Assembly: GCA_963662545.2 (NCBI GenBank)
Contig: CAXXLL010000003.1
Span: forward strand, 2,176,001 to 2,240,000
DNA length: 64,000 nt
Origin: Gammaproteobacteria bacterium
GTDB taxonomy: Bacteria > Pseudomonadota > Gammaproteobacteria > Ga0077536
Direction of reading: 5' to 3'
Numbering within the stretch: the first letter of the stretch is position 1; each line of letters opens with the position of its first letter. The notes beneath the pieces were generated by a model that saw only the letters and a list, made by a program, of their open reading frames with translations, was not told the DNA's origin and did no database searches. Of the stretch, positions 1 through 64,000 are shown one piece after another. Both the position numbers and the translations under genes were made by a program.

Positions 1-13
1 CTATCAAGAGGCC

Positions 14-517
14 GTGGATCTCGTGCAGCTGTATCCCTGGCCCGACCCTGAAGACCCTGAGGCTTGGGCCACCTTTGGGCTCGTCTTAGACTGTGTGGAG
101 GAGGAGGATGGGCGGCAGGTGCTGATAGAAGAGCACGTCCGGGAATGGCTTGAAGTCTGGCAAGACGAAAGCGAGCGGAAGTGGGATCGATTTTGGGTGC
201 AGGAGGCGCTCGAAGAAATCGCAAGGCGGGTACCGGATCATCCACTCGCCACCGAGATCTTAGAACGGCTGGAGAGCGGGCGCCTGAACCGACCGAGTGG
301 TCGGTACGATCCGCGCAAAAATGAGGTTCGCGACGTGCATATTCTCAAAGTGCTCGATGATTTGGTGGACCTCGACATGAACCCGACGCGCCACCTGTGG
401 GGTCCAAAGGAAGAATCAGCATGCGACGCGGTCGCGACGGCGAGGGGACTCTTCTTGTCGTACACGGGGGTCGAATCGGTTTGGAAGCGGCGGCCACACA
501 CGGAAACCAGGCGCTAA
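14..517 (+). CDS. hypothetical protein of integrative element A (may be 5'-truncated by the window edge)
   Basis: 167-aa ORF; a GGAG RBS for the next gene follows the stop; C-terminal RD..I..VL...PTR...SACDAVA..Y..V..VW pattern resembles small element-encoded DNA-binding proteins (by eye). Confidence 0.55.
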   Translation: MDLVQLYPWPDPEDPEAWATFGLVLDCVEEEDGRQVLIEEHVREWLEVWQDESERKWDRFWVQEALEEIARRVPDHPLATEILERLESGRLNRPSGRYDPRKNEVRDVHILKVLDDLVDLDMNPTRHLWGPKEESACDAVATARGLFLSYTGVESVWKRRPHTETRR

Positions 518-541
518 GAGGCGACCCCAAGGAGCAGCACG

Positions 542-1528
542 ATGGGGCATGACCTTTTCCAGGGCAGCATGGCGTTCGTGGGCGAGACACCGTGGCACCG
601 CCTCGGCACGGCGGTTGAATCACACATAACAGCGGAGCAGATGATGTGCGCGGCCAATTTGGATTGGCAGGTTCGAAAGCAGCCCGCCCCCGGCGCTCGG
701 CTGCTCGATGCAGGCAGGAAAGTCTATGACCGGTACATCGTGCTGCGTGACCCGGTGGGTGACGAGACCGAGGCGGTCGCGCTCGCCATCGTCGGCAAGG
801 ATTACGAGTCGCTCCAGAACAAGGATGCGTTCACGTTCTTCGAGCCCTTCATTGACAATGGCTGGGCCGAGTTCCACACAGCGGGCGCGTTGGGCAACGG
901 CGAGCGGGTTTGGGCGCTGGCGCGGCTGTCGGAACAAATGGTCATCCATGGGGACGACCCTGTCGATCGCTTCCTGTTGCTGTCCAACTCCCATGACGGG
1001 TCGAGCGCCGTCACCGTGCGGTTCACGCCGGTCCGAGTCGTCTGCCAAAATACGCTGAGCCTCGCACAGGCGGGCGGGACGGGGGTCGTGTCCGTCCGTC
1101 ATACCCGAAATATTCGCCACAATCTGAAAAAAACCCAGGCGCAAGCATTGAAGCGTCTCTCCGATGCGGTATTTGCTGAGGCCGGATCCCTGTTCGCTTG
1201 CATGGCAGAGTGCAGTGTGGCGCCCGCAGCGGTAGACGGTTATCTAGAGACGCTGTTTCCGAGGACTCGCCGGCAGAAGACCCAAGGTCTGGAACCTGAG
1301 CGGTGGGCACGCGTGAAGCAGATCCTTGGCGACGAAGCCGTCACGCCGTCCGCGACACGCGAGACGCTGTGGGCGCTCTACAACGCGGTCGTTCGGGATG
1401 AAGACTACCGCCGCACCCGTGAAGTGACCGCAGATGCGCGTTTGGAACGGGTGTGGTTCGGGCGCGGATATGGCTTGAAACGCAAGGCGCTTGAAACGGC
1501 CCGAGTACAGTTGGATAGCGCCGCCTGA
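542..1528 (+). CDS. DUF932 (phage/plasmid-like, TIGR03299-type) protein
   Basis: MAFVGETPWHRLG, ANLDW, TAGALGNGERVW, LLLSNSHDGS, TPVRVVCQNTL, VRHT motifs; AAGGAG RBS. Confidence 0.9.
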   Translation: MGHDLFQGSMAFVGETPWHRLGTAVESHITAEQMMCAANLDWQVRKQPAPGARLLDAGRKVYDRYIVLRDPVGDETEAVALAIVGKDYESLQNKDAFTFFEPFIDNGWAEFHTAGALGNGERVWALARLSEQMVIHGDDPVDRFLLLSNSHDGSSAVTVRFTPVRVVCQNTLSLAQAGGTGVVSVRHTRNIRHNLKKTQAQALKRLSDAVFAEAGSLFACMAECSVAPAAVDGYLETLFPRTRRQKTQGLEPERWARVKQILGDEAVTPSATRETLWALYNAVVRDEDYRRTREVTADARLERVWFGRGYGLKRKALETARVQLDSAA

Positions 1529-2351
1529 ATCGCTAGGCTGAACACGCGCGAGGCCGAGTACTACGCTCCACCACGGGCCCCCGAGGGCGATTCCATCGCA
1601 GGCCTTTCGACGGACAACGCCCGGCGCTGAGGCGGGGTGACCGCGTCCCGCCGTTGGGAGTCCCCTTTGCTATCACCCTGGCGGTGGACCTCCCTTCGAT
1701 CCGTCTTGCAATACCCGAATCGCCCTAGGCCGTCTACGTGCGGGTCTGCCGAATTCTTCGATGAAAGCGGGCTTACCAGTCAAGTTGACAAAGCGCCGGA
1801 GACGCTGGGAACCGGATGGCCGGTGGCGGCGCCCCCGACGCTCAGCCGCACCCGGAAGTGGGTGTTCAATTGCGCCCATTGCGTCCATTACGCCCTAAGC
1901 GCTCCAAACGGTGTCGATGATGGGCGCAATATGGACGCACGGTTGCAAGCCTTCCCGCGCCCGGCAAAAAGCTGCTCGGCCAATGTAACCAGACGGCTCC
2001 GGGCGACCATCACGAGTCTCCGAGCAGATCAAGGGCCGCCTTCCAGCCGCGGTTGCACTCTGCGGTGAGTCCGCCTGACACACGGGCAGTGAGCAGGGCG
2101 TGCTGAAGACCCTCGATCCTCCGTTCAACCACCGGAACGTGTCCCATACACGGGGCGCACACCGGCGAGGAGCGTAACGCCCACTGCAAGAGACTCTATC
2201 GGTGCATCCGGAAACACCAATCCCGTCGGCTTTCCGACGCGCGACCGAGTCCCGCCATAGTGGGGCACCATGCCGGAAAAAGTTGTGCCCAACAATTCAT
2301 GTTGGATGTCTTCCATGCTGCGCGTTTCATCATGACAGCAGGAGAACCACC

Positions 2352-2654
2352 TTGGATGAGTATAACGTACATCGTTCCGAAGGCGGACCGTCCGCGCGCT
2401 TCGAGGCTCACCGCTACTACCGGCCGGGCGACCCAGCCCTGTCCGTGATCGCCTCGCGCGGCACGCTGGCGACATGGCGCTGGCAAGGCCGCGGGCCGCG
2501 TTATACGAAGTTCGGCCATCGCATTCTGTATTTAGGCGCCGATCTCAATACGTGGCTGGATGCGCGCGTGGTCGAACCGACGATCCGGATAGCCGAGGAT
2601 GGGGGGACGCCGCGAGGGGCCCGCTGCTGGTCAGACGGCGGGGTGAGCACATGA
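2352..2654 (+). CDS. excisionase/HTH_17-like DNA-binding protein (start uncertain)
   Basis: SRGTLATWRWQGRGPRYTKFGHRILYLGADLNTWLDAR motif; ATGA overlap with the downstream Toprim gene. Confidence 0.75.
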   Translation: MDEYNVHRSEGGPSARFEAHRYYRPGDPALSVIASRGTLATWRWQGRGPRYTKFGHRILYLGADLNTWLDARVVEPTIRIAEDGGTPRGARCWSDGGVST

Positions 2655-3593
2655 CCGGTCCGGTCGCGGTGACAGACTGGGCCGCGGTGATGGGCGACGT
2701 GGCGATTGCCTTGCTGGGCGAGCCGAACGCGGCACTCTCGAGTGAGCGCGAGTTGCGCTACGGGCACCGGGGCAGCCTAGTGGTGCACATCGCGGGCCCG
2801 TACGCCGGCTGGTTTCGCGACCATGAGGCAGGCACGGGCGGCGGTGTGCTCGACCTCATAGGGCGTGAACGCGGTGGCGCTCGGCACGAAGCGTGGGCTT
2901 GGCTTTGCGCACACGGTTTTCTGTCCGAACAGACCGTTCCCATACGGGAGCGCCGCCCACGAACCGTCACGACGCATGGCACTGATGCCCAAGAGACGAG
3001 CGGCAAGCGAGCTTGTGCGCGCGCAATCTGGAAGGAAGCCCTTCCGTTGAGAGGTTCGCTCGCCGAAGCCTATCTGCACAGGCGCGGTGTGGCGGTGGCC
3101 GACGCGCCGGCGCTGCGATTCCACCCGCGACTTCGACATCCGCGCGCGCCCTATTCGTTTCTCCCCTGTCTGGTGGCGTGCGTGCAGGACTGTGGAGGGC
3201 GATTTCTCGGGATCCAGCGCACCTACCTGGAGGGCCCGGACAAGGCCCCCGGTCCAGCCGGTTCGCGCGAGTCTCGGGCGGCTCACGGGTGGTGCGGTTC
3301 GACTTGCCGAGCCGGCGGACGAGGTGCTGCTCGTCGGCGAGGGCATCGAGTCGGCCGCAGCGGCCATGCAGCAGTTCGACCTGCCCGGCTGGGCCGCGCT
3401 CGGGACCGCTGGGCTGTGTGCGCTGGTCGTGCCCGAGGCCGTCCGCGAAGTGATCATTGCCGCCGACCGCGATGCGCCCGGACTCGAAGCGGCGGCAGCG
3501 CTCGCCGAGCGGCTGGAGGCCGAGGGGCGGCGCATCACGATCGTTGCGCCCCGTGCCGGCGGTGACTTCGCCGATAAGGAGGATGGTCGATGA
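2651..3593 (+). pseudogene. Toprim-domain primase, frameshifted at the C-run near 3246-3250
   Basis: First frame gives ELRYGHRGSL..AEAYLHRRG..ALRFHP..GIQRTYL..DKAP; after one extra C the second frame gives GGAVRL..VGEGIESA..IIAADRDAPG..GDFAD; ATGA overlaps at both ends; could be a sequencing homopolymer error. Confidence 0.85.
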
Positions 3594-5296
3594 GCAGGTC
3601 AACGAAGGATGTCGGCATCCTGAACATATTTGAGGCGAAGCGCGAGGCGGCGATCCTCAGGCAGTTGCCTGAAGACTGGGTGGCGCTCGTCGAGCGTTCA
3701 AGACTGGACCCGGGCGCGCCGTTGGAGAAACCGGCCATTAAGCGTCTCAAGACACTACGCGCCGAGGACGCGCCCACTTGGGCGCGACTGCGGCAACTAC
3801 TCAAGGCTCTCAATGTGCCGGTCACGGAGCTTGACCGCCAGACCCGCCTGGCCGAGCCGGGCCACAAGGGGGGCTCAGCGCAAGTCCGTCGCTTGCTCGA
3901 CATGGTCGAACGCGACTGCACTCTGTTTCACTGCGGAGATGAGGCGTTCGCCGAGTTCGAGCACGACGGGCACCGTCAATCGTGGCCGGTGCCCTCGCAG
4001 GGCTTTAGCGCGTGGCTTCGGGCGCGATACTTCGAAGCATCCGACGGCGGCGCGCCAAACAACGAGGCGTTGCAAACGGCGATCGGCACGATCGCGGCAC
4101 GGGCGCAGTTTCGAGGCCTGGCGCGCGAGGTCTATCGTCGTGTCGGCTCGGAGGCCGGCCGGCTTTATCTCGACCTCTGCAATGACGCCTGGCAGGCCGT
4201 CGAGATCGACGCGACCAGGTGGCGCTGCGTTGACCGTCCGGCGGTGCGGTTTATCCGCACGCGGCACATGCGCGCACTGCCCGAGCCCAAGCGCAATGGG
4301 CAGATCGAAGCCCTCCGAGCGTTTCTCAATCTGGCCGGCGATGACGACTTCAACCTCGCCGTAGCTTGGCTCTTGGCGGCACTCCGCCCGACCGGCCCGT
4401 ATCCGGTGCTGGTGCTGACGGGTGAGCAAGGGTCGGCCAAGAGCACGTGCGCACGGATGCTGCGTGCCCTTGTCGACCCCCATGAGGCGGCGCTGCGTGC
4501 ACCGCCGCGCAATGAACACGAACTGTTCATCGCCGCGCGCAACGCACACGTGCTGGCGTTCGACAACCTGAGCACGGTCTCGCCGTGGCTGTCGGATGCG
4601 CTATCCCGGCTCGCAACAGGGGCCGGGTTCGCTGCGCGCAAGTTGTACACCGACGACGAGGAGAACGTGATCAGCGCGGAACGCCCCACGATCCTGAACA
4701 GTATCGATGCCGTCGTGACGCGAAGTGATTTGGCAGACCGGGCACTTGTCCTGACGCTCGAGGCCATCCCGGATACGCACCGCAAGCGGGAATCCGTTTT
4801 GTGGGCCGACTTCGAGCGAGCGCGCCCTCACATCCTCGGTGCCCTGCTCGATGCGATGGTGGTGGGGCTGAATCGGCTTGAGGAGGTGCGGCTCGACGAG
4901 CTACCGCGGATGGCGGACTTCGCCGAGTGGGCGGTGGCGTGTGAGCCCGGGATGTTCGACGAGGGCGCGTTCCTGCGTGCGTATGCACTTAATCGCAAGG
5001 GCGCCGTCACGACCGTGATGGATGCCAGCCCGGTCGCTAGCGCGATCTGCGACCTGATGCGAAAGAGGCGAGGTCAGGTCTGGGAAGGGACAGCGACCGA
5101 GCTGTACCGTGAACTAACCGGGCCCGTCGATAAGCGCGTGATGAAAACTCCGGGATGGCCCGTCAATGCACAAACGCTGAGCCGGTGTCTGAACACCGTC
5201 ACCTCGGCGCTGCGGCCGGTCGGGATCACGGTCGGCCGACAGAAGAGCGGCCAGCGTTTGATTTGGCTATCCGGCTCACCGGAAGGGAAACACTGA
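3590..5296 (+). CDS. P-loop ATPase / replicative helicase-like protein of a satellite-type element
   Basis: Walker A GEQGSAKST, Walker B VLAFDNLS, RKLYTDDEE, RSDLADRA, PRMADFA; C-terminal wHTH-like WEGTATEL; translationally coupled to the Toprim gene. Confidence 0.85.
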   Translation: MSRSTKDVGILNIFEAKREAAILRQLPEDWVALVERSRLDPGAPLEKPAIKRLKTLRAEDAPTWARLRQLLKALNVPVTELDRQTRLAEPGHKGGSAQVRRLLDMVERDCTLFHCGDEAFAEFEHDGHRQSWPVPSQGFSAWLRARYFEASDGGAPNNEALQTAIGTIAARAQFRGLAREVYRRVGSEAGRLYLDLCNDAWQAVEIDATRWRCVDRPAVRFIRTRHMRALPEPKRNGQIEALRAFLNLAGDDDFNLAVAWLLAALRPTGPYPVLVLTGEQGSAKSTCARMLRALVDPHEAALRAPPRNEHELFIAARNAHVLAFDNLSTVSPWLSDALSRLATGAGFAARKLYTDDEENVISAERPTILNSIDAVVTRSDLADRALVLTLEAIPDTHRKRESVLWADFERARPHILGALLDAMVVGLNRLEEVRLDELPRMADFAEWAVACEPGMFDEGAFLRAYALNRKGAVTTVMDASPVASAICDLMRKRRGQVWEGTATELYRELTGPVDKRVMKTPGWPVNAQTLSRCLNTVTSALRPVGITVGRQKSGQRLIWLSGSPEGKH

Positions 5297-5373
5297 AGGG
5301 CGTCCCCATGCGCGCGGGGCGGTGGTGGAGAGACACGTGCACCCATCCCTGAACGAACACCATAGGAGCACCA

Positions 5374-5910
5374 TTGATGAAGCACACCGAAATGATGGCC
5401 TTGTCAAATCGGGGGGGCACACGCACCGCGGTGGAACGCGCGAGCGCGTGGCTGCTGTCGCACTTGGAGGCGGGCAGCTGCTTGGACGCCGCCGGCTGGG
5501 TGTCGGCACGCGCGATTGAGTTGGCGCGTTCGAAGACCGGCGTGAGCCGTGCCGCGCTGAACCGGGCGCGCCGATGGTTACAGCAAACCGGAGACATCGA
5601 GAAACGGCGTCGCGGCTTTCAAGGTCCGTGGATGTATCGCGTGGTGGCCTCGAAGTCCAGGCACTGTCCGGTGTGCGGTGCGGTCAACGGTGTGCCGGCC
5701 CCGGCCCCTGCCGAGCCGGTGTCGACCCAGCCTGCGGTGGCGATCCGCTACCTTGGTCGGCGGTCCTGGTACGCTGATGGATTGTATGGGACCGGCCTCA
5801 TATGGCACGGCCCCGGTGACATCCAGCCGCTCGCCGACATAGACAAGGCACGGCGCATGGCCCGGAATCACCCGGATGCCTATGAGCTCGTCGAGGTCGA
5901 GTCCGACTGA
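5374..5910 (+). CDS. hypothetical protein (N-terminal wHTH-like, CPVC, phage-like C-terminal domain)
   Basis: 178-aa ORF after an AGGAG RBS; start may be 5377 or 5392. Confidence 0.55.
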   Translation: MMKHTEMMALSNRGGTRTAVERASAWLLSHLEAGSCLDAAGWVSARAIELARSKTGVSRAALNRARRWLQQTGDIEKRRRGFQGPWMYRVVASKSRHCPVCGAVNGVPAPAPAEPVSTQPAVAIRYLGRRSWYADGLYGTGLIWHGPGDIQPLADIDKARRMARNHPDAYELVEVESD

Positions 5911-6485
5911 CCGCGTTCAGGCGCCTGAGCCAAGGCAAACAAACGGCGCACAAGACCTGTTCCAACTGCCAACCGCTGAAACGCAAAGAGTCACCAAGAC
6001 CGTAACAAACAGCGTCGCACCTGCGGTCCGGTTGCCTCGTTGGGCCCACCTCCAGCGGAAAACGAGGGCAATATTGCTCAGCATGAAGAAGCGACCTTCA
6101 AAGCCGGTTGACACACTCGCGGCTGCCAACCTTTTGCGTCACCGTTGACAAAGTGACCACTAAGCACCCATAGCCGTTGTCGTTTATTCGTCAACACCTA
6201 TATACGATTGACGATCTCAACGTCGCTATAGCACACCGCCCACCGTGACAACTCATGTGGTCCGCCCTGTCGGGCCACCCGCTGAACACAACAGCTGTTC
6301 AATGCAGCGCTGGGTAGCTCCCGGTGCTGGGCGAATAAGCGGGACTTTCCGCGATCACGTGGGTTGTCGAGAGCTTAACCTACAGGTTCAGCCGCTCCAA
6401 CGCGTCTCGCGACCGCCCCCACCACGACCGCGCTGTAGTCAGTGCACTCCGCGCCCGGCGTGCCCGACCTCGCTTTCAGACAATT

Positions 6486-7202
6486 TCATGCGGCCACCTC
6501 ACACGGCCCCAAGCGAAGCTCCGCCAAAATCAAATTGTCTTTGAACACGTTCACCTCAACCGTCGAGGAGGTAAACCGTGGGGGCAGCCGCGTTTCTGAG
6601 GATACCGTAACTTGGTAGGAGGACGGCCAACTTTCCCCCGATGCAACGACTTCGTGCACGGCGCCGCACAAGGCGATACTAAGAACGCGCCCGTCGAAGT
6701 TGAACGTCATCTCGGTCTCCCCGGCAATCTCGGACAGAGCAGCTTGCAGCTTACGCCGAAGGGGGCGGGCATACTCCCGGTCGATGAAACACTTAGGGCT
6801 TGCTTGGTAGGCCGCCCGGTAGGCCTCTAACCTTTCCTGACTCGCCTGTTCCTCTCGGACGGCCGGCACGAGGTCCCAGTGGCGTTCTCCCTCCAGAAAC
6901 CAAGCTGGCAAGGGCTCTAGATCGGACCGGTCCGATTTGAGAACGTAGCTTACCCAGGCCGCGGCTTCCTGAGGGGTCCCGAGACTTGCCGGAAGGTGGT
7001 GCTCTATTTGGCTCAGAGTACGCCCGGTATTGAGAACACCGTTGAGAAGCACCTCGGGCTGAAAATACCTACTTATTGTGGCGGAGGCCTTCAAGTCGAG
7101 ATAGTGAAACCGATAACCGACGGTTTCCATGCCGAATTCGGGCTCCCGGCGCTCAAAGCCGAGCGCGACCAAGGCGTCTAGGGTTGGGTATTTGTCGCTC
7201 AC
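6486..7202 (-). CDS. hypothetical protein coupled to hsdS remnant
   Basis: 238-aa ORF with natural composition; GTG start overlaps the hsdS stop (GTGA, 7199-7202). Confidence 0.75.
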   Translation of the reverse strand: MSDKYPTLDALVALGFERREPEFGMETVGYRFHYLDLKASATISRYFQPEVLLNGVLNTGRTLSQIEHHLPASLGTPQEAAAWVSYVLKSDRSDLEPLPAWFLEGERHWDLVPAVREEQASQERLEAYRAAYQASPKCFIDREYARPLRRKLQAALSEIAGETEMTFNFDGRVLSIALCGAVHEVVASGESWPSSYQVTVSSETRLPPRFTSSTVEVNVFKDNLILAELRLGPCEVAA

Positions 7203-7480
7203 GCCGCGGCCTCCACGGCTTCTTCGGCGTTCGACAGGCTAATTTCGCCCCCGATGAGTTTTGGGAAGCGCGTTTGACGAAGCTGGGCAAGCGTGCGGCC
7301 CTTCGGTGTATTGGCGACTATTCGATCCAATAGCGACTCTGCGATACCGGCGAAGACACGCAGCAACGCTTGGCCCGGTTGGAGCATTCGAAACGTGTCG
7401 GTACTCGACCTTCCGAAATGGCTCATAACCGTTCCAACCTTACCGGGCTCAAAGAACCGGAATTCTCCACTCAATCCGTC
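7199..7480 (-). pseudogene. hsdS: type I restriction-modification specificity subunit, degenerate C-terminal fragment
   Basis: ...LLDRIVAN..RTLAQLRQTRFPKLIGGEISLSNAEEAVEAAA matches the conserved HsdS tail TLAxLRDTLLPKLISGE. Confidence 0.75.
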
Positions 7481-7897
7481 CCGTAATGGCTGACGCCCGA
7501 CAGAAGAAAACTGAACTGGCCAGATGCTGACCCTCAGACTCGACCATCTAAAGGACCCCGGCCGACCCAACCGGCGGTAAACAAAGCCGCAATGTTCACC
7601 AATGAAAAATAAAAATCACGCGTCATCTTTTTGCACTCGACCGGCGCTGATTTCTCCCGATATCCGCGCTGCTCCCAATTGTCACATGACCGCATAATCT
7701 CATGACACTCGCCGAGCGTGTCCATCCAGATGGGTCGGCTGGTGTACTTCGAACTCGTAGCGAATGGATCGGGCACGGGATAAGCGTTTCAGCCCGCGCG
7801 GAACTTCCAGGTGGCGGTTTCCTGTTCGCTACCACTCAAGGAAGGGCGTTTCGGCAATCAACTGATCGACGATGGCTTCGGCTTTCGGCCCTATCGG

Positions 7898-8267
7898 CAT
7901 CATGGCCTGGGACCTGTGCACGAAGATGACGGCACACGATGTGACGGGCAACCCTGGAGATGGCCCTGGCCGCAACAGGGATTGATTCAGTAACCGTCAG
8001 ACACGCCCCTACAAGACCGAACGTTGGCATGCGGCGATGAACAACCGAGTGTTGCCAGCGCACGACTATCTGCCTAGTGATCTACCGACCGATGTCGACG
8101 CTTTTGTTGAATAGTACAATCATCAGCCTTACCACGAGAGCCTGCAGAATCTGATACCGGCCGCCATCCACTTCGATCAAGCCGAGCCCGTGTCGAGGAA
8201 GCGGCGAATCATCAAAGAACGAATCATGTCACAACGACGACTGCAGCACCCGAAAACCGCCGCGTAA
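7898..8267 (+). pseudogene. IS3/IS481-like integrase-core transposase remnant
   Basis: Fragments IMAWDLCTKMTAHDVT..LEMALAATG and YNHQPYHESLQNLIPA..IKERIMSQRRLQH, with stops and deletions. Confidence 0.7.
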
Positions 8268-8324
8268 CCTTACACTGACAGGGATCCAAATGAACGATCA
8301 CCTTCGTGAACGAAACCTCCACTC

Positions 8325-8485
8325 CGTAAGCTTCCCCGTCAAGTAGACAGTTCAAAGCTAGAGTTCCGGCGAGCCATTGGCGGAACACCGAGGGCGGGAT
8401 CCGGCCGAGCGACTCGTGAGGACGTTGCTCATTGTAGGTGCAGGGCCAGCGCTCGGTGATGTCTCGGACTTGGTCTAGGGTGTTG
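8325..8485 (-). mobile_element. IS3-family right-end remnant
   Basis: TLDQVRDITERW..YNEQRPHESLGRIPP followed by end-like CTGTCTACTTGACGGGGAAGCTTACG. Confidence 0.65.
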
Positions 8486-8997
8486 CGACGTTTACAACGT
8501 GTTGTGAATCCGGCAGAAGTGTTAATGGGCGAAACAGAGCACCAGTATGTGCACGTGATTTTCAATCCGCTTCGAGACAGCGTTTGTCAATTGCGTAAAC
8601 CGCATCATACTCATTCGCAGTGTCAGGTCGTGGTGCTCCACGTGGGTGTGGGTGGCCTTGATCAGATAAGAACCGTCGTCCCGTTTCGTCACGTTGTCGA
8701 GTGCAATGCGGGCACGGTGCCCAACCCGCAGCGGCGCCGTGAATCGCACGCGATCGAAACCGTAATACAACGGTGTCATCTCCTCAGTCGTCGCAAACGG
8801 TAGGTCGAGCGCTTTCCAGGACTCGAAAATTAAAGACAACAGATGCAGACCGTGTACAGTGGTGGTGCCCCATTGGCTGTCCTTGGCCCACTCGGGGTTA
8901 TTGTGTTTGACGTCCCGATCGCCGGTCAGAAACGAGAACACGTCTTCCGATCGCTGATCGATCGAGAACCAATCCGTTGTTCCGATCTCGGAGCCTA

Positions 8998-10142
8998 AAT
9001 AGGTGTTCCAAAAACTCGATCAAATAAAAAGAACTCAGGTGACATTCAGAGATCAGAGGTTGTATCGAGCAATCTACGTTCCCGAAAGAGGTCACCTGAG
9101 TATGGATAGTTTAGTGTCATTGACGCGCTCACAGAAACGTCGCTTTAAGCGGTTGATTCAACGCAGCGATAACGGGCGGGTGGTTCGCCGCGCTCAAGTC
9201 CTGTTGCAGTTAGCTTCAGGCGTCTCACCGACGGCCGTGTCACGCAGTTTGTCGGTCGCGCGTTCAACGGTTTATCGATGGGTCACGCAATTCCAGACCG
9301 CGGGTGAAGCCTTTCTCGAGGCGTGCGGCTCGGGCCGGCGGGCGTATACGGTGGATGACACCCTGTTGGAGACGCTCGCCGAGTTAGTTGAGCAGCCGCC
9401 CAGTGATTATGGCTACCTGCGCAGTACGTGGACGAGCGAGATGCTGGCCGAGACGCTGAATTCGTTGCTGTCACGGCCCATTCACGCCTCTACGGTACGT
9501 CGCTGGCTAGTTAATTTGGGATTCGGCTGGCGTCGTGCTCGTCCGACCTTACATCTGCGCGACCCACGGGCAGCCACGCGCCTGAAAGCCATTCATCGTG
9601 CGTTGTCTCGAGCCCCATCGGGGCATGAAGTGTTTTACGCCGATGAGGTCGATATCGACCTCAATCCCAAAATCGGTTTCCTTTGGTCTACTCAAGGTTG
9701 TCAACGTGCCATCCCCACGCCTGGGCAAAACCGGAAACGCTATCTGGCGGGCGCGCTGCACGCACGAACCGGTCGCGTTGCGTATGTCGAGGGCACACGG
9801 AAAAACAGCGACCTATTCCTTTGCCTGCTCGACCACCTGCGGCAAACTTACCGCGCCGCGCGTCGAATTATCTTGATCGTGGATAACTACATCATCCACA
9901 AATGTCGCTTGGCACACGTCTGGCTAAAGCACAATCCGAAATTCCGATTGCTGTTCCAGCCGGCCTATCAGCCCTGGGTCAATGACATTGAGAAACTCTG
10001 GAAACAGTTGCACGACAATGTCACCCGGAATCATCGTTACTCGACCATCGACCGTCTGATGGACGCAGTACGTGCCTTCATGCGTGCGGCAAGTCCATTC
10101 CCGGGAAACTGCCCGAGTGTCGCAAGATTTGGATCACCTATT
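8998..10142 (+). mobile_element. IS630-family insertion sequence (intact)
   Basis: IRs AATAGGTG(T/A)TCCAAA; TA duplication at 8996-97 and 10143-44 in a CTAG target. Confidence 0.95.
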
Positions 10143-10145
10143 TAG
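9102..10145 (+). CDS. IS630-family transposase
   Basis: HTH VARSTVYRW; DDE motifs FYADEVD, IVDNYIIH, PWVNDIEKLW; the stop codon uses the duplicated TA. Confidence 0.95.
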   Translation: MDSLVSLTRSQKRRFKRLIQRSDNGRVVRRAQVLLQLASGVSPTAVSRSLSVARSTVYRWVTQFQTAGEAFLEACGSGRRAYTVDDTLLETLAELVEQPPSDYGYLRSTWTSEMLAETLNSLLSRPIHASTVRRWLVNLGFGWRRARPTLHLRDPRAATRLKAIHRALSRAPSGHEVFYADEVDIDLNPKIGFLWSTQGCQRAIPTPGQNRKRYLAGALHARTGRVAYVEGTRKNSDLFLCLLDHLRQTYRAARRIILIVDNYIIHKCRLAHVWLKHNPKFRLLFQPAYQPWVNDIEKLWKQLHDNVTRNHRYSTIDRLMDAVRAFMRAASPFPGNCPSVARFGSPI

Positions 10146-10249
10146 CTGTTCTGCTAAGTCGTCGAGCTGTCGAGCGCGTTGATCCACTTGTACATCCCTC
10201 CACCCTTCCACACCATCACCTAAACGCCGGGATCACCTTGTCTGCTAAG

Positions 10250-11054
10250 GGCATTGTCAGACTAACTGGATCGGACATACAGAACCTTCAGTTGAGGACC
10301 CTTAGGCTGCAAGTTGACGCCACTCGGCCAAAGCGGCGGAGCGATTGAGTTTGAAGTTCTCGCGGTTATAAAGATGACGTTCCTGATTGAAATGATTGTG
10401 GATCGAGGCGTGGGCGGCAGCAAACTTCTGCAGGGTCTTGATGTCCCTGAACCTGGCCATTGCCCCTTCCCGTCGGCGGAACGGTTGGTGTGAGTTTTCG
10501 GCTCTATTGTTGAGCCACTGACCGCAAGTCTGAGCGGCGGCATTGCCGATCACATTCATCGCAGCCCGGTATGATTTGAGCCGGTCCGTCACGATCACCT
10601 TCGGCCGGCCGTAGCGCTTTATTGCGCGTTTCAGAAACCTCAGTGCAGCCTTGCGATCCCGCCGTTTCGTGGCAAAAACTTCGAGTACCTCCCCTTCGTG
10701 ATCGAGGGCGCGCCAGAGGTAGTGTGTTTCACCGTTGATCCGGACAAACACCTCATCAAGATGCCAGCGCCAGTTCGAATAGGATCCATGATGAATGCGG
10801 CGTTTCCGGATCTCGGCTGAAAACAGGGGACCAAAGCGGTTCCACCCGTACCGCACCGTCTCATAACAAATGTCGATGCCCCGTTCGAACAGAATGTCTT
10901 CAACTTGGCGCAACGACAGCGGATAGCGGATATACAACATCACGGCGAGGCGAATGACCTCGGGAGAACTGTTGAAATAACGGAAGGGATTTCGCATCGC
11001 TTGAGGCTACGGAACTCCCCTTCCCCGCTCAAGCCGATTTACTCTGACAATGCC
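10250..11054 (-). mobile_element. IS6-family insertion sequence, copy 1
   Basis: IRs GGCATTGTCAGA(C/G)TAA at both ends, 805 bp. Confidence 0.95.
10302..10997 (-). CDS. IS6-family transposase
   Basis: PLSLRQVEDIL, WHLDEVFVRING..YLWRA.D, VTDRL, NNRAENSHQPFRRRE. Confidence 0.95.
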   Translation of the reverse strand: MRNPFRYFNSSPEVIRLAVMLYIRYPLSLRQVEDILFERGIDICYETVRYGWNRFGPLFSAEIRKRRIHHGSYSNWRWHLDEVFVRINGETHYLWRALDHEGEVLEVFATKRRDRKAALRFLKRAIKRYGRPKVIVTDRLKSYRAAMNVIGNAAAQTCGQWLNNRAENSHQPFRRREGAMARFRDIKTLQKFAAAHASIHNHFNQERHLYNRENFKLNRSAALAEWRQLAA

Positions 11055-11319
11055 CGCTCAATGCTTGAGTGGAGGAGACGAGATAGGAGACACCCCTGTT
11101 TCGTCGCGGCCCTCGCAAGTGGGGCGAAAAATTTTCGCCCCAGCAGACTGGTTTGGTTTTGACGCCTCGACGTTGGAAGAAAAACGGGATGCCGGGTAGG
11201 TGGCATTCCCGGATGTTTCGGGCACAGCCTGATGAGCAATGCCTGATCCGTCTTTAGCTTGATCGGCACTACTTCATTGCATATGATTCCTATAGTTAAG
11301 ATGGATTTCAAGAAATAAC

Positions 11320-11718
11320 ATGAATAACTTCAAACACCCTCTCGCCGTGCGCGCGGTAGCGCACATGACCGCGCTCTGCCGGATGTTCGAGCGCCTCGCG
11401 AGCATGCCGCGATCCACCGGCACCTGGGAGCCCAGGACACCAGGCGATGTGGACTTGCGGCTTCAACTGCAAGGCGATCCGCCCCGCCGCATATGGCGGC
11501 GCTACTTTTACCTCGTGCTGGCGGTGATAGTCCTTGTGCTCGGGCTCGTCGTCGCTCACAGTGCGCGCGCCTATGCCTATAACGATTGCATGAGGCCCTA
11601 TGTCGACGGTTTTGCTTCGTATCTGGAAAGCGAAGACCTGAGCATGGGGCTTCAAACCCTCGATGGCGATTGCATGCTGGAACCGTCAGCGCCAACCACG
11701 AGGTCGGATGCTCCGTGA
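11320..11718 (+). CDS. hypothetical membrane/secreted protein (3' end overlapped by an IS fragment)
   Basis: Hydrophobic YFYLVLAVIVLVLGLVVA segment followed by an AxA site; AT-rich upstream region. Confidence 0.45.
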   Translation: MNNFKHPLAVRAVAHMTALCRMFERLASMPRSTGTWEPRTPGDVDLRLQLQGDPPRRIWRRYFYLVLAVIVLVLGLVVAHSARAYAYNDCMRPYVDGFASYLESEDLSMGLQTLDGDCMLEPSAPTTRSDAP

Positions 11719-11831
11719 CGTTGAAATGCAAGGTCCGCCGGCACTCATGACTCAACAAGACAAACACAAACAATACCCGGAACGTCGCCGAAGGTACGGT
11801 GAAGAAATCCATCGAGATCAGCTCTCGGATG
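11700..11831 (-). pseudogene. integrase-core (rve) transposase fragment
   Basis: SMDFFTVPSATFRVLFVFVLLSHECRRTLHFNVTEHPT motif; cut by IS6 copy 2. Confidence 0.7.
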
Positions 11832-12636
11832 GGCATTGTCAGACTAACTTGATCTGACCAGTAGAGCCAACAATCGAGGCCTTTTAAGCTGCAAGTTGAC
11901 ACCACTCAGCCAGGGCAGCGGCTCGGGCTTGTTTGAAAATAGCGCGGCGGTTGAGGTGGCGTTGGTGGTTGAAATGGTTATAGATCGAGGCATGGACGGC
12001 GGCGAATTTCTGTAGGGTCTTGATGTCTCTGAAGCGCGCCATTGCCCCTTCCCGCCTTCGAAAGGGCTGATGTGAGTGCTCTGCCCGGTTGTTCAGCCAA
12101 CGCCCGGTCTCTTGGCAACCTTCGTTGCCGAGCACCTTCATCGCAGCACGATATGACGGTAGCCTATCCGTGACGATCGAAGCCGGCCGGCCATAACGCT
12201 TCATCGTACGCTTCAGGAACTCAAGCGCAGCCTTGCGGTCCCGCCGTTTCGTCACAAAACCCTCAAGGACTTCGCCTTCATGGTCAACGGCACGCCATAG
12301 GTAATGTGTCTTGCCGTTGATGCGGACAAACACTTCATCAAGGTGCCAGCGCCAGTTCGAATAGGATCCATGATGAACACGGCGTGTCCGGATCTCCGCG
12401 GCAAACAGCGGACCAAAGCGGTTCCACCCATACCGCACGGTCTCATAGCAGATCTCGATGCCGCGCTCGAACAGGAGGTCTTCGACCTATCTCAGCGACA
12501 AAGGGTATCGGACATACAACATCACCGCGAAGCGGATCACTTCGGGCGAACTGTTGAAATAACGGAAAGGATTGTGCATCACCGGAGGCTACGAGGTCTT
12601 ACTTTTCAGCTCAAGCCCATTTACTCTGACAATGCC
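11832..12636 (-). mobile_element. IS6-family insertion sequence, copy 2; transposase 11884-12579 inactivated by TAG at 12487-89
   Basis: Same IRs and 805-bp length as copy 1 but diverged; CAG->TAG in PLSLR*VED. Confidence 0.9.
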
Positions 12637-12756
12637 CCCTGGTTTATGGCAGGTTTGGAAAAGGCGATTGGATAAAAGAGTGTGTACTCCATCAAGACAA
12701 TCAACAACTGCTGTGTCAGTAGCCCATGAAAGACACCGCCACCGTGAATACTATAA

Positions 12757-12987
12757 GCCGTGTCCGTCGTCAGAATAAATAGGACAGTGTAGGCGGTTAT
12801 CTAACGGAGGCTTTGGCTCATCCTGATTGATGTTAAGCGGATTGCTTGTGATGAGCCAAGCGGCTTTTTGGATGGTCAGGTTTTTAATCTTTCTCTTTCT
12901 CTCAATGATGACGTGGTCCCGGCCGAAGCAGGTATCGGCAGGCGTGACGTTACCGATGCTCTCGTGATAACGGCGGTGGTTGTAGGT
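12757..12987 (-). pseudogene. IS3/IS481-like transposase C-terminal remnant
   Basis: YNHRRYHESIGNVTPADTCFGR..IK; same family as 7898-8267; cut by the adjacent IS3. Confidence 0.7.
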
Positions 12988-13061
12988 TGACCTTTCCCCC
13001 CAAAAGGTAGCCAAATTCGTTAGGAGATTTCCCACAAAATTGACCCAAGGGAGGTCTCGAT

Positions 13062-13328
13062 ATGAAGCGCAAGCGCTATACCGAAGAACAGATAATTTCG
13101 ATCCTCAAAGGGCACGAAGCTGGGATGCCGGCCCAGGAAGTCATTCGCAAACACGGTATCGCTAACGGCACGTTTTACCGCTGGAAGGAAAAGTTCAGCG
13201 GCATGGAGATATCCGATGCGAAGCGATTACGGGAACTCGAAGCCGAGAATGCAAAGCTGAAGCGGCTGCTCGCCGAGACGCTACTCGACAAGACCGCGCT
13301 GGAGGACGTTGTGCAAAAAAAGTGGTGA
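13062..13328 (+). CDS. IS3-family transposase OrfA
   Basis: MKRKRYTEEQII..TFYRWK..KRLRELEAENAKLKRL; A7G -1 slippery site at the 3' end. Confidence 0.92.
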   Translation: MKRKRYTEEQIISILKGHEAGMPAQEVIRKHGIANGTFYRWKEKFSGMEISDAKRLRELEAENAKLKRLLAETLLDKTALEDVVQKKW

Positions 13329-14140
13329 AGCCGGCACAGCGGCGCGCTGTCGTCGGCTATTTGCAGCAAAGGTATTCAATGAGCCAACGTCGAGCCTGTC
13401 GATTGGTGAAGCTCAGCCGCAAGTCAGCCGCTTATCAAGCGAAGCCTCGTAACGATCAAGCGCTCAGTGATCGACTCAAGACGCTCGGTGAACAGTATCC
13501 GCGTTACGGCTACCTGATGCTGCACGCAATGCTTGAATCTGAAGGCCTGGTCGTGAACCGCAAGCGTACCTAGCGGCTCTACAAGGCGTTGGGCATGCAG
13601 GTGCGCACGAAGCGGCGCAAGAAGCTCGCCCGACCCCGGATACCGATGGCTGCGCCGACACAGGTCAACGAACGCTGGTCACTGGACTTCGTGCACGATC
13701 AACTCACGCACGGCAGGCGGATCTGTATCCTAAACATCGTGGATGATTATTCGCGAACCTGCGTCGGCCAACTCGTCGATACTTCGATCTCCGGTTTGCG
13801 CGTCGCTCGCCGCTTGGATGAGCTTGCAAATAGTCGCGGGCTGCCAGCATCCATTGTCATGGACAACGGCCCAGAACTCACTAGCAAGGCGATGTTCTTT
13901 TGGTCGCAACGAACCGCTGTAAAACTTCACTTCATCCAGCCGGGCAAGCCAACGCAGAACGCGTTCGTTGAAAGCTTCAACGCCAGACTACGTGACAGCT
14001 GCCTCAACCAACACTGGTTCAAAGATCTGACCGCAGCGCGACGCATCATTTACGCCTGGAAGCATCACTACAACCATGAAAGACCACACAGCTCGCTCGA
14101 TTATCAGGCTCCTGCTGTATTCGAAATCAAAGCCGCCTGA
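13322..14140 (+). pseudogene. IS3-family transposase OrfB with in-frame TAG at 13571-73
   Basis: WSLDFVHD, DNGPEL, PGKPTQNAFVESFN, YNHERPHSSL; KRT*RLY. Confidence 0.9.
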
Positions 14141-14258
14141 TACGATGTTTTATCTCCTAGAATCTGGCAACCCAACGGGGAGAAGATCAGCGTCACCGTA
14201 CCTTGGCGCACACACTCCCACGAATCTCAAGTGAAAGGCATCGGAGAGGATTCCTCAT

Positions 14259-15425
14259 ATGACCGAGTACGCAAGATACGGGAAATGGGAGGTGATCGAG
14301 CCCATTGGCCGAGGTGGGCAGGGACAGGTTTATCTGGTTCGCGATGTGTCCGGGGCAGCAGATACAGGGGAACGCTGGAGGAAGCTACAGAAGCCGATCA
14401 CTACCCTGAACATCGCAAGCGAGCAACAGCGATATGAGGAGGCCGGTTCGCAACTTGCGGACGAGATTCGTCAGATTGTGAGTGAATCGCAAGCGCCGAT
14501 CGGTGCCCTCAAAAAAATGCTGCCCTTTGAAGATGGCGCAGCGGAAGATGAGGCAGCCGCTCTCGATCGGATGAAGCGGGAATTGTCAGTCCTCGAATCA
14601 GTAAGTCATCCGTCGCTCGTGAAGGTGCTGGACAGCAACCTCGACGAGAAGTGGTTCGTGATGGAGTACCTTGAGGGTGGGAAGTTGTCTGACCGTCTGG
14701 AGACCTACAAGGGGCGTGTGCTCGATGCGCTTAGGGCTGTCAGGCCGATTGTTGACGCGGTGTCTGCGTTCCACACCGCGAAGGTTGTTCACAGGGACAT
14801 TAAACCCGACAACATCTTTGTAGCGTCTGACGGGCATCTCGTTCTGGGTGATTGTGGCCTGGCGTTCAAGGTCGAGAGCCAGGACAGGTTGACGCTGACA
14901 TGGGAAAACGTAGGCACCCGCGACTTTCAGCCACCTTGGAGCTACACAAAGCGTTTGGCGGATGTGCAGCCAGCATACGACGTGTTCAGTCTGGCAAAGT
15001 TGTTGTGGGCAATGGTGTCCGGTCGCCCGAAGTTCGCCCTCTGGTACTTTGACAGTGAGGATAACGACTTGCGCCAGATGTTCCCGGATGAACCTGGTGT
15101 CCACTTCGTCCACAAAATCCTTGGGAAGTGCGTTGTGCAACAAGAGGACGAGACGAAATTGCACGACGCAGGTGAGCTGCTCGAAGAGGTCGACACTACA
15201 ATTGCGGCGCTGTCGCATGGCTGTCAGCTGCCGGGATGGAAGCGTAGGATGCGATGTCGGTTCTGTGGAATCGGCACATATAAAAAGTCACCTAGAGACG
15301 AGATCGCGGGAAACGTTAGGATAATGTACGAGCGAACCTATTTCGTATGTGGCCACTGCGGACACCTTGAGTCATTCGTCTGGCCGGACGGCAGTCGGCC
15401 GCCTGTTTGGGATGAGAGCAACTAA
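14259..15425 (+). CDS. Ser/Thr (Hanks-type) protein kinase with C-terminal Zn ribbon
   Basis: IGRGGQGQVY, ALKK, KRELSVL, HRDIKPDN, DCG, GTRDF, DVFSL; CRFC...CGHC tail; GGAGAGG RBS. Confidence 0.9.
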   Translation: MTEYARYGKWEVIEPIGRGGQGQVYLVRDVSGAADTGERWRKLQKPITTLNIASEQQRYEEAGSQLADEIRQIVSESQAPIGALKKMLPFEDGAAEDEAAALDRMKRELSVLESVSHPSLVKVLDSNLDEKWFVMEYLEGGKLSDRLETYKGRVLDALRAVRPIVDAVSAFHTAKVVHRDIKPDNIFVASDGHLVLGDCGLAFKVESQDRLTLTWENVGTRDFQPPWSYTKRLADVQPAYDVFSLAKLLWAMVSGRPKFALWYFDSEDNDLRQMFPDEPGVHFVHKILGKCVVQQEDETKLHDAGELLEEVDTTIAALSHGCQLPGWKRRMRCRFCGIGTYKKSPRDEIAGNVRIMYERTYFVCGHCGHLESFVWPDGSRPPVWDESN

Positions 15426-15468
15426 AAGCCTGGCCCAGTAGCCGACCCCGGACGGTCAAGCTGAACTG

Positions 15469-15521
15469 TGTCAACGGCGGCGGGATTATGTACCGCGCGG
15501 CGGCGTAAAAATGTACCACGG
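15469..15521. mobile_element. orphan IS21-family terminal repeat
   Basis: TGTCAACGGCGGCGGGATTATGTACCGC..GGCGGCGTAAAAATGTACCAC resembles the ends of the IS21 at 22245-24825; a similar orphan end starts near 18731. Confidence 0.6.
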
Positions 15522-15593
15522 TGTTGATTTGCACCGAATATTGACCCGGTATTTGCACTGAAAATTGACCCACCCGGATGAGCCGATTATGGC

Positions 15594-16367
15594 TCAGGTT
15601 TTGTTCTTTTTCTTAGGTTTTGTCTCCTTGTTGTTGGTGGTTGAGTTCTTGAGCCGATAACTGTCGTTGCCGGTCTCAAGGATATGGCAGTGGTGGGTGA
15701 GTCGATCCAGCAGTGCTGTTGTCAGCTTGGCATCGCCGAATACGTTGGGCCATTCCGAGAAGCTCAGGTTGGTGGTGATGATCAGGCTGGTCTTTTCGTA
15801 CAGTTTGCTCAGCAGGTGAAACAGCAAGGCACCGCCAACCTGGCTGAACGGCAGGTACCCGAGCTCATCGAGGATGAGCAGATCGACGTGCACCAGCCGG
15901 TTGGCCAGGCGTCCTTGCTTGCCGTTGAGCTTTTCCTGCTCAAGCGCATTAACAAGTTCAATGGTGGATAAGAACCGAACCCGGCGATGGTGGTGGATGA
16001 TGGCTTGCACGCCGATCGCGGTGGCGATGTGTGTCTTGCCGGTACCTGGGCCACCGATGAGCACGATGTTCTCGGTATCGTCGAGGAACTCACAGCGATG
16101 CAGGGACTTCACCTGGCTGACACTAATGCTGCTTTCGTTGAAGTCGAAGCCTGCGAGATCCCGGTGTGCCGGGAACCGAGCGATCTTCATCTGGTAGTTG
16201 ATGGAACGCACCTCGCGTTCGGCGACTTCGGCCTTGATGAGCTTCTCGAGCAGCTCGCCGGACTGCTTGAATGCCGGCGATCCCTGTTCGGCCAACTCTG
16301 TGATAGCGCCTGCCATGCCGTGCAGCTTCATCGACTTCAATGTGGTGACCAGTGTATCAACCGACAT
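15594..16367 (-). CDS. istB: IS21 helper ATPase IstB
   Basis: [39 protein letters not shown]. Confidence 0.95.
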
Positions 16368-17883
16368 AATGATTACCTCTCAGGCTATCGTAACGTTCGG
16401 TGTTGGCGATCGGCTCGTTACTGAGACTTAAAGACGGTGGCGGCTCGAGGGCCGCCGGAGGCGGCGTGTCCAGTAATCGCGACAGTCGGTTGAGAATGTG
16501 GGTCTTGGAGATCACGCCGCTGGCAATGGCCTCACAGACAGCCTGTTCCACGAGCTTCTCGTCGTGGTGCAGCACAAGCGCCAGGATGTCGGCCATCTCG
16601 CGATCACCACCGTCGCGTTGACGCAGGACAGACCGCAAGCGCTGGAAGCTCTTTGGTAGCTCGGCAAACGGTGCACCGTTCCGTAATGCACCGGGCTTTC
16701 TCTGCACCACGGCCAGGTAGTGGCGCCAGTCGTAGACGGTTGTGCCCTTGCTGTTGTGATCGCGATTAAACACCCGGACATGCTCGGCAATGACCCTAGC
16801 CTCAGCCACCAGCACGATGCGATCGGCATAGGCTCGCATGCTGACGACGCGGTTGGCGAAGGCCGCCGGTACGCTGTAGCGGTTGCGTTCGAAGTGAATC
16901 AGGCAGGTTGGCGTAACGCGCTTGGTGAGCTCCACAAAGCCATCGAAGGGCGGTGGCATCACCATCAGCGCAGCACGCTCATCGTCGAACACCTCGGCAA
17001 CGGTGCGACCGTTCTGTTCCGGGTGCAAGACCTCGTGCCACAACGACTGGCAGCGCTCTTCCAGCCAGTCGTTGAGCTTGGCGAGGCTCGCGAACGCCGG
17101 TGCGTCCTGCAGCATGCGATGCCGGGCATCGCGAACGGCCTTCTCCACCTGGCCTTTCTCCCAGCCGGCGGCGGGGTTACAGAACTCGGACTCAAACAGA
17201 AAATGGCTGACCATGGCGCGGAAACGGGCGTTGACCTTGCGGTGTTTACCGCGACCGACCTTGTCCACAGCGGTCTTCATATTGTCGTAGATGCCGCGCT
17301 CCGGAATGCCCTGCAACACACGGAAAGCATGATTGTGGGCGTCGAACAGCATCTCGTGCGTCTGGGTCAGGTAGGCGCGAAGAAAGAACGCTCGGCTGTG
17401 GCACAACTTGAAGTGCGCCATCTGCAGCTTGGTCTTCTTGCCGCCAATGCGAATCCAGTCTTCGCTCCAGTCGAACTGGAAAGCCTCTCCGGGTGCAAAG
17501 ACGAGCGGCACAAAGGCACCTCGACTGGCGCGGCTCTCCCGTTCGCGCTCACGTTGTCGCCAGTCGCGGGCGAAGGCGGCGACCCGGTCGTAGGAACCAT
17601 CAAAACCCAGCGCCACCAGGTCGCGATGTAACTGCTTTAAGTTACGTCGTCGCTTCCTGTTGCGCTTGGCCTCGCGCTTCAGCCAACTCAGCAAGGTATC
17701 CACAAATGGATCGAGCTTGCTGATGCTCTTTCTGGCCGGGTATGCAGGCGTTACCTCACCGTTGGCCAGGTACTTCTTTATCGTGTTCCGGGAAAGCCCG
17801 GTTCGTCTTGTAATCTCTCTTATCGGTAGCTTGTCACGTCCGTGCCAGCGCCGAATAACACTCAATAAATCCACGTCTATCAC
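16357..17883 (-). CDS. istA: IS21 transposase IstA
   Basis: [39 protein letters not shown]. Confidence 0.95.
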
Positions 17884-17989
17884 TCCTTCATAACTCCTGC
17901 AGTCCAATCGCAGGAGAAGGGTTACACGTGGGTCATTTTTAGATGCAAATAATGGGGGCTAGTGGGTCAACTTTGGATGCAAATCAACA

Positions 17990-18534
17990 AGACCGAGGGC
18001 ACGGAGGCCTATACGGGAGACTATACCTACGGAAAGACGGGACCGAACACGGGACAGATCCAATTCGACTACGATGACGGTGATCGCTGTACATCGAGCA
18101 TCGCGTTCGACTCAACCACTACGGGCGTCGTCGCCTTCGCGTGTGATGACGGCGAGACGGGAACAACAAGCTGGCGGATCGTGGACATCGAGGTAGAGGC
18201 TACCGGGTTCGCGCCGGCCGATCAAACCGCGTTTGATACCCGCTTCGTCGGTAAGCGGGTGGAGACAAGCATATCGTTCTACCACGTGGACTTCGTCTCT
18301 GCCGGTCGTGTCAGCCAAGTCATCAGAGGGGAAGCCTCCGGGGGACGGTATACCTACGAGAAGACGGATGCGAATGCGGGAACGCTCGAGTTCTACTCCG
18401 ATGACACAGATCACTGTACCCTAGACCTTACCTTCGATTCAGCCACGGCGGGCACCACCGACGTCACTTGCGATGACGGAACAGAGTTATCACCCGTAAG
18501 CTGGCAGCTCGTAGATATTCCCGCGCCTGCGTAG
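17990..18534 (+). pseudogene. C-terminal fragment of an acidic repeat-domain (probably surface/secreted) protein
   Basis: Two copies of G.YTY.KT..N.G...F..DD.D.CT....FDS.T.G.....CDDG.....SW..VDI; N-terminus removed by IS21. Confidence 0.75.
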
Positions 18535-18894
18535 AGCTCCCGTCGCCTTCGGTAACCGATAGCTGCACGAATGCAGGGGTGTTCTTCACACTGAGTGTGG
18601 CGGTTACACGTAGGGCAAAGCTCGGACTCGCGCGGAGTTCATGTCCTGTCGCCGTGGAAAGACGCAAGCGTAACGTGCTCCCCATTCGTCCCTCATTCAT
18701 AACGAGAGTCTGTGGGGTTGATAATCATGGTGTTAACGGCGGAGGAATAATGCCTCACGCGAGGCGGCCGGGCGGTGCGGTCGCGGCGCCGCGAAATTGC
18801 GCCACCAATGGCGCCTTGTCGTTCGTGGCGAGGGGCTGAGTCATCATGAGGTGGCGTAGCGATACAAATTCTCTCCGTCGTTGGCAGTCGGGGC

Positions 18895-19134
18895 GAAAGC
18901 CGCCTATATCGAGCGCTTCGACGCCCGCTTCCGTGACGAACTGCTCGCCCGCGAAATATTCTTAAGCCTGCGCGTGGCGTCCATCCTGAGCGAATCATCG
19001 AAGAAACTTTACAATACCAGGCGGCTATACACCGCCTTGGGCGACCACCCACCGGGCCCGCAAACCATCGTTTCTATGGACTAAAGGCCGCTCATCCACT
19101 AACAATCAAGATGGACCACTCAACGGGGGCAGAC
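18895..19134 (+). pseudogene. IS3-family OrfB C-terminal remnant with right end
   Basis: YIERFDARFRDELLAREIF..YNTRR..ALG..PP; end-like GGACCACTCAACGGGGGCAGAC. Confidence 0.7.
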
Positions 19135-19138
19135 GGAT

Positions 19139-19333
19139 TTGCGCTTATTTCGGGAGATGCCACAAGAAGAGCTTGCACACGTTTGTGGCTTTGATAGGAC
19201 TTATATTTCTTTGCTTGAGCGTGCTAAGCGTCAACCGTCACTGACTACAGTTTTCGCGCTAGCTGAACAACTCAACGTAAATCCTGAAGAAATCGTGAGT
19301 GAGACGAAGCAACGTTTGACACGTCGAAAATAG
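19139..19333 (+). CDS. XRE-family HTH regulator (C-protein-like), probably N-truncated
   Basis: QEELAHVCGFDRTYISLLERAKRQPSLTTVFALA. Confidence 0.8.
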   Translation: MRLFREMPQEELAHVCGFDRTYISLLERAKRQPSLTTVFALAEQLNVNPEEIVSETKQRLTRRK

Positions 19334-19472
19334 ATACCAACGTGTGCCATTTCGCTGCCATCGTAAGATCTCGACTCTGTAGCAGAGTCTAATGCTTTGC
19401 TCTGAGATTTCGCGCCAAAACGCAAATGGGGCGTTCTGGCGTCATTTCTCTAATCGAGCATGCATCTCAGTT

Positions 19473-19601
19473 GCACTTACAGCGCACTTACGAGCATGGA
19501 AGCGTGCGAATTTGAGGAGCTTCGGAAATCGCCTAACTTATTGATCGGTAAAGGGTAGGTGTGATTGGAGTTGAACCAACGACCTCAGCATTGTAAGTGC
19601 G
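19473..19601 (-). other. att-like site: tRNA-Val(TAC)-like 3' half with IHF site and arm-type repeats
   Basis: Reverse complement of 19554-19601 = GCA-CTTACAA-TGC-TGAGGTC-GTTGG-TTCAACT-CCAAT-CACACCT-ACC; IHF-like GATCAATAAGTTA (19534-46); GCACTTAC x2 (19473, 19484); no tRNA 5' half. Confidence 0.65.
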
Positions 19602-19790
19602 TTCGGCGGGTGTTACCCAGCGAACGGCAGAGCACGTCAAAGAAATTTAAAATGCAGTCAAACAGGGTCTCATTATCGCCCGAACACATTGAGAGACCAA
19701 CCCCACCCAGGTTGCCCGGTATGGCAAATGGTTGCACCTCGGCCCTTGGTGATACGCTTATTGCCAACCACCACCAGGGGGAGAATTACC

Positions 19791-20570
19791 ATGCGTGTCC
19801 CGCCACTCGAAGAGTATGCAAAGAAATACGAGCACATTCAGTTCCATCGTGAAGACGGCATTTTGCAGATCACCATGCACAGCGACGGCTCCGACCTCGT
19901 GTGGGGATTCCCACCTCACCAGGAGCTCGGATATTGCTTTGGTGACATTGCGGCCGATCCCGAGAATAAAGTCATCGTCTTCACCGGCTCGGGTGAGACG
20001 TTTATAGACAAGGAAGACCTCGGCGGCGGTGCGGTCGAAGCCAATGCCTGGGGCGCGCATGTGCTGCCGGACGCAAAGCGGCTGCTCATGAACCTGCTCG
20101 AGATCCAGGCACCCATGATCGCTGCGGTGAATGGGCCGGCAACGGTGCACGCTGAGCTGGCGCTGCTCTGCGACATCGTGCTCGCGGCTGAGCACGCAAC
20201 GTTCCAGGATGCGCCGCATTTCCCCAGTGGGCTCGTGCCAGGCGACGGTGTACACATCGTCTGGCCGATGCTGCTTGGGCTGAACCGCGGGCGCTACTTT
20301 CTGATCACCGGACAGGTGCTCTCGGCCGATGAAGCGCACGGGCTCGGCGTGGTCAACGAGGTCATGCCGCACGAAGACCTGTTACCACGGGCGTGGGTGC
20401 TCGCGCGCAAAATTCGCCAGCGCCCGGAGCTCACGGTGCGCCTCACGCGTGAAGCGATCCTGCAGCAGGTCAAGCGCGCCATGCTCGACCACCTGCCTTA
20501 CGGACTCGCGCTCGAAGGCCTTGCGGCCTGCGATTACTGGCCGCAGGATTTCGCTAGGGAGCAGCTCTGA
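19791..20570 (+). CDS. crotonase-family beta-diketone hydrolase (6-oxocamphor hydrolase-like)
   Basis: [68 protein letters not shown]. Confidence 0.85.
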
Positions 20571-20701
20571 ACGATGGCCTGCGACGTGATCGCTCCCACG
20601 CGTCAGCGGTGACGCCATTCAGCTCAGCGGGAGAAGTGTTCCACGGCAGCTCCTGGCCGAGCCTGTGTGATCCTCAATCAAAATGCGATACCGCTTATTG
20701 C

Positions 20702-21667
20702 TCAAACCGCAAACAAGCGTTCGACATTCCCATGCAATATCTGTTCGCGCTCATCGTCAGAGCAGGCCAGCCTTTCCACTAATTCTATGGGTCTGCGCCA
20801 CGGACCATAGGGATGATCGGTGCCAAGTACGAGTTGGCTTGCGCCCATGAGTGACAGGCACCATTCGAGCGGTTCTGGCTCATACGCAACCGTATCCATG
20901 TATAGCTTTTTGAGAAATCGACTCGGCTCTTTCACCACCTCATCCCCACCATAAGCATCCAACATCCCGTCCAACCGACCCATCAGATAGGGCACGGTTG
21001 CACCCACATGGGGAATGATAATGGGCGCATCGGAATAATCTGATAACACCCCGGACAAGGCCAAGCGCATGGCCGCGAGGGTGTTATCGACCATAAACGC
21101 CAGTACAGGTACCGGTACGAGGTCCATTAAATAGTTTTGATTCAAAGGTACTGTCGGGTGAATAAAAATGGGGCGTCCAAGTTCTGCCATACGTGCGAAA
21201 ATGGGCCGGAACTCGGGCGAATCTAGTGGCTTGTCATTGATATTTGAATATAACTGAAGGCCACGAAAGTTGAGCGTCGAGAAACACCGGTCGAGTTCCT
21301 TGAGCGCCGCCTCAGTATCGCCAAAGCCCAAAGTCGCATAGCCCCAGAAGCGGTCTGGATGAGCGACAACGAGTTCGGCTAATAGGTCATTCGCAATCCG
21401 AGCCAATTCATCGGCTTGTGCGCCCCCTACGCGATCTGGGCCAGGCACGGCAAGACTGAGAATAGAGATGTCGATACCGGCTTCATCCATATGCGCCAGC
21501 TTGGCCTGCATGTCATACAAAGGCGGAACCATAGGAAGGGTTAATCCCTGACAGCAATGAAAGTGATAGGTGCCATCGACCAGTCGGGTATAGGGAAAGT
21601 CACTCCGCTTTTCGAGCGTTTGGGCGATGTGCTGGGATAAAAAATGCGTGTGGACGTCTATTTTCAT
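20702..21667 (-). CDS. amidohydrolase_2 family protein (ACMSD/decarboxylase-like)
   Basis: IDVHTH, IFIHP, IIPHVG..PYLMGR, LGTDHPY; lower GC than neighbours. Confidence 0.88.
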   Translation of the reverse strand: MKIDVHTHFLSQHIAQTLEKRSDFPYTRLVDGTYHFHCCQGLTLPMVPPLYDMQAKLAHMDEAGIDISILSLAVPGPDRVGGAQADELARIANDLLAELVVAHPDRFWGYATLGFGDTEAALKELDRCFSTLNFRGLQLYSNINDKPLDSPEFRPIFARMAELGRPIFIHPTVPLNQNYLMDLVPVPVLAFMVDNTLAAMRLALSGVLSDYSDAPIIIPHVGATVPYLMGRLDGMLDAYGGDEVVKEPSRFLKKLYMDTVAYEPEPLEWCLSLMGASQLVLGTDHPYGPWRRPIELVERLACSDDEREQILHGNVERLFAV

Positions 21668-21994
21668 GGAACATCTCCGATTTTGACGTGCGTCATTCTG
21701 AGGCGCCTAGAGACGAAGAATCGCTCCATCGGGTCCAAAGGAGCCGGCTCCGGCGGTTTTCTTTGTGCGCGCCCGATGTCGGCTTGTGCGCGTATGCCGA
21801 CGTACTTAATTGACGGAATCGCATCACCAATTACGGCCGCTATAGTGTGTAAGTAGTCATTCCGGAAACGGGCTCTTTATCTGGAAAGGTCTGTAACGAG
21901 CTTCTCGTGATCGTGCCGCCTAGCGGGCCGTGGAACATTGGCCGCCGATGTTCGTTTTCCGGAAAGTTACATGAAACTCGGCCTCGTCTTTGGT

Positions 21995-22222
21995 TTACCT
22001 CCCCTCTTGGCCCGCCCAAACGATCCGAATCCCGCAATCCCTCGAGTGACACAGATGACAGCGGAGTTTTAGCTTCACCCGATTGATGGAGAATCCAGGA
22101 CCAAGCGTATTCAATAACCGGAGCAGATTTAGTTGGTGCATGCGGTGGCAAGCGTTGCAGACGCCATACAGGCGATAGGACACTGTTAAGTCTGCAAGCC
22201 TTGATATTCCGACCGCTGCCAT
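21995..22222 (-). CDS. small Zn-ribbon hypothetical protein
   Basis: 75 aa with CNAC...LRCHLC..RDCGIRI. Confidence 0.55.
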   Translation of the reverse strand: MAAVGISRLADLTVSYRLYGVCNACHRMHQLNLLRLLNTLGPGFSINRVKLKLRCHLCHSRDCGIRIVWAGQEGR

Positions 22223-22343
22223 GACCCGGCATATTAGCCCCATTTGAGAACGGCGGTGACAAATTAGTCCACGGAAGCGGCGGGATTTCCCAGCCGCGGG
22301 CGGAGTAAAACTCTGCCACCTGTAGCCTTCGATCTTTTTTGAG

Positions 22344-23858
22344 ATGGAAGGCGGGAGGATGTACACCGTGGACCTATATCTGCGCGTTCGGCTGGCCTGC
22401 CATGTTGATGGTCTGAGCCAGCGAGAGGCGGCAAGTCGGTTTGGCATTGCGCGCGAGACGGTGAGGAAGATGCTGCGGCATTCGGAACCGCCGGGATATC
22501 GGCGACGCCAGCCACCGAAACGCCCGAAACGGGCCCCCTTCACGGATATCATCGACCGTATTCTGGAGGAGGACCGAACGGTTCACCGTAAGCAGCACCA
22601 CACGGCGAAGCGTATATTCGAGCGCCTTCGCGACGAACATGGCTTCACGGGCAAAGAGACCATCGTGAAGGATTACGTTCGGGAACGGCGCCTTCGTCGG
22701 CGTGAGATGTTTGTGCCGTTGTCACATCCTCCGGGCCATGCTCAAGCGGACTTTGGCGAGGCGGATGCGATCATCGCCGGCGTCAAGTATCGGGCGCATT
22801 TTTTCGTCATGACACTTCCCCACAGCGATGCCTGCTTCGTTGCGGCCTACCCGTCAGCGACGACGGAGGCCTGGCTGGACGGGCACAACAGAACCTTCGC
22901 CTTCTTCGGCGGTGTTCCCCGATCGATTCTCTACGACAACGACAAGTGCCTGGTGTCGCGCATCTTGCCGGATGGCACGCGACAACGAACGCGAGCGTTC
23001 AGCGGACTGCAGTCCCATTACCTCTTCGAGGACCGTTACGGCCGTCCCGGCAAGGGCAACGACAAAGGCAATGTTGAGGGGGTGGTTGGCTACGCCCGAC
23101 GGAACTTCATGACGCCGCTTCCCCGGTTCGCGAGCTGGGACGCCTTCAACGCTTACCTGGAGGAACAATGCCGCAAACGGCAAGACGACGTCCTGCGCGG
23201 CCACCGCGAGAGCATCGGCGAACGGTTTGTGCGTGACCGCGAAGCGTTGAAGAGGCCACTGCCGGCACCGTTCGACGCGTGCGACAAGCAGGGCACGCGG
23301 GTCAACTCGCTGTCCCTGGTGCGCTACCGGACGAATGACTATTCCGTGCCCGTCGCCTACGGCCATCAGGAAGTCTGGATCCGTGGCTATGTCCACGAGG
23401 TGGTTATCGGTTGCGGCGCCGGGATCATTGCCCGACACCCCCGTTCCTACGACCGGGAAGATAGGGTCTTCGATCCGATCCACTACCTGCCTTTGCTGGA
23501 GCACAAGATCGGTGCCCTGGATCAGGCCGCGCCGCTAGCCGGATGGGAACTGCCTGATGCCTTCCCAACCCTGCGCCGTCTCCTGGAGGCGCGCATGGGC
23601 AAGGCCGGCAAGCGGGAATACGTCCAGGTCCTTCGGCTTCTGGAGACCTTCGATCTCGAGGTGCTTCACGGCGCGGTGAAGGACGCCCTGCGCCTGGGCG
23701 CGATCGGCTACGACGCCGTCAAACACCTTGTGCTGTGCCGTATCGAGCGACGCCCGCCCAAACTCGACCTGGATATCTATCCCTACCTGCCTCGGGCCAA
23801 CGTGGCGACCACGGCCGCCGCCAGTTATATGAGCTTGTTGGGTGGAGGCGCGTCATGA
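22344..23858 (+). CDS. istA: IS21 transposase IstA (start may be 22359)
   Basis: GIARETVRKML, AQADFG, LYDNDKCLV, GNDKGNVEG, NDYSVP. Confidence 0.95.
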   Translation: MEGGRMYTVDLYLRVRLACHVDGLSQREAASRFGIARETVRKMLRHSEPPGYRRRQPPKRPKRAPFTDIIDRILEEDRTVHRKQHHTAKRIFERLRDEHGFTGKETIVKDYVRERRLRRREMFVPLSHPPGHAQADFGEADAIIAGVKYRAHFFVMTLPHSDACFVAAYPSATTEAWLDGHNRTFAFFGGVPRSILYDNDKCLVSRILPDGTRQRTRAFSGLQSHYLFEDRYGRPGKGNDKGNVEGVVGYARRNFMTPLPRFASWDAFNAYLEEQCRKRQDDVLRGHRESIGERFVRDREALKRPLPAPFDACDKQGTRVNSLSLVRYRTNDYSVPVAYGHQEVWIRGYVHEVVIGCGAGIIARHPRSYDREDRVFDPIHYLPLLEHKIGALDQAAPLAGWELPDAFPTLRRLLEARMGKAGKREYVQVLRLLETFDLEVLHGAVKDALRLGAIGYDAVKHLVLCRIERRPPKLDLDIYPYLPRANVATTAAASYMSLLGGGAS

Positions 23859-24625
23859 CCGATACGCCGCAAGTGTTGCTGGCCCATCACCTCAAGACCC
23901 TGAAACTGCCGACGTTCCTGCGCGAATACGACAAGCTGGCCCGCCAATGCGCCACCGAGGGCGCCGACCCTGTGCGGTATCTTGTCCGTCTGACCGAGTT
24001 GGAACTGATCGACCGTGAGCGCCGCATGGTCGAGCGGCGGAGCAGACAGGCCAGGTTCCCCGCCGTCAAAAGCCTCGACAGCTTCGACTTCAAGGCCATC
24101 GCCTCGCTCAACAAGATGCTGGTTCTGGAGTTGGCGCGATGCGAATACGTAGAGCGTCGTGAGAATATCATCGCGCTCGGCAACAGCGGAACCGGCAAGA
24201 CCCATATCGCCCTCGGTCTCGGTCTGGCGGCCTGCCAAAAGGGGCTCTCCGTCGGCTTCATCACGGCCGCCGCCCTGGTTCATGAACTGATGGAGGCCAG
24301 GGATGAAAAACGCCTGTTGCGCCTGCAGAAGCAACTGGCAAAGTATCACCTTCTGATCATCGACGAACTCGGCTTCGTGCCGCTCTCGAAGACCGGCGCC
24401 GAGCTGCTGTTCGAAGTCTTCAGCCAGCGCTACGAGCGGGGCTCGATCATGGTGACCTCCAACTTGCCGTTCGATGAGTGGACGGAGATATTCGGCTCGG
24501 AACGTCTGACCGGGGCTTTGCTGGACCGCCTGACCCACCCTGTCCATATCCTGGCAATGAACGGCGAGAGCTATCGTCTCAACCAAAGCCAAAAACGGCG
24601 GAAATCCCCAAATACGCCTGCTTGA
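23855..24625 (+). CDS. istB: IS21 helper ATPase IstB
   Basis: [34 protein letters not shown]; ATGA overlap with istA. Confidence 0.95.
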   Translation: MTDTPQVLLAHHLKTLKLPTFLREYDKLARQCATEGADPVRYLVRLTELELIDRERRMVERRSRQARFPAVKSLDSFDFKAIASLNKMLVLELARCEYVERRENIIALGNSGTGKTHIALGLGLAACQKGLSVGFITAAALVHELMEARDEKRLLRLQKQLAKYHLLIIDELGFVPLSKTGAELLFEVFSQRYERGSIMVTSNLPFDEWTEIFGSERLTGALLDRLTHPVHILAMNGESYRLNQSQKRRKSPNTPA

Positions 24626-24825
24626 CCACCGAACTCAAGGTTGACCCGGTGGGTCCACAGGAACCTCCCACGCTGCTTCGCTCCGCGTAACGCAAGCGCT
24701 ACACGAAGCAGCGCGGGTCCCTCCTATGGACTACCGGGACAACCCCCCAACACTGCGTACCGCATAACGTTAAGTGGACTGGTTTTGCTCCGCCCGGGTG
24801 GACTAATTTTGCTCCGCCGTTGACA

Positions 24826-24868
24826 GAGTTTCCTCGACAGAAATGAGAGCAGCGCGAGCACGAGTCAT
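24826..24868 (-). pseudogene. 5' stub of a REP-associated tyrosine transposase (RAYT), cut by IS21
   Basis: AGGAGG RBS then MTRARAALISVEET, matching the MTR.R..LIS...TPYYHC RAYT N-terminus; next to GTGCCTGTCC repeats. Confidence 0.55.
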
Positions 24869-24926
24869 CCTTGACCTCCTGGGGGCATATCCGTTTATGC
24901 CACGACCTTAACGCATCGATCGGAGG

Positions 24927-24994
24927 GCTACAATGCGTGCCTGTCCTCGGTATCCCGCTTGATGCCGCTACAATGCGTGCCTGTCCTCGGTATC
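24927..24994. repeat. 28-bp direct repeat x2 (40-bp period), REP-like
   Basis: GCTACAATGCGTGCCTGTCCTCGGTATC at 24927 and 24967. Confidence 0.85.
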
Positions 24995-25245
24995 TGGTAT
25001 CCCCGCTGGTGTCATACGGTCAGGAAGCCATTCGATTAGCGGCCCTTTTGCCCAAGTAAAATAGGCCGCCAAGCGAAAATCAGGCCTGATTGCCGAGGCA
25101 ATCTCCCTCTTGTTCATGAGCTTACCTTGGTCCGACCCCTCCAGCCCCCCTCATCGCCTCCAGCCTCCCACATGGCGGTAAGATCGAAGTCGAGCCGCGC
25201 TCGAGGAGCCGGTCACGCTACCTGTCGTTCGTGGAGTTTCACCTC

Positions 25246-26274
25246 ATGATTCCATTCTCGGTGCTCGATCTCGCCCCAATTCTCGCGGGCAGCGATGCGG
25301 CGCAGGCCTATCGCAACTCGGTGGACCTGGCGCAGTGTGCTGAACACTGCGGCTATCAACGCTACTGGCTTGCCGAGCACCACAATATGCCCGGTATCGC
25401 CAGTGCCGCGACGGCGGTGGTAATCGGCCACATCGCGGGGGTGACGAGCCAGATACGCGTTGGCGCGGGTGGCGTGATGCTCCCGAACCATTCGCCGCTG
25501 GTCATCGCCGAACAATTCGGCACCTTGGAATCGCTTTATCCGGGCCGTATCGATCTGGGTTTGGGCCGTGCGCCCGGCAGCGATATGCTGACCGCGCGGG
25601 CCATGCGCCGGGATGCGCCCGCGAGCGCCGATCGGTTTCCCCAGGACGTGCAGGAGCTGCAAGCCTTGCTCGGACCGATACGACCCAACCAACGAGTGAG
25701 GGCGGTGCCGGGCACGAATCTCAGGGTACCACTATGGATCCTCGGCTCGAGTCTCTTTGGCGCACAACTTGCCGCAGCCTTGGGGTTGCCATTCGCCTTT
25801 GCATCCCACTTCGCGCCGGAAGTGCTGTTAGAAGCACTCGATGTGTACCGCACCAATTTCCAACCCTCGTCCCAACTCGAGCGACCCTATACGATGGTCG
25901 GCGTCAATCTGTTTGCCGCGGCAACAGATGCCGAGGCCACCCGCCTATTCACCTCATTACAACAGCAATTCACCAATCTGTTTCGTGGCGCGCCGGGTCA
26001 GCTGCAACCCCCGCTCGATGATATAGATACATACTGGTCGCCGACGGAAAAAACCGGGGTCGACCGCGCGCTCATTTATGCGATGGTAGGGTCAAAAGAA
26101 GTGGTGCAGGAACGACTCAAGGACTTCATCGAAATGACGGCCCCAGATGAGGTCATGATCACGGCACAGATCTACGATCAGGCGGCGCGCCTGCGCTCGT
26201 TCGAGATCGCCGCCGAACTGTGCGACGAACTCACGGAAACGCATGTACCCAAATCGAAATTTGGAAACCCATGA
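25246..26274 (+). CDS. LLM-class flavin-dependent oxidoreductase (YhbW-like)
   Basis: [67 protein letters not shown]. Confidence 0.92.
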
Positions 26275-26743
26275 TCCACTCGCTATGCACGACTGAATCT
26301 TACGAGTTTGGACGAAAGGCAAGATTTGCGAGTATAAGAAGAACAAAGCGTGTTTTTGTCTGTTTATCGAGTATGCGAGTTTAAATCGGGTGGTAGATTG
26401 GTTCGCACTGACTGCGCTTGGGGGTCGTATAAGCGAAAGAAGGCGAGCAAGTCCTGTCTTTAATGAGTGGAAACGGTCCCCCCGCGTCGTCGAATTAGCC
26501 TTGAGACCCAGCGCGTCCGCGACCGTCGCTAGCGAGGCCTGGCATCCATGTGTTGAGGGGATTTTGGGGCTCATTCGTTGAGCCCGGGGAGCATCAATTG
26601 CGGCGGCGCCCGGGCGGCATGTGCGTTGGCGCTTGGGGGGCTGGTGGTTTGACGATCGAGATGATCCAGGATGCGCTGGATGACGGTGGGGTCTTCGATG
26701 CAGGCGATGATCTTCACCGCACCGCCACACACCTCGCAGGTTT

Positions 26744-26818
26744 CATCGGGCACATCTCTGTGCCCGCCCGCTTCGCGGCAGTCTGCGCCTGTGCAAATCG
26801 GCTTTCCTGCCGATTTGT
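26744..26818 (+). repeat. 75-nt multi-hairpin micro-insertion (family A)
   Basis: Removal restores the IDIETC codons; ends TTTGT before C. Confidence 0.85.
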
Positions 26819-26830
26819 CAATGTCGATGT

Positions 26831-26877
26831 GGCCTACAGGGATGTAGGTCAGGGGCGTGAGCAGGACGCGGAAGCTT
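26831..26877 (+). repeat. 47-nt micro-insertion (family B, CCTACAGGGATGTAGG hairpin)
   Basis: Removal restores RVFNID; near-identical copy at 37812-37858. Confidence 0.75.
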
Positions 26878-27025
26878 TGAACACGCGTTTCAAGCGGCGT
26901 GCCCACGCCAAGGTCGCGCGCTGTTGGGTGGCTGTTTTATCGGTCTGCAGATCGGGTGATTTTCGACCACGCCGGGCGGGTGTGACGGTGGCGCGGTGGG
27001 CGCTGTTCGGAGCGAACATGCCGTG

Positions 27026-27097
27026 ACAAATTTATCCGGAATAAATTTGGACGACCGAAGGTCGCCCGAAGGGTGAGGAACAGGGATGTTCCTCATC
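27026..27097 (-). repeat. 72-nt multi-hairpin micro-insertion (family A)
   Basis: Inserted at RF|HG; identical copy at 38060-38131. Confidence 0.9.
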
Positions 27098-27156
27098 AAA
27101 GCGAATGAGATTGACGCGGGGTTTGGGAATGAGCGCTGCGAGACGGGCGATGAAGT

Positions 27157-27227
27157 ACTCCGGGCATCCTGCCCTGCGCCCTTCGGGCCAGCCTACGGCT
27201 GTTCAAAATCGCTCCCGGCGATTTTGT
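27157..27227 (+). repeat. 71-nt multi-hairpin micro-insertion (family A)
   Basis: Removal restores PLDFIARL; GGGCATCCTGCCC / CCCTTCGGG / CAGCCTACGGCTG / CAAAATCGCTCCCGGCGATTTTG. Confidence 0.85.
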
Positions 27228-27821
27228 CTAACGGCACGAAGAACATATGCGTCGTGCCATCGCGGTAAGGGGTTTTGAGTTGGTACCGGACGAAGCCGTT
27301 TGCAGTCAGCGAGAGGCGTTGTTCAGAAATGGCGGGGCGGTGATGTAACGGGCAAGGCGTTCGAGCTTTCTGCGCTTCTCCGGTTCGACGGCGACGCCGG
27401 CGTGCAGGGAGAAACCCGCGGCCTTGGCCAGGTGGTCGCTGGTGCGCGTGCTATCGTCGCGAGCCGGTAAGGTCTGCAGCGTGAAGGCTTTGTGACCCTC
27501 GCGGGGCCCGACAGCGATACGGATCATGCCCCGTTCCTGCAAACGTCGGCACAATTCGTAGGGCTCTTGCCAGTTCTGATTTTGAATATGCGAGACGATC
27601 AAGGCGCCATCGAGCGCGACGGCGTTGGCGATTATTTCCCGGTGACCCAGGGTCCAGTTCAACGGCAAGGACTCGGTCGGGCCAAAGCGAGTATGAGCAC
27701 CAAACATGCGATCGTACTTCTTGGCGAGTTTCTGTCGTCATCGTGACCGTGAACGGCGGGAATCTGTTCTATACTCGTTGCGTGTCGGGTTGATGTCTTT
27801 CGAGTACGCAGGAGGAAACGC

Positions 27822-28373
27822 ATGAACATGCCGAAAGTCAGCGTGGCGGATATGGAGCGTTTAGTCGCGCGCTTCAGCGACATGAAGGGCGCGAAGCTCG
27901 CCTATATGGATCAGAGGATCCCGGGCCACGAGCGCGAAATCGTCAATGTCATCGGTCTCGAAACCATGGAAGCCAGCATCATCGAAAACAAACGCGATCC
28001 GTCGACGGCGCCCATGATTCCCGCGCCTGCGCACGGCTTCACGGTTCAGGTCGCGCATGCCGAACACGGCGGCGGCGCGGCCTTGCACAGCCATGAAACC
28101 GAAGAAGTGTTCATGCCCATGGTTGGGCCCTGGTCGATCTTCTGGATGGAGGGTAACGAAGAAAGAGAAGTCATACTCGAGCCTTTCGACGTGATTTCGG
28201 TGCCGACGGTCATCTACCGCGGCTTTCGTTACGTTGGTGAAGGGCGGGGATCATTGCTCGCACTGATCGGCGGGCCGGACGCCGGGATAATCGGGTGGCA
28301 TCCCGACGTTATCGAGAAGGCGCGCGCGACAGGGCTCGCCGTGGACGAGAACGGGGTATTGATCGAAGTGTAG
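27822..28373 (+). CDS. cupin domain protein
   Basis: GAALHSHETEEVF..G.W, LEPFDVISVP..YRGF; AGGAGG RBS. Confidence 0.85.
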   Translation: MNMPKVSVADMERLVARFSDMKGAKLAYMDQRIPGHEREIVNVIGLETMEASIIENKRDPSTAPMIPAPAHGFTVQVAHAEHGGGAALHSHETEEVFMPMVGPWSIFWMEGNEEREVILEPFDVISVPTVIYRGFRYVGEGRGSLLALIGGPDAGIIGWHPDVIEKARATGLAVDENGVLIEV

Positions 28374-28489
28374 ACATTCGCCCGCAAGCGGGATCCTGTG
28401 CGCGCGTACGAACCCTGCGTTTATCCGAAGCGACCGCTGGCGACGCTACTCCACTAAACTCCGATTCGTCGATTCCGGAGGAGAAATCC

Positions 28490-29653
28490 ATGCATCGCAG
28501 CACCGATCGTATTCTGACTTCGCATGTAGGAAGCCTGCCGCGCCCGGACGACGTCCTCCGTCGCATCTACGCCCACCAGGAGCAAGGTGTGCCGTTCGAC
28601 GACGAATACTGGGACATGGTCGCGAAAGCGGTCGACGACGTTGTCGCGCAACAGAAGACAGCCGGGATCGATATTGTCAGCGACGGCGAGATCGGCAAAG
28701 TCGGATTTACCAATTATCTGAGCGACCGGCTCGAAGGTCTGGGCGGCGAGACCGTTATGTGGTCCTTTCACGACCTCGCCGTTGTGCCCGAGGTCGCCGA
28801 GCGCCAGTACAAGAGCGAAGGCGGTAAGCACATCTGTATGCCGGCCTGCGTTGGCGAGCTGGAGTACGTCGGGCAGGAACACGTCGCGCGCGACCTTGCG
28901 AATCTGCGCCGCGCACTCGACGCACACGGTGTCGACGACGCATTCATGCCGGCCGTCTCGCCGGGCTCGGTGACCTTTCAAATCGTCAACCGCCACTACC
29001 CCTCTTATGAGGATTACGTAATGGCGATCGCCGAGGCGATGCGTGAGGAGTACGAAGCGATCGCAGCCGCGGGGTTCACATTGCAGCTTGACGCGACGGA
29101 TATTCCGATCAGCGCACCCGAGCACGGTATATTCTGGGCGAGCGACGTCGTCGAAGAGATGGGTCACCAGAACTTCATCGCGCTCAATCTCGAGGCGATC
29201 AACCACGCGACGGCGTCCATCCCGGGTGAGCAGATGCGCCTGCATCTGTGCTGGGCGAACTACGAGGGACCACATCACTACGACGTGCCGCTCATCGAAG
29301 TGCTTGAGCCCTCCCTCAGGATCTGCCGCGCCAAGACCATCTCATTTGAGGCGGCCAATCCGCGCCACGAGCACGAGTGGACCGTGTTCGAAGACCTGAA
29401 GCTGCCGGACGACGTGGTGATCATGCCGGGTGTCATCGATACGACGACGAATTTCATCGAGCACCCCGAGCTCGTGGCGCAGCGGATCGAGCGATTCGCA
29501 CGCCTGGTCGGACGTGAACGCGTGATCGCCGGGACCGACTGCGGCTTCGGCACCTTCGCGGGATTCGGTGAAGTCGCGCCGGCGGCCGCCTGGCTCAAGC
29601 TCGCGAGCCTCGGTGAAGCGGCGGGGATCGTCTCGCGCCGCTTATGGAGCTGA
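28490..29653 (+). CDS. cobalamin-independent methionine synthase II family (MetE C-terminal/XecA-like) Zn enzyme
   Basis: ILTSHVGSLPRP, GIDIVSDGE, LHLCWANYEGPH, FEAANPRHEHEW, PGVID, AGTDCGF; GGAGGAG RBS. Confidence 0.9.
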   Translation: MHRSTDRILTSHVGSLPRPDDVLRRIYAHQEQGVPFDDEYWDMVAKAVDDVVAQQKTAGIDIVSDGEIGKVGFTNYLSDRLEGLGGETVMWSFHDLAVVPEVAERQYKSEGGKHICMPACVGELEYVGQEHVARDLANLRRALDAHGVDDAFMPAVSPGSVTFQIVNRHYPSYEDYVMAIAEAMREEYEAIAAAGFTLQLDATDIPISAPEHGIFWASDVVEEMGHQNFIALNLEAINHATASIPGEQMRLHLCWANYEGPHHYDVPLIEVLEPSLRICRAKTISFEAANPRHEHEWTVFEDLKLPDDVVIMPGVIDTTTNFIEHPELVAQRIERFARLVGRERVIAGTDCGFGTFAGFGEVAPAAAWLKLASLGEAAGIVSRRLWS

Positions 29654-29739
29654 ACAGCGATGATTCGTCGGGTGTCCCCGACTTTCCCACGGACGTTCCC
29701 CGGCGCGGCAGCGCTCGTCTCCGCGTATAACCCGCAACA

Positions 29740-30200
29740 CTACAGGTAGGACAGATTGACTTGTTCGGCCGGCACGGGGACTTCGTCCAGACCGAGTTCG
29801 CGGCGCACGATGTTCGTGCCGCGAACCAGTGAGACCATTTTGTAGAACGCGTGCTTGCGGCTGATCCCCTGGCGACCGAAGCCGCGGTCGCTGCTCAGGA
29901 TCAAGTGGGCGGGGTCCATGAGCTTGAGCGCCCTGCGGATGTCATCGGCGACCTCTTCCGGCGTCTCGACCTGAAGGCTGCGGTGTGAGATGAGGCCTAT
30001 CGCTATCTTCTTGTCCTTGCCGATGACCGCCGCCACTTCGTTGAGCTCGAGATAGCCGGCGTACTTCATTTCGAACGTGATTACGTCGACGTCGAGTTGG
30101 TCGAGATATTGCAGCACGGGTTTGTATTTCGCCCGGTAGCCCAGGTTCTGTGCATACGGGTTGCCCCAGCAGGTGTGGCACCACACTTCGGTCTTGTCGC
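29740..30200 (-). pseudogene. C-terminal fragment of a second MetE-like protein
   Basis: EVWCHTCWGNP, DVITFE, IGLISHRSLQVETPEEVA, SSDRGFGR; N-terminal two-thirds missing. Confidence 0.8.
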
Positions 30201-30305
30201 GCAGGCGTGCGTCATCGACCGCGCCGACGGGGCCGCCAAATAAACTGTATGCAACGATAGCGACCGCGACGGTTGGCGGTAGGCGTATAACAACGGCCCC
30301 CATAT

Positions 30306-31538
30306 TCACGCGAGTTCGTTTTTGTAGAAGACTCCGTCTTTCATAATCGCCGCAAGATTCTCTTCGGGTCGGGTCAAGACCGAAAGATCGGTCAGCGGAT
30401 CGGCTTCGAGAACGAGGATATCGGCCCGCGCGCCCGCGGCGATTTCACCGATGTCCCCGTCGGCCTGCAGGAGCTCTGCGTTGATCGCGGTGGCGGACTT
30501 CAGCACCTCGTGGTTCGATTGCATCTCACCACGCAGTAGCAATTCCTCGGCCTGGCGTTCCTGCGCTTCGCTGCCGAGCAGATCGGTTCCAAACCCCATC
30601 GGAATGCCTTTTTGCGCGCACAATTCCACGGCGCTGTAACCGGCCTCCATCACGTACTTGAGCTTGTCTATTTGCGCTGCCGTCAGCCCGAATCGCTCGC
30701 GGTAGCGCTCCATCGTGTCGTAGGTGATCAAGGTCGGTACGACGAAACAATCGTTTTGGGCCACGAGATCCGCGGTCGCGCTATCGAGCAGGTTGCAGTG
30801 CTCCAGCGACCGCACGCCACAGTTCACGGCGTGCGCGATAGCCTCCGGTGAATAGACGTGGGCCATCACGTATTTCCCCCAACGTGCAGCCTCCTCGGTG
30901 ATCGCCGATAGTTCTTCGGGCGAGAACTGCACGCTGTCGATGGGATCGTTGACCGAGGTCACACCGCCCGACGCCATGACCTTGACTTGCGACGCGCCCC
31001 TGCGGATCTCGTCGCGTACGCCTTGCAATACTTCGGGTACGCCGTCCAGCGTTCGAAACGCGTATTCTAGCGCAGATCCGCAGCCGCACAGCGGCGCCTC
31101 CTCCACCCGAAAGCGTTGATCGCCGTGACCACCGGTCGGACTCAAGGCGTGGCCGGAGGGGTAGATGCGCGGCCCGACGATCACGCCAGTGTCGACGGCG
31201 TCCGCTAAACCGCGGTCGGCACCCGCCGCGTCGCGGATGGTCGTGAAACCGCGGGCCAGCATGTTTTCGAGACTCCTCACGGCTTCGGCGAACATGCGAG
31301 ACGGCTGCATCGCACGCAAGGCTGTGAGGTTGTAATCCGGCAGGCAGACGTGAGCATGCGCGTCGATCAGACCGGGGATGACGGCGCGGCCGCCGAGGTC
31401 AAACCGTTCGGCATCGGAAAGTTGCGGTCGCACGTCGGTGACTTCCTTGATCCGTGCGCCTTCGACGACGATGTGATGGTCTTCCCGCAGCGTGGGACGC
31501 GCGGCATCGAACACGCGACAATTTTCGAGGACGATCAT
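30306..31538 (-). CDS. metal-dependent amidohydrolase (Xaa-Pro dipeptidase/prolidase-like subgroup)
   Basis: PGLIDAHAH, GFTTIRDAAG, TGGHGD, VKVMASGGV, AHVY, LEHCN, FGTDL. Confidence 0.9.
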   Translation of the reverse strand: MIVLENCRVFDAARPTLREDHHIVVEGARIKEVTDVRPQLSDAERFDLGGRAVIPGLIDAHAHVCLPDYNLTALRAMQPSRMFAEAVRSLENMLARGFTTIRDAAGADRGLADAVDTGVIVGPRIYPSGHALSPTGGHGDQRFRVEEAPLCGCGSALEYAFRTLDGVPEVLQGVRDEIRRGASQVKVMASGGVTSVNDPIDSVQFSPEELSAITEEAARWGKYVMAHVYSPEAIAHAVNCGVRSLEHCNLLDSATADLVAQNDCFVVPTLITYDTMERYRERFGLTAAQIDKLKYVMEAGYSAVELCAQKGIPMGFGTDLLGSEAQERQAEELLLRGEMQSNHEVLKSATAINAELLQADGDIGEIAAGARADILVLEADPLTDLSVLTRPEENLAAIMKDGVFYKNELA

Positions 31539-31545
31539 TGCTGCC

Positions 31546-32973
31546 TCAAAGCGACGGCCGATAATCGCGCCAGGGTGCAGCGTTCTCGTACGCACTGGCC
31601 ATGCGAAAAACGGTCATGTCGTCATACGTCCGCCCGACGATCTGGATGCCGGTCGGAACACCCGTCTCCTTACAAACGCCGGCCGGGACGGCCATCACCG
31701 GACAGGTACTCACCATGTTGAATGGCCAGGTCAAAAGCCAGTTCAAATACGCCGGGACTTTTTTTCCGTTGATTGCGAAATCGGGATCGGCATTGTCGTG
31801 ATCCGCCTTCACCGCGGGGATCGCTAACGTCGGACAGATCAACACGTCGTAGGATTTCAGGATCGGCGCCAGCTTCTGAAACATCTCCCCGCGTACCAGG
31901 TTGACCTTGTAATGATCGGTCGCCGTGCGCGTCAGACCGCGTTCGATCATGCCGACGAAGAAAGGATCCATATCGTAGTGCCAGCGCCTTAAGACATCGC
32001 CACCGAGAAAGGCGGCTGCCATTGCTTCCCAGTGTTGAAGGTAAGGATCGAGGATCCCTGCATGCCAGCCGAGATCGACATCTTCGACCGTACAACCGAG
32101 CCCCCGAAAGACCTCCAGCGCCGCACGCGTGTTGGCCTGGATCGTCGGATCGATTTCGAAAAAGCCCAGGTCCATTGAAAAGGCGATCTTCATGCCGTCG
32201 ATGGGTTCATGGGTCTCCGGCAGACGAACGCGCGTTTTCAAGGACATCATGTCGGCGGGATGCGGGCCCGACATGACGTTCTGCATCAATGCTGCATCGG
32301 CGACGCTATGTGTCATGGGGCCGTAGTGCAGCAGGGTTTCCAAGGGATGATCCAGATCCAAGGGGTTGCGCCCGAAAGGCGGTTTGTACCCGACGATATT
32401 GCAGGGTGCAGCGGGGATTCGCACCGAACCACCCGCGTCGGTGCCGTCGGCGATCGTGGTCATGCCGGCGGCGAGTGCGGCGCTCGCGCCGCCCGAGGAA
32501 CCGCCCGAAGTATAATCGAGGTTATAGGGGTTGCGCGTAATGCCCCAAAGGGGACTGCGCGTTGCGCCCGAATGTGCGAATTCGGGAGTGGTGCTACGGC
32601 AATGCATGATCGCGCCCGCACGCAGTAAACGTTCGATCGTCGGCGCAGTCGCATCCGGGCGAAAATCTGCATTCATCTTGGAGCCGGACGTCGTGATCTC
32701 GCCCTTGACCGGGTGAAAATCCTTGATCGCGCAGGGAATACCGTCGAGCCGGCGCGGCCGGCCGTTGGGATCCATGTAACGCTCTTCGGCTTTTTTCGCT
32801 TGTTCGAGCGCGCGCTCGTAATGCGTGTAGGTGAAGGCGTTGATTTTCGCATTGACGGCCTCGATACGATCGAACATGGCCTGCATCAACTCGATCGGAG
32901 ACAATGCCTTCGCTTTAAACGCTGCGATCGCTTCCGTCGCGGACATGTAGCAAAGATCGGTATTCTCGGTCAT
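31546..32973 (-). CDS. amidase (amidase-signature family)
   Basis: IKD (Lys), SGGSSGGASAA, GTDAGGSVRIPA: catalytic triad intact. Confidence 0.93.
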   Translation of the reverse strand: MTENTDLCYMSATEAIAAFKAKALSPIELMQAMFDRIEAVNAKINAFTYTHYERALEQAKKAEERYMDPNGRPRRLDGIPCAIKDFHPVKGEITTSGSKMNADFRPDATAPTIERLLRAGAIMHCRSTTPEFAHSGATRSPLWGITRNPYNLDYTSGGSSGGASAALAAGMTTIADGTDAGGSVRIPAAPCNIVGYKPPFGRNPLDLDHPLETLLHYGPMTHSVADAALMQNVMSGPHPADMMSLKTRVRLPETHEPIDGMKIAFSMDLGFFEIDPTIQANTRAALEVFRGLGCTVEDVDLGWHAGILDPYLQHWEAMAAAFLGGDVLRRWHYDMDPFFVGMIERGLTRTATDHYKVNLVRGEMFQKLAPILKSYDVLICPTLAIPAVKADHDNADPDFAINGKKVPAYLNWLLTWPFNMVSTCPVMAVPAGVCKETGVPTGIQIVGRTYDDMTVFRMASAYENAAPWRDYRPSL

Positions 32974-33216
32974 CGCGGGCTCCTCCTTCGTATTGTCATC
33001 CCGTATTCTTTCAAGTATTCGCCGTCAGATCATTAAATTCCCCCTGATCAGGTACTATCGCGATCAGGCCCGGATGATAAAAATACTCGAAGCATCGTGA
33101 TCAGCCCGGAAGCCATCGAACTCAACCCATCATTCCGCAACGACATCAAAGAATCGGGACTGTTCACCGTCTCAGTCGATGACGTGCGCACCAACTGAGA
33201 TGAGTTCGGTATATCG

Positions 33217-33405
33217 GTGCCGGAATATTCGCCCCATGTTGCTATCGAAGCGGTGGACTACAGTGGCGTCGCCGGCGAATGGATTTTAGCGACCTTGCTG
33301 GCGGCACGCGACAACGATGTGCCCCTGCCCGCAGCCGCGGTGGCGATCTCGCCGTGGGTCGACCTCCCGAACGTCGGCGACTCGCATGAATTCAATGCCG
33401 AATCT
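33217..33405 (+). pseudogene. internally deleted alpha/beta-hydrolase (HSL-like) fragment
   Basis: VDYSGVAGEWI joined directly to LATLLAARD..PLPAAAVAISPWVDL; catalytic GDSAG region absent. Confidence 0.6.
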
Positions 33406-33518
33406 GGCCGATATTCGCCTCCCAGTTACCGGAGAGACGCAGCGCCATCACGAGAATATCGGCGTTCTTCGGCGCGCACCTTGCTTAGGCCGCGCTGCTG
33501 TGCCCGGCGTGAACTCCG

Positions 33519-33566
33519 AAAAGGGAATAGGGGACGCAGGGGATAAATCCCTCCGTCCCTTTTTTT
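33519..33566. terminator. probable intrinsic terminator
   Basis: GGGACG-CAGGGG-ATAAAT-CCCT-CCGTCCC stem followed by T7; just past the stop of the minus-strand cupin gene. Confidence 0.55.
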
Positions 33567-33585
33567 GTGGGGATCAAAAGTTCCG

Positions 33586-34032
33586 CTAGGCGGCGGCCTT
33601 CGACTTCTCCACGGTGAAATTTTGCGCCTTGCCCGCGAGCATCTCGAGCGCGGTTTCGTGGTTCAAGATCTGTTTCACCGAGCCGTCTTCGTTGAAGTAG
33701 ATACTTGGACCATAAGCGTTGAAGGTCAGTATCGTTTCTTCTGAGCAGGTAGTAGTCTCGTGTACCGCGCCTGTGGGCTCATACGCGTAACACCCGGCCG
33801 CGGCTTCGCCCATGCGGTACTCGAGTTTACCCTTCAGTACGAAGAAGTCGGCGGGAGCCAGGTGCTTGTGCGACGCAAAGACGCAGCCGGGCTCCATGCG
33901 GATGAGTGCGCTCCAAAAACCCGTCTCTTCGCTGACACGCAGTACCTTGATCCCGACGCCGTCACCCATTTTCACCCAGGGTATATCGTCGGTTTGGACC
34001 AGGATTTCACTGTCTTGGGCGGTGGTCGTCAT
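33586..34032 (-). CDS. 2,4'-dihydroxyacetophenone dioxygenase family / ChrR-like cupin
   Basis: DDIPWV, KVLRVSEETG, SHKHLA..FVLKG..EY, YEPTGAVH; GGAG RBS. Confidence 0.8.
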   Translation of the reverse strand: MTTTAQDSEILVQTDDIPWVKMGDGVGIKVLRVSEETGFWSALIRMEPGCVFASHKHLAPADFFVLKGKLEYRMGEAAAGCYAYEPTGAVHETTTCSEETILTFNAYGPSIYFNEDGSVKQILNHETALEMLAGKAQNFTVEKSKAAA

Positions 34033-34289
34033 CGCGTGTTCTCCAACGATGCGTGGAGGGTAATGGTACTGCCGATCCGCCTGAGGCACCAGAGGTCATG
34101 TGCCCACAAGCGGGCTGCTGCATGCGATGCGTGGTATTCGGTATCGGAGCCCGCTTGCTGGACATAAACCGTTCTTCTCATTCGCTCGCGTCAGATAACG
34201 CAGCATCGACGCTGTGCTTTACCTGTAGAATGAGGTGCAAGGGATGGCCCTGCGCCGCCGTTCGGACGGTGCCGTACGACAGGAGTGGA

Positions 34290-35219
34290 ATGCCCATGAC
34301 CGCCACGGACTATCCAAGAGATCTGATCGGTTACGGCCCCAATCCACCGAACCCAAACTGGCCGAACGACGCGCGGCTCGCGCTCGAGTTCGTGCTCGCG
34401 TACGAAACCGGGGCAGAGACCAACATCCTCCACGGTGACTCGAGTTCCGAAAACGTACTCACGGATATTGCGGGCTTCCCCGCGATCCCGGGTGCCCGAA
34501 GTGTGCTCGTCGAATCGACTTTTGAATACGGGCCCCGGGTCGGGTTCTGGCGCATCATGAGAATGTTCGAAGAGCGTGGGATCAAAGCGAGCATATTCGC
34601 CGTAGCGATGGCGCTGGCCCGCAATCCCGTGGCGGCCAAGGCGATCCTTGACGCGGGCCATGAAGTCGTCTGCCACGGCTACCGTTGGATCGATTATCAA
34701 CACGTCGACGAGAGTGTGGAACGCGAACACATCCGTCTCGGCGTCGAGACCCTGACTGAGCTCATCGGCGAGCGCCCACTCGGTTGGATGACCGGCCGCC
34801 CCAGCCCGAACACGCGGCGCCTCCTGGTCGAAGAGGGCGGGTTTCTCTATGACCAGGATTCGCTGAACGATGAGTTGCCCTATTGGGTGACGATCAACGG
34901 CAAGCCACATCTGTGTCTGCCGTATTCCTACGAGTCGAACGACAATGCGTTTTCGGGCAGGCAAGGGATGTCAACGGGTGAAGAGTTCTATGTTTATCTC
35001 AAAGATGCGTTCGATTTTTTCAGGAAGGAAGGCCAGCATTCGCCCCGGATGATGACCGTAGGGATCCACGATCGCCTAACCGGACGCCCCGGTCGTGCGG
35101 CGGGCCTGGGGCGATTCCTGGATCATGTCATGGCGACTAAGGACGTGTGGATCTGCCGCGGTATCGACATCGCCCGGCATTGGATCGAACACCATCCGTA
35201 TCCCGGAACGCGCTCGTAA
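34290..35219 (+). CDS. puuE: allantoinase PuuE-like polysaccharide-deacetylase family protein
   Basis: DYPRDLIGYG..PPNPNWP..ARLA..FVLAYE, ES.FEYG.RVGFWR, CHGYRWIDYQ, GWMTGRPSPNTRRL, DELPYW, DIARHW; substrate not certain. Confidence 0.8.
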   Translation: MPMTATDYPRDLIGYGPNPPNPNWPNDARLALEFVLAYETGAETNILHGDSSSENVLTDIAGFPAIPGARSVLVESTFEYGPRVGFWRIMRMFEERGIKASIFAVAMALARNPVAAKAILDAGHEVVCHGYRWIDYQHVDESVEREHIRLGVETLTELIGERPLGWMTGRPSPNTRRLLVEEGGFLYDQDSLNDELPYWVTINGKPHLCLPYSYESNDNAFSGRQGMSTGEEFYVYLKDAFDFFRKEGQHSPRMMTVGIHDRLTGRPGRAAGLGRFLDHVMATKDVWICRGIDIARHWIEHHPYPGTRS

Positions 35220-35231
35220 CTGGGAGGCTGT

Positions 35232-35477
35232 GTGATGGATCCGGCGTTCATGGGACTCATCGAGCTTGGCAAGAAGATCGCGAAGCGAAAACTGTCGCCG
35301 GGAAAGGTCACGCGATCGATGCTGGATCGGACGGCACGTCGCGACCCGAAGTTGAAGTGTTATGTGACCGTCGCCCTGCCCGCGGCGCTCGATCCGTACG
35401 GTTCGCTGCTCGGCTTTCAAATCATCGGTAATAATCTCGCGGTGGCGATGGCCGCCGAAGCAGGGCAGCTTCAGTAA
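35232..35477 (+). pseudogene. amidase N-terminal fragment fused to an aspartase fragment
   Basis: IAKRKLSP..VT..MLDR....DPKL.CYVTV followed by QIIGNNLAVAMAAEAGQLQ*NAFEP. Confidence 0.6.
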
Positions 35478-35884
35478 ACGCCTTCGAGCCACTCATCGGC
35501 TACCATCTTTTGAGTTCCCTCAGAATGATGACCAATGCGATCAAGCTGCGGACGGATCGTTGCATCGCGGGTAATACGGTCAACCGCGAGCATTTCGAAC
35601 AAACGGTGCGGGAAAGCGTTGAGGTCGTCACGGCGCTCAGCCCCCACATCGGATATGAGAATGCAGTCCGTATCGCCCAGAAGGCGCTCGACGAAAACCC
35701 AAGCGTCATGGACTTGATCGAACAGGAGAACCTGTTGGGCGCTGAGCGCATTCAGGCCATCATGCACGCATCCAATCTCACCGGTCCAAGTTCGCTCTTG
35801 GGCGACATCACGATCGAAGAAATCGATCGAAGTCATACCCACGTCATCGACGACGGGGATGAACAGGAGCGCGGTCGACATTGA
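35478..35884 (+). pseudogene. aspartate ammonia-lyase/fumarase C-terminal fragment
   Basis: RCIAG..VNRE, VVTALSPHIGYENAVRIAQKAL, NLTGP. Confidence 0.7.
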
Positions 35885-35937
35885 GCACGTGAAATCGGGG
35901 ACAGTCTGAAAGACGGTCCTCGTTATTCGGACCTGGC

Positions 35938-36837
35938 TCAGTCGAGTCCGAGTAGACGCTTGGCGTTGCCCCCCATGATCGCGACGATATCGTCCTCGGT
36001 CAGGCTCGGAATGAGCTCGTGGCGTTCCTGATAGGCGGCGACTTTGCGCAACTGCACCAGGCCGTCGTTACGGCCGTCGGTCAGCGGGTAGTCGGATCCG
36101 AACATGATGCGGTCGACCAGGTGGAAATGCTTGGCCCAGGCAAAGGAGCGCGCGACCCAATCGATAGGATAGAGCAGGAACCACGCGAGGTCGGCGTGCA
36201 GGTTGCGGTACTTGAACATCAGCGTCATCGCTTCTTCGACCCATTGGAAGCCGAAGTGGGCGGCGATCACAGTGAGTTCCGGAAACTTCGCGCACACCGC
36301 GTCTAAATCCGCCGGATGGTGATATTTGAGATAGGCGCCGTGGTTGAAGGTGAAACCGGTATGCACCACTGCCGGGATGCCGAGTTCGGCGCATTTTTCG
36401 TAGAGCGGGAAGATGCGTTCGTCATCCGGGTAGAGCCAGTTGTAGGAGGGGAACACCTTCATGCCCTTAAAGCCGAAATGTTTCACTGCGCGATCGAGAT
36501 CAGCGACCGCGTCGGCGCCGCCCAGTGGATCGCCGCAATGGAACGGAATGATGCGGTCGGGATGGCGCTTAACCACGTCGGCAACCTCTTCGACGGTCGA
36601 GTTGCAGTCATAAGGGTGCATGACGATGCCCCAGGTGACGACTTTCTCGATGCCCTGTTCCTCCATGTCCTCGCAGTAACGGTCGGCCCAGAACTTGCGG
36701 AAATCCTCGGCGCTCCAACTGGCCTTGCCGTCTTTGAACCAGGCCGGCATGCAACCGAAGTGGGTGTCCTCAATCCATTCGCGCACAAACTTCTCGCTGA
36801 AGCCGCCCGCGATGTGTGTATGCATATCGATGATCAT
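35938..36837 (-). CDS. amidohydrolase_2 family protein
   Basis: IDMHTH, GFKGMKVFP, VVHTG, IAAHFG, MFGSDYP, GGNAKRLL; GGGAGG RBS. Confidence 0.9.
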   Translation of the reverse strand: MIIDMHTHIAGGFSEKFVREWIEDTHFGCMPAWFKDGKASWSAEDFRKFWADRYCEDMEEQGIEKVVTWGIVMHPYDCNSTVEEVADVVKRHPDRIIPFHCGDPLGGADAVADLDRAVKHFGFKGMKVFPSYNWLYPDDERIFPLYEKCAELGIPAVVHTGFTFNHGAYLKYHHPADLDAVCAKFPELTVIAAHFGFQWVEEAMTLMFKYRNLHADLAWFLLYPIDWVARSFAWAKHFHLVDRIMFGSDYPLTDGRNDGLVQLRKVAAYQERHELIPSLTEDDIVAIMGGNAKRLLGLD

Positions 36838-36889
36838 CTCGACCCCTCCCTATAAATTGGTTCTTCGACGGCAGTTTTGTGTCGAACTG

Positions 36890-37192
36890 CTAGCAATGGC
36901 CGTGGTGCTTGAGCTGATGCACGTACCGTTCCGGCAACGGCGGTGGCGGACCCAGTGCCACGGGGGGCCGTGGCGCGTCCGGTGGCAGTTCCACACGGCG
37001 TCCAGGCCGATTGCGATTGAGCGGCTTAGGCGTACTCGTCTTGTTCGTCGTTTTGGCCGCAAAGGCCGACATGACCCGCACGGCGTTACCGTCGCATGAA
37101 GGACAGTGGCAATCGCGGTCGGCAGTAATCGCGCGGACCAGCACCTCGAACGCGCTGCCACACTCGGCGCAGTGGAATTCATAAATGGGCAT
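36890..37192 (-). CDS. FmdB-family zinc-ribbon protein
   Basis: MPIYEFHCAECGSAFE...CPSC...RVMSAFA; Pro-rich tail ending HHGHC; AGGAGG RBS. Confidence 0.85.
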   Translation of the reverse strand: MPIYEFHCAECGSAFEVLVRAITADRDCHCPSCDGNAVRVMSAFAAKTTNKTSTPKPLNRNRPGRRVELPPDAPRPPVALGPPPPLPERYVHQLKHHGHC

Positions 37193-37649
37193 GGTCGATT
37201 CCTCCTGCTTCAGCACCACTGATGCCGGAATAAACGCGTTTAAATCATCCCAAGTATAAGGCGGATAACCGCCCTATTTCGAGCTTTCGGAGTTGACGCG
37301 TTTTGGTCGCGGGTCTGGATTTCGTGGTTTCGTGGCGGTCGTGGACGGGGTTGCGCGGGGCCGGTGTGTCGATGGCCTGGGTCAAGTGCGTCTAGCGGGG
37401 TGTGGTCACGAGCGGGCCCGTGACCGTCGCCGATGAGGGCTGTGATCTTGCTTGAGATCGGGGATGGCATCGAGCCTCAGTCGTTGAGGCCCGGCAGCGC
37501 TGCTTGTGGGGGTGCTCGGGCGGAAGGAATGCCGGACCACGTCGGCTGTGCAGCGCGCTGGTCAAGATGCTCGAGGATGCGTTGGATGACGGCGGGGTCT
37601 TCGATGCAGGCGATGATCTTAACGTTGCCGCCGCAGGCATCACAGGTTT

Positions 37650-37799
37650 CATCGGGCACCTCCCTGTGCCCGCCCGCTTCGCGGCAATCTGCGACTGTGC
37701 ACCAGTTTGCCGGGAGCAAACTGGAACAGCTTTAGCTGGCCTGCGCAGCAGGTAGGCTACATGGATGTAGCCTATAAATCGGTTTTCCTGCCGATTTGT
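37650..37799 (+). repeat. family A micro-insertion with a second, inverted family A copy nested inside (37701-37775)
   Basis: 150 nt = 75 + 75; the outer copy differs from 26744-26818 at 5 positions. Confidence 0.85.
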
Positions 37800-38059
37800 C
37801 GATGTCGATGTGGCCTACAGGGATGTAGGTCGGGGGCGTGAGCAGGACGCGGGAGCTTTGAATACGTGCTTCAAGCGCCTGGCTTAAGGCTCGCCGCTCT
37901 TGCGCATCCCTGCGCCCGCGGCATTAGTGCATCCCTGCACGTCATGGCGGCGCGGCACTGGCCAGGGGTTTTCTCGGTGTCGGGGCCGGGTGTTTTGCGG
38001 CCGCGGCGGGCGGGGGTGACCGCCGCGCGGTGTGGACTGTTCGGTGCGAACACGCCGTG

Positions 38060-38131
38060 ACAAATTTATCCGGAATAAATTTGGACGACCGAAGGTCGCC
38101 CGAAGGGTGAGGAACAGGGATGTTCCTCATC
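38060..38131 (-). repeat. 72-nt family A micro-insertion
   Basis: Identical to 27026-27097, same RF|HG site. Confidence 0.9.
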
Positions 38132-38186
38132 AAAGCGGATGAGATTGACACGGGGTTTGGGAATGAGTGCGGCGAGGAGGGCCATG

Positions 38187-38262
38187 ACTAATCGGCAGGA
38201 CTGCCGATTTGCACGACCGAAGGTCGCCCTGTCCGGGGTGGGGTACACGGACGTACCCCATG
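38187..38262 (-). repeat. 76-nt family A micro-insertion
   Basis: Removal restores EPLDFMAL. Confidence 0.8.
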
Positions 38263-38465
38263 AAATCGAGCGGTTCGAAGAACACGTGGGTGGTGCCGTC
38301 CAGGTCAAGGGGTTTTGAGCGCGTATCGCACCAAGCCCTGTGAGATGAGTGACAGGCGCTGCTCGGAGAGCGCGGGTCGGGTGATGGTGCGGCATAGTCG
38401 TTCGAGTTTCTTTCGTTCCCAGGGCTCGGTGCCGACGCCGGCGGCTACAAATCCCCTGAATAGCT

Positions 38466-38541
38466 GTTCGCCGGCAAGCCGGCTCCTACGGTGCGATAGG
38501 CATGCAACTGCGGCACCGTAAGAGCCGGCTCGCCGGCGAAC
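38466..38541. repeat. GTAG-type REP doublet (REPIN)
   Basis: GTTCGCCGGCAAGCCGGCTCCTACGGTGC ... GCACCGTAAGAGCCGGCTCGCCGGCGAAC inverted pair. Confidence 0.85.
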
Positions 38542-38568
38542 CACGCCGCCTCAGCGCACCGCACCTAG

Positions 38569-40174
38569 CCTGCATATTGCATGAGTGAATAAATTTAGGC
38601 GGTTTTGTTGGCAAGTTGGCCGTTCAATCGATTGTCATCGGCGATTGCAGGGGCTGGTCTACTCATGCCCGAGTGGCAAGGACGTTACCGCAGTAATTTT
38701 TGCTGAGAAGTCGTTTTTCAGGCAAAGGTATCCATGCGTGTTTTCAACACGCGAATGCTTTAATCGTTTCGGGTTTATCCGGGTGCGAGTCGATTCGCGG
38801 CCAGGAAGTAGAGTTCCTTGTAAGGACAACCGCTGGCCAAAAGGAAACGGATACGGCGCGTATTTTTCAGGATCACGGCACCGATCCTGAACAGCTTTAA
38901 ACGGATGGTACCGACATAAGCGTTGGCCAGCTCGGTACCTTTCAATGCGATCCGCCGGATCGCCTCGATCAGGGTGTAGGCCAGCGAGGCGAGTAACAAT
39001 CGGAACTGATTCGGCCACCAGTGTTGACAGGAGGTGCGATCGCCGAACATATCCAGTTGGTTTTCCTTGATGCGGTTTTCCATGTCACCGCGGGCACAGT
39101 AAAGCTTGTCGTACAGCTGCTTGGCATCGCCTTCAAGGTTGGTCACCACATAACGCGGATTGACACCGTGCTGCGAGTGCTCGATCTTGGCGATCACGCG
39201 ACGCGCACCATCCCAGCTGCGGGCAGCGTATTGGAAATCGGTGAACCAGCGCACTTTATGTCCGGTGGCGGCAAAGCACGCCGCGGCCTCATCCTGCAAG
39301 GATGCCGTGAGCCGGTTCAAGCACTTATTCTTGGCCAGTCCGATGATGTAGCCGACCTCGTGATGATCACACCAGCGCAGCATCTTCCAGCGGCAAAAGC
39401 CACCGTCACCGCGGAAGATGATCCGCACCTTTGGCCACACTTGCCGCAGTCTTTTGACCAACAACGACAAAATCGCCCAGCTGTGTTTGGCACCATCGAT
39501 GTTGCTCGGACGAAGATAGCTCACCAGCAACTGATGACCGCAGAATACATACAGTGGCAGAAAACAGTAGTGCCGGTAATAGCCGTGAAAGAAGCGACCG
39601 TCCTGTTCACCGTGTACCGGGTCATCGGTCGCATCGAAGTCCAGTATCAACTTTTTCGGTGCACGCTTGAACGAGGCGATGAACTGATCGAGCAGCACTT
39701 CGTGCAACCGCCAGGCAGTCTCCCGATCAGCCCGGTTCTCAAAACGGCATAAGGTCGATGCACTGGCCAACCATTGATCACGTTCCACTGCTGTCTGCAG
39801 TGCCACGTCTTGACGCAATCCGTCATGGTCGTTCAGGTCTTCATAGCCCAGCGCAATCGCATACAGGCGTTGCCGAACCAGACCCGGCACATCATGATCG
39901 CAACTCGCCTGACGGCGGGGATCCGACAGCGCCCGCGCAATCGAATCACTCAAACCCGTTAACCGATCTGCCTGCCGCAATAGCAACACGCCACCATCGG
40001 AAGTGATGTCGCCACCGTCGAATCTGGCTTCGACAATGCGGCGATTAACACGTGGAAATTCGAACGATCTCTGGTAACATTTCGTCACGGCGGTCCCTTC
40101 CTTTATTCGTTGTTAGCACTTTGAATTATATAGGAAACTACAGGACCGCCGTTTCTATTGGTGCAATTTGCAGG
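38569..40174 (-). mobile_element. IS1380-family insertion sequence
   Basis: IRs CCTGCA(T/A)ATTGCA with CTAG on both sides (38565-68, 40175-78). Confidence 0.92.
38775..40088 (-). CDS. IS1380-family transposase
   Basis: FDGGDITSDGG, GYEDLND, LDFDATDD.VHG.Q, RGDGGF, YCARGDMENRIKE, WWPNQFRL. Confidence 0.95.
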   Translation of the reverse strand: MTKCYQRSFEFPRVNRRIVEARFDGGDITSDGGVLLLRQADRLTGLSDSIARALSDPRRQASCDHDVPGLVRQRLYAIALGYEDLNDHDGLRQDVALQTAVERDQWLASASTLCRFENRADRETAWRLHEVLLDQFIASFKRAPKKLILDFDATDDPVHGEQDGRFFHGYYRHYCFLPLYVFCGHQLLVSYLRPSNIDGAKHSWAILSLLVKRLRQVWPKVRIIFRGDGGFCRWKMLRWCDHHEVGYIIGLAKNKCLNRLTASLQDEAAACFAATGHKVRWFTDFQYAARSWDGARRVIAKIEHSQHGVNPRYVVTNLEGDAKQLYDKLYCARGDMENRIKENQLDMFGDRTSCQHWWPNQFRLLLASLAYTLIEAIRRIALKGTELANAYVGTIRLKLFRIGAVILKNTRRIRFLLASGCPYKELYFLAANRLAPG

Positions 40175-41303
40175 CTAGCCGGAGGGGAACTGCCTGATGC
40201 CTTCCCAACCCTGCGCCGGCTCCTGGAGGCGCGCATGGGCAAGGCCGGCAAGCGGGAATACGTCCAGGTCCTTCGGCTTCTGGAGACCTTCGATCGCGAG
40301 GTGCTTCACGGCGCGGTGAAGGACGCCCTGCGTCTGGGCGCGATCGGCTACGACGCCGTCAAACACCTTGTGCTGTGCCGTATCGAGCGACGCCCGCCCA
40401 AACTCGACCTGGATATCTATCCCTACCTGCCTCGGGCCAACGTGGCGACCACGGCCGCCGCCAGTTATATGAGCTTGTTGGGTGGAGGCGCGTCATGACC
40501 GATACGCCGCAAGTGTTGCTGGCCCATCACCTCAAGACCCTGAAACTGCCGACGTTCCTGCGCGAATACGACAAGCTGGCCCGCCAATGCGCCACCGAGG
40601 GCGCCGACCCTGTGCGGTATCTTGTCCGTCTGACCGGGTTGGAACTGATCGACCGTGAGCGCCGCATGGTCGAGCGGCGGAGCAGACAGGCCAGGTTCCC
40701 CGCCGTCAAAAGCCTCGACAGCTTCGACTTCAAGGCCATCGCCTCGCTCAACAAGATGCTGGTTCTGGAGTTGGCGCGATGCGAATACGTAGAGCGTCGT
40801 GAGAATATCATCGCGCTCGGCAACAGCGGAACCGGCAAGACCCATATCGCCCTCGGTCTCGGTCTGGCGGCCTGCCAAAAGGGGCTCTCCGTCGGCTTCA
40901 TCACGGCCGCCGCCCTGGTTCATGAACTGATGGAGGCCAGGGATGAAAAACGCCTGTTGCGCCTGCAGAAGCAACTGGCAAAGTATCACCTTCTGATCAT
41001 CGACGAACTCGGCTTCGTGCCGCTCTCGAAGACCGGCGCCGAGCTGCTGTTCGAAGTCTTCAGCCAGCGCTACGAGCGGGGCTCGATCATGGTGACCTCC
41101 AACTTGCCGTTCGATGAGTGGACGGAGATATTCGGCTCGGAACGTCTGACCGGGGCTTTGCTGGACCGCCTGACCCACCCTGTCCATATCCTGGAAATGA
41201 ACGGCGAGAGCTATCGTCTCAACCAAAGCCAAAAACGGCGGAAATCCCCAAATACGCCTGCTTGACCACCGAACTCAAGGTTGACCCGGTGGGTCCACAG
41301 GAA
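40175..41303 (+). mobile_element. truncated second copy of the IS21 at 22245-24825 (3' istA fragment plus istB)
   Basis: Near-identical to about 23535-24663; cut by IS1380 on the left and IS3 on the right. Confidence 0.92.
40495..41265 (+). CDS. istB: IS21 helper ATPase IstB (copy)
   Basis: Differs from 23855-24625 at two residues in the translations given. Confidence 0.92.
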   Translation: MTDTPQVLLAHHLKTLKLPTFLREYDKLARQCATEGADPVRYLVRLTGLELIDRERRMVERRSRQARFPAVKSLDSFDFKAIASLNKMLVLELARCEYVERRENIIALGNSGTGKTHIALGLGLAACQKGLSVGFITAAALVHELMEARDEKRLLRLQKQLAKYHLLIIDELGFVPLSKTGAELLFEVFSQRYERGSIMVTSNLPFDEWTEIFGSERLTGALLDRLTHPVHILEMNGESYRLNQSQKRRKSPNTPA

Positions 41304-41357
41304 CAGAAGTGGACCCCGGATCTTGGACACTGTCTTAAGTGAAATCTCCACTGGGTC

Positions 41358-42197
41358 TTAGGCCGCTTGGGCGACCTCATCGAAGTACACCGCATCCGGG
41401 GTGCGTCGGTCCAGCGCCGTGTGGCGGCGCCGAGCATTGTAGAAATCGAAATAGCGGGTGAGGCCGACACGCAGCGCGGCCGGCGTGTCATAGGCTCGCA
41501 GGTAGATATCCTCGTACTTCACGCTGCGCCACAGTCGCTCGACGAAAACGTTGTCGAGCCAGCGCCCCTTGCCATCCATGCTGATCGCCACGCCGTGTGT
41601 CTTGAGCACATCGGTGAACGCCTCGGAGGTGAATTGCGCGCCCTGGTCGGTGTTGAAGATCTCCGGCGCCCCGTACCGAGCCAACGCCTCCTCAAGTGCC
41701 TCGACACAGAACGCACTGTCCAACGTGTTCGATACCCGCCACGAGAGCACCCGCCGCGAGTACCAATCCATCACCGCGACCAGATACATGAACCCCCGGG
41801 CCATCGGGATATAGCAGATGTCCGTTGCCCAGACCTGGTTCGCCCGCGCGACCGAAATGTCCCTGAGCAAGTACGGGTAGACCTTATGGCCACGACCCGC
41901 CACGCTTGTGCGAGGCTTCGGATAGAGCGCCGCCAGCCCCATCTGGCGCATCAGTCGCTGCACCCGCTTGCGATTGACCCAATGCCCGCGGGTCTCCAGT
42001 TCGTCGCGCATCCGACGACTGCCGTAGAACGGGCGTTCGAGATGAATCTCGTCGATCAGACGCATCAGCGCCAAGTCTGCCTCCGACACTGGGCTCGGGC
42101 GGTAGTACGCCGTCGAGCGCGCGACCTCGAGCAGCTCACAGCGCCGGGTGACCGGCAACGAATGTTCGCGCTGGACCATCTGTCTGCGCTCGCTCAT
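41358..42197 (-). CDS. IS3-family transposase OrfB
   Basis: FYGSRRM, NQVWATDICY, NTDQGAQFTS, DNVFVERLWRSVKYE. Confidence 0.93.
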   Translation of the reverse strand: MSERRQMVQREHSLPVTRRCELLEVARSTAYYRPSPVSEADLALMRLIDEIHLERPFYGSRRMRDELETRGHWVNRKRVQRLMRQMGLAALYPKPRTSVAGRGHKVYPYLLRDISVARANQVWATDICYIPMARGFMYLVAVMDWYSRRVLSWRVSNTLDSAFCVEALEEALARYGAPEIFNTDQGAQFTSEAFTDVLKTHGVAISMDGKGRWLDNVFVERLWRSVKYEDIYLRAYDTPAALRVGLTRYFDFYNARRRHTALDRRTPDAVYFDEVAQAA

Positions 42198-42487
42198 CGG
42201 TCGCGACCGAGCGCTTTGGATAAAAAATCCTTCTCCATTGTCAGTTGACCGATTTTGGCGTGGAGCTTCTCGGTCTCGCGTTCACCGTTCTCGCCTCCGT
42301 CCTTAGCGCCATTGCCAAAAAACTCCTCCGCTTGCGACAACAGCTTCTTCTTCCAGTCCTGGATTTGATTGGGGTGAATATCAAACTGCTCAGCGAGTTC
42401 AACCATCGTGCGGTCCTCTCGAACCGCCGCCACAGCCACTTTCGCCTTGAAGCTTGCCGAATGATTGCGTCGTTTCCTCTTTGTCAT
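42194..42487 (-). CDS. IS3-family transposase OrfA
   Basis: RRNHSASFKAKVA, ELAEQFDIHPNQI..WK, LHAKIGQLTMEKDFL. Confidence 0.93.
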   Translation of the reverse strand: MTKRKRRNHSASFKAKVAVAAVREDRTMVELAEQFDIHPNQIQDWKKKLLSQAEEFFGNGAKDGGENGERETEKLHAKIGQLTMEKDFLSKALGRDR

Positions 42488-42609
42488 CTTCTGCTCCTTC
42501 TCCGCCGAGTACTTTAATACAGAAGATTTCACTTAGCTCCGCCGTTCAGCTGTCCAATCGATGGGGTCCACCGCTGTAAACTGTCAATTGACGTTGCGGA
42601 GTAACAGCC

Positions 42610-44178
42610 ATGACGAGAAAACAGCTCAATGGGAGCACGGATCTGCTCGCCAAGGCGATGCGGAAAGTAGAGTTATAACGGAATCTGGTGTTTGAGATAG
42701 TTGAAGAAAGGCGGCGTATCTGGTTGAAATGTTGTTACCAAGCAGCAAGCCAACCAAAGAGGATACGCCACCATGAGAGAGAGTAACGTTGTTGAAATAT
42801 CAGGTCGAGGAGGAATTTCAGATCCGTTGACGGAGGTTTTGAGAAACGGTGCACGGGCGCTGATTGAGCGAGCAGTTGAACGCGAGCTGGCAGAGTATTT
42901 GGCGCAGTATTCAAGCCATCGCACGGCGGACGACAAAGCGGGTGTCGTTCGGAACGGCTATTTGCCGGAGCGACAGTTGCAGACGGGCTTGGGGACGGTC
43001 ACGGTCAGGATACCGAAGGTTCGTTCGAAGCTCGGCGAGCCGGTGACCTTCCGTTCAGCGCTGGTGCCGCCGTATGTGCGCAAGACAAGAACCCTGGAGG
43101 CGGCCGTGCCGTGGCTGTATTTGAAGGGCGTTTCCAGTGGCGAAATGGGCGCTGCGCTGGAAGTTTTGTTGGGGCCGCAGGCGAAGGGCCTGTCGGCGAG
43201 CACCGTGTCGCGCTTGAAGCAGGTGTGGGCGCAAGAATACCGCGACTGGTGCGAGGGGCGATTGGACCAGGACCGCTGGGTGTAGGTGTGGGCGGACGGT
43301 GTCTACAGTGGCCTGCGGGCGGAGCACACGAAGCTGTGTGCGTTGGTGGTGATCGGCGTCAATGAGCGAGGTGAGAAGCGTTTTTTGGCGATGGAGGATG
43401 GTGTGCGGGAGTCCACGCAGAGCTGGCGCGAGGTGTTGCTGAAATTGAAGTCACGCGGGATGAATATTCCCAAGCTGGCGATCGGGGACGGTGCCATGGG
43501 CTTCCGGGCCGCACTGGAGGAAGTCTACGGTGAGACCCGCCAGCAACGCTGCTGGATGCACAAGACGATGAACGTGCTGAACTGCCTGCCGAAGTCGGCA
43601 CAGGCCAAAGCCAGGCAAGCCCTGCACGCGATCTGGCAGGCCGCGACAAAGGCCGACGCCGAGAAGGCGTTCGAGCTGTTCCTCAAGACCTATGAACCGA
43701 AGTATCCCAGGGCGACCCTGTGCCTACAGAAAGACCGTGAGGAGTTGCTGGTGTTCTATGATTTTCCGGCACCACATTGGCAAAGCATTCGCACGAGCAA
43801 TCCGATTGAATCCACCTTCGCTACGATCCGGCACCGGACCCGGCGCTCCAAGGGCTGTCTCTCTCGGGACGGCATGCTCCATATGATGTTCAAGCTGGGG
43901 CGGTGTGCGCAGAAGAATTGGCGACGCCTACGTGGATTCGACTATCTGGCCAAGGTGATTACTGGAGTTAAATTTGAAGATGGTATCGAGGTGACAAGGG
44001 TCAATCAGGTCGCCGCTTGATTCAACCGCCTGAACACCACTTTTGACAATAACTCCGGAAAGTATTTGAAGAGTGCCTGGAATCTACTCATGGGGCGGTA
44101 AAAGAAGACCTCGGCAAGATGGAAGGCCGTTTGACCGAGCGCATAGATGACGTAAATGATCGGTGTTTATATACTTGA
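42610..44178 (+). pseudogene. small coiled-coil hypothetical gene disrupted by IS256
   Basis: Removing IS256 gives MTRKQLNGSTDLLAKAMRKVFEECLESTHGAVKEDLGKMEGRLTERIDDVNDRCLYT; GGAG RBS. Confidence 0.65.
42670..44055 (+). mobile_element. IS256-family insertion sequence; transposase 42773-44020 has an in-frame TAG at 43283-85
   Basis: IRs GAGTTAT..GTGTT; perfect 9-bp target duplication CGGAAAGTA (42661-69, 44056-64); RNGY..R, WADG, IGDGAMG, QRCWMHK, TSNPIES. Confidence 0.95.
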
Positions 44179-44205
44179 CGACACGCCGTCAAGTATATAA
44201 ACACC
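44162..44205. promoter_or_regulatory. perfect 19-bp inverted repeat (operator/divergent promoter or hairpin)
   Basis: GGTGTTTATATACTTGACG-acacgc-CGTCAAGTATATAAACACC. Confidence 0.7.
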
Positions 44206-44495
44206 AAAGTATTGAAAGCCGGCGTCGGATTTCAATCGCAGGCCGAACGCCGGTCTCGATCGACGCGCGCCCTCGCCCATGTCCTGGGCGCTCAAACCAT
44301 GGCTGAGCCGGGTTCCAGATGCGCGATAATTCACTTTATCGCGCGTCAGCCCCGGTCGCCGCATGGGACCCGCAGCAATCGAGGACCGGGGGGGGCTCCT
44401 TTTTGCCTCGCCGCTCGATTCGAAGTACCTATGGGTCCATCCGTCCCACGGGAGCCCTCGCGCGTAAGGCCGAAATCGGTCAAACATTGACCGGT

Positions 44496-44901
44496 CTGGC
44501 ACAGAAATATCATGTTGCTGTGCCGGCAGTGTGCCGGCAGGGGGCCATGAAATCATGGGGTTACGGAGGGGCTGTGCCGGAGTGTGCCGGCAGTGTGCCG
44601 GGTTTTGGGGGGCTATTATTATTATTATTCAATAAGATAGGTAGGTAGTAGGTTGACGTTACCCCGTTTCCCCCCGGAAATGCCCCCCGACGTGTGTGCG
44701 CACGCCTCGCGCTTACGCACACGCGCGCACCCGACCCACCTATTTTGCGGCGGATCTGTGTCATTTGCCGCTTTTCCGTTACGGTTCAATGAGTTATCTG
44801 GCACAAGCCCGGCACAGCGTTGTGCCGGGAACCTGAATCTCCCGAAGATTCAGAGGTCTAACATACCCTCTCCAGCACATGGTAATTTGAGTTTGTGCCG
44901 G
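44496..44901. repeat. iteron-like TGTGCCGG cluster with AT-rich core (putative replication origin)
   Basis: About 10 TGTGCC(G/A)G copies in both orientations flanking CTATTATTATTATTATTCAATAAG; IHF-like sites. Confidence 0.7.
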
Positions 44902-45955
44902 CGCTGGGTAGTGTCTCAGTCAGACGTTTTCCAATGACAAAAAATGACCCGACCGAGGTCTATAACATGCTCGACGACCTCGGTTTGCTGGAGGGCATTG
45001 GCCGGGAGCTGGACAACATCACGAAGATTATCTGGCGCTGCCTCAGAAACTATCGCGACAAAGCGCTAATTTCATACTGAGACACTGCCACATATTCGCA
45101 TGCGTTTAAGGTCACCGAATACCCATGGAACAATCCGCCCGTCAATACAATGTTGTAATTCCCGTGCGCTAACCAGTCGAGGCTGGTGAGTACGGAAACG
45201 CCAGGGTGTCAAAACCTCAGCGCCTCGCGCGTAGGCCCCAACAAGTGAGACAACGAGACCCATAGGTACTTAAGCCAAACGCCGACGTGGTTGGACGACC
45301 CCCCCTGGTGCTTCAAGCCAAAGGGTCCCATCTGCGACTCTTTCCACATGCGCGATAAACTCAATTTTCGCGCATCGGGACCCTGATTAAGCTAGGAGTG
45401 GTCGACGAAAATTTGCTGCCGCACGCCATCGTGGCCGCTTGCCCGGAGACACGTTTCGTTGCGTCCGGCGGCATTCGAGATCTTATAGCTCCGGCTAAGA
45501 CATGTCCCGACCGTAGCTGAAAAGGCCCGGTTTCCGCATCGGTAATTAACCTGGAGCCCTTCTAAGGGATCACGCCACTCGCGCTCGAGTTTCATCCAGC
45601 TGTCGGTTTGCCTTTTACAAGCACCTTGGGCATACGACCTGCTTACGCCAGAGCAACCCTTTGCTCGCACAACTCAAGTCAGTAAGTTCTTCTGATCTTT
45701 GGCATCGTGGACGCCTCTCATCGTCAAGGTTTAGATGCCCACGACAGCGAGTCAAGACCGCATGGCATTCTCTTTAGACATTCACAATGGTGACATTCAC
45801 AATGATTGTGAATGTACAGTAAGGTATTAAAACGTCCCGTATCACCCACGACTGACTTGAATTGAACAGCGAAGTTGAGCACGTCGTGGAATAGCTGGTG
45901 CGCAGATCCAGGGTAGCCGAAACCATGCTCCGTGCCGACCAAATTGGAGACAGCC

Positions 45956-47077
45956 ATGACCGAATACGTTCCTCTTCCGCCTGGACCTGACAACCAATAC
46001 ATACCCTCTCCCAAAGCGATGAGGCTATTGGATAAACGCCTCAAGGCATCACCCGAGGAATTCGCTATGTGGGCATATCGGGGACCGGAAGATAGCGGTC
46101 TTCGTGTATACACCAATGCCAATGAGCTCGATCCGCCGCCCGAGGTTCGTTTTGATCCGTCCTTGGGAGGGGACCCCGATTACCTGTCACCCTTGATGGC
46201 GTGTTGGTTTCGGGAACAGGACATCCTGAATTTCATTCCGGACGAGCGGTACATGACCGGCGCAGCACTCATTGAGCGCTGGAGCGGGCATTCAGACATC
46301 CAACCCGAGGCGTTCATACTTGCCAAAATTGAGGAGGACCGCCTTCTAGACATGCACCTGGTTTGGGGCCTGACGCAAGGAAGTATGTCCGGCGACGAGT
46401 GGTATCCGCCGATGTCGGACGGCTTATTTGAGCTGTCTAAAATCGAAGCCATCGAAAAGGAGGATCTCGACTTCACAGAGAGCGACACATCAGAAACGAC
46501 TGTAGACGACCAAACGGGGAGTGATCTCGCTCCGGACGCAAACCTGCGAGAAACAACTGATCCTTGCGCCGTATTCCGCGAGATGGAGCATCTTGCGGCC
46601 GACGAGGTCACCATCGCATTTGTCGGCGATCGAAATGAGGACGGGCTGGGGGCAAATAACATGCTCGAGATTTCTGCGCGCGATACCAGAAAGCGCGTTC
46701 CTCTCGCGACTCTTGAACTCATCGATAAACGAAGGGGTACGTTGAATCGCCAAGGCGGCATCCTTTTGGGCTTCGCGCAAAATCGCATGGCGCCTCGAAA
46801 CAACAAGAATTCGAAAACGGTGTCCCGGTTGCGTTCGTCACTACGCCGTTGCCTGGGCCTGCATGGAGATCCGTTTGAGGACTGCAAGCTCGGAGGCGGT
46901 TGGCAGCCTAGGTTCCGGATCGTTGACAAGCGAGGCGCAGCGGACGACCGCGCCGGGAGAGAGGCTGAAAAGCGCACGGAATCGTTTGAGCAAGCCGGTG
47001 AACGCGGCGGCCACTTCTCAGACGCTGACGAGGCAATGGGGTCTTCCGACCATGAGGACGACGACGCTGACGCGTGA
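45956..47077 (+). CDS. hypothetical protein upstream of alpA (possible regulator; probable TGG->TGA near the end)
   Basis: About 373-aa ORF with GGAG RBS; C-terminal HTH-like SKTVSRLRSSLRRCLGL; upstream GACATTCACAATG repeats. Confidence 0.7.
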   Translation: MTEYVPLPPGPDNQYIPSPKAMRLLDKRLKASPEEFAMWAYRGPEDSGLRVYTNANELDPPPEVRFDPSLGGDPDYLSPLMACWFREQDILNFIPDERYMTGAALIERWSGHSDIQPEAFILAKIEEDRLLDMHLVWGLTQGSMSGDEWYPPMSDGLFELSKIEAIEKEDLDFTESDTSETTVDDQTGSDLAPDANLRETTDPCAVFREMEHLAADEVTIAFVGDRNEDGLGANNMLEISARDTRKRVPLATLELIDKRRGTLNRQGGILLGFAQNRMAPRNNKNSKTVSRLRSSLRRCLGLHGDPFEDCKLGGGWQPRFRIVDKRGAADDRAGREAEKRTESFEQAGERGGHFSDADEAMGSSDHEDDDADA

Positions 47078-47279
47078 CTGCGTGAAAATGATCCAGGAGC
47101 TGCCGGCAGTACGTGACAAGTCATCGTGACAACATGACAAGTCAGCGAGTTGTCATGACAAATGCAATCGCCCTAATCTCCCTTAGTTCTCTATTTTTCA
47201 TACACTTACGTGGGGTCGTGTGACATGTCACGTGTACTGGTATGCAGCATGGTGCTGTGCGATGCCAGGAGGTTTGCGC

Positions 47280-47522
47280 ATGACCTACACGATTCTTCGA
47301 TTGCCGGAAGTACTGAAACGACGCGGTAGATCGAGAAGTGCGCACTACATGGATGTGGGCGCGCGCTTGTTTACGAAGCCGGTAGCGATCGGTGCCCGTG
47401 CGGTTGGCTGGCCCGAACACGAAGTCGATACGCTCAATGCGGCTCGTATCGCCGGGAAATCAGACGATGAGATCCGAGCCCTCGTCGCAGAGTTGGAGAC
47501 TGCCCGCGGAGTGGCGGCGTAA
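47280..47522 (+). CDS. alpA: AlpA-family phage regulatory protein
   Basis: ILRLPEVLKRRGRSRSAHY..V...LFTKPVAIGARAVGWPEHEV; AGGAGG RBS. Confidence 0.92.
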   Translation: MTYTILRLPEVLKRRGRSRSAHYMDVGARLFTKPVAIGARAVGWPEHEVDTLNAARIAGKSDDEIRALVAELETARGVAA

Positions 47523-47647
47523 GGGCAGACGGGTCAAGCCGAGCGGTACGAGAAATTAATGTCGGCGGGGTTCCAAACGGCAGTAACACCTACCTACGCG
47601 CCAGCTGGGGAAATGGTCGCCCGCGAGGCTGACGGGAACGCTGCCCG

Positions 47648-48535
47648 ATGAATGACGCGGCCTCCCTGTTCCGTGACGCGGTCCGGGCCGTTGGCTTGAC
47701 ACCACCCGATGTGATTGAGCCCGGCCAACTGCATCGCTTTCCAGGCGTCGGCAAAGGCCACGGTAACACCGCCGGATGGTGCAGGCTCTTCGAGGACGGT
47801 TTGGGCGGTTGCTTCGGTGACTGGTCTTCGGGCCTGTCCGAAACCTGGCAGGCGAAGCGCAACAAGCCTTATACGCGTGCCGAACGGGCCGCCTTCACCT
47901 GTCAGGTGGAGGCCGCGAGGGGCCGCGTCGAGTCGGCGCGTCGCGCCCAGCACGCCGAAGCCGCAGACCGGGCCAATGCAATCTGGTATGCGGCAGCACC
48001 TGCTCCCGGTAATCATCCTTACCTAGTCCGAAAGCGTATCCAGCCCCATGGCGCAAGGCTGCACAAAGGCGCACTGACGTTGCCCGTCACGGACTTTGCC
48101 GACCGGATGACCAGTCTGCAATTCATCTCTGCCGATGGCGCCAAGCGGTTGCTCTCTGGTGGACGCAAGCGCGGCTGCTTCATTCATGTGGCGGGCAATA
48201 TGACGCATTGCTCTCGCATTATCCTCTGCGAGGGCTGGGCTACTGGTTGCACCCTGGCCGAGGATGAACCCGCCACGCTGGTGCTGGCCGCCATTGATGC
48301 GGGGAATCTGGAGCCGGTTGCGGTGGCTGCCCGCCGCCGTTGGCCGCACGTTGAGCAGGTGATTGCGGGTGATGATGACCGGCTGACGGCTGGCAATCCC
48401 GGCGCGGCCAAGGCGAAGGCTGCCGCCATTGCATCCAGGGCGCTGCTGGCCCTCCCCGAGTGGCCGGCAGGTGCACCCATGCATCTGACCGACTTCAACG
48501 ACCTAGCCGTGTGGCTAGCAGGAGGCAGGGCATGA
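47648..48535 (+). CDS. Toprim-domain DNA primase (P4/TraC-like)
   Basis: GQLHRF, FGDW, HPYLVRKRI, SLQFI, LCEGWATG, DAGNL, AGDDD, TDFNDL. Confidence 0.9.
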   Translation: MNDAASLFRDAVRAVGLTPPDVIEPGQLHRFPGVGKGHGNTAGWCRLFEDGLGGCFGDWSSGLSETWQAKRNKPYTRAERAAFTCQVEAARGRVESARRAQHAEAADRANAIWYAAAPAPGNHPYLVRKRIQPHGARLHKGALTLPVTDFADRMTSLQFISADGAKRLLSGGRKRGCFIHVAGNMTHCSRIILCEGWATGCTLAEDEPATLVLAAIDAGNLEPVAVAARRRWPHVEQVIAGDDDRLTAGNPGAAKAKAAAIASRALLALPEWPAGAPMHLTDFNDLAVWLAGGRA

Positions 48536-50049
48536 CCACTCAGTTGCTGAAATCCGCCGCACCGCCGGAGAAAGAATGGCCGGACTTGGTCCAGCTGGAT
48601 GCACCCAACCTGCCCCACCTCGACTTGGCGCATCTGCCCAGCTGGGCAGGAGACTACGCCCGCGCACTCGCCGCCGCCACCGAGACCCCGCCAGAGCTGG
48701 CTGCAGGAATGATCTTGGTCACCTGTGCCGCCGCTGCCGTGCGGCACCTGCGGGTGCAGGTGAAACCGGACTACTTTGAGCCCTGCAACCTGTGGGTCGT
48801 AGTCGCCCTACCACCCGGTAATCGCAAAAGTGCCGTGCAGGGCGCCGCCACTGCGCCGCTGGCGGCATGGGAGCGGGATCAGGCGAAGAACATGAAAACG
48901 GAGATCACGCGCATCAGCAGCGAATGCAAGACCTTGGATGCGCGCGTCAAGGCCAAACGTAACGAAGCTGCGCGGGCGAAAACTCCCGAGCAAGCCGATG
49001 CTCTAGCGAAGGAGGTTGCGGACCTGGAAGCTGACCCGCGCGACGTCCCAGTGACACCGCAAATCTGGACCTCGGACACGACTCCGGAGCGGCTGGGGAT
49101 ACTGTTGGCCGACCACGGCGAATGTATGGCCTGGCTGTCGTCCGAAGGCGGCGTTTTCGACCTGCTCCAAGGTCGATACTCGAACGCTATCCCTAATCTC
49201 GACCTCGTCCTCAAAGCCCACAGTGGCGATTCAGAGCGCGTCGACCGGGTCGGCCGACCACCGGTCTTGCTGCAAAGCCCGCGTCTCAGTATCGGCCTGA
49301 GTCCGCAGCCGGATGTACTACGAGGCCTCGCAACGAAACCCGGATTCCGGGGTCGGGGACTGCTGGGCCGGTTTCTCTATTTGCTCCCACCCTCACCGCT
49401 GGGGTTTCGCACCCTGGAGTCCACTCCCGTGCCTGAGAACATCCGAGATGCCTACGAGTCGGGCGTTCGCGCGATGCTGGATTGGGAGCCCGTCACTGAC
49501 GGACACGGCGACCAACAACCTCACGTGCTCCACCTAAGCGACGAGGCCTACACCGAGTGGCTCGACTTCGCGCGAGCCATCGAAGTCCAGATGCGGCCTA
49601 ACCGTCAGTTCGAGCACTTCACCGACTGGGCCGGCAAGGCTTCCGGTGCCGCGGCACGCCTGGCTGGGGTGCTGCACGGCATCAAACACGCGCACGGCAG
49701 ACCGTGGGAGGCATCCGTCACCATCGAAACCATGACCGCCGCCGTGGAGATCATGGCGGCCATCAGCCAGCACAGCCTAGCAGCGCTGGACCTGATGGGC
49801 GCCGATCCCAGCATTGCCGCCGCCCGGCGGGTGTGGGAGTGGATAGAACGCGGCCGATTGACCCGCTTTACTGTACGAGAAGCCTTCAATGCCCTGCGCG
49901 GCACCTTCCCCCGTGTCGCCATGCTGAACCGTGCCCTGGAGGCCTTGCAAGAGCGCGGCTATGTGGAGGTGATCGCATCACCGCGTGATGGCCCTGGTCG
50001 CCGTCCGTCGCCCACGGTGCGGGTGCGCCCAGGCGTCGTGCAGGGATAG
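48532..50049 (+). CDS. YfjI/DUF3987 family replication protein
   Basis: PPGNRKSAV, DTTPERL, SSEGG, DRVGR, GRGLLGRFL, AARLAGVLH, C-terminal wHTH; ATGA overlap. Confidence 0.88.
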   Translation: MTTQLLKSAAPPEKEWPDLVQLDAPNLPHLDLAHLPSWAGDYARALAAATETPPELAAGMILVTCAAAAVRHLRVQVKPDYFEPCNLWVVVALPPGNRKSAVQGAATAPLAAWERDQAKNMKTEITRISSECKTLDARVKAKRNEAARAKTPEQADALAKEVADLEADPRDVPVTPQIWTSDTTPERLGILLADHGECMAWLSSEGGVFDLLQGRYSNAIPNLDLVLKAHSGDSERVDRVGRPPVLLQSPRLSIGLSPQPDVLRGLATKPGFRGRGLLGRFLYLLPPSPLGFRTLESTPVPENIRDAYESGVRAMLDWEPVTDGHGDQQPHVLHLSDEAYTEWLDFARAIEVQMRPNRQFEHFTDWAGKASGAAARLAGVLHGIKHAHGRPWEASVTIETMTAAVEIMAAISQHSLAALDLMGADPSIAAARRVWEWIERGRLTRFTVREAFNALRGTFPRVAMLNRALEALQERGYVEVIASPRDGPGRRPSPTVRVRPGVVQG

Positions 50050-50051
50050 CA

Positions 50052-50681
50052 ATGAGCTGGCGCGATATCCTAGAGGCGCCTCCACCACAGAAGTCTCCCT
50101 CTACGCATAATTCGCAAAATACGCAGAACTCTGTTGAACCAAGCAGTTGTGCGGATAGTGCGGATTCTGCGTATAGGGATCCCGAGGAAGACGACGCTCG
50201 GCTCCTGGAGGCACTGGCTCACGCGTGCCGAGGACTCTCCATCAAACCCGCGGAGGTCTGCGACGCCTTGGCCCCGGAAGACATCGAGGGTTGGCGATGC
50301 GGTGAGGTACGTGGGGAGAGCCTGGCCGCCTTCGCCGCATCACTCGACCAGCGGAGGGAGATGGAGCGAGGCATTTGCCCGGCGAGCTACACCGAGCAGG
50401 CGACCTGTGCCCAATGCGGCCCGATCTGGTTGTGGACTCAGGGCCAAGTGCTGGGCTGTCCCTGGTGCTGGAATCGGATCCGTGGACTACCAATCCCCCG
50501 CCCTCACCTTGTGCAGTGCGCCGAGTGCCGGCACTGGACCCCCGACTCCATCGGGGACGGCGGTGGCATCGGCTCGTGCGAGGTTGGTGGGCCGCAACCC
50601 GGCCAGATGCCCGCCTACCCGCGGGCGGAACGAATTTGCGACCATTGGCTGCCTGAGCCCGGCACCAAAAAAGAGGATTAA
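50052..50681 (+). CDS. Cys-rich hypothetical protein of element B
   Basis: 209 aa with CAQC..CPWC..CAEC; N-terminal low-complexity segment encoded by 9-bp repeats. Confidence 0.7.
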   Translation: MSWRDILEAPPPQKSPSTHNSQNTQNSVEPSSCADSADSAYRDPEEDDARLLEALAHACRGLSIKPAEVCDALAPEDIEGWRCGEVRGESLAAFAASLDQRREMERGICPASYTEQATCAQCGPIWLWTQGQVLGCPWCWNRIRGLPIPRPHLVQCAECRHWTPDSIGDGGGIGSCEVGGPQPGQMPAYPRAERICDHWLPEPGTKKED

Positions 50682-51233
50682 GATGGCTCACAAGTCGAAG
50701 CCCAAGCAGAAGCGCGATCTGAACCAGATCACCGCGATGGCGAAACCAAACGAAGACCAGACGGTCGGTATGGCCCGTACGGCGATGCGACCCACCGTAC
50801 AAGGCGCGGTCATCCTTCCAGCGCCGCGACGGAGGGCAATCTCGGTCGAGCGGAAGCAATGCTTGCTGCACAAGCTCACACGCTTGATGCCATCTTCAGC
50901 GACCTGGCCCGCCGGGCTGCACTCAACATGGGCGAGTACCCGGAGGCTTTTGAGGCATACCCGCAAGAGTGCCGGGCGACTCTGGAGACCCTGGCGGAGA
51001 TGAAGCACCCACGGTCTGTGGCCTTCGTCGGGCAGGCCAATATTGCTCATGGCCACCAGCAAGTGAATAATGCTCCGTCCCGCGCGGACGAAATCGAAGA
51101 CCCGCAAAGCAAACTATTGGAGCAGACCGACGGAGAACGGTTGGACACGGGAACGACGGGCACGGCAGGCGGAGCTGATACACCGATGGAAGCCGTGGGA
51201 GCGGTCAACCGGGCCAAAAACCGACGGAGGTAA
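50682..51233 (+). pseudogene. conserved satellite/integrative-element protein, internally deleted and frameshifted
   Basis: MLAAQAHTLDAIF..LARRA..QECRATLETLAEMKHP..AFVGQANIAHGHQQVNN motif. Confidence 0.65.
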
Positions 51234-51340
51234 GGCTCGGGTGGCCCAGAACGCTTACCGGGGCGGAGCGCACCCCTTTGCTGCGGGAGTTGGCCCGCGC
51301 CCTTCGGAAGCAGCGGCACGAGGTGGAGCAGAAACTCTGA
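51130..51340 (+). pseudogene. HGGxSTG-like small protein, degenerate
   Basis: NGWTRERRARQAELIHRWKPWERSTGPKTDGGKARVAQNA; ACG at the expected start. Confidence 0.6.
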
Positions 51341-51422
51341 CAACAATGCCCAAACACCTGCGGAGAGGTGACATCGTTTACGTGATCTTCTAAAGCCGTA
51401 CTCGCAGTGACATGGCACACAC

Positions 51423-51519
51423 GGGGGCAACTATGGGGGCCACTTCGCTATATATCCCTTATTTTGTCCTTTTTTAACAATTTGTTATATTATGTAGTTG
51501 GTAGTCATCGGCTCCACCA
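51423..51519 (+). other. attR-like island boundary (tmRNA/tRNA-Ala 3' fragment)
   Basis: Arm-type GGGGGCAACTATGGGGGC, AT-rich/IHF-like spacer, then TCGGCTCCACCA; host-like genes resume immediately after. Confidence 0.7.
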
Positions 51520-51560
51520 CTTCCTCAATCGACGGTTCGTCGTCAAATCCGTTCAGCGGA

Positions 51561-52214
51561 CTATTCGGGGCCGGCCGGCACGACGACCCCGACCAGGCAG
51601 TCCCGTGTCACCAGATCCGCCAGGCGTTCCTCGCCCCAACCCGCGGTGTTAGCGGGCCGCGCGGGTAACACCAGATAGCGCATGTCCGCGTTGCTGTCGT
51701 GAACCCGCACGATGGTGGAAGCGGGTAGGGCCGTGCCGAACTCTTCGATTACCTTGCGCGGCTCGTTCACGGCGCGCGATCGGTAGGCCTTGCTTTTATA
51801 CCAGTCGGGCGGCAGGCCTAAGATCGCCCGGGGATAACACGAACACAGCGTGCACACGATGAGGTTATGCACCTCGGCCGTGTTTTCCACCACGACCAGC
51901 TCGATTCCGTCCAACGACACACCGAACTCGCCGACAGCGGCAGTGCCGTCGGCCAACAGGCGCGCCTTGTAGTCGGCATCCGACCAGGCGCGCGCAACGA
52001 TTTTTCCACCGAGGCTGCCGTCGCGCGAATCCATGAACTCCAGGTACTCCCGGACTTCCTGCGCGGTGATCACGCCGCGTTCGATCAGCAGATCGCGCAT
52101 GGCCGCGGCCATCAAAGGATAACGCCCAGTTTCGTCGTAATCGTGCCGGCTGTCGTCGGCATAGGACAAGACCGGTTCGCCGTGCACGTGTTCATGATCG
52201 CTATTGCCGGTCAT
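51561..52214 (-). CDS. nthA: Co-type nitrile hydratase alpha subunit / thiocyanate hydrolase gamma-like
   Basis: KIVARAWSD, VENT..VHNLIVCTLCSCYPR, WYKS..YRSR.V.EPR, RVHDS.ADMRYLVLP. Confidence 0.93.
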   Translation of the reverse strand: MTGNSDHEHVHGEPVLSYADDSRHDYDETGRYPLMAAAMRDLLIERGVITAQEVREYLEFMDSRDGSLGGKIVARAWSDADYKARLLADGTAAVGEFGVSLDGIELVVVENTAEVHNLIVCTLCSCYPRAILGLPPDWYKSKAYRSRAVNEPRKVIEEFGTALPASTIVRVHDSNADMRYLVLPARPANTAGWGEERLADLVTRDCLVGVVVPAGPE

Positions 52215-52513
52215 GGTGATTCTGCCGCGCAGGACAGCCAGTGTTCGAAGACTTCGAGGTCGAGGGTATCCCGCTGTCCGCCCTCGTAGTTCGCCCAAAC
52301 CTCGACCTGCCTGAAGCGTACGCGGTAGAGGTGGCGCTGCGGCAAGCCGTCGAATCCATAGGCGAGCTCCTCCGGATTCCTGAAGGCGCCGCAATAGCGC
52401 TCAATTTCACCGACCGCACCGCGGATATAGGCCGGCACGCGCCGGTGCCCCGGCGGGTTGGCCGCATGTACGCGGACGCGATCGCCGGTTCGATAACGCC
52501 GCTCGGCGATCAC
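52211..52513 (-). CDS. nitrile hydratase beta C-terminal (SH3-like) subunit, ScnA-like
   Basis: GDRVRV...PPGH.RVPAYIRG..G.I, PEELAYG, LYRVRF...VW, D.L.LEVFEHWL; overlaps both neighbours. Confidence 0.88.
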   Translation of the reverse strand: MIAERRYRTGDRVRVHAANPPGHRRVPAYIRGAVGEIERYCGAFRNPEELAYGFDGLPQRHLYRVRFRQVEVWANYEGGQRDTLDLEVFEHWLSCAAESP

Positions 52514-52815
52514 CGCGTCGCCTCGATACGCATTTTGAGTTCTGCCATGCGTTGCTCTATTTCTGCGCGCGACACCGCCGCTTTTTCCTCGAGCAGGTTG
52601 CACAAGGCCTCGCCCCAGCGCTCGTAATAGGGCTGGTCGTAGACGTCCTTCGACAGGTCTTCCAGGGTACGCCGCAATTCGTCCACGCTCATCACGTCGT
52701 GCTGGCGTAGGGCGCTGAATATGGCCGTGAACAGCTTGCCGAACGGCTCGGCCTCTTGATCCGAAAGGTCGATCGGACCGGCGGGTTCACCGCCTAAGTC
52801 ATGCTGCAGTTTCAT
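52510..52815 (-). CDS. nitrile hydratase beta N-terminal subunit, ScnB-like
   Basis: HDLGG, DELRR..E.L, YYERW; GAGGAGG RBS before ATG at 52815. Confidence 0.88.
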   Translation of the reverse strand: MKLQHDLGGEPAGPIDLSDQEAEPFGKLFTAIFSALRQHDVMSVDELRRTLEDLSKDVYDQPYYERWGEALCNLLEEKAAVSRAEIEQRMAELKMRIEATR

Positions 52816-53011
52816 GCCTTGCAAGTCCTCCTCCGCCGCGCCCGACAATTTCGCCTCGCATCCATCAGCATCTCACGACATGGAAAAGGACTCCGGGAAG
52901 CGAGTCAAACTCCGGCGGGATGCGCGTCCGCACGAGTCTATCCTCATTCACCCGCCCTATTTGGCTCAAAGTGCCGCGAATTAGTCCAATTCTTCGCGTT
53001 CCAGAGTCCGC

Positions 53012-53224
53012 TTATACACACGCAGCTCTCCGTTTGGCGTCAACGTGACCAATTGTTAAACCGGCGCGCGCGGTGGATAAGTGTCAGAGCTAAGTCTTTG
53101 ATTGTCAAAGAGGTCGAAGAACTGGTTAAAAAATAAGCAAACTGATAAAAACGTGTTGCGAACGGGCGATAAAGAAGTCTGTACGCAATGCGTCCACAAA
53201 GTTATCCCCAGGTTTTGTGGGTAA
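53012..53224. promoter_or_regulatory. DnaA-box cluster with IHF site (DARS2-like)
   Basis: TTATACACA 53012, GGTGGATAA 53072, IHF consensus AATCAAAGACTTA (minus strand, 53091-103), core GCGTCCACA-aag-TTATCCCCA-ggttt-TGTGGGTAA 53190-224. Confidence 0.7.
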
Positions 53225-53329
53225 CCCAATTTAGTCTGAAAATCAACGAGAAAGGCCTGTGGCAGAAAGTCATGCAATTGTCTTTAGCAGCTTGGACAGA
53301 CCTTCTTGGGCACCGTAGTATCCACCGCC

Positions 53330-53704
53330 ATGCGAGCTCCACGACCTTCCCGCCAACGCCTGCTTGGGCCTGCCCTCATCGTGCTTTCGTGCGCCTCGAA
53401 CGGGCAGGCCTCCCCTCTCGCCGAAGAAGCAGACGCGGTCGCATATCTGGAATTTGCTTCGAAGCTGGACGGTCGCTGCCAGATTCTGAGCGAGGGCGGC
53501 AAACTCCGTGTTCTGCGTAATACCCATGCCGACCACGCGATCAAGTACCGACTCGTCAGACAGTTCGTCGGCGTAGCGCAGGGCCTGTCGGTGGGTGTCG
53601 CCCCGCCCGGCGGCGAAGTCGTCAAACTCGGCTGCACCCGGGTCGACGGCCGGCAGCAGGAGTGGATCGTCGAACGCGCCAGCTTCATAGCTGTAACGAG
53701 ATAA
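53330..53704 (+). CDS. hypothetical exported protein
   Basis: Signal-peptide-like N-terminus, two Cys in the mature part; stop is 1 nt before the next ATG. Confidence 0.6.
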   Translation: MRAPRPSRQRLLGPALIVLSCASNGQASPLAEEADAVAYLEFASKLDGRCQILSEGGKLRVLRNTHADHAIKYRLVRQFVGVAQGLSVGVAPPGGEVVKLGCTRVDGRQQEWIVERASFIAVTR

Positions 53705-53705
53705 G

Positions 53706-54080
53706 ATGCGCAAATCCATCCTCACGATCGCACTTGTGGTGATCGCTCAAACGGCCGGTTCGGACGACCAGCCGGACCCCGAATTTGCACGCTCGCCGGG
53801 CGACATGACGGTCGAGGAACGCATGCAGATGATCCAGAAGGCGCGAGGATACGACGCCTGCGTTTACACCGAGGCCCTGGCGCAGGGCGACGATGAAGGC
53901 GACATTCGGCGCGTTGCGGACATGGCGATGGGTCAGTGCGAACCGCACCTGGAGGACCTGCGTACGATGATCGAGGGATGGGGATTCAAGCCGCACTTCG
54001 CGCGCGGCTTTATGAGCAACGTTCGAAATCGCGCGGCTCGCAAGATTCTGCCGGAACTGGCCGTGCGCAAAGGCCGTTAA
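53706..54080 (+). CDS. hypothetical exported protein
   Basis: MRKSILTIALVVIAQTAG signal peptide; Y..C..A...C pattern. Confidence 0.7.
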   Translation: MRKSILTIALVVIAQTAGSDDQPDPEFARSPGDMTVEERMQMIQKARGYDACVYTEALAQGDDEGDIRRVADMAMGQCEPHLEDLRTMIEGWGFKPHFARGFMSNVRNRAARKILPELAVRKGR

Positions 54081-54096
54081 CCACTATCATTTGGCG

Positions 54097-54618
54097 CTAG
54101 CCGGGTCTGGAATGATCGGCCCCGTTCACTGGCATTTCGCCGGTCAATTCACTGACGAAATCCGCCAGTTCATTGAGTGCTCGCTGGTAGACGTTTCTTT
54201 TGAACGGCACGACGAAACCGAGCGGATCCCAATAATCGAACCAACGCCAGGCATCGAATTCCGGCTGTTCGGCAACATCAAGCCTAAAATTGTGTTCGGC
54301 GCTCACCAGCTTCAACAAGAACCAAATCTGCTTTTGACCAATGCACACTGGCCGCTGGTGGTAGCGGATATAGCGCTTGGGTAGGCGGTAACGCAGCCAG
54401 CCCTTTGTTGAACCCAGGACACCGACGTGCTCCGGTTCGAGACCTACCTCTTCCTTCAACTCGCGGTACATCGCCCGCTCGGGCGTTTCATGGTGTTTAA
54501 TGCCGCCCTGCGGAAACTGCCAGGCCGCCATGCCGGCCCGGCGGCCGCAGAACACCTGGCCGTTGTCATTCAACAAAATGATGCCGACATTCGCACGAAA
54601 GCCTTGTTCGTCGATCAC
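54097..54618 (-). CDS. rppH: RNA pyrophosphohydrolase
   Basis: [54 protein letters not shown]. Confidence 0.96.
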
Positions 54619-54622
54619 TGTT

Positions 54623-55603
54623 TCAATCCAAAATTTTCTGAATGGCGGCACGCTCTTCGGCTAATTCTGCGGCCGATGCGTCCATGCGCGCACGACTGAA
54701 ATCGTTGATCGGTATATCGGACACGACCTTATACGACCCGCCCTCACACGTAACTGGAAACGAATACATGAGACCTGCTTCGATGCCATAGCTGCCATCG
54801 CTCGGGATCGCCATGCTGACCGAATCACCGGCCGGCGTACCCAGCACCCAGTCGTGCAAGTGTTCGAGTGCGGCGTTGGCCGCAGACGCGGCGCTGGACG
54901 CGCCGCGCGCCTCGATAATCTCTGCGCCGCGTTTGGCGACGCGCGGAATATATTCGTTTTCGTACCAGGCGCGGGAGACCAGGTCGAGCGCCGCCCTGCC
55001 AGCGACGGTTGCGCGGCTCAAGTCGGGGTACTGGGTCGTCGAATGGTTGCCCCAGATCGCAAGGTTTTTTATCTCATCGACCGGGGTCCCGGTTTTACCG
55101 GCCAGTTGTGCCATCGCGCGGTTGTGGTCGAGCCGGGTCATGGCCGTGAATTGTGCGGGATCGATATCCGGAGCGCAGGTCATGCAAGTCCAGGCGTTGG
55201 TGTTGGCCGGATTGCCGACCACCACCACCTTGATATCCCGTGCGGCATTTTCGTTGATCGCCTTGCCCTGCACCTTGAAGATCCCGCCGTTGGCTTCCAG
55301 CAAATCGCTGCGCTCCATACCCGGGCCGCGCGGCCGCGCGCCAACCAGCAGACCGTAGTTGGCGTCCTTGAAAGCTGCGTTGGCGTCATCGGTCGTCTCG
55401 ATTCCAGCGATCAGTGGGAACGCGCAGTCGTCGATCTCCATCACTACGCCTTCGAGCGCTTTCATCGCCGGCGCGATCTCGAGCAGTTGCAGGATTACCG
55501 GTTGATCTGCGCCCAGTACTTCGCCGGCCGCAATGCGAAACAATAAAGAATAGGCTATCTGGCCGGCGGCGCCGGTGACGGTCATTCTCACGGGTGGCTT
55601 CAT
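54623..55603 (-). CDS. mdh: malate dehydrogenase (MDH1/Thermus-type)
   Basis: [60 protein letters not shown]. Confidence 0.97.
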
Positions 55604-55644
55604 TTGAATCTGCCCCTCTATTGAAACGCCGTAATAAAGAGGCG

Positions 55645-56943
55645 CTAAGTGCGCTTCTCGATCGGGACGTAGTCGCGCTGCTTGGCGCCGATATAAAGCT
55701 GGCGTGGCCGGCCGATGCGGAAATCGGGGTCCGCCATCAACTCATTCCACTGCGCGATCCAACCCGCGCACCGCGCCAGGGCGAACATACAGGTGTACAT
55801 GCTGGGCGGAATATTGAGCGCCTGGTAAATGAGGCCCGAGTAAAAATCCACGTTCGGATAAAGTTTGCGCTCGATGAAGTAGTCGTCTTCCAGTGCAATG
55901 CGTTCGAGTTCCATGGCAATTTCGAACAACGGCTGGTTAACGTGCATTTCGTCAAGCAGATCGTGGCAGGCTTTGTAGATGATCTTGGCGCGAGGATCGT
56001 AATTCTTGTAGACGCGGTGTCCAAAGCCCATCAGCCGAAACGGGTCGTCCTTGTCTTTCGCGCGGTCGATGAACTTCTTGATATTTTTTACATCGCCAAT
56101 CTCTTGGAGCATGTGGATGACCGCTTCGTTCGCGCCGCCGTGGGACTTGCCCCACAAGGTCGCAATACCCGCAGCGATGCAGGCAAAAGGATTGCTCTCC
56201 GCGCTGCCGGCGAGTCGCACTGTCGAGGTGCTCGCGTTCTGTTCGTGATCTGCGTGCAGGATCATGAGCAGTTCGAGCGCGCGTACCGCGACCGGATTGG
56301 CCTCGTAGGGCTCGGTCGGCCAGGAGTACATCATGTACATGAAATTTTCGACGTAATCGCGCGAATTGTTCGGGTACACGAACGGCAGGCCGGACGCGTA
56401 GCGGTAGATCTTGGAAACCAGGCCCGGCATCTTGCCGATGACGCGCCGCGCGGTGATCAGCCGATCTTCTTCCTTATAGATATCCGTATTGTCGTGGTAG
56501 TAGGAGGCAACGGCGCCAACCACGCCGGTCAAGACGGACATGGGATGGGCGTCGTAGCGGTAGCCCGAGTAGAAACGCGACAGGTGCTCGTGGGTCATGC
56601 CGTGCATTTTGAGAGCATGGACCCATTCGGCGAGTTCGTCGGAATTCGGCAGTTCGCCGTGCACGAGCAGGTAGCAAACTTCGACAAAAGACGAATGCTC
56701 GGCGAGCTGCTCGATAGGATAACCGCGATGAAGCAGCACCCCCTGCTCGCCGTCGAGGTAGGTAATGGCGCTGCGGCAACTCGCCGTTGCACCGAAACCA
56801 ACATCCAGCGTGAACATGCCGAGCTCCTTGTACAAGGCCTTGAGATCGATAACCGGCGCCCCGTATTCACCCTCGTGCACCGGGCATTCCACGCTCTTCC
56901 CTGTCGCATTATCCGTTATGGTAACGGTACGTTGTCCGCTCAC
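55645..56943 (-). CDS. gltA: citrate synthase (type II)
   Basis: [63 protein letters not shown]. Confidence 0.98.
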
Positions 56944-57281
56944 TTGGATTCCCCCAATCGTTGTGCCCCGCGCCGCCGGTTTACTGAGTGCTTGCGGCCG
57001 GCCGGGACTGTCTAGAATAACGTTCCGCTCGTTTGATCAGCAAGATAACGTGGCGAGGCGGCATCCCAGCAGTGTGTGGGATCGACACTTTAAGTCGTGA
57101 CGAACGTGGTTTAGCGGTGCTAAATGCGCGATGGGTAACGCCGAAACGTGGTTGATTCCGAGATAGCTTCTAATGACTTTCGACAGGGATTGATCAAAGA
57201 TTCTCGTTCTTTTCGCCGATACACCGTGGTATTGGCAGGGTTTCGGGCCATCCGGTGACGATTTCCTCATTTTGCAGGTGA

Positions 57282-60125
57282 TTGAAGATGCAGTCTCCAT
57301 CATGCTTGTTCAGTGGCAACGCGCCGTTTATTGAAGATCTTTATGAGTCCTACCTGCTCGATCCCGATGAGGTATCTCAAGACTGGCGCAAGTATTTCGA
57401 TAGCTTGCAGGACGGCCGCAGCGCGCCAGCAAGCGATGTACGTCACTCCGAAGTTCAGGCGCGCATGCTGGAAATCGCGGCATCCCCGAAGCCGATTACC
57501 GTCGCGGTCTCGGCCGGAAGTGGAGCTGACTCAAAGAAGCAGGTTTCCGTTTTACAGTTGATCAATGCTTACCGGTTCCGCGGACACCGCCAGGCGAACC
57601 TGGATCCGCTCAACCAGTATGCGCGACCGGTTGTCGCGGAGCTGGATCCTGCGTTTCACGGCCTGTCAGAGACTGATATGGACAAGGTCTTCAACACCGG
57701 CTCATTACAAGGGCCGGATCAGGCAAGCTTGCGCGAGATTCTCGAGATCGTGCGTACCACCTACTGCGGCACTATCGGCGCGGAGTACATGCACATCGTG
57801 GAAACGAGTCAAAAGCGCTGGGTGCAACAGCGCCTCGAGTCCCGGCAGGCGAAACCCGACTTCAGCGCCGAGAAACGCAAGGATTTGCTGAGCCGCGTGA
57901 TCGCCGCTACGGCGCTGGAAGAATATCTGCATACCAAGTACGTCGGACAGAAACGATTCTCGCTCGAGGGGAGCGAGAGTACGATCGCCCTGCTCGATCA
58001 AATCGTCGATGACGCTGCACGTCACGGCGTCAAGGAGCTAGTTCTCGGCATGGCCCATCGCGGCCGTCTCAACGTCCTGGTCAACATCGTTGGCAAGCAC
58101 CCTTCGCTACTGTTCGACGAATTCGAGGGCAAGGGCCCGACCGAACTCCGTGCGGGAGACGTCAAGTATCACATGGGCTTTTCGTCGGATATCGAAACAC
58201 CCGCCGGAGCCGTTCACCTCACCTTGGGTTTCAATCCGTCACACTTGGAAATCATCGGCCCGGTAGTCGAAGGTTCGGTGCGAGCACGCCAGGATCGACG
58301 CGCGGACGTCGACCGCAACCAGGTCATGCCCCTGCTGATCCATGGGGACGCTGCGTTCGCCGGTCAAGGTGTCGTGATGGAAACCCTAAACCTGTCGCAA
58401 ACGCGTGGCTACTCGACCGGCGGTACCATGCACATCATCATCAATAATCAGATCGGATTTACGACCAGCGACCCGCTCGATTCCCGCTCGACGCTCTACT
58501 GCACCGACGTCGCGAAAATGGTCCAGGCGCCTATCTTCCACGTCAATGGCGACGATCCGGAAGCCGTTGCCATGGTCGCGCAGATGGCGCTCGACTATCG
58601 GATGGAATTCAACAAGGACGTCGTCGTCGACATGATCTGCTTCCGCAAGCACGGCCACAGCGAGGCCGATGAACCCGCCGCGACGCAGCCGATCATGTAT
58701 CAGCACATTCGCAATCACCCGGGCGTGCGCCACATCTATACCGAGAAGCTGGTTTCCGAAGGCGTTATCAATCCCGGTGAGGCAGAGGAGATGGCGGCCA
58801 AGTATATCGATGCCCTCGAGAACAATTACGTAGTGTCACGGCCACATACCAACGTCATCGACAGCCGTCACACGATCAACTTCGAACCCTATCGAGACAC
58901 GCACTGGGACGTGGAAGCTAGCACCGCGCTCGACGCCGAGCGTTTCCGATCCCTGTCGGAAAGCTTTAGCACGGTGCCCGATGACATGGTGCTGCACCGC
59001 GCACTAAAGCGAATACTCGGGGATCGCAAGGCGATGGGCGCGGGCGAGAAGGCCTGCGACTGGGGCTTTGCAGAGACGCTGGCCTACGCGTCGCTACTCA
59101 CGGAAAACTTCCCGGTCAGAATTTCCGGGCAGGATAGCGGCCGCGGCACTTTTTTTCATCGCCACGCCGTAATCCACGACCAGAAGTCTGGCGACACCTA
59201 CCTCCCGCTACAAAATCTGAGTCCCGACCAGGCGAGCTTTCTGGTCATCAACTCGACCTTGTCGGAAGAGGCCGTCCTCGCCTACGAGTTCGGTTACGCC
59301 AGCGCCGATCCGAAATCGCTGGTGATCTGGGAAGCGCAGTTCGGTGACTTCGCCAACGGTGCGCAGGTCGTCATCGATCAATTCATCGCGTCCTGCGAAG
59401 AGAAGTGGGGGCGTTTCTGTGGCCTGGTCATGCTGCTGCCCCACGGCTACGACGGCCAGGGACCTGAACATTCATCCGCCCGTCTCGAACGCTACCTGCA
59501 GCTTTGCGCGGAAGAGAACATGCAGGTGTGCTATCCGACGACACCGTCGCAAATGTTTCATATGCTGCGGCGACAAATGATCCGGCCCTACCGCAAACCC
59601 CTGATCGTGATGAGCCCCAAGAGTCTCTTGCGGCACAAACTTTCGGTCTCACCGCTGGAAGAATTCATCGACGGGGGATTCCGCACGGTGATCGATGAAA
59701 TCGATTCGATCGACAAGGACAAGGTTCACCGCATTCTCGTTTGCAGCGGCAAAGTATATTTCGATCTGCTCGAAGCCCGGCGCGAACACGATGTGACGGA
59801 CTGCGCGATCTTGAGGCTCGAACAGCTTTACCCGTTTCCGAAAAGTGAAATTCAAAACCTGCTAAAGGCTTATCCTAATGCCGAGGAACTGGTGTGGGTA
59901 CAAGAAGAACCCCGCAACCAGGGCGCCTGGTCCATGCTGCTTTCGACACGGTTCCTGGGTGGGTGTTTCGATCAGACCAAGCCCTTGCTTTGCGTCGCTC
60001 GACCCTATTCGGCTTCACCAGCAGTCGGATATGCCTCGCTTCACCTCCAGCAGCAACAGCGGGTGATCCATGACGCCCTGGATTTGTCGCGGTTCGAACA
60101 AGCCAGGGAGAAGAAATCCGCTTGA
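57282..60125 (+). CDS. sucA: 2-oxoglutarate dehydrogenase E1 (start TTG 57282 or ATG 57288)
   Basis: GQKRFSLEG, GMAHRGRLNVL, GDVKYH, HGDAAFAGQGVV, WEAQFGDFANGAQ, GPEHSSAR. Confidence 0.98.
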   Translation: MKMQSPSCLFSGNAPFIEDLYESYLLDPDEVSQDWRKYFDSLQDGRSAPASDVRHSEVQARMLEIAASPKPITVAVSAGSGADSKKQVSVLQLINAYRFRGHRQANLDPLNQYARPVVAELDPAFHGLSETDMDKVFNTGSLQGPDQASLREILEIVRTTYCGTIGAEYMHIVETSQKRWVQQRLESRQAKPDFSAEKRKDLLSRVIAATALEEYLHTKYVGQKRFSLEGSESTIALLDQIVDDAARHGVKELVLGMAHRGRLNVLVNIVGKHPSLLFDEFEGKGPTELRAGDVKYHMGFSSDIETPAGAVHLTLGFNPSHLEIIGPVVEGSVRARQDRRADVDRNQVMPLLIHGDAAFAGQGVVMETLNLSQTRGYSTGGTMHIIINNQIGFTTSDPLDSRSTLYCTDVAKMVQAPIFHVNGDDPEAVAMVAQMALDYRMEFNKDVVVDMICFRKHGHSEADEPAATQPIMYQHIRNHPGVRHIYTEKLVSEGVINPGEAEEMAAKYIDALENNYVVSRPHTNVIDSRHTINFEPYRDTHWDVEASTALDAERFRSLSESFSTVPDDMVLHRALKRILGDRKAMGAGEKACDWGFAETLAYASLLTENFPVRISGQDSGRGTFFHRHAVIHDQKSGDTYLPLQNLSPDQASFLVINSTLSEEAVLAYEFGYASADPKSLVIWEAQFGDFANGAQVVIDQFIASCEEKWGRFCGLVMLLPHGYDGQGPEHSSARLERYLQLCAEENMQVCYPTTPSQMFHMLRRQMIRPYRKPLIVMSPKSLLRHKLSVSPLEEFIDGGFRTVIDEIDSIDKDKVHRILVCSGKVYFDLLEARREHDVTDCAILRLEQLYPFPKSEIQNLLKAYPNAEELVWVQEEPRNQGAWSMLLSTRFLGGCFDQTKPLLCVARPYSASPAVGYASLHLQQQQRVIHDALDLSRFEQAREKKSA

Positions 60126-60151
60126 TAAGAAACTAAACAGGGGTAAATACC

Positions 60152-61375
60152 GTGTTAATCGAAGTGAAGGTACCTGTACTCGCCGAGTCCGTACCAGACG
60201 CCACCTTGCTGGACTGGTTCAAGCAGGTCGGTGAGCGTGTGGAGCGCGGCGATAACCTGATCGATCTCGAAACCGACAAGGTAACTCTGGAGATCGCTGC
60301 GCCGGAATCGGGCGTCATCAAAGAACTCCGCAAGCAAACCGGCGATATCGTGCTGGAAGACGAAGTGCTCGCAGTGATCGACACCGAGGGCACAGCCTCG
60401 GCGAATGCGGATGCCCTGGTGGCGGCAGCGGTAGCGCCGGCATCGCAGGTGGCGGCGCCTGCTACCCAGTCCGTCGAGAAACTCGGCCCGGCAGTGCGCA
60501 AGCTGATCGAGGAGCATGGCCTCGATGCGAGCCGTATCGAAGCGACCGGCAAGGGCGGCCGCCTGCTGAAGGCCGACGTCTTGGCCTATCTCGAAAAGGG
60601 GAGCGAAGCTGCGAAGGCGGATGTCATCAAAGCCACGCCGCATGTGCAGGAACGCCCCACAGCGATCGACACGAGCCGTGTCGAGGAGCGCGTACCGATG
60701 ACGCGTTTGCGCAAACGCACGGCCGAGAGGCTGCTTTCCGCACAACACGAAAGTGCGCTGCTGACTACCTTCAACGAAGTCAACATGCACCCCGTGATGG
60801 ATCTTCGCAACCGCTTCAAGGTGGAATTCGAGGAGCGCTTCGGCGTGCGCCTCGGATTTATGTCTTTCTTCGTGAAAGCGGCTGTCGAGGCATTGAAGAA
60901 ATTTCCGATCGTGAACGCCTCCGTTGACGGCGACGACATCTTGTATCGCGGCTATTTCGACATCGGCGTGGCCGTGGGTTCGAAGCGCGGTCTGGTCGTT
61001 CCCATTCTCCGCGAAGTCGACCGCATGACATTTGCCGAGGTCGAACGCAAGATCCGCGATTTCGGCGAGCGGGCGCGGGATGGCAAGCTGACGATCGACG
61101 AGTTGACGGGCGGTACTTTTACCATCAGCAACGGCGGCGTCTACGGCTCTCTGATATCGACCCCGATCATCAATCCGCCGCAGAGCGCGATACTCGGCAT
61201 GCACAAGATTCAGCCACGCCCGGTTGCGGAAAATGATGAAGTCGTGATCCGGCCGATGATGTATCTCGCCGTCTCCTACGATCACCGCATCATCGATGGA
61301 CGCGAAGCGGTGCAGTTCCTCGATACGATTCGCCGCACGCTCGAAGATCCGGCACGGATGCTACTGGAAATATAG
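60152..61375 (+). CDS. sucB: dihydrolipoyl succinyltransferase E2
   Basis: Lipoyl ETDKV, E3-binding domain, [18 protein letters not shown]. Confidence 0.98.
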
Positions 61376-61387
61376 GACGCCTCATCA

Positions 61388-61620
61388 AGTGCGCTGTCCC
61401 GCAATAAAACTTCATAATTCGCTGGTCCTCGCACCGCGCTGCGGCGTTACTCGTCGTTGCCGTATTGCGGATGCCGTCCATGGCATCCACCCTTCGGGCC
61501 CGCCTTCGGCGGTCCAAATACGTTCCCGACGAATTTGTCCCGATACGACGCCTCCTCGCGCCTTGCATCGCGGCACGAGTCCTGCGCGACTTATCGAAGT
61601 TTATTACGGGACAGCACACT
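61388..61620. mobile_element. MITE-like long hairpin element with a nested family A insertion (61467-61538)
   Basis: Terminal IRs AGTG(C/T)GCTGTCCCG(C/T)AATAAA; internal dyad symmetry; ends 6 nt upstream of the lpdA ATG. Confidence 0.8.
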
Positions 61621-61626
61621 AGGATC

Positions 61627-63039
61627 ATGGACAAATACGATGTCATCGTAATCGGCGGTGGACCGGGCGGTTATGTTGCAGCCATCCGCGCCGCCCAGCT
61701 CGGATTCAACACCGCTTGCGTAGAGCGGTGGCTCGGCGATTCGAGCAAACCGGTTCTGGGGGGAACGTGCCTGAACGTCGGATGTATTCCATCCAAGGCG
61801 CTACTCGACTCGTCGCATCACTTCGAATTTCTCCAACTGCATGCTGCGGAGCACGGCATCATCGCCGAGGCCTCCATCGACGTCGCATCGATGCAGACTC
61901 GCAAGGACAAAATCGTCGGCACCTTGACGCAGGGTATCGCCGGACTGTTCAAAAAGAACAAGGTCACCTGGCTCAAGGGATCCGGCAGTTTCAAAACGGC
62001 CGACCAGATCGAAGTCGCGGACCGTGGCGGAAAACGGGTGACAGTATCCGCGCAGCATATCGTCGTCGCCACGGGATCCGTGCCTGCGGCGATCCCGCCC
62101 GCGCCGATTGATCAGACACTCATTGTTGATTCCACGGGGGCACTGGCGTTCGACGAGGTCCCGAAACAGCTCGGTGTCATCGGCGCCGGCGTCATCGGAC
62201 TCGAGCTCGGCAGCGTCTGGCGCCGCCTCGGCTCCGAAGTCGTGATCCTGGAGGCCCTCGACGAGTTTCTCGGGACCGCCGATGTGACGATCGCGAAAGA
62301 GTCGCTCAAGATCCTCAAGCGTCAGGGGCTCGACATCCGCCTCGGCGCCAAGGTGACCGAAGCCAAGGTCCAGCGCGGACGCGTCAACGTGCGGTTTGAG
62401 GCCGGCGGTGAAGAGCAGACCTGCAAATTCGACAAGTTGATCGTCGCGGTCGGGCGCCAGCCCAATACCGAGGGGCTGGCGCTGGAAAACGTCGGTCTCG
62501 AGATCGACGGACGCGGCTTCATCGTCGTCGACTCGCACTGTCATACCGGAGTCGGAAACATTTACGCCATCGGTGATTGCGTGCGCGGACCGATGCTCGC
62601 CCACAAGGCGAGCGAGGAAGGCATTGCGGTCGCCGAACGCATCGCCGGACAAAAGCCCCATGTCGATCTCGACGTAATTCCGTGGGTCATCTACACCTGG
62701 CCTGAGATCGCCTGGGCGGGACACTCCGAGCAAGATCTCAAGGCTGCCGGCCGCGCGATCCGGGTCGGTAGCTTTCCTTTCCTCGCGAGCGGCCGGGCAC
62801 GGGCCATGGGTGACACAGAGGGCCTCGTCAAGATCATCGCGGACGCCGCATCCGACGCCATTCTCGGGGTCCACATCGTCGGTCCGAACGCCTCAGAGCT
62901 CATCGCCGAGGCGGTGTTGGCGATGGAGTTCGGCGCCAGCGCCGAAGATATCGCCCGCACGGTACACGGTCATCCAACTCTCGCGGAATCGATGCACGAG
63001 GCCGCGCTGGCGGTCGACGGACGTACCATTCACTACTAG
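61627..63039 (+). CDS. lpdA: dihydrolipoamide dehydrogenase E3
   Basis: GGGPGGYVAAIRAAQLG, GGTCLNVGCIPSKAL, GAGVIGLE, MLAHKASEEG, HPTLAE. Confidence 0.98.
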   Translation: MDKYDVIVIGGGPGGYVAAIRAAQLGFNTACVERWLGDSSKPVLGGTCLNVGCIPSKALLDSSHHFEFLQLHAAEHGIIAEASIDVASMQTRKDKIVGTLTQGIAGLFKKNKVTWLKGSGSFKTADQIEVADRGGKRVTVSAQHIVVATGSVPAAIPPAPIDQTLIVDSTGALAFDEVPKQLGVIGAGVIGLELGSVWRRLGSEVVILEALDEFLGTADVTIAKESLKILKRQGLDIRLGAKVTEAKVQRGRVNVRFEAGGEEQTCKFDKLIVAVGRQPNTEGLALENVGLEIDGRGFIVVDSHCHTGVGNIYAIGDCVRGPMLAHKASEEGIAVAERIAGQKPHVDLDVIPWVIYTWPEIAWAGHSEQDLKAAGRAIRVGSFPFLASGRARAMGDTEGLVKIIADAASDAILGVHIVGPNASELIAEAVLAMEFGASAEDIARTVHGHPTLAESMHEAALAVDGRTIHY

Positions 63040-63166
63040 AACTGATCGTCTCTACCGGAACCTATCTCCTCACGTCTGCCAAGACGTGTGCTGTGCTTGC
63101 AAAATGGTGCACTGCAACGTAGATTAATGTGATGGACCGCTCGGGTCGGGTCTGAAGGAGACCGTG

Positions 63167-64000
63167 ATGCAAGACGCCGTTATCGTCGCCGCACTGCGCA
63201 CGCCGATCGGGACTTTCGGGGGTTCACTGGCGAATGTTCCCGCCCACGAACTGGGGGCCTGCGTCATACGCGCCCTGATCGATAAAACCGGCATCCGGCC
63301 CGCTGCGGTAGACGAAGTCATCATGGGTCAGGTACTGACCGCCGGCGCAGGGCAGAATCCAGCCCGTCAAGCCGCCCTGGCAGCAGGTCTGCCGCACACC
63401 ACACCCGCGCTGACGATCAACAAAGTCTGCGGCAGCGGTCTCAAGGCCGTGCATCTCGCCGCCCAGGCCGTGCGCTGCGGAGACGCCGACATCATCATCG
63501 CCGGTGGTCAGGAAAACATGAGTGTGGCGCCGCACGTATTGCCGAAGTCCCGCAGCGGCCAGAAGATGGGGGACTGGAAGTTGCTCGACTCGATGATCAT
63601 CGATGGTCTATGGGATGCGTTCAACGATTACCACATGGGCATTACGGCCGAGAACGTCGCCGAGAAATTTGCGGTTAGCCGCTCGGATCAGGATGAATTC
63701 GCCGCGCAAACCCAGCAAAAGACGGCTGCGGCTCAGGCGGAGAACCGTTTTGCGGGCGAGATCGTCGAAGTGGAAATTCCGCAGCGCAAGGGCGACCCCA
63801 TCGTTTTCGCGCGCGACGAATTTCCGCGCGCCGAATCGACGGCCGAGAGCCTCGCGAAACTCCGCGCTGCCTTCAAACCGAACGGCGTGGTGACCGCCGG
63901 CAATGCGTCAGGCATCAACGACGGGGCGGCCGCTGTCGTCGTCATGTCGCGGGAAAAAGCGACGGAATTGGGACTCAAGCTCATGGCAACGATCAAGGCC
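63167..64000 (+). CDS. acetyl-CoA C-acetyltransferase (thiolase), truncated by the window end
   Basis: MQDAVIVAALRTPIGTFGGSL, GQNPARQA, NKVCGSGLKA, GGQENMS, TAGNASGINDGAAA; AAGGAG RBS. Confidence 0.95.
   Translation, partial: MQDAVIVAALRTPIGTFGGSLANVPAHELGACVIRALIDKTGIRPAAVDEVIMGQVLTAGAGQNPARQAALAAGLPHTTPALTINKVCGSGLKAVHLAAQAVRCGDADIIIAGGQENMSVAPHVLPKSRSGQKMGDWKLLDSMIIDGLWDAFNDYHMGITAENVAEKFAVSRSDQDEFAAQTQQKTAAAQAENRFAGEIVEVEIPQRKGDPIVFARDEFPRAESTAESLAKLRAAFKPNGVVTAGNASGINDGAAAVVVMSREKATELGLKLMATIKA

Follow-up and report, generated by a model that had tools for sequence, protein, structure and literature searches.

The window, meaning the whole 64,000-nt stretch of DNA analyzed here, carries short multi-hairpin elements in two related remnants of IS91-like transposase genes and in a palindromic repeat. 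A sequence-only reading had listed eight copies, all of which are present, and a covariance model made from seven of the eight (R1) finds them again in a whole-genome scan, with E-values for the window matches from 1e-16 to 8e-6. The features are as follows.

26571..27737, minus strand: Host 1, C-terminal remnant of an IS91/ISCR-like Y2 transposase gene, interrupted by three elements
26744..26818, plus strand: four-hairpin element, the intact counterpart of the split copy at 37650..37799 (R1 69.5 bits; fold z -4.4)
26833..26848, minus strand: lone hairpin with the hairpin-1 loop motif, within an additional 17-codon insertion in Host 1
27026..27097, minus strand: four-hairpin element of 72 nt in host sense direction (R1 87.1 bits; 24-codon gap versus the intact 516-aa paralogue)
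27156..27227, plus strand: four-hairpin element of the TACTCCGGGC type, antisense to the host remnant (R1 78.1 bits; site empty in five paralogues)
37480..38454, minus strand: Host 2, IS91-like remnant paralogous to Host 1, interrupted by four elements
37650..37799, plus strand: composite of a 26744-type element and an element nested in the 5' arm of its hairpin 4 (partial R1 match, 37650-37725)
37701..37775, minus strand: the nested four-hairpin element (R1 match to 37776, 69.2 bits; fold z -5.3)
38060..38131, minus strand: four-hairpin element identical to 27026..27097 (R1 87.1 bits)
38187..38262, minus strand: four-hairpin element of another subtype (R1 77.9 bits; filled versus empty paralogue alignment)
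61388..61620, no strand: Host 3, palindromic repeat whose 20-nt arms (61388-61407 and 61601-61620) are complementary with 2 mismatches
61466..61538, plus strand: four-hairpin element of the TGCGGATGCC type (R1 81.3 bits)

Host 1 was identified by weak Pfam Y2_Tnp matches together with tblastn to an intact paralogue, and blastn returned plasmid-borne IS91-family genes at 70-73%. The copy at 26744..26818 lies antisense within this remnant, directly ahead of the ETC..CGG zinc-finger codons, and the tblastn alignment of the host to the intact paralogue breaks at 26744 and 26879; the lone hairpin nearby has a paralogous twin at 37814-37829. The insertion point of 27026..27097 falls between the F and H codons of the host motif ..NLIRFHG.., and its identical counterpart at 38060..38131 occupies the same codon of the second remnant. 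The element at 38187..38262 is 3 nt off the paralogue site used by 27156..27227 and in the opposite orientation, and the subtype of the nested element at 37701..37775 occurs nowhere else in the genome. The copy at 61466..61538 marks the midpoint of the palindromic repeat, upstream of a dihydrolipoyl-dehydrogenase-like frame, with a second copy of its type, in identical flanks, at G000:C3:2354162.

Elements of this kind are about 60 to 105 nt long (most 66-90 nt, the window copies 71-76 nt) and consist of four successive hairpins, except that one subtype has three. Behind a 5' end of N-A-Y-K comes hairpin 1 with the loop CATCCNTG, then hairpin 2 (CCC-TNC-GGG), hairpin 3, and hairpin 4, which is opened by GTYCAAA, has the loop TCCNG and leads to the 3' end TTTGT; terminal inverted repeats are absent. 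Folding of six window copies bore out the multi-hairpin architecture that had been proposed, giving three or four hairpins each with z of -2.6 to -5.3 versus shuffles. The claim that the stems covary also held: compensatory changes occur at 17 of the 26 pairs among the seven modeled window copies and both-sided changes at 22 of 26 among 100 distinct copies from 80 foreign loci. Paired cells make up 88.5% of this foreign alignment, which was fitted to the model, versus 67.2% in shuffles; covariation is 0.52 versus 0.06-0.08 in slid controls, and none of 500 shuffles reached the observed values. Only 36 of 2178 standard pairs are G-T, and C-TNC-G accounts for 109 of 156 triloops on the model strand, the other strand reading C-GNA-G, a hyperstable DNA mini-hairpin motif. 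The rarity of G-T pairs and the abundance of these triloops hint at folding as single-stranded DNA, and the lack of terminal inverted repeats and of a target duplication points the same way.

The elements are, or were, mobile DNA without coding content. Five paralogues are empty at the insertion sites of 27156 and 38187, and an intact 516-aa IS91-like frame of this genome lacks exactly the 24 codons present at 27026 and 38060, in keeping with the earlier observation that removal restores the host codons. Paralogue contigs span 38060-38133 empty, joining 38059 to 38134 with 2 other letters, and others are joined across 37636-37798. These empty sites are in paralogues; at the window loci themselves, the contigs of four sequencing runs contained no empty allele. 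Beyond this genome, one site in a Y1 gene, between GRF and WEGRF, is filled in five loci, named for Pseudoalteromonas (two loci), Paraglaciecola, Shewanella and Endozoicomonas, and here too removal restores the codons. Elements also nest in one another and stack head to tail in arrays of two or three units. The statement that no copy lies in an intact gene holds for the window and fails outside it, where a 72-nt copy (C3:2047523-2047594) sits in frame within a 369-aa stop-free Y2 frame.

Insertion is precise, between T and C or G. In the window a T precedes all eight copies and a C follows seven, as first noted, and among 129 copies with distinct flanks position -1 is T in 96, whereas position +1 is mostly C (84) or G (42) and seldom A (2) or T (1). 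This larger set likewise upheld the lack of a consistent target duplication, there being none beyond a 1-nt T ambiguity. The suggested preference for hairpin targets was not recovered, since a crude test placed 37 of 121 targets in predicted hairpin loops versus 149 of 484 controls.

R1 has 63 matches in this genome (60 by nhmmer) and 104 in 80 foreign loci, and 73 of 151 genomes, sampled as one per family of the class, are positive. The best explanation of the window copies is that they are members of a superfamily of non-coding insertion elements that is old, very widespread and apparently unnamed as a mobile element, though it has catalogued relatives. The view that these elements parasitize other mobile elements fits this genome, where targets also include HUH transposase gene remnants and the centers of palindromic repeats, but is too restricted for the family; such residence is mainly a trait of this genome, and elsewhere the clearest hot spots are stable-RNA genes. 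Within 500 nt of a tRNA gene lie 17 of the 104 foreign matches (13 of 80 loci) and 6 of 60 copies here, where the presence of 50 tRNA genes in 5.58 Mb would predict ∼1%, and a tRNA gene adjoins the element cluster in 4 of 8 loci from high-copy genomes. Elements of both orientations split the T-loops of spare tRNA gene copies exactly between TT and CGAA; a second recurrent target is a duplicated 5S rRNA 3' end. In one tandem array, a 175-nt unit that contains a tRNA 3' end is present in 4.9 copies with 99% matches, and other tandem units, of 139 nt and about 215 nt, likewise each contain a tRNA 3' end. In this genome, a unit with a split T-loop lies downstream of tRNA-Pro, on the same plan as at E. 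coli tyrT.

We tentatively propose, at a probability of roughly 0.45 for the explanation as a whole, that this is a superfamily of folded single-stranded DNA elements moved in trans by a putative HUH-type or similar nuclease. The elements would move as folded single strands, the active strand probably being the complement of the modeled one, and a candidate single-strand nuclease would cut and rejoin them. They may land where DNA is transiently single stranded, as at replication forks and in heavily transcribed stable-RNA genes. The sequence-only reading had likewise taken the elements for non-autonomous single-stranded DNA; their non-coding nature and past mobility stand, with the single-stranded form suggested by the pairing and triloop statistics.

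Its more specific proposal of a Y1/RAYT partner found no support. The five full Y1 genes of this genome are each flanked by their own, different repeats, and no R1 match occurs in the 38,701 bases that surround Y1 genes in five high-copy genomes. An arrangement of hairpin 1, gene and hairpin 4 is absent from this genome, which has one orphan 5' half only. Co-occurrence of the family with Y1 or Y2 HUH families is weak: 48 of 73 R1-positive versus 42 of 78 R1-negative genomes encode any Y1, and the R1-positive share is 18 of 32 among carriers of the G075 type of Y1, 9 of 16 for subclass-2.3-like Y1 and 17 of 28 for Y2, versus 73 of 151 overall. The missing enzyme link, the weak co-occurrence, the lack of loop enrichment, the unlike end hairpins and the lack of an empty allele of the window loci in the contigs of the four runs all count against the proposed explanation, as does the copy of the gene 3' end in the tRNA and 5S units, a trait of integrase-type or homing cassettes.

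That last feature is the basis of an alternative that we regard as unlikely, in which the mobile unit is a gene-end replacement cassette of 140-215 nt, built from the element, a spacer and a duplicated 3' end of the target gene. A tyrosine integrase or homing-type nuclease would integrate it, restoring the stable-RNA gene and shifting the old 3' end downstream, and bare elements would be decayed cassettes or secondary events. The tandem units with their tRNA 3' ends argue for this, as does the shared plan at tRNA-Pro here and at E. coli tyrT and rrnB, but 87 of 104 matches lie away from tRNA genes, and the empty IS91-like and Y1 sites show that 71-76 nt alone were inserted. Across 80 loci, the neighborhood of the elements has no recurrent gene for an integrase or nuclease, and the junction ambiguity of 1 nt is below the identity that recombinase cores need.

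Less probable again is that the fold acts at the RNA level, as a small RNA, a module for stable-RNA processing or stability, or a reverse-transcribed template, with the DNA spread via RNA. Antisense relatives are indeed catalogued as RNAs: the RtT model scores 133-138 bits on the E. coli tyrT units, and RF02902 scores 33.2 and 31.0 bits on copies of this genome, under its threshold of 39.8. In a preprint, the mobilome coverage of the tyrT-rttR region is reported to rise under stress, and RNA-library contigs cover 26725-26942 and 27046-27353. These contigs never join across an element, however; G-U pairs are very rare, copies take both orientations relative to host and tRNA genes, many lie in dead genes without an evident promoter, and no Rfam family reaches threshold in the window. 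Least probable of all are passenger repeats that do not move now, and perhaps seldom ever did, their number growing mainly as the IS91-like genes, palindromic repeats and tandem tRNA genes that host them multiply. A subtype with ten copies at one codon of IS91-like paralogues, a 66-nt subtype in a single palindromic repeat at 13 of 14 loci, several copies with common flanks and the lack of polymorphism at the window loci in the contigs of the four runs fit this, but the coexistence of filled and empty paralogues, two opposed subtypes 3 nt apart in two paralogues, the nested singleton, 129 distinct flank contexts and R1 matches in 73 of 151 families do not.

Comparison with known systems qualifies the earlier statement that no named family matches, since three relatives emerged (RF02902, RtT and the E. 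coli rrnB T1-T2 spacer), although the copies of this genome that were scored fall under the RF02902 and RtT thresholds. The consensus of RF02902 (AaHKsRNA22, Aggregatibacter small RNA 22) is the antisense of a TACTC-type element, with an ACAAAAC hairpin, GAAC, two short hairpins, GA, a hairpin and GAGTA in that order; it had no match to three window copies at E up to 10. It is known solely as an RNA-seq candidate, and the word "repeat" is absent from the main text of its paper (PMC5909427). The 178-bp tyrT repeats (RtT RNA, rttR, RF00391) are units that each form a partial tRNA-Tyr whose T-loop is split between GGTTCG and AATCC by an antisense insert of ∼68 nt. This insert resembles the elements in its TACTC start, CCCTTCGGG hairpin and third hairpin but is degenerate: the CATCCNTG loop is missing, and the fourth hairpin is of another kind. 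R1 gives it only 6-11 bits, and the RtT model gives a window copy 13.6 bits versus a threshold of 45. RtT is seen in the literature as a processed RNA of unclear role.

Among mobile systems, REP/REPIN sequences with their RAYT (TnpA-REP, a Y1 HUH enzyme) are likewise short, structured, non-coding and clustered, and REP copies occur inside tnpA-REP genes, as Quentin et al. 2018 (PMC6006769, section 12) report. Each REP, however, is just one hairpin, 20-40 nt long and headed by GT[AG]G, and REPs flank their own RAYT gene, whereas the elements here have four hairpins, no GTAG head and no Y1 gene link. IS200/IS605 elements and their miniature derivatives (PATEs) share asymmetric ends with a hairpin just inside each, a lack of inverted terminal repeats and of target duplication, and insertion 3' of a T-rich site. 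IS200/IS605 elements have matching ends, whereas end hairpins 1 and 4 here differ in sequence and enclose two extra internal hairpins; there is no autonomous partner bearing these ends, and the target is a single T rather than a fixed 4-5-mer. Integrative elements of tRNA genes, which use tyrosine integrases, similarly leave a partial tRNA or 5S 3'-end copy downstream of the intact gene, but the units here are gene-less, measure 140-215 nt and have the duplicated segment itself split by the element.

A close counterpart is in E. coli K-12, where three R1 matches (69.4 bits, E 1.3e-12) lie behind rrfA, rrfB and rrfF, with no RefSeq annotation at these copies. The one in the rrnB T1-T2 spacer has the same four hairpins and end motifs as the elements here, a T before and a C after, and sits antisense in a duplicated 5S 3'-end fragment, between GAGTAGG and AACTGCCAGGCAT. 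The stretch is known as a terminator-region sequence rather than a repeat or mobile element, and our literature search found no paper treating it as either. The widely used rrnB terminator region of E. coli conceals a copy of the element.

All eight copies of the four-hairpin micro-element recognized in the window by a sequence-only reading are present where that reading placed them, and comparison with uninterrupted counterparts demonstrates that these elements were mobile, that their ends are exact and that they inserted precisely at T/S (slash, insertion point). The empty sites come from relatives of two IS91/ISCR-like remnants that serve as hosts (Y1 and Y2 denote types of HUH transposase).

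Window hosts, insertions and their uninterrupted counterparts
26571-27737, minus strand: IS91/ISCR-like Y2 transposase remnant
37480-38454, minus strand: paralogous Y2 transposase remnant
27156-27227 and 38187-38262: insertions of different subtypes in opposite directions, 3 nt apart; five paralogues uninterrupted there
38060-38133 and 37636-37798: insertions across which paralogue contigs from public runs join
26744-26818: uninterrupted form of the copy that holds nested 37701-37775

The intact 516-aa paralogue in the window's own genome (G000) reads ..NLTRF/HGVFAPN.. at a point where the window copies carry 24 additional codons, including a stop. Empty sites thus come from paralogues: the five paralogues, the 516-aa frame and the paralogue contigs. 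Target duplication is absent at four sites with empty counterparts, and at each checked site the junction is ambiguous by one T only, which can be read as the last T of the flank or of the element. Public-run contigs showed the window loci themselves in no empty form, and those of an RNA library had no joint removing an element; coming from contigs only, these results decide nothing. A 72-nt copy at C3:2047523-2047594 (C2 and C3 are contigs of G000) lies in frame and stop-free within a 369-aa open Y2 frame, so some insertions may be translated. Contigs of runs X8 and X10 skip 71, 79 or 139 nt at window positions 29381-29528, within the frame at 28295-29653; the flanking sides are short (20-32 nt), and other organisms or repeats may explain the skips. 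Both IS91-like remnants also contain a further 17-codon insertion with a lone hairpin bearing the hairpin-1 loop motif (CCTACAGGGATGTAGG on the plus strand, at 26833-26848 and 37814-37829), which could represent a separate mini-insertion or an element that was truncated.

Elements mostly measure 66-90 nt and fold into three or four hairpins; their 5' end is N-A-Y-K, in which the first base is variable and the second is A in 113 of 129 copies with distinct flanks. Hairpin 1 begins 2-5 nt inside the 5' end, hairpin 4 stops 1 nt short of the 3' end, and the two ends (N-A-Y-K... and ...TTTGT) are dissimilar and without terminal inverted repeats; one G000 subtype of 66 nt has three hairpins and the 3' end TTTTT. 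We folded six window copies, each of which forms three or four hairpins in a row (z of -2.6 to -5.3 versus shuffles), and across seven window copies compensatory two-sided changes keep 17 of 26 predicted pairs. The stem covariation proposed from the window held up in 100 distinct foreign copies, with 22 of 26 pairs changed on both sides and none of 500 shuffles equaling the observed values. In these copies, from 80 foreign loci and aligned by fitting to R1 (our covariance model from seven of the eight window copies), 88.5% of cells were paired compared with 67.2% in shuffles, and the covariation score was 0.52 compared with 0.06 to 0.08 for slid partners. G-T accounts for 36 of 2178 standard pairs, excluding the loop-closing pair of hairpin 4, and 109 of 156 triloops are of the form C-TNC-G on the modelled strand, which corresponds to C-GNA-G on the complementary strand. 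C-GNA-G is a hyperstable DNA mini-hairpin. The scarcity of G-T pairs together with this triloop type hints that the element folds as DNA and not as RNA.

Flanks were compared for 135 copies (34 of the ∼60 in G000, together with 80 foreign loci), leaving 129 after removal of identical flanks. Base -1 is T in 96 of these and TT precedes the insertion in 53, with no fixed 4-mer, while base +1 is C in 84, G in 42, A in 2 and T in 1, giving C or G in 126 of 129. The IS91-type sites GTTC/CTTG were rejected as a general target, with positions +2 to +4 flat and T/GAAC in 5 of 129. The suggested preference for hairpin targets was not supported: in a crude test, the targets show no enrichment in predicted hairpin loops.

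Several classes of target recur. Ten copies of one subtype share one codon of the IS91-like paralogues in G000. A ∼300-bp palindromic repeat with ends CTAGCAGCCTGTCGGACTTAGG, found at G000:C3:821140-821450 and 12 more places, is centered on one or two tandem 66-nt units in 13 of the 14 loci of the 66-nt subtype; the remaining locus is a three-unit array at C2:1819550-1819748, outside the palindromic repeat. The copy at window position 61466 forms the center of another palindrome. Five foreign loci have a Y1 gene interrupted by a copy at the GRF/WEGRF junction.

Foreign loci with the GRF/WEGRF split (Alteromonadales-type records; names on them are Pseudoalteromonas [two], Paraglaciecola, Shewanella and Endozoicomonas)
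L037 and L040: both from a single Pseudoalteromonas contig, each with the Y1 flanks otherwise open
L039: same split
L051 and L063: stops in the flanks of the split gene

By length and taxon, the split Y1 gene looks like subclass 2.3 of Quentin et al. 2018 (PMC6006769).

That the elements parasitize other mobile elements is thus an apt description of the window genome and too narrow in general, since targets elsewhere include stable-RNA genes, which are a stronger target pattern than Y1-gene or IS91-like sites. A tRNA gene stands beside the element cluster in 4 of 8 loci from high-copy genomes, and a partial tRNA copy is split exactly in the T-loop, in the sense orientation as GGTT/CGAA and in the antisense orientation as GGTTCG/AATCC, both of which read TT/CGAA in the element's own direction. 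Tandem units at tRNA genes have periods of 139, 175 and ∼215 nt. The same T-loop-split plan is followed in G000 by two units of ∼205 nt each downstream of tRNA-Pro and by a split tRNA-Arg copy adjoining the live gene. The distance to a tRNA gene is at most 500 nt for 17 of the 104 foreign hits, spread over 13 of 80 loci, and for 6 of 60 copies in G000, where ∼1% is expected; as read from the listing, 14 of those 17 foreign hits lie on the downstream side of the tRNA gene and 13 run antisense to it. G000, in which one 5S rRNA gene was found, has no copy near that gene. At positions 1500-1740 of foreign locus L149 (G120:C2:58500-62000), the stretch behind tRNA-Arg holds, besides the elements, terminator-like hairpins and several 3'-end fragments from other tRNAs in antisense, giving it the appearance of piled-up gene-end fragments.

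The family has probable fossils in some of the best-known loci of Escherichia coli. R1 has three matches in E. coli K-12 (69.4 bits), directly behind rrfB, rrfA and rrfF; the rrnB copy is antisense and lies between terminators T1 and T2, within a duplicated fragment of the 5S 3' end. The tyrT repeats are four units of RtT (Rfam RF00391; 133-138 bits); in each, the tRNA-Tyr T-loop is split by an antisense copy that is degenerate and scores just 6-11 bits with R1. In the reverse direction, the best RtT score for a window copy is 13.6 bits (E of 10), below the threshold of 45, and RtT gave no hit at its family threshold in the whole window. AaHKsRNA22 (RF02902), a small-RNA candidate from Aggregatibacter, has a consensus that is the antisense of a TACTC-type element with the same architecture. 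It scores 33.2, 31.0 and 21.8 bits on tRNA-linked copies of G000, the first two linked to tRNA-Pro, below its threshold of 39.8, and does not match 26700-27300 even with E allowed up to 10. The sequence-only reading could match the elements to no named family, and this stands insofar as Rfam at family thresholds gave 0 hits in the whole window (weak hits only at loose thresholds) and we found in open-access text no description treating the elements or their E. coli and Rfam relatives as one repeat family; it needs amending in that RtT, RF02902 and the rrnB spacer are relatives.

G000 holds ∼60 copies in several subtypes, because R1 found at least 63 places at E up to 1 (among the best 150 of 1010 candidates scored) and an independent nhmmer search found 60. 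The majority of these copies are carried within other repeats. The GC skew of G000 suggests one chromosome split as C2 and C3, with a minimum near C3:1.73 Mb and a maximum near C2:1.88 Mb, and the genome also carries a 1387-bp insertion sequence in ∼20 near-identical copies. R1 matches occur in 24 of 41 relatives, G000 among them, and at E up to 1e-4 in 73 of 151 genomes representing one per family of the class, G000 included, where the copy counts per genome are lower bounds (best 32 candidates scored). Seventeen genomes have nine or more matches (the high-copy set), with the unpublished G063 and G164 belonging to both the 73 and the 17. Scanning one genome per species with a strict motif returned at least 118 stretches; among the matches listed, ∼69 of 80 records have gammaproteobacterial names by title, and the remaining titles include Zetaproteobacteria, Deltaproteobacteria and one Filomicrobium. 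Against a plasmid collection, a single 72-nt copy used as query had no match, and a 901-nt host stretch matched IS91/ISCR genes only, at ∼70%. A Kluyvera-type copy is present, unannotated and in acquired regions, in only 11 of 5426 E. coli genomes.

The sequence-only reading was right in kind, in that the elements are non-autonomous, structured and probably move as single-stranded DNA. Its candidate for the mover, a Y1/RAYT-like HUH enzyme (RAYT being the Y1 type linked to REP), was not supported. Each Y1 gene of G000 has its own, unrelated flanking repeats, and R1 found nothing at E up to 0.1 in 38,701 bases around Y1 genes of five high-copy genomes. The 15,205 bases around the five Y1 genes of G000 contain one match; it falls within an IS91-like remnant, at a distance of 1.9 kb from a Y1 gene that has inverted repeats of its own. 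A 163-aa RAYT-like Y1 at G000:C3:129419-129907 has classical REPs on its flanks (GTAGGAGCCCGCTTGCGGGCGAATC, which with up to 3 mismatches occurs at 95 places). In the manner of the TIRYT type, every one of the remaining four Y1 genes has inverted repeats of its own. Of the five high-copy genomes, three share a related Y1 whose tail is DnaA-C-like. Co-occurrence with Y1 or Y2 families across the 151 genomes, tallied from listings, is weak, with any Y1 present in 48 of 73 R1-positive and 42 of 78 R1-negative genomes.

Co-occurrence of R1 matches with HUH transposase families
Y1 of G075 type: 32 carriers, 18 R1-positive, 6 in high-copy genomes
Any Y1: 90 carriers, 48 R1-positive, 14 in high-copy genomes
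Y1 subclass-2.3-like: 16 carriers, 9 R1-positive
Y2: 28 carriers, 17 R1-positive

Clustering of frames of at least 80 aa in the 80 loci revealed no recurrent transposase near the elements and brought out the Y1 gene that is itself a target. G000 has only two IS200-type tnpA fragments and no arrangement of two element ends around a gene, with one orphan 5' half only. The IS91-like element was dismissed as the source of the ends, as its 1874-bp G000 copy has dissimilar ones.

We hypothesize that these are class-wide single-stranded DNA micro-transposons, moved by an enzyme outside the known Y1 and Y2 partnerships, that home to T followed by C or G, especially in the tRNA T-loop and at the 5S 3' end, so that the gene stays intact and split fragments of its end lie after it; fossils of the same family would then include the tyrT/RtT repeats, the spacer between rrnB T1 and T2 and at least one catalogued "small RNA". 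We hold this reading tentatively, at a probability of roughly 0.35. The scarcity of G-T pairs, the triloops and the fact that copies behind tRNA and rRNA genes are mostly antisense suggest that the strand complementary to the modelled one is active, and this strand would enter the sense strand, exposed at forks and during heavy transcription. Copies are nested and stacked head to tail, as expected if the element's own 3' junction (..GT/S) is again a target.

If this proposal is correct, a single origin would account for the 178-bp tyrT repeats with RtT RNA, for the 5S end duplicated between rrnB T1 and T2 and for certain small-RNA candidates, and bacterial small repeats would gain a widespread class that is defined by structure and follows a clear rule of insertion, which makes the mover directly searchable. 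With the covariance model, annotators can flag disrupted transposase genes, tRNA copies that have been split and spurious small RNAs. The rrnB terminator cassette, common in expression vectors, carries a copy, which would bear on vector design were the element a target for recombination or nicking.

Among known systems, a REP or MITE of the described type would not account for the elements, which lack the REP head, a flanked RAYT, terminal inverted repeats and target duplication. REPs and REPINs consist of one imperfect palindrome of ∼20-40 nt with a GT[AG]G head, neither of which the micro-element has, and flank a cognate Y1 (RAYT) gene, whereas no R1 match lies around the Y1 genes of the five high-copy genomes; the true REP of G000 (GTAGGAGC...) is a different repeat. 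MITEs of DDE transposons have terminal inverted repeats and target-site duplications, and the micro-element has neither. The IS200/IS605-derived PATEs are similar in that a hairpin lies close to each end and that terminal inverted repeats and target duplication are absent. They insert 3' of a fixed tetra- or pentanucleotide; here T stands at -1 in 96 of 129 copies and TT in 53, with no fixed 4-mer. PATEs also have an autonomous TnpA element with the same ends, whereas G000 has no such pair of ends around a gene. The integron attC site is one long imperfect hairpin, pairing R''-L'' with L'-R' and ending in GTTRRRY, whereas the micro-element, compared by eye, has unpaired 5' and 3' ends and four separate hairpins.
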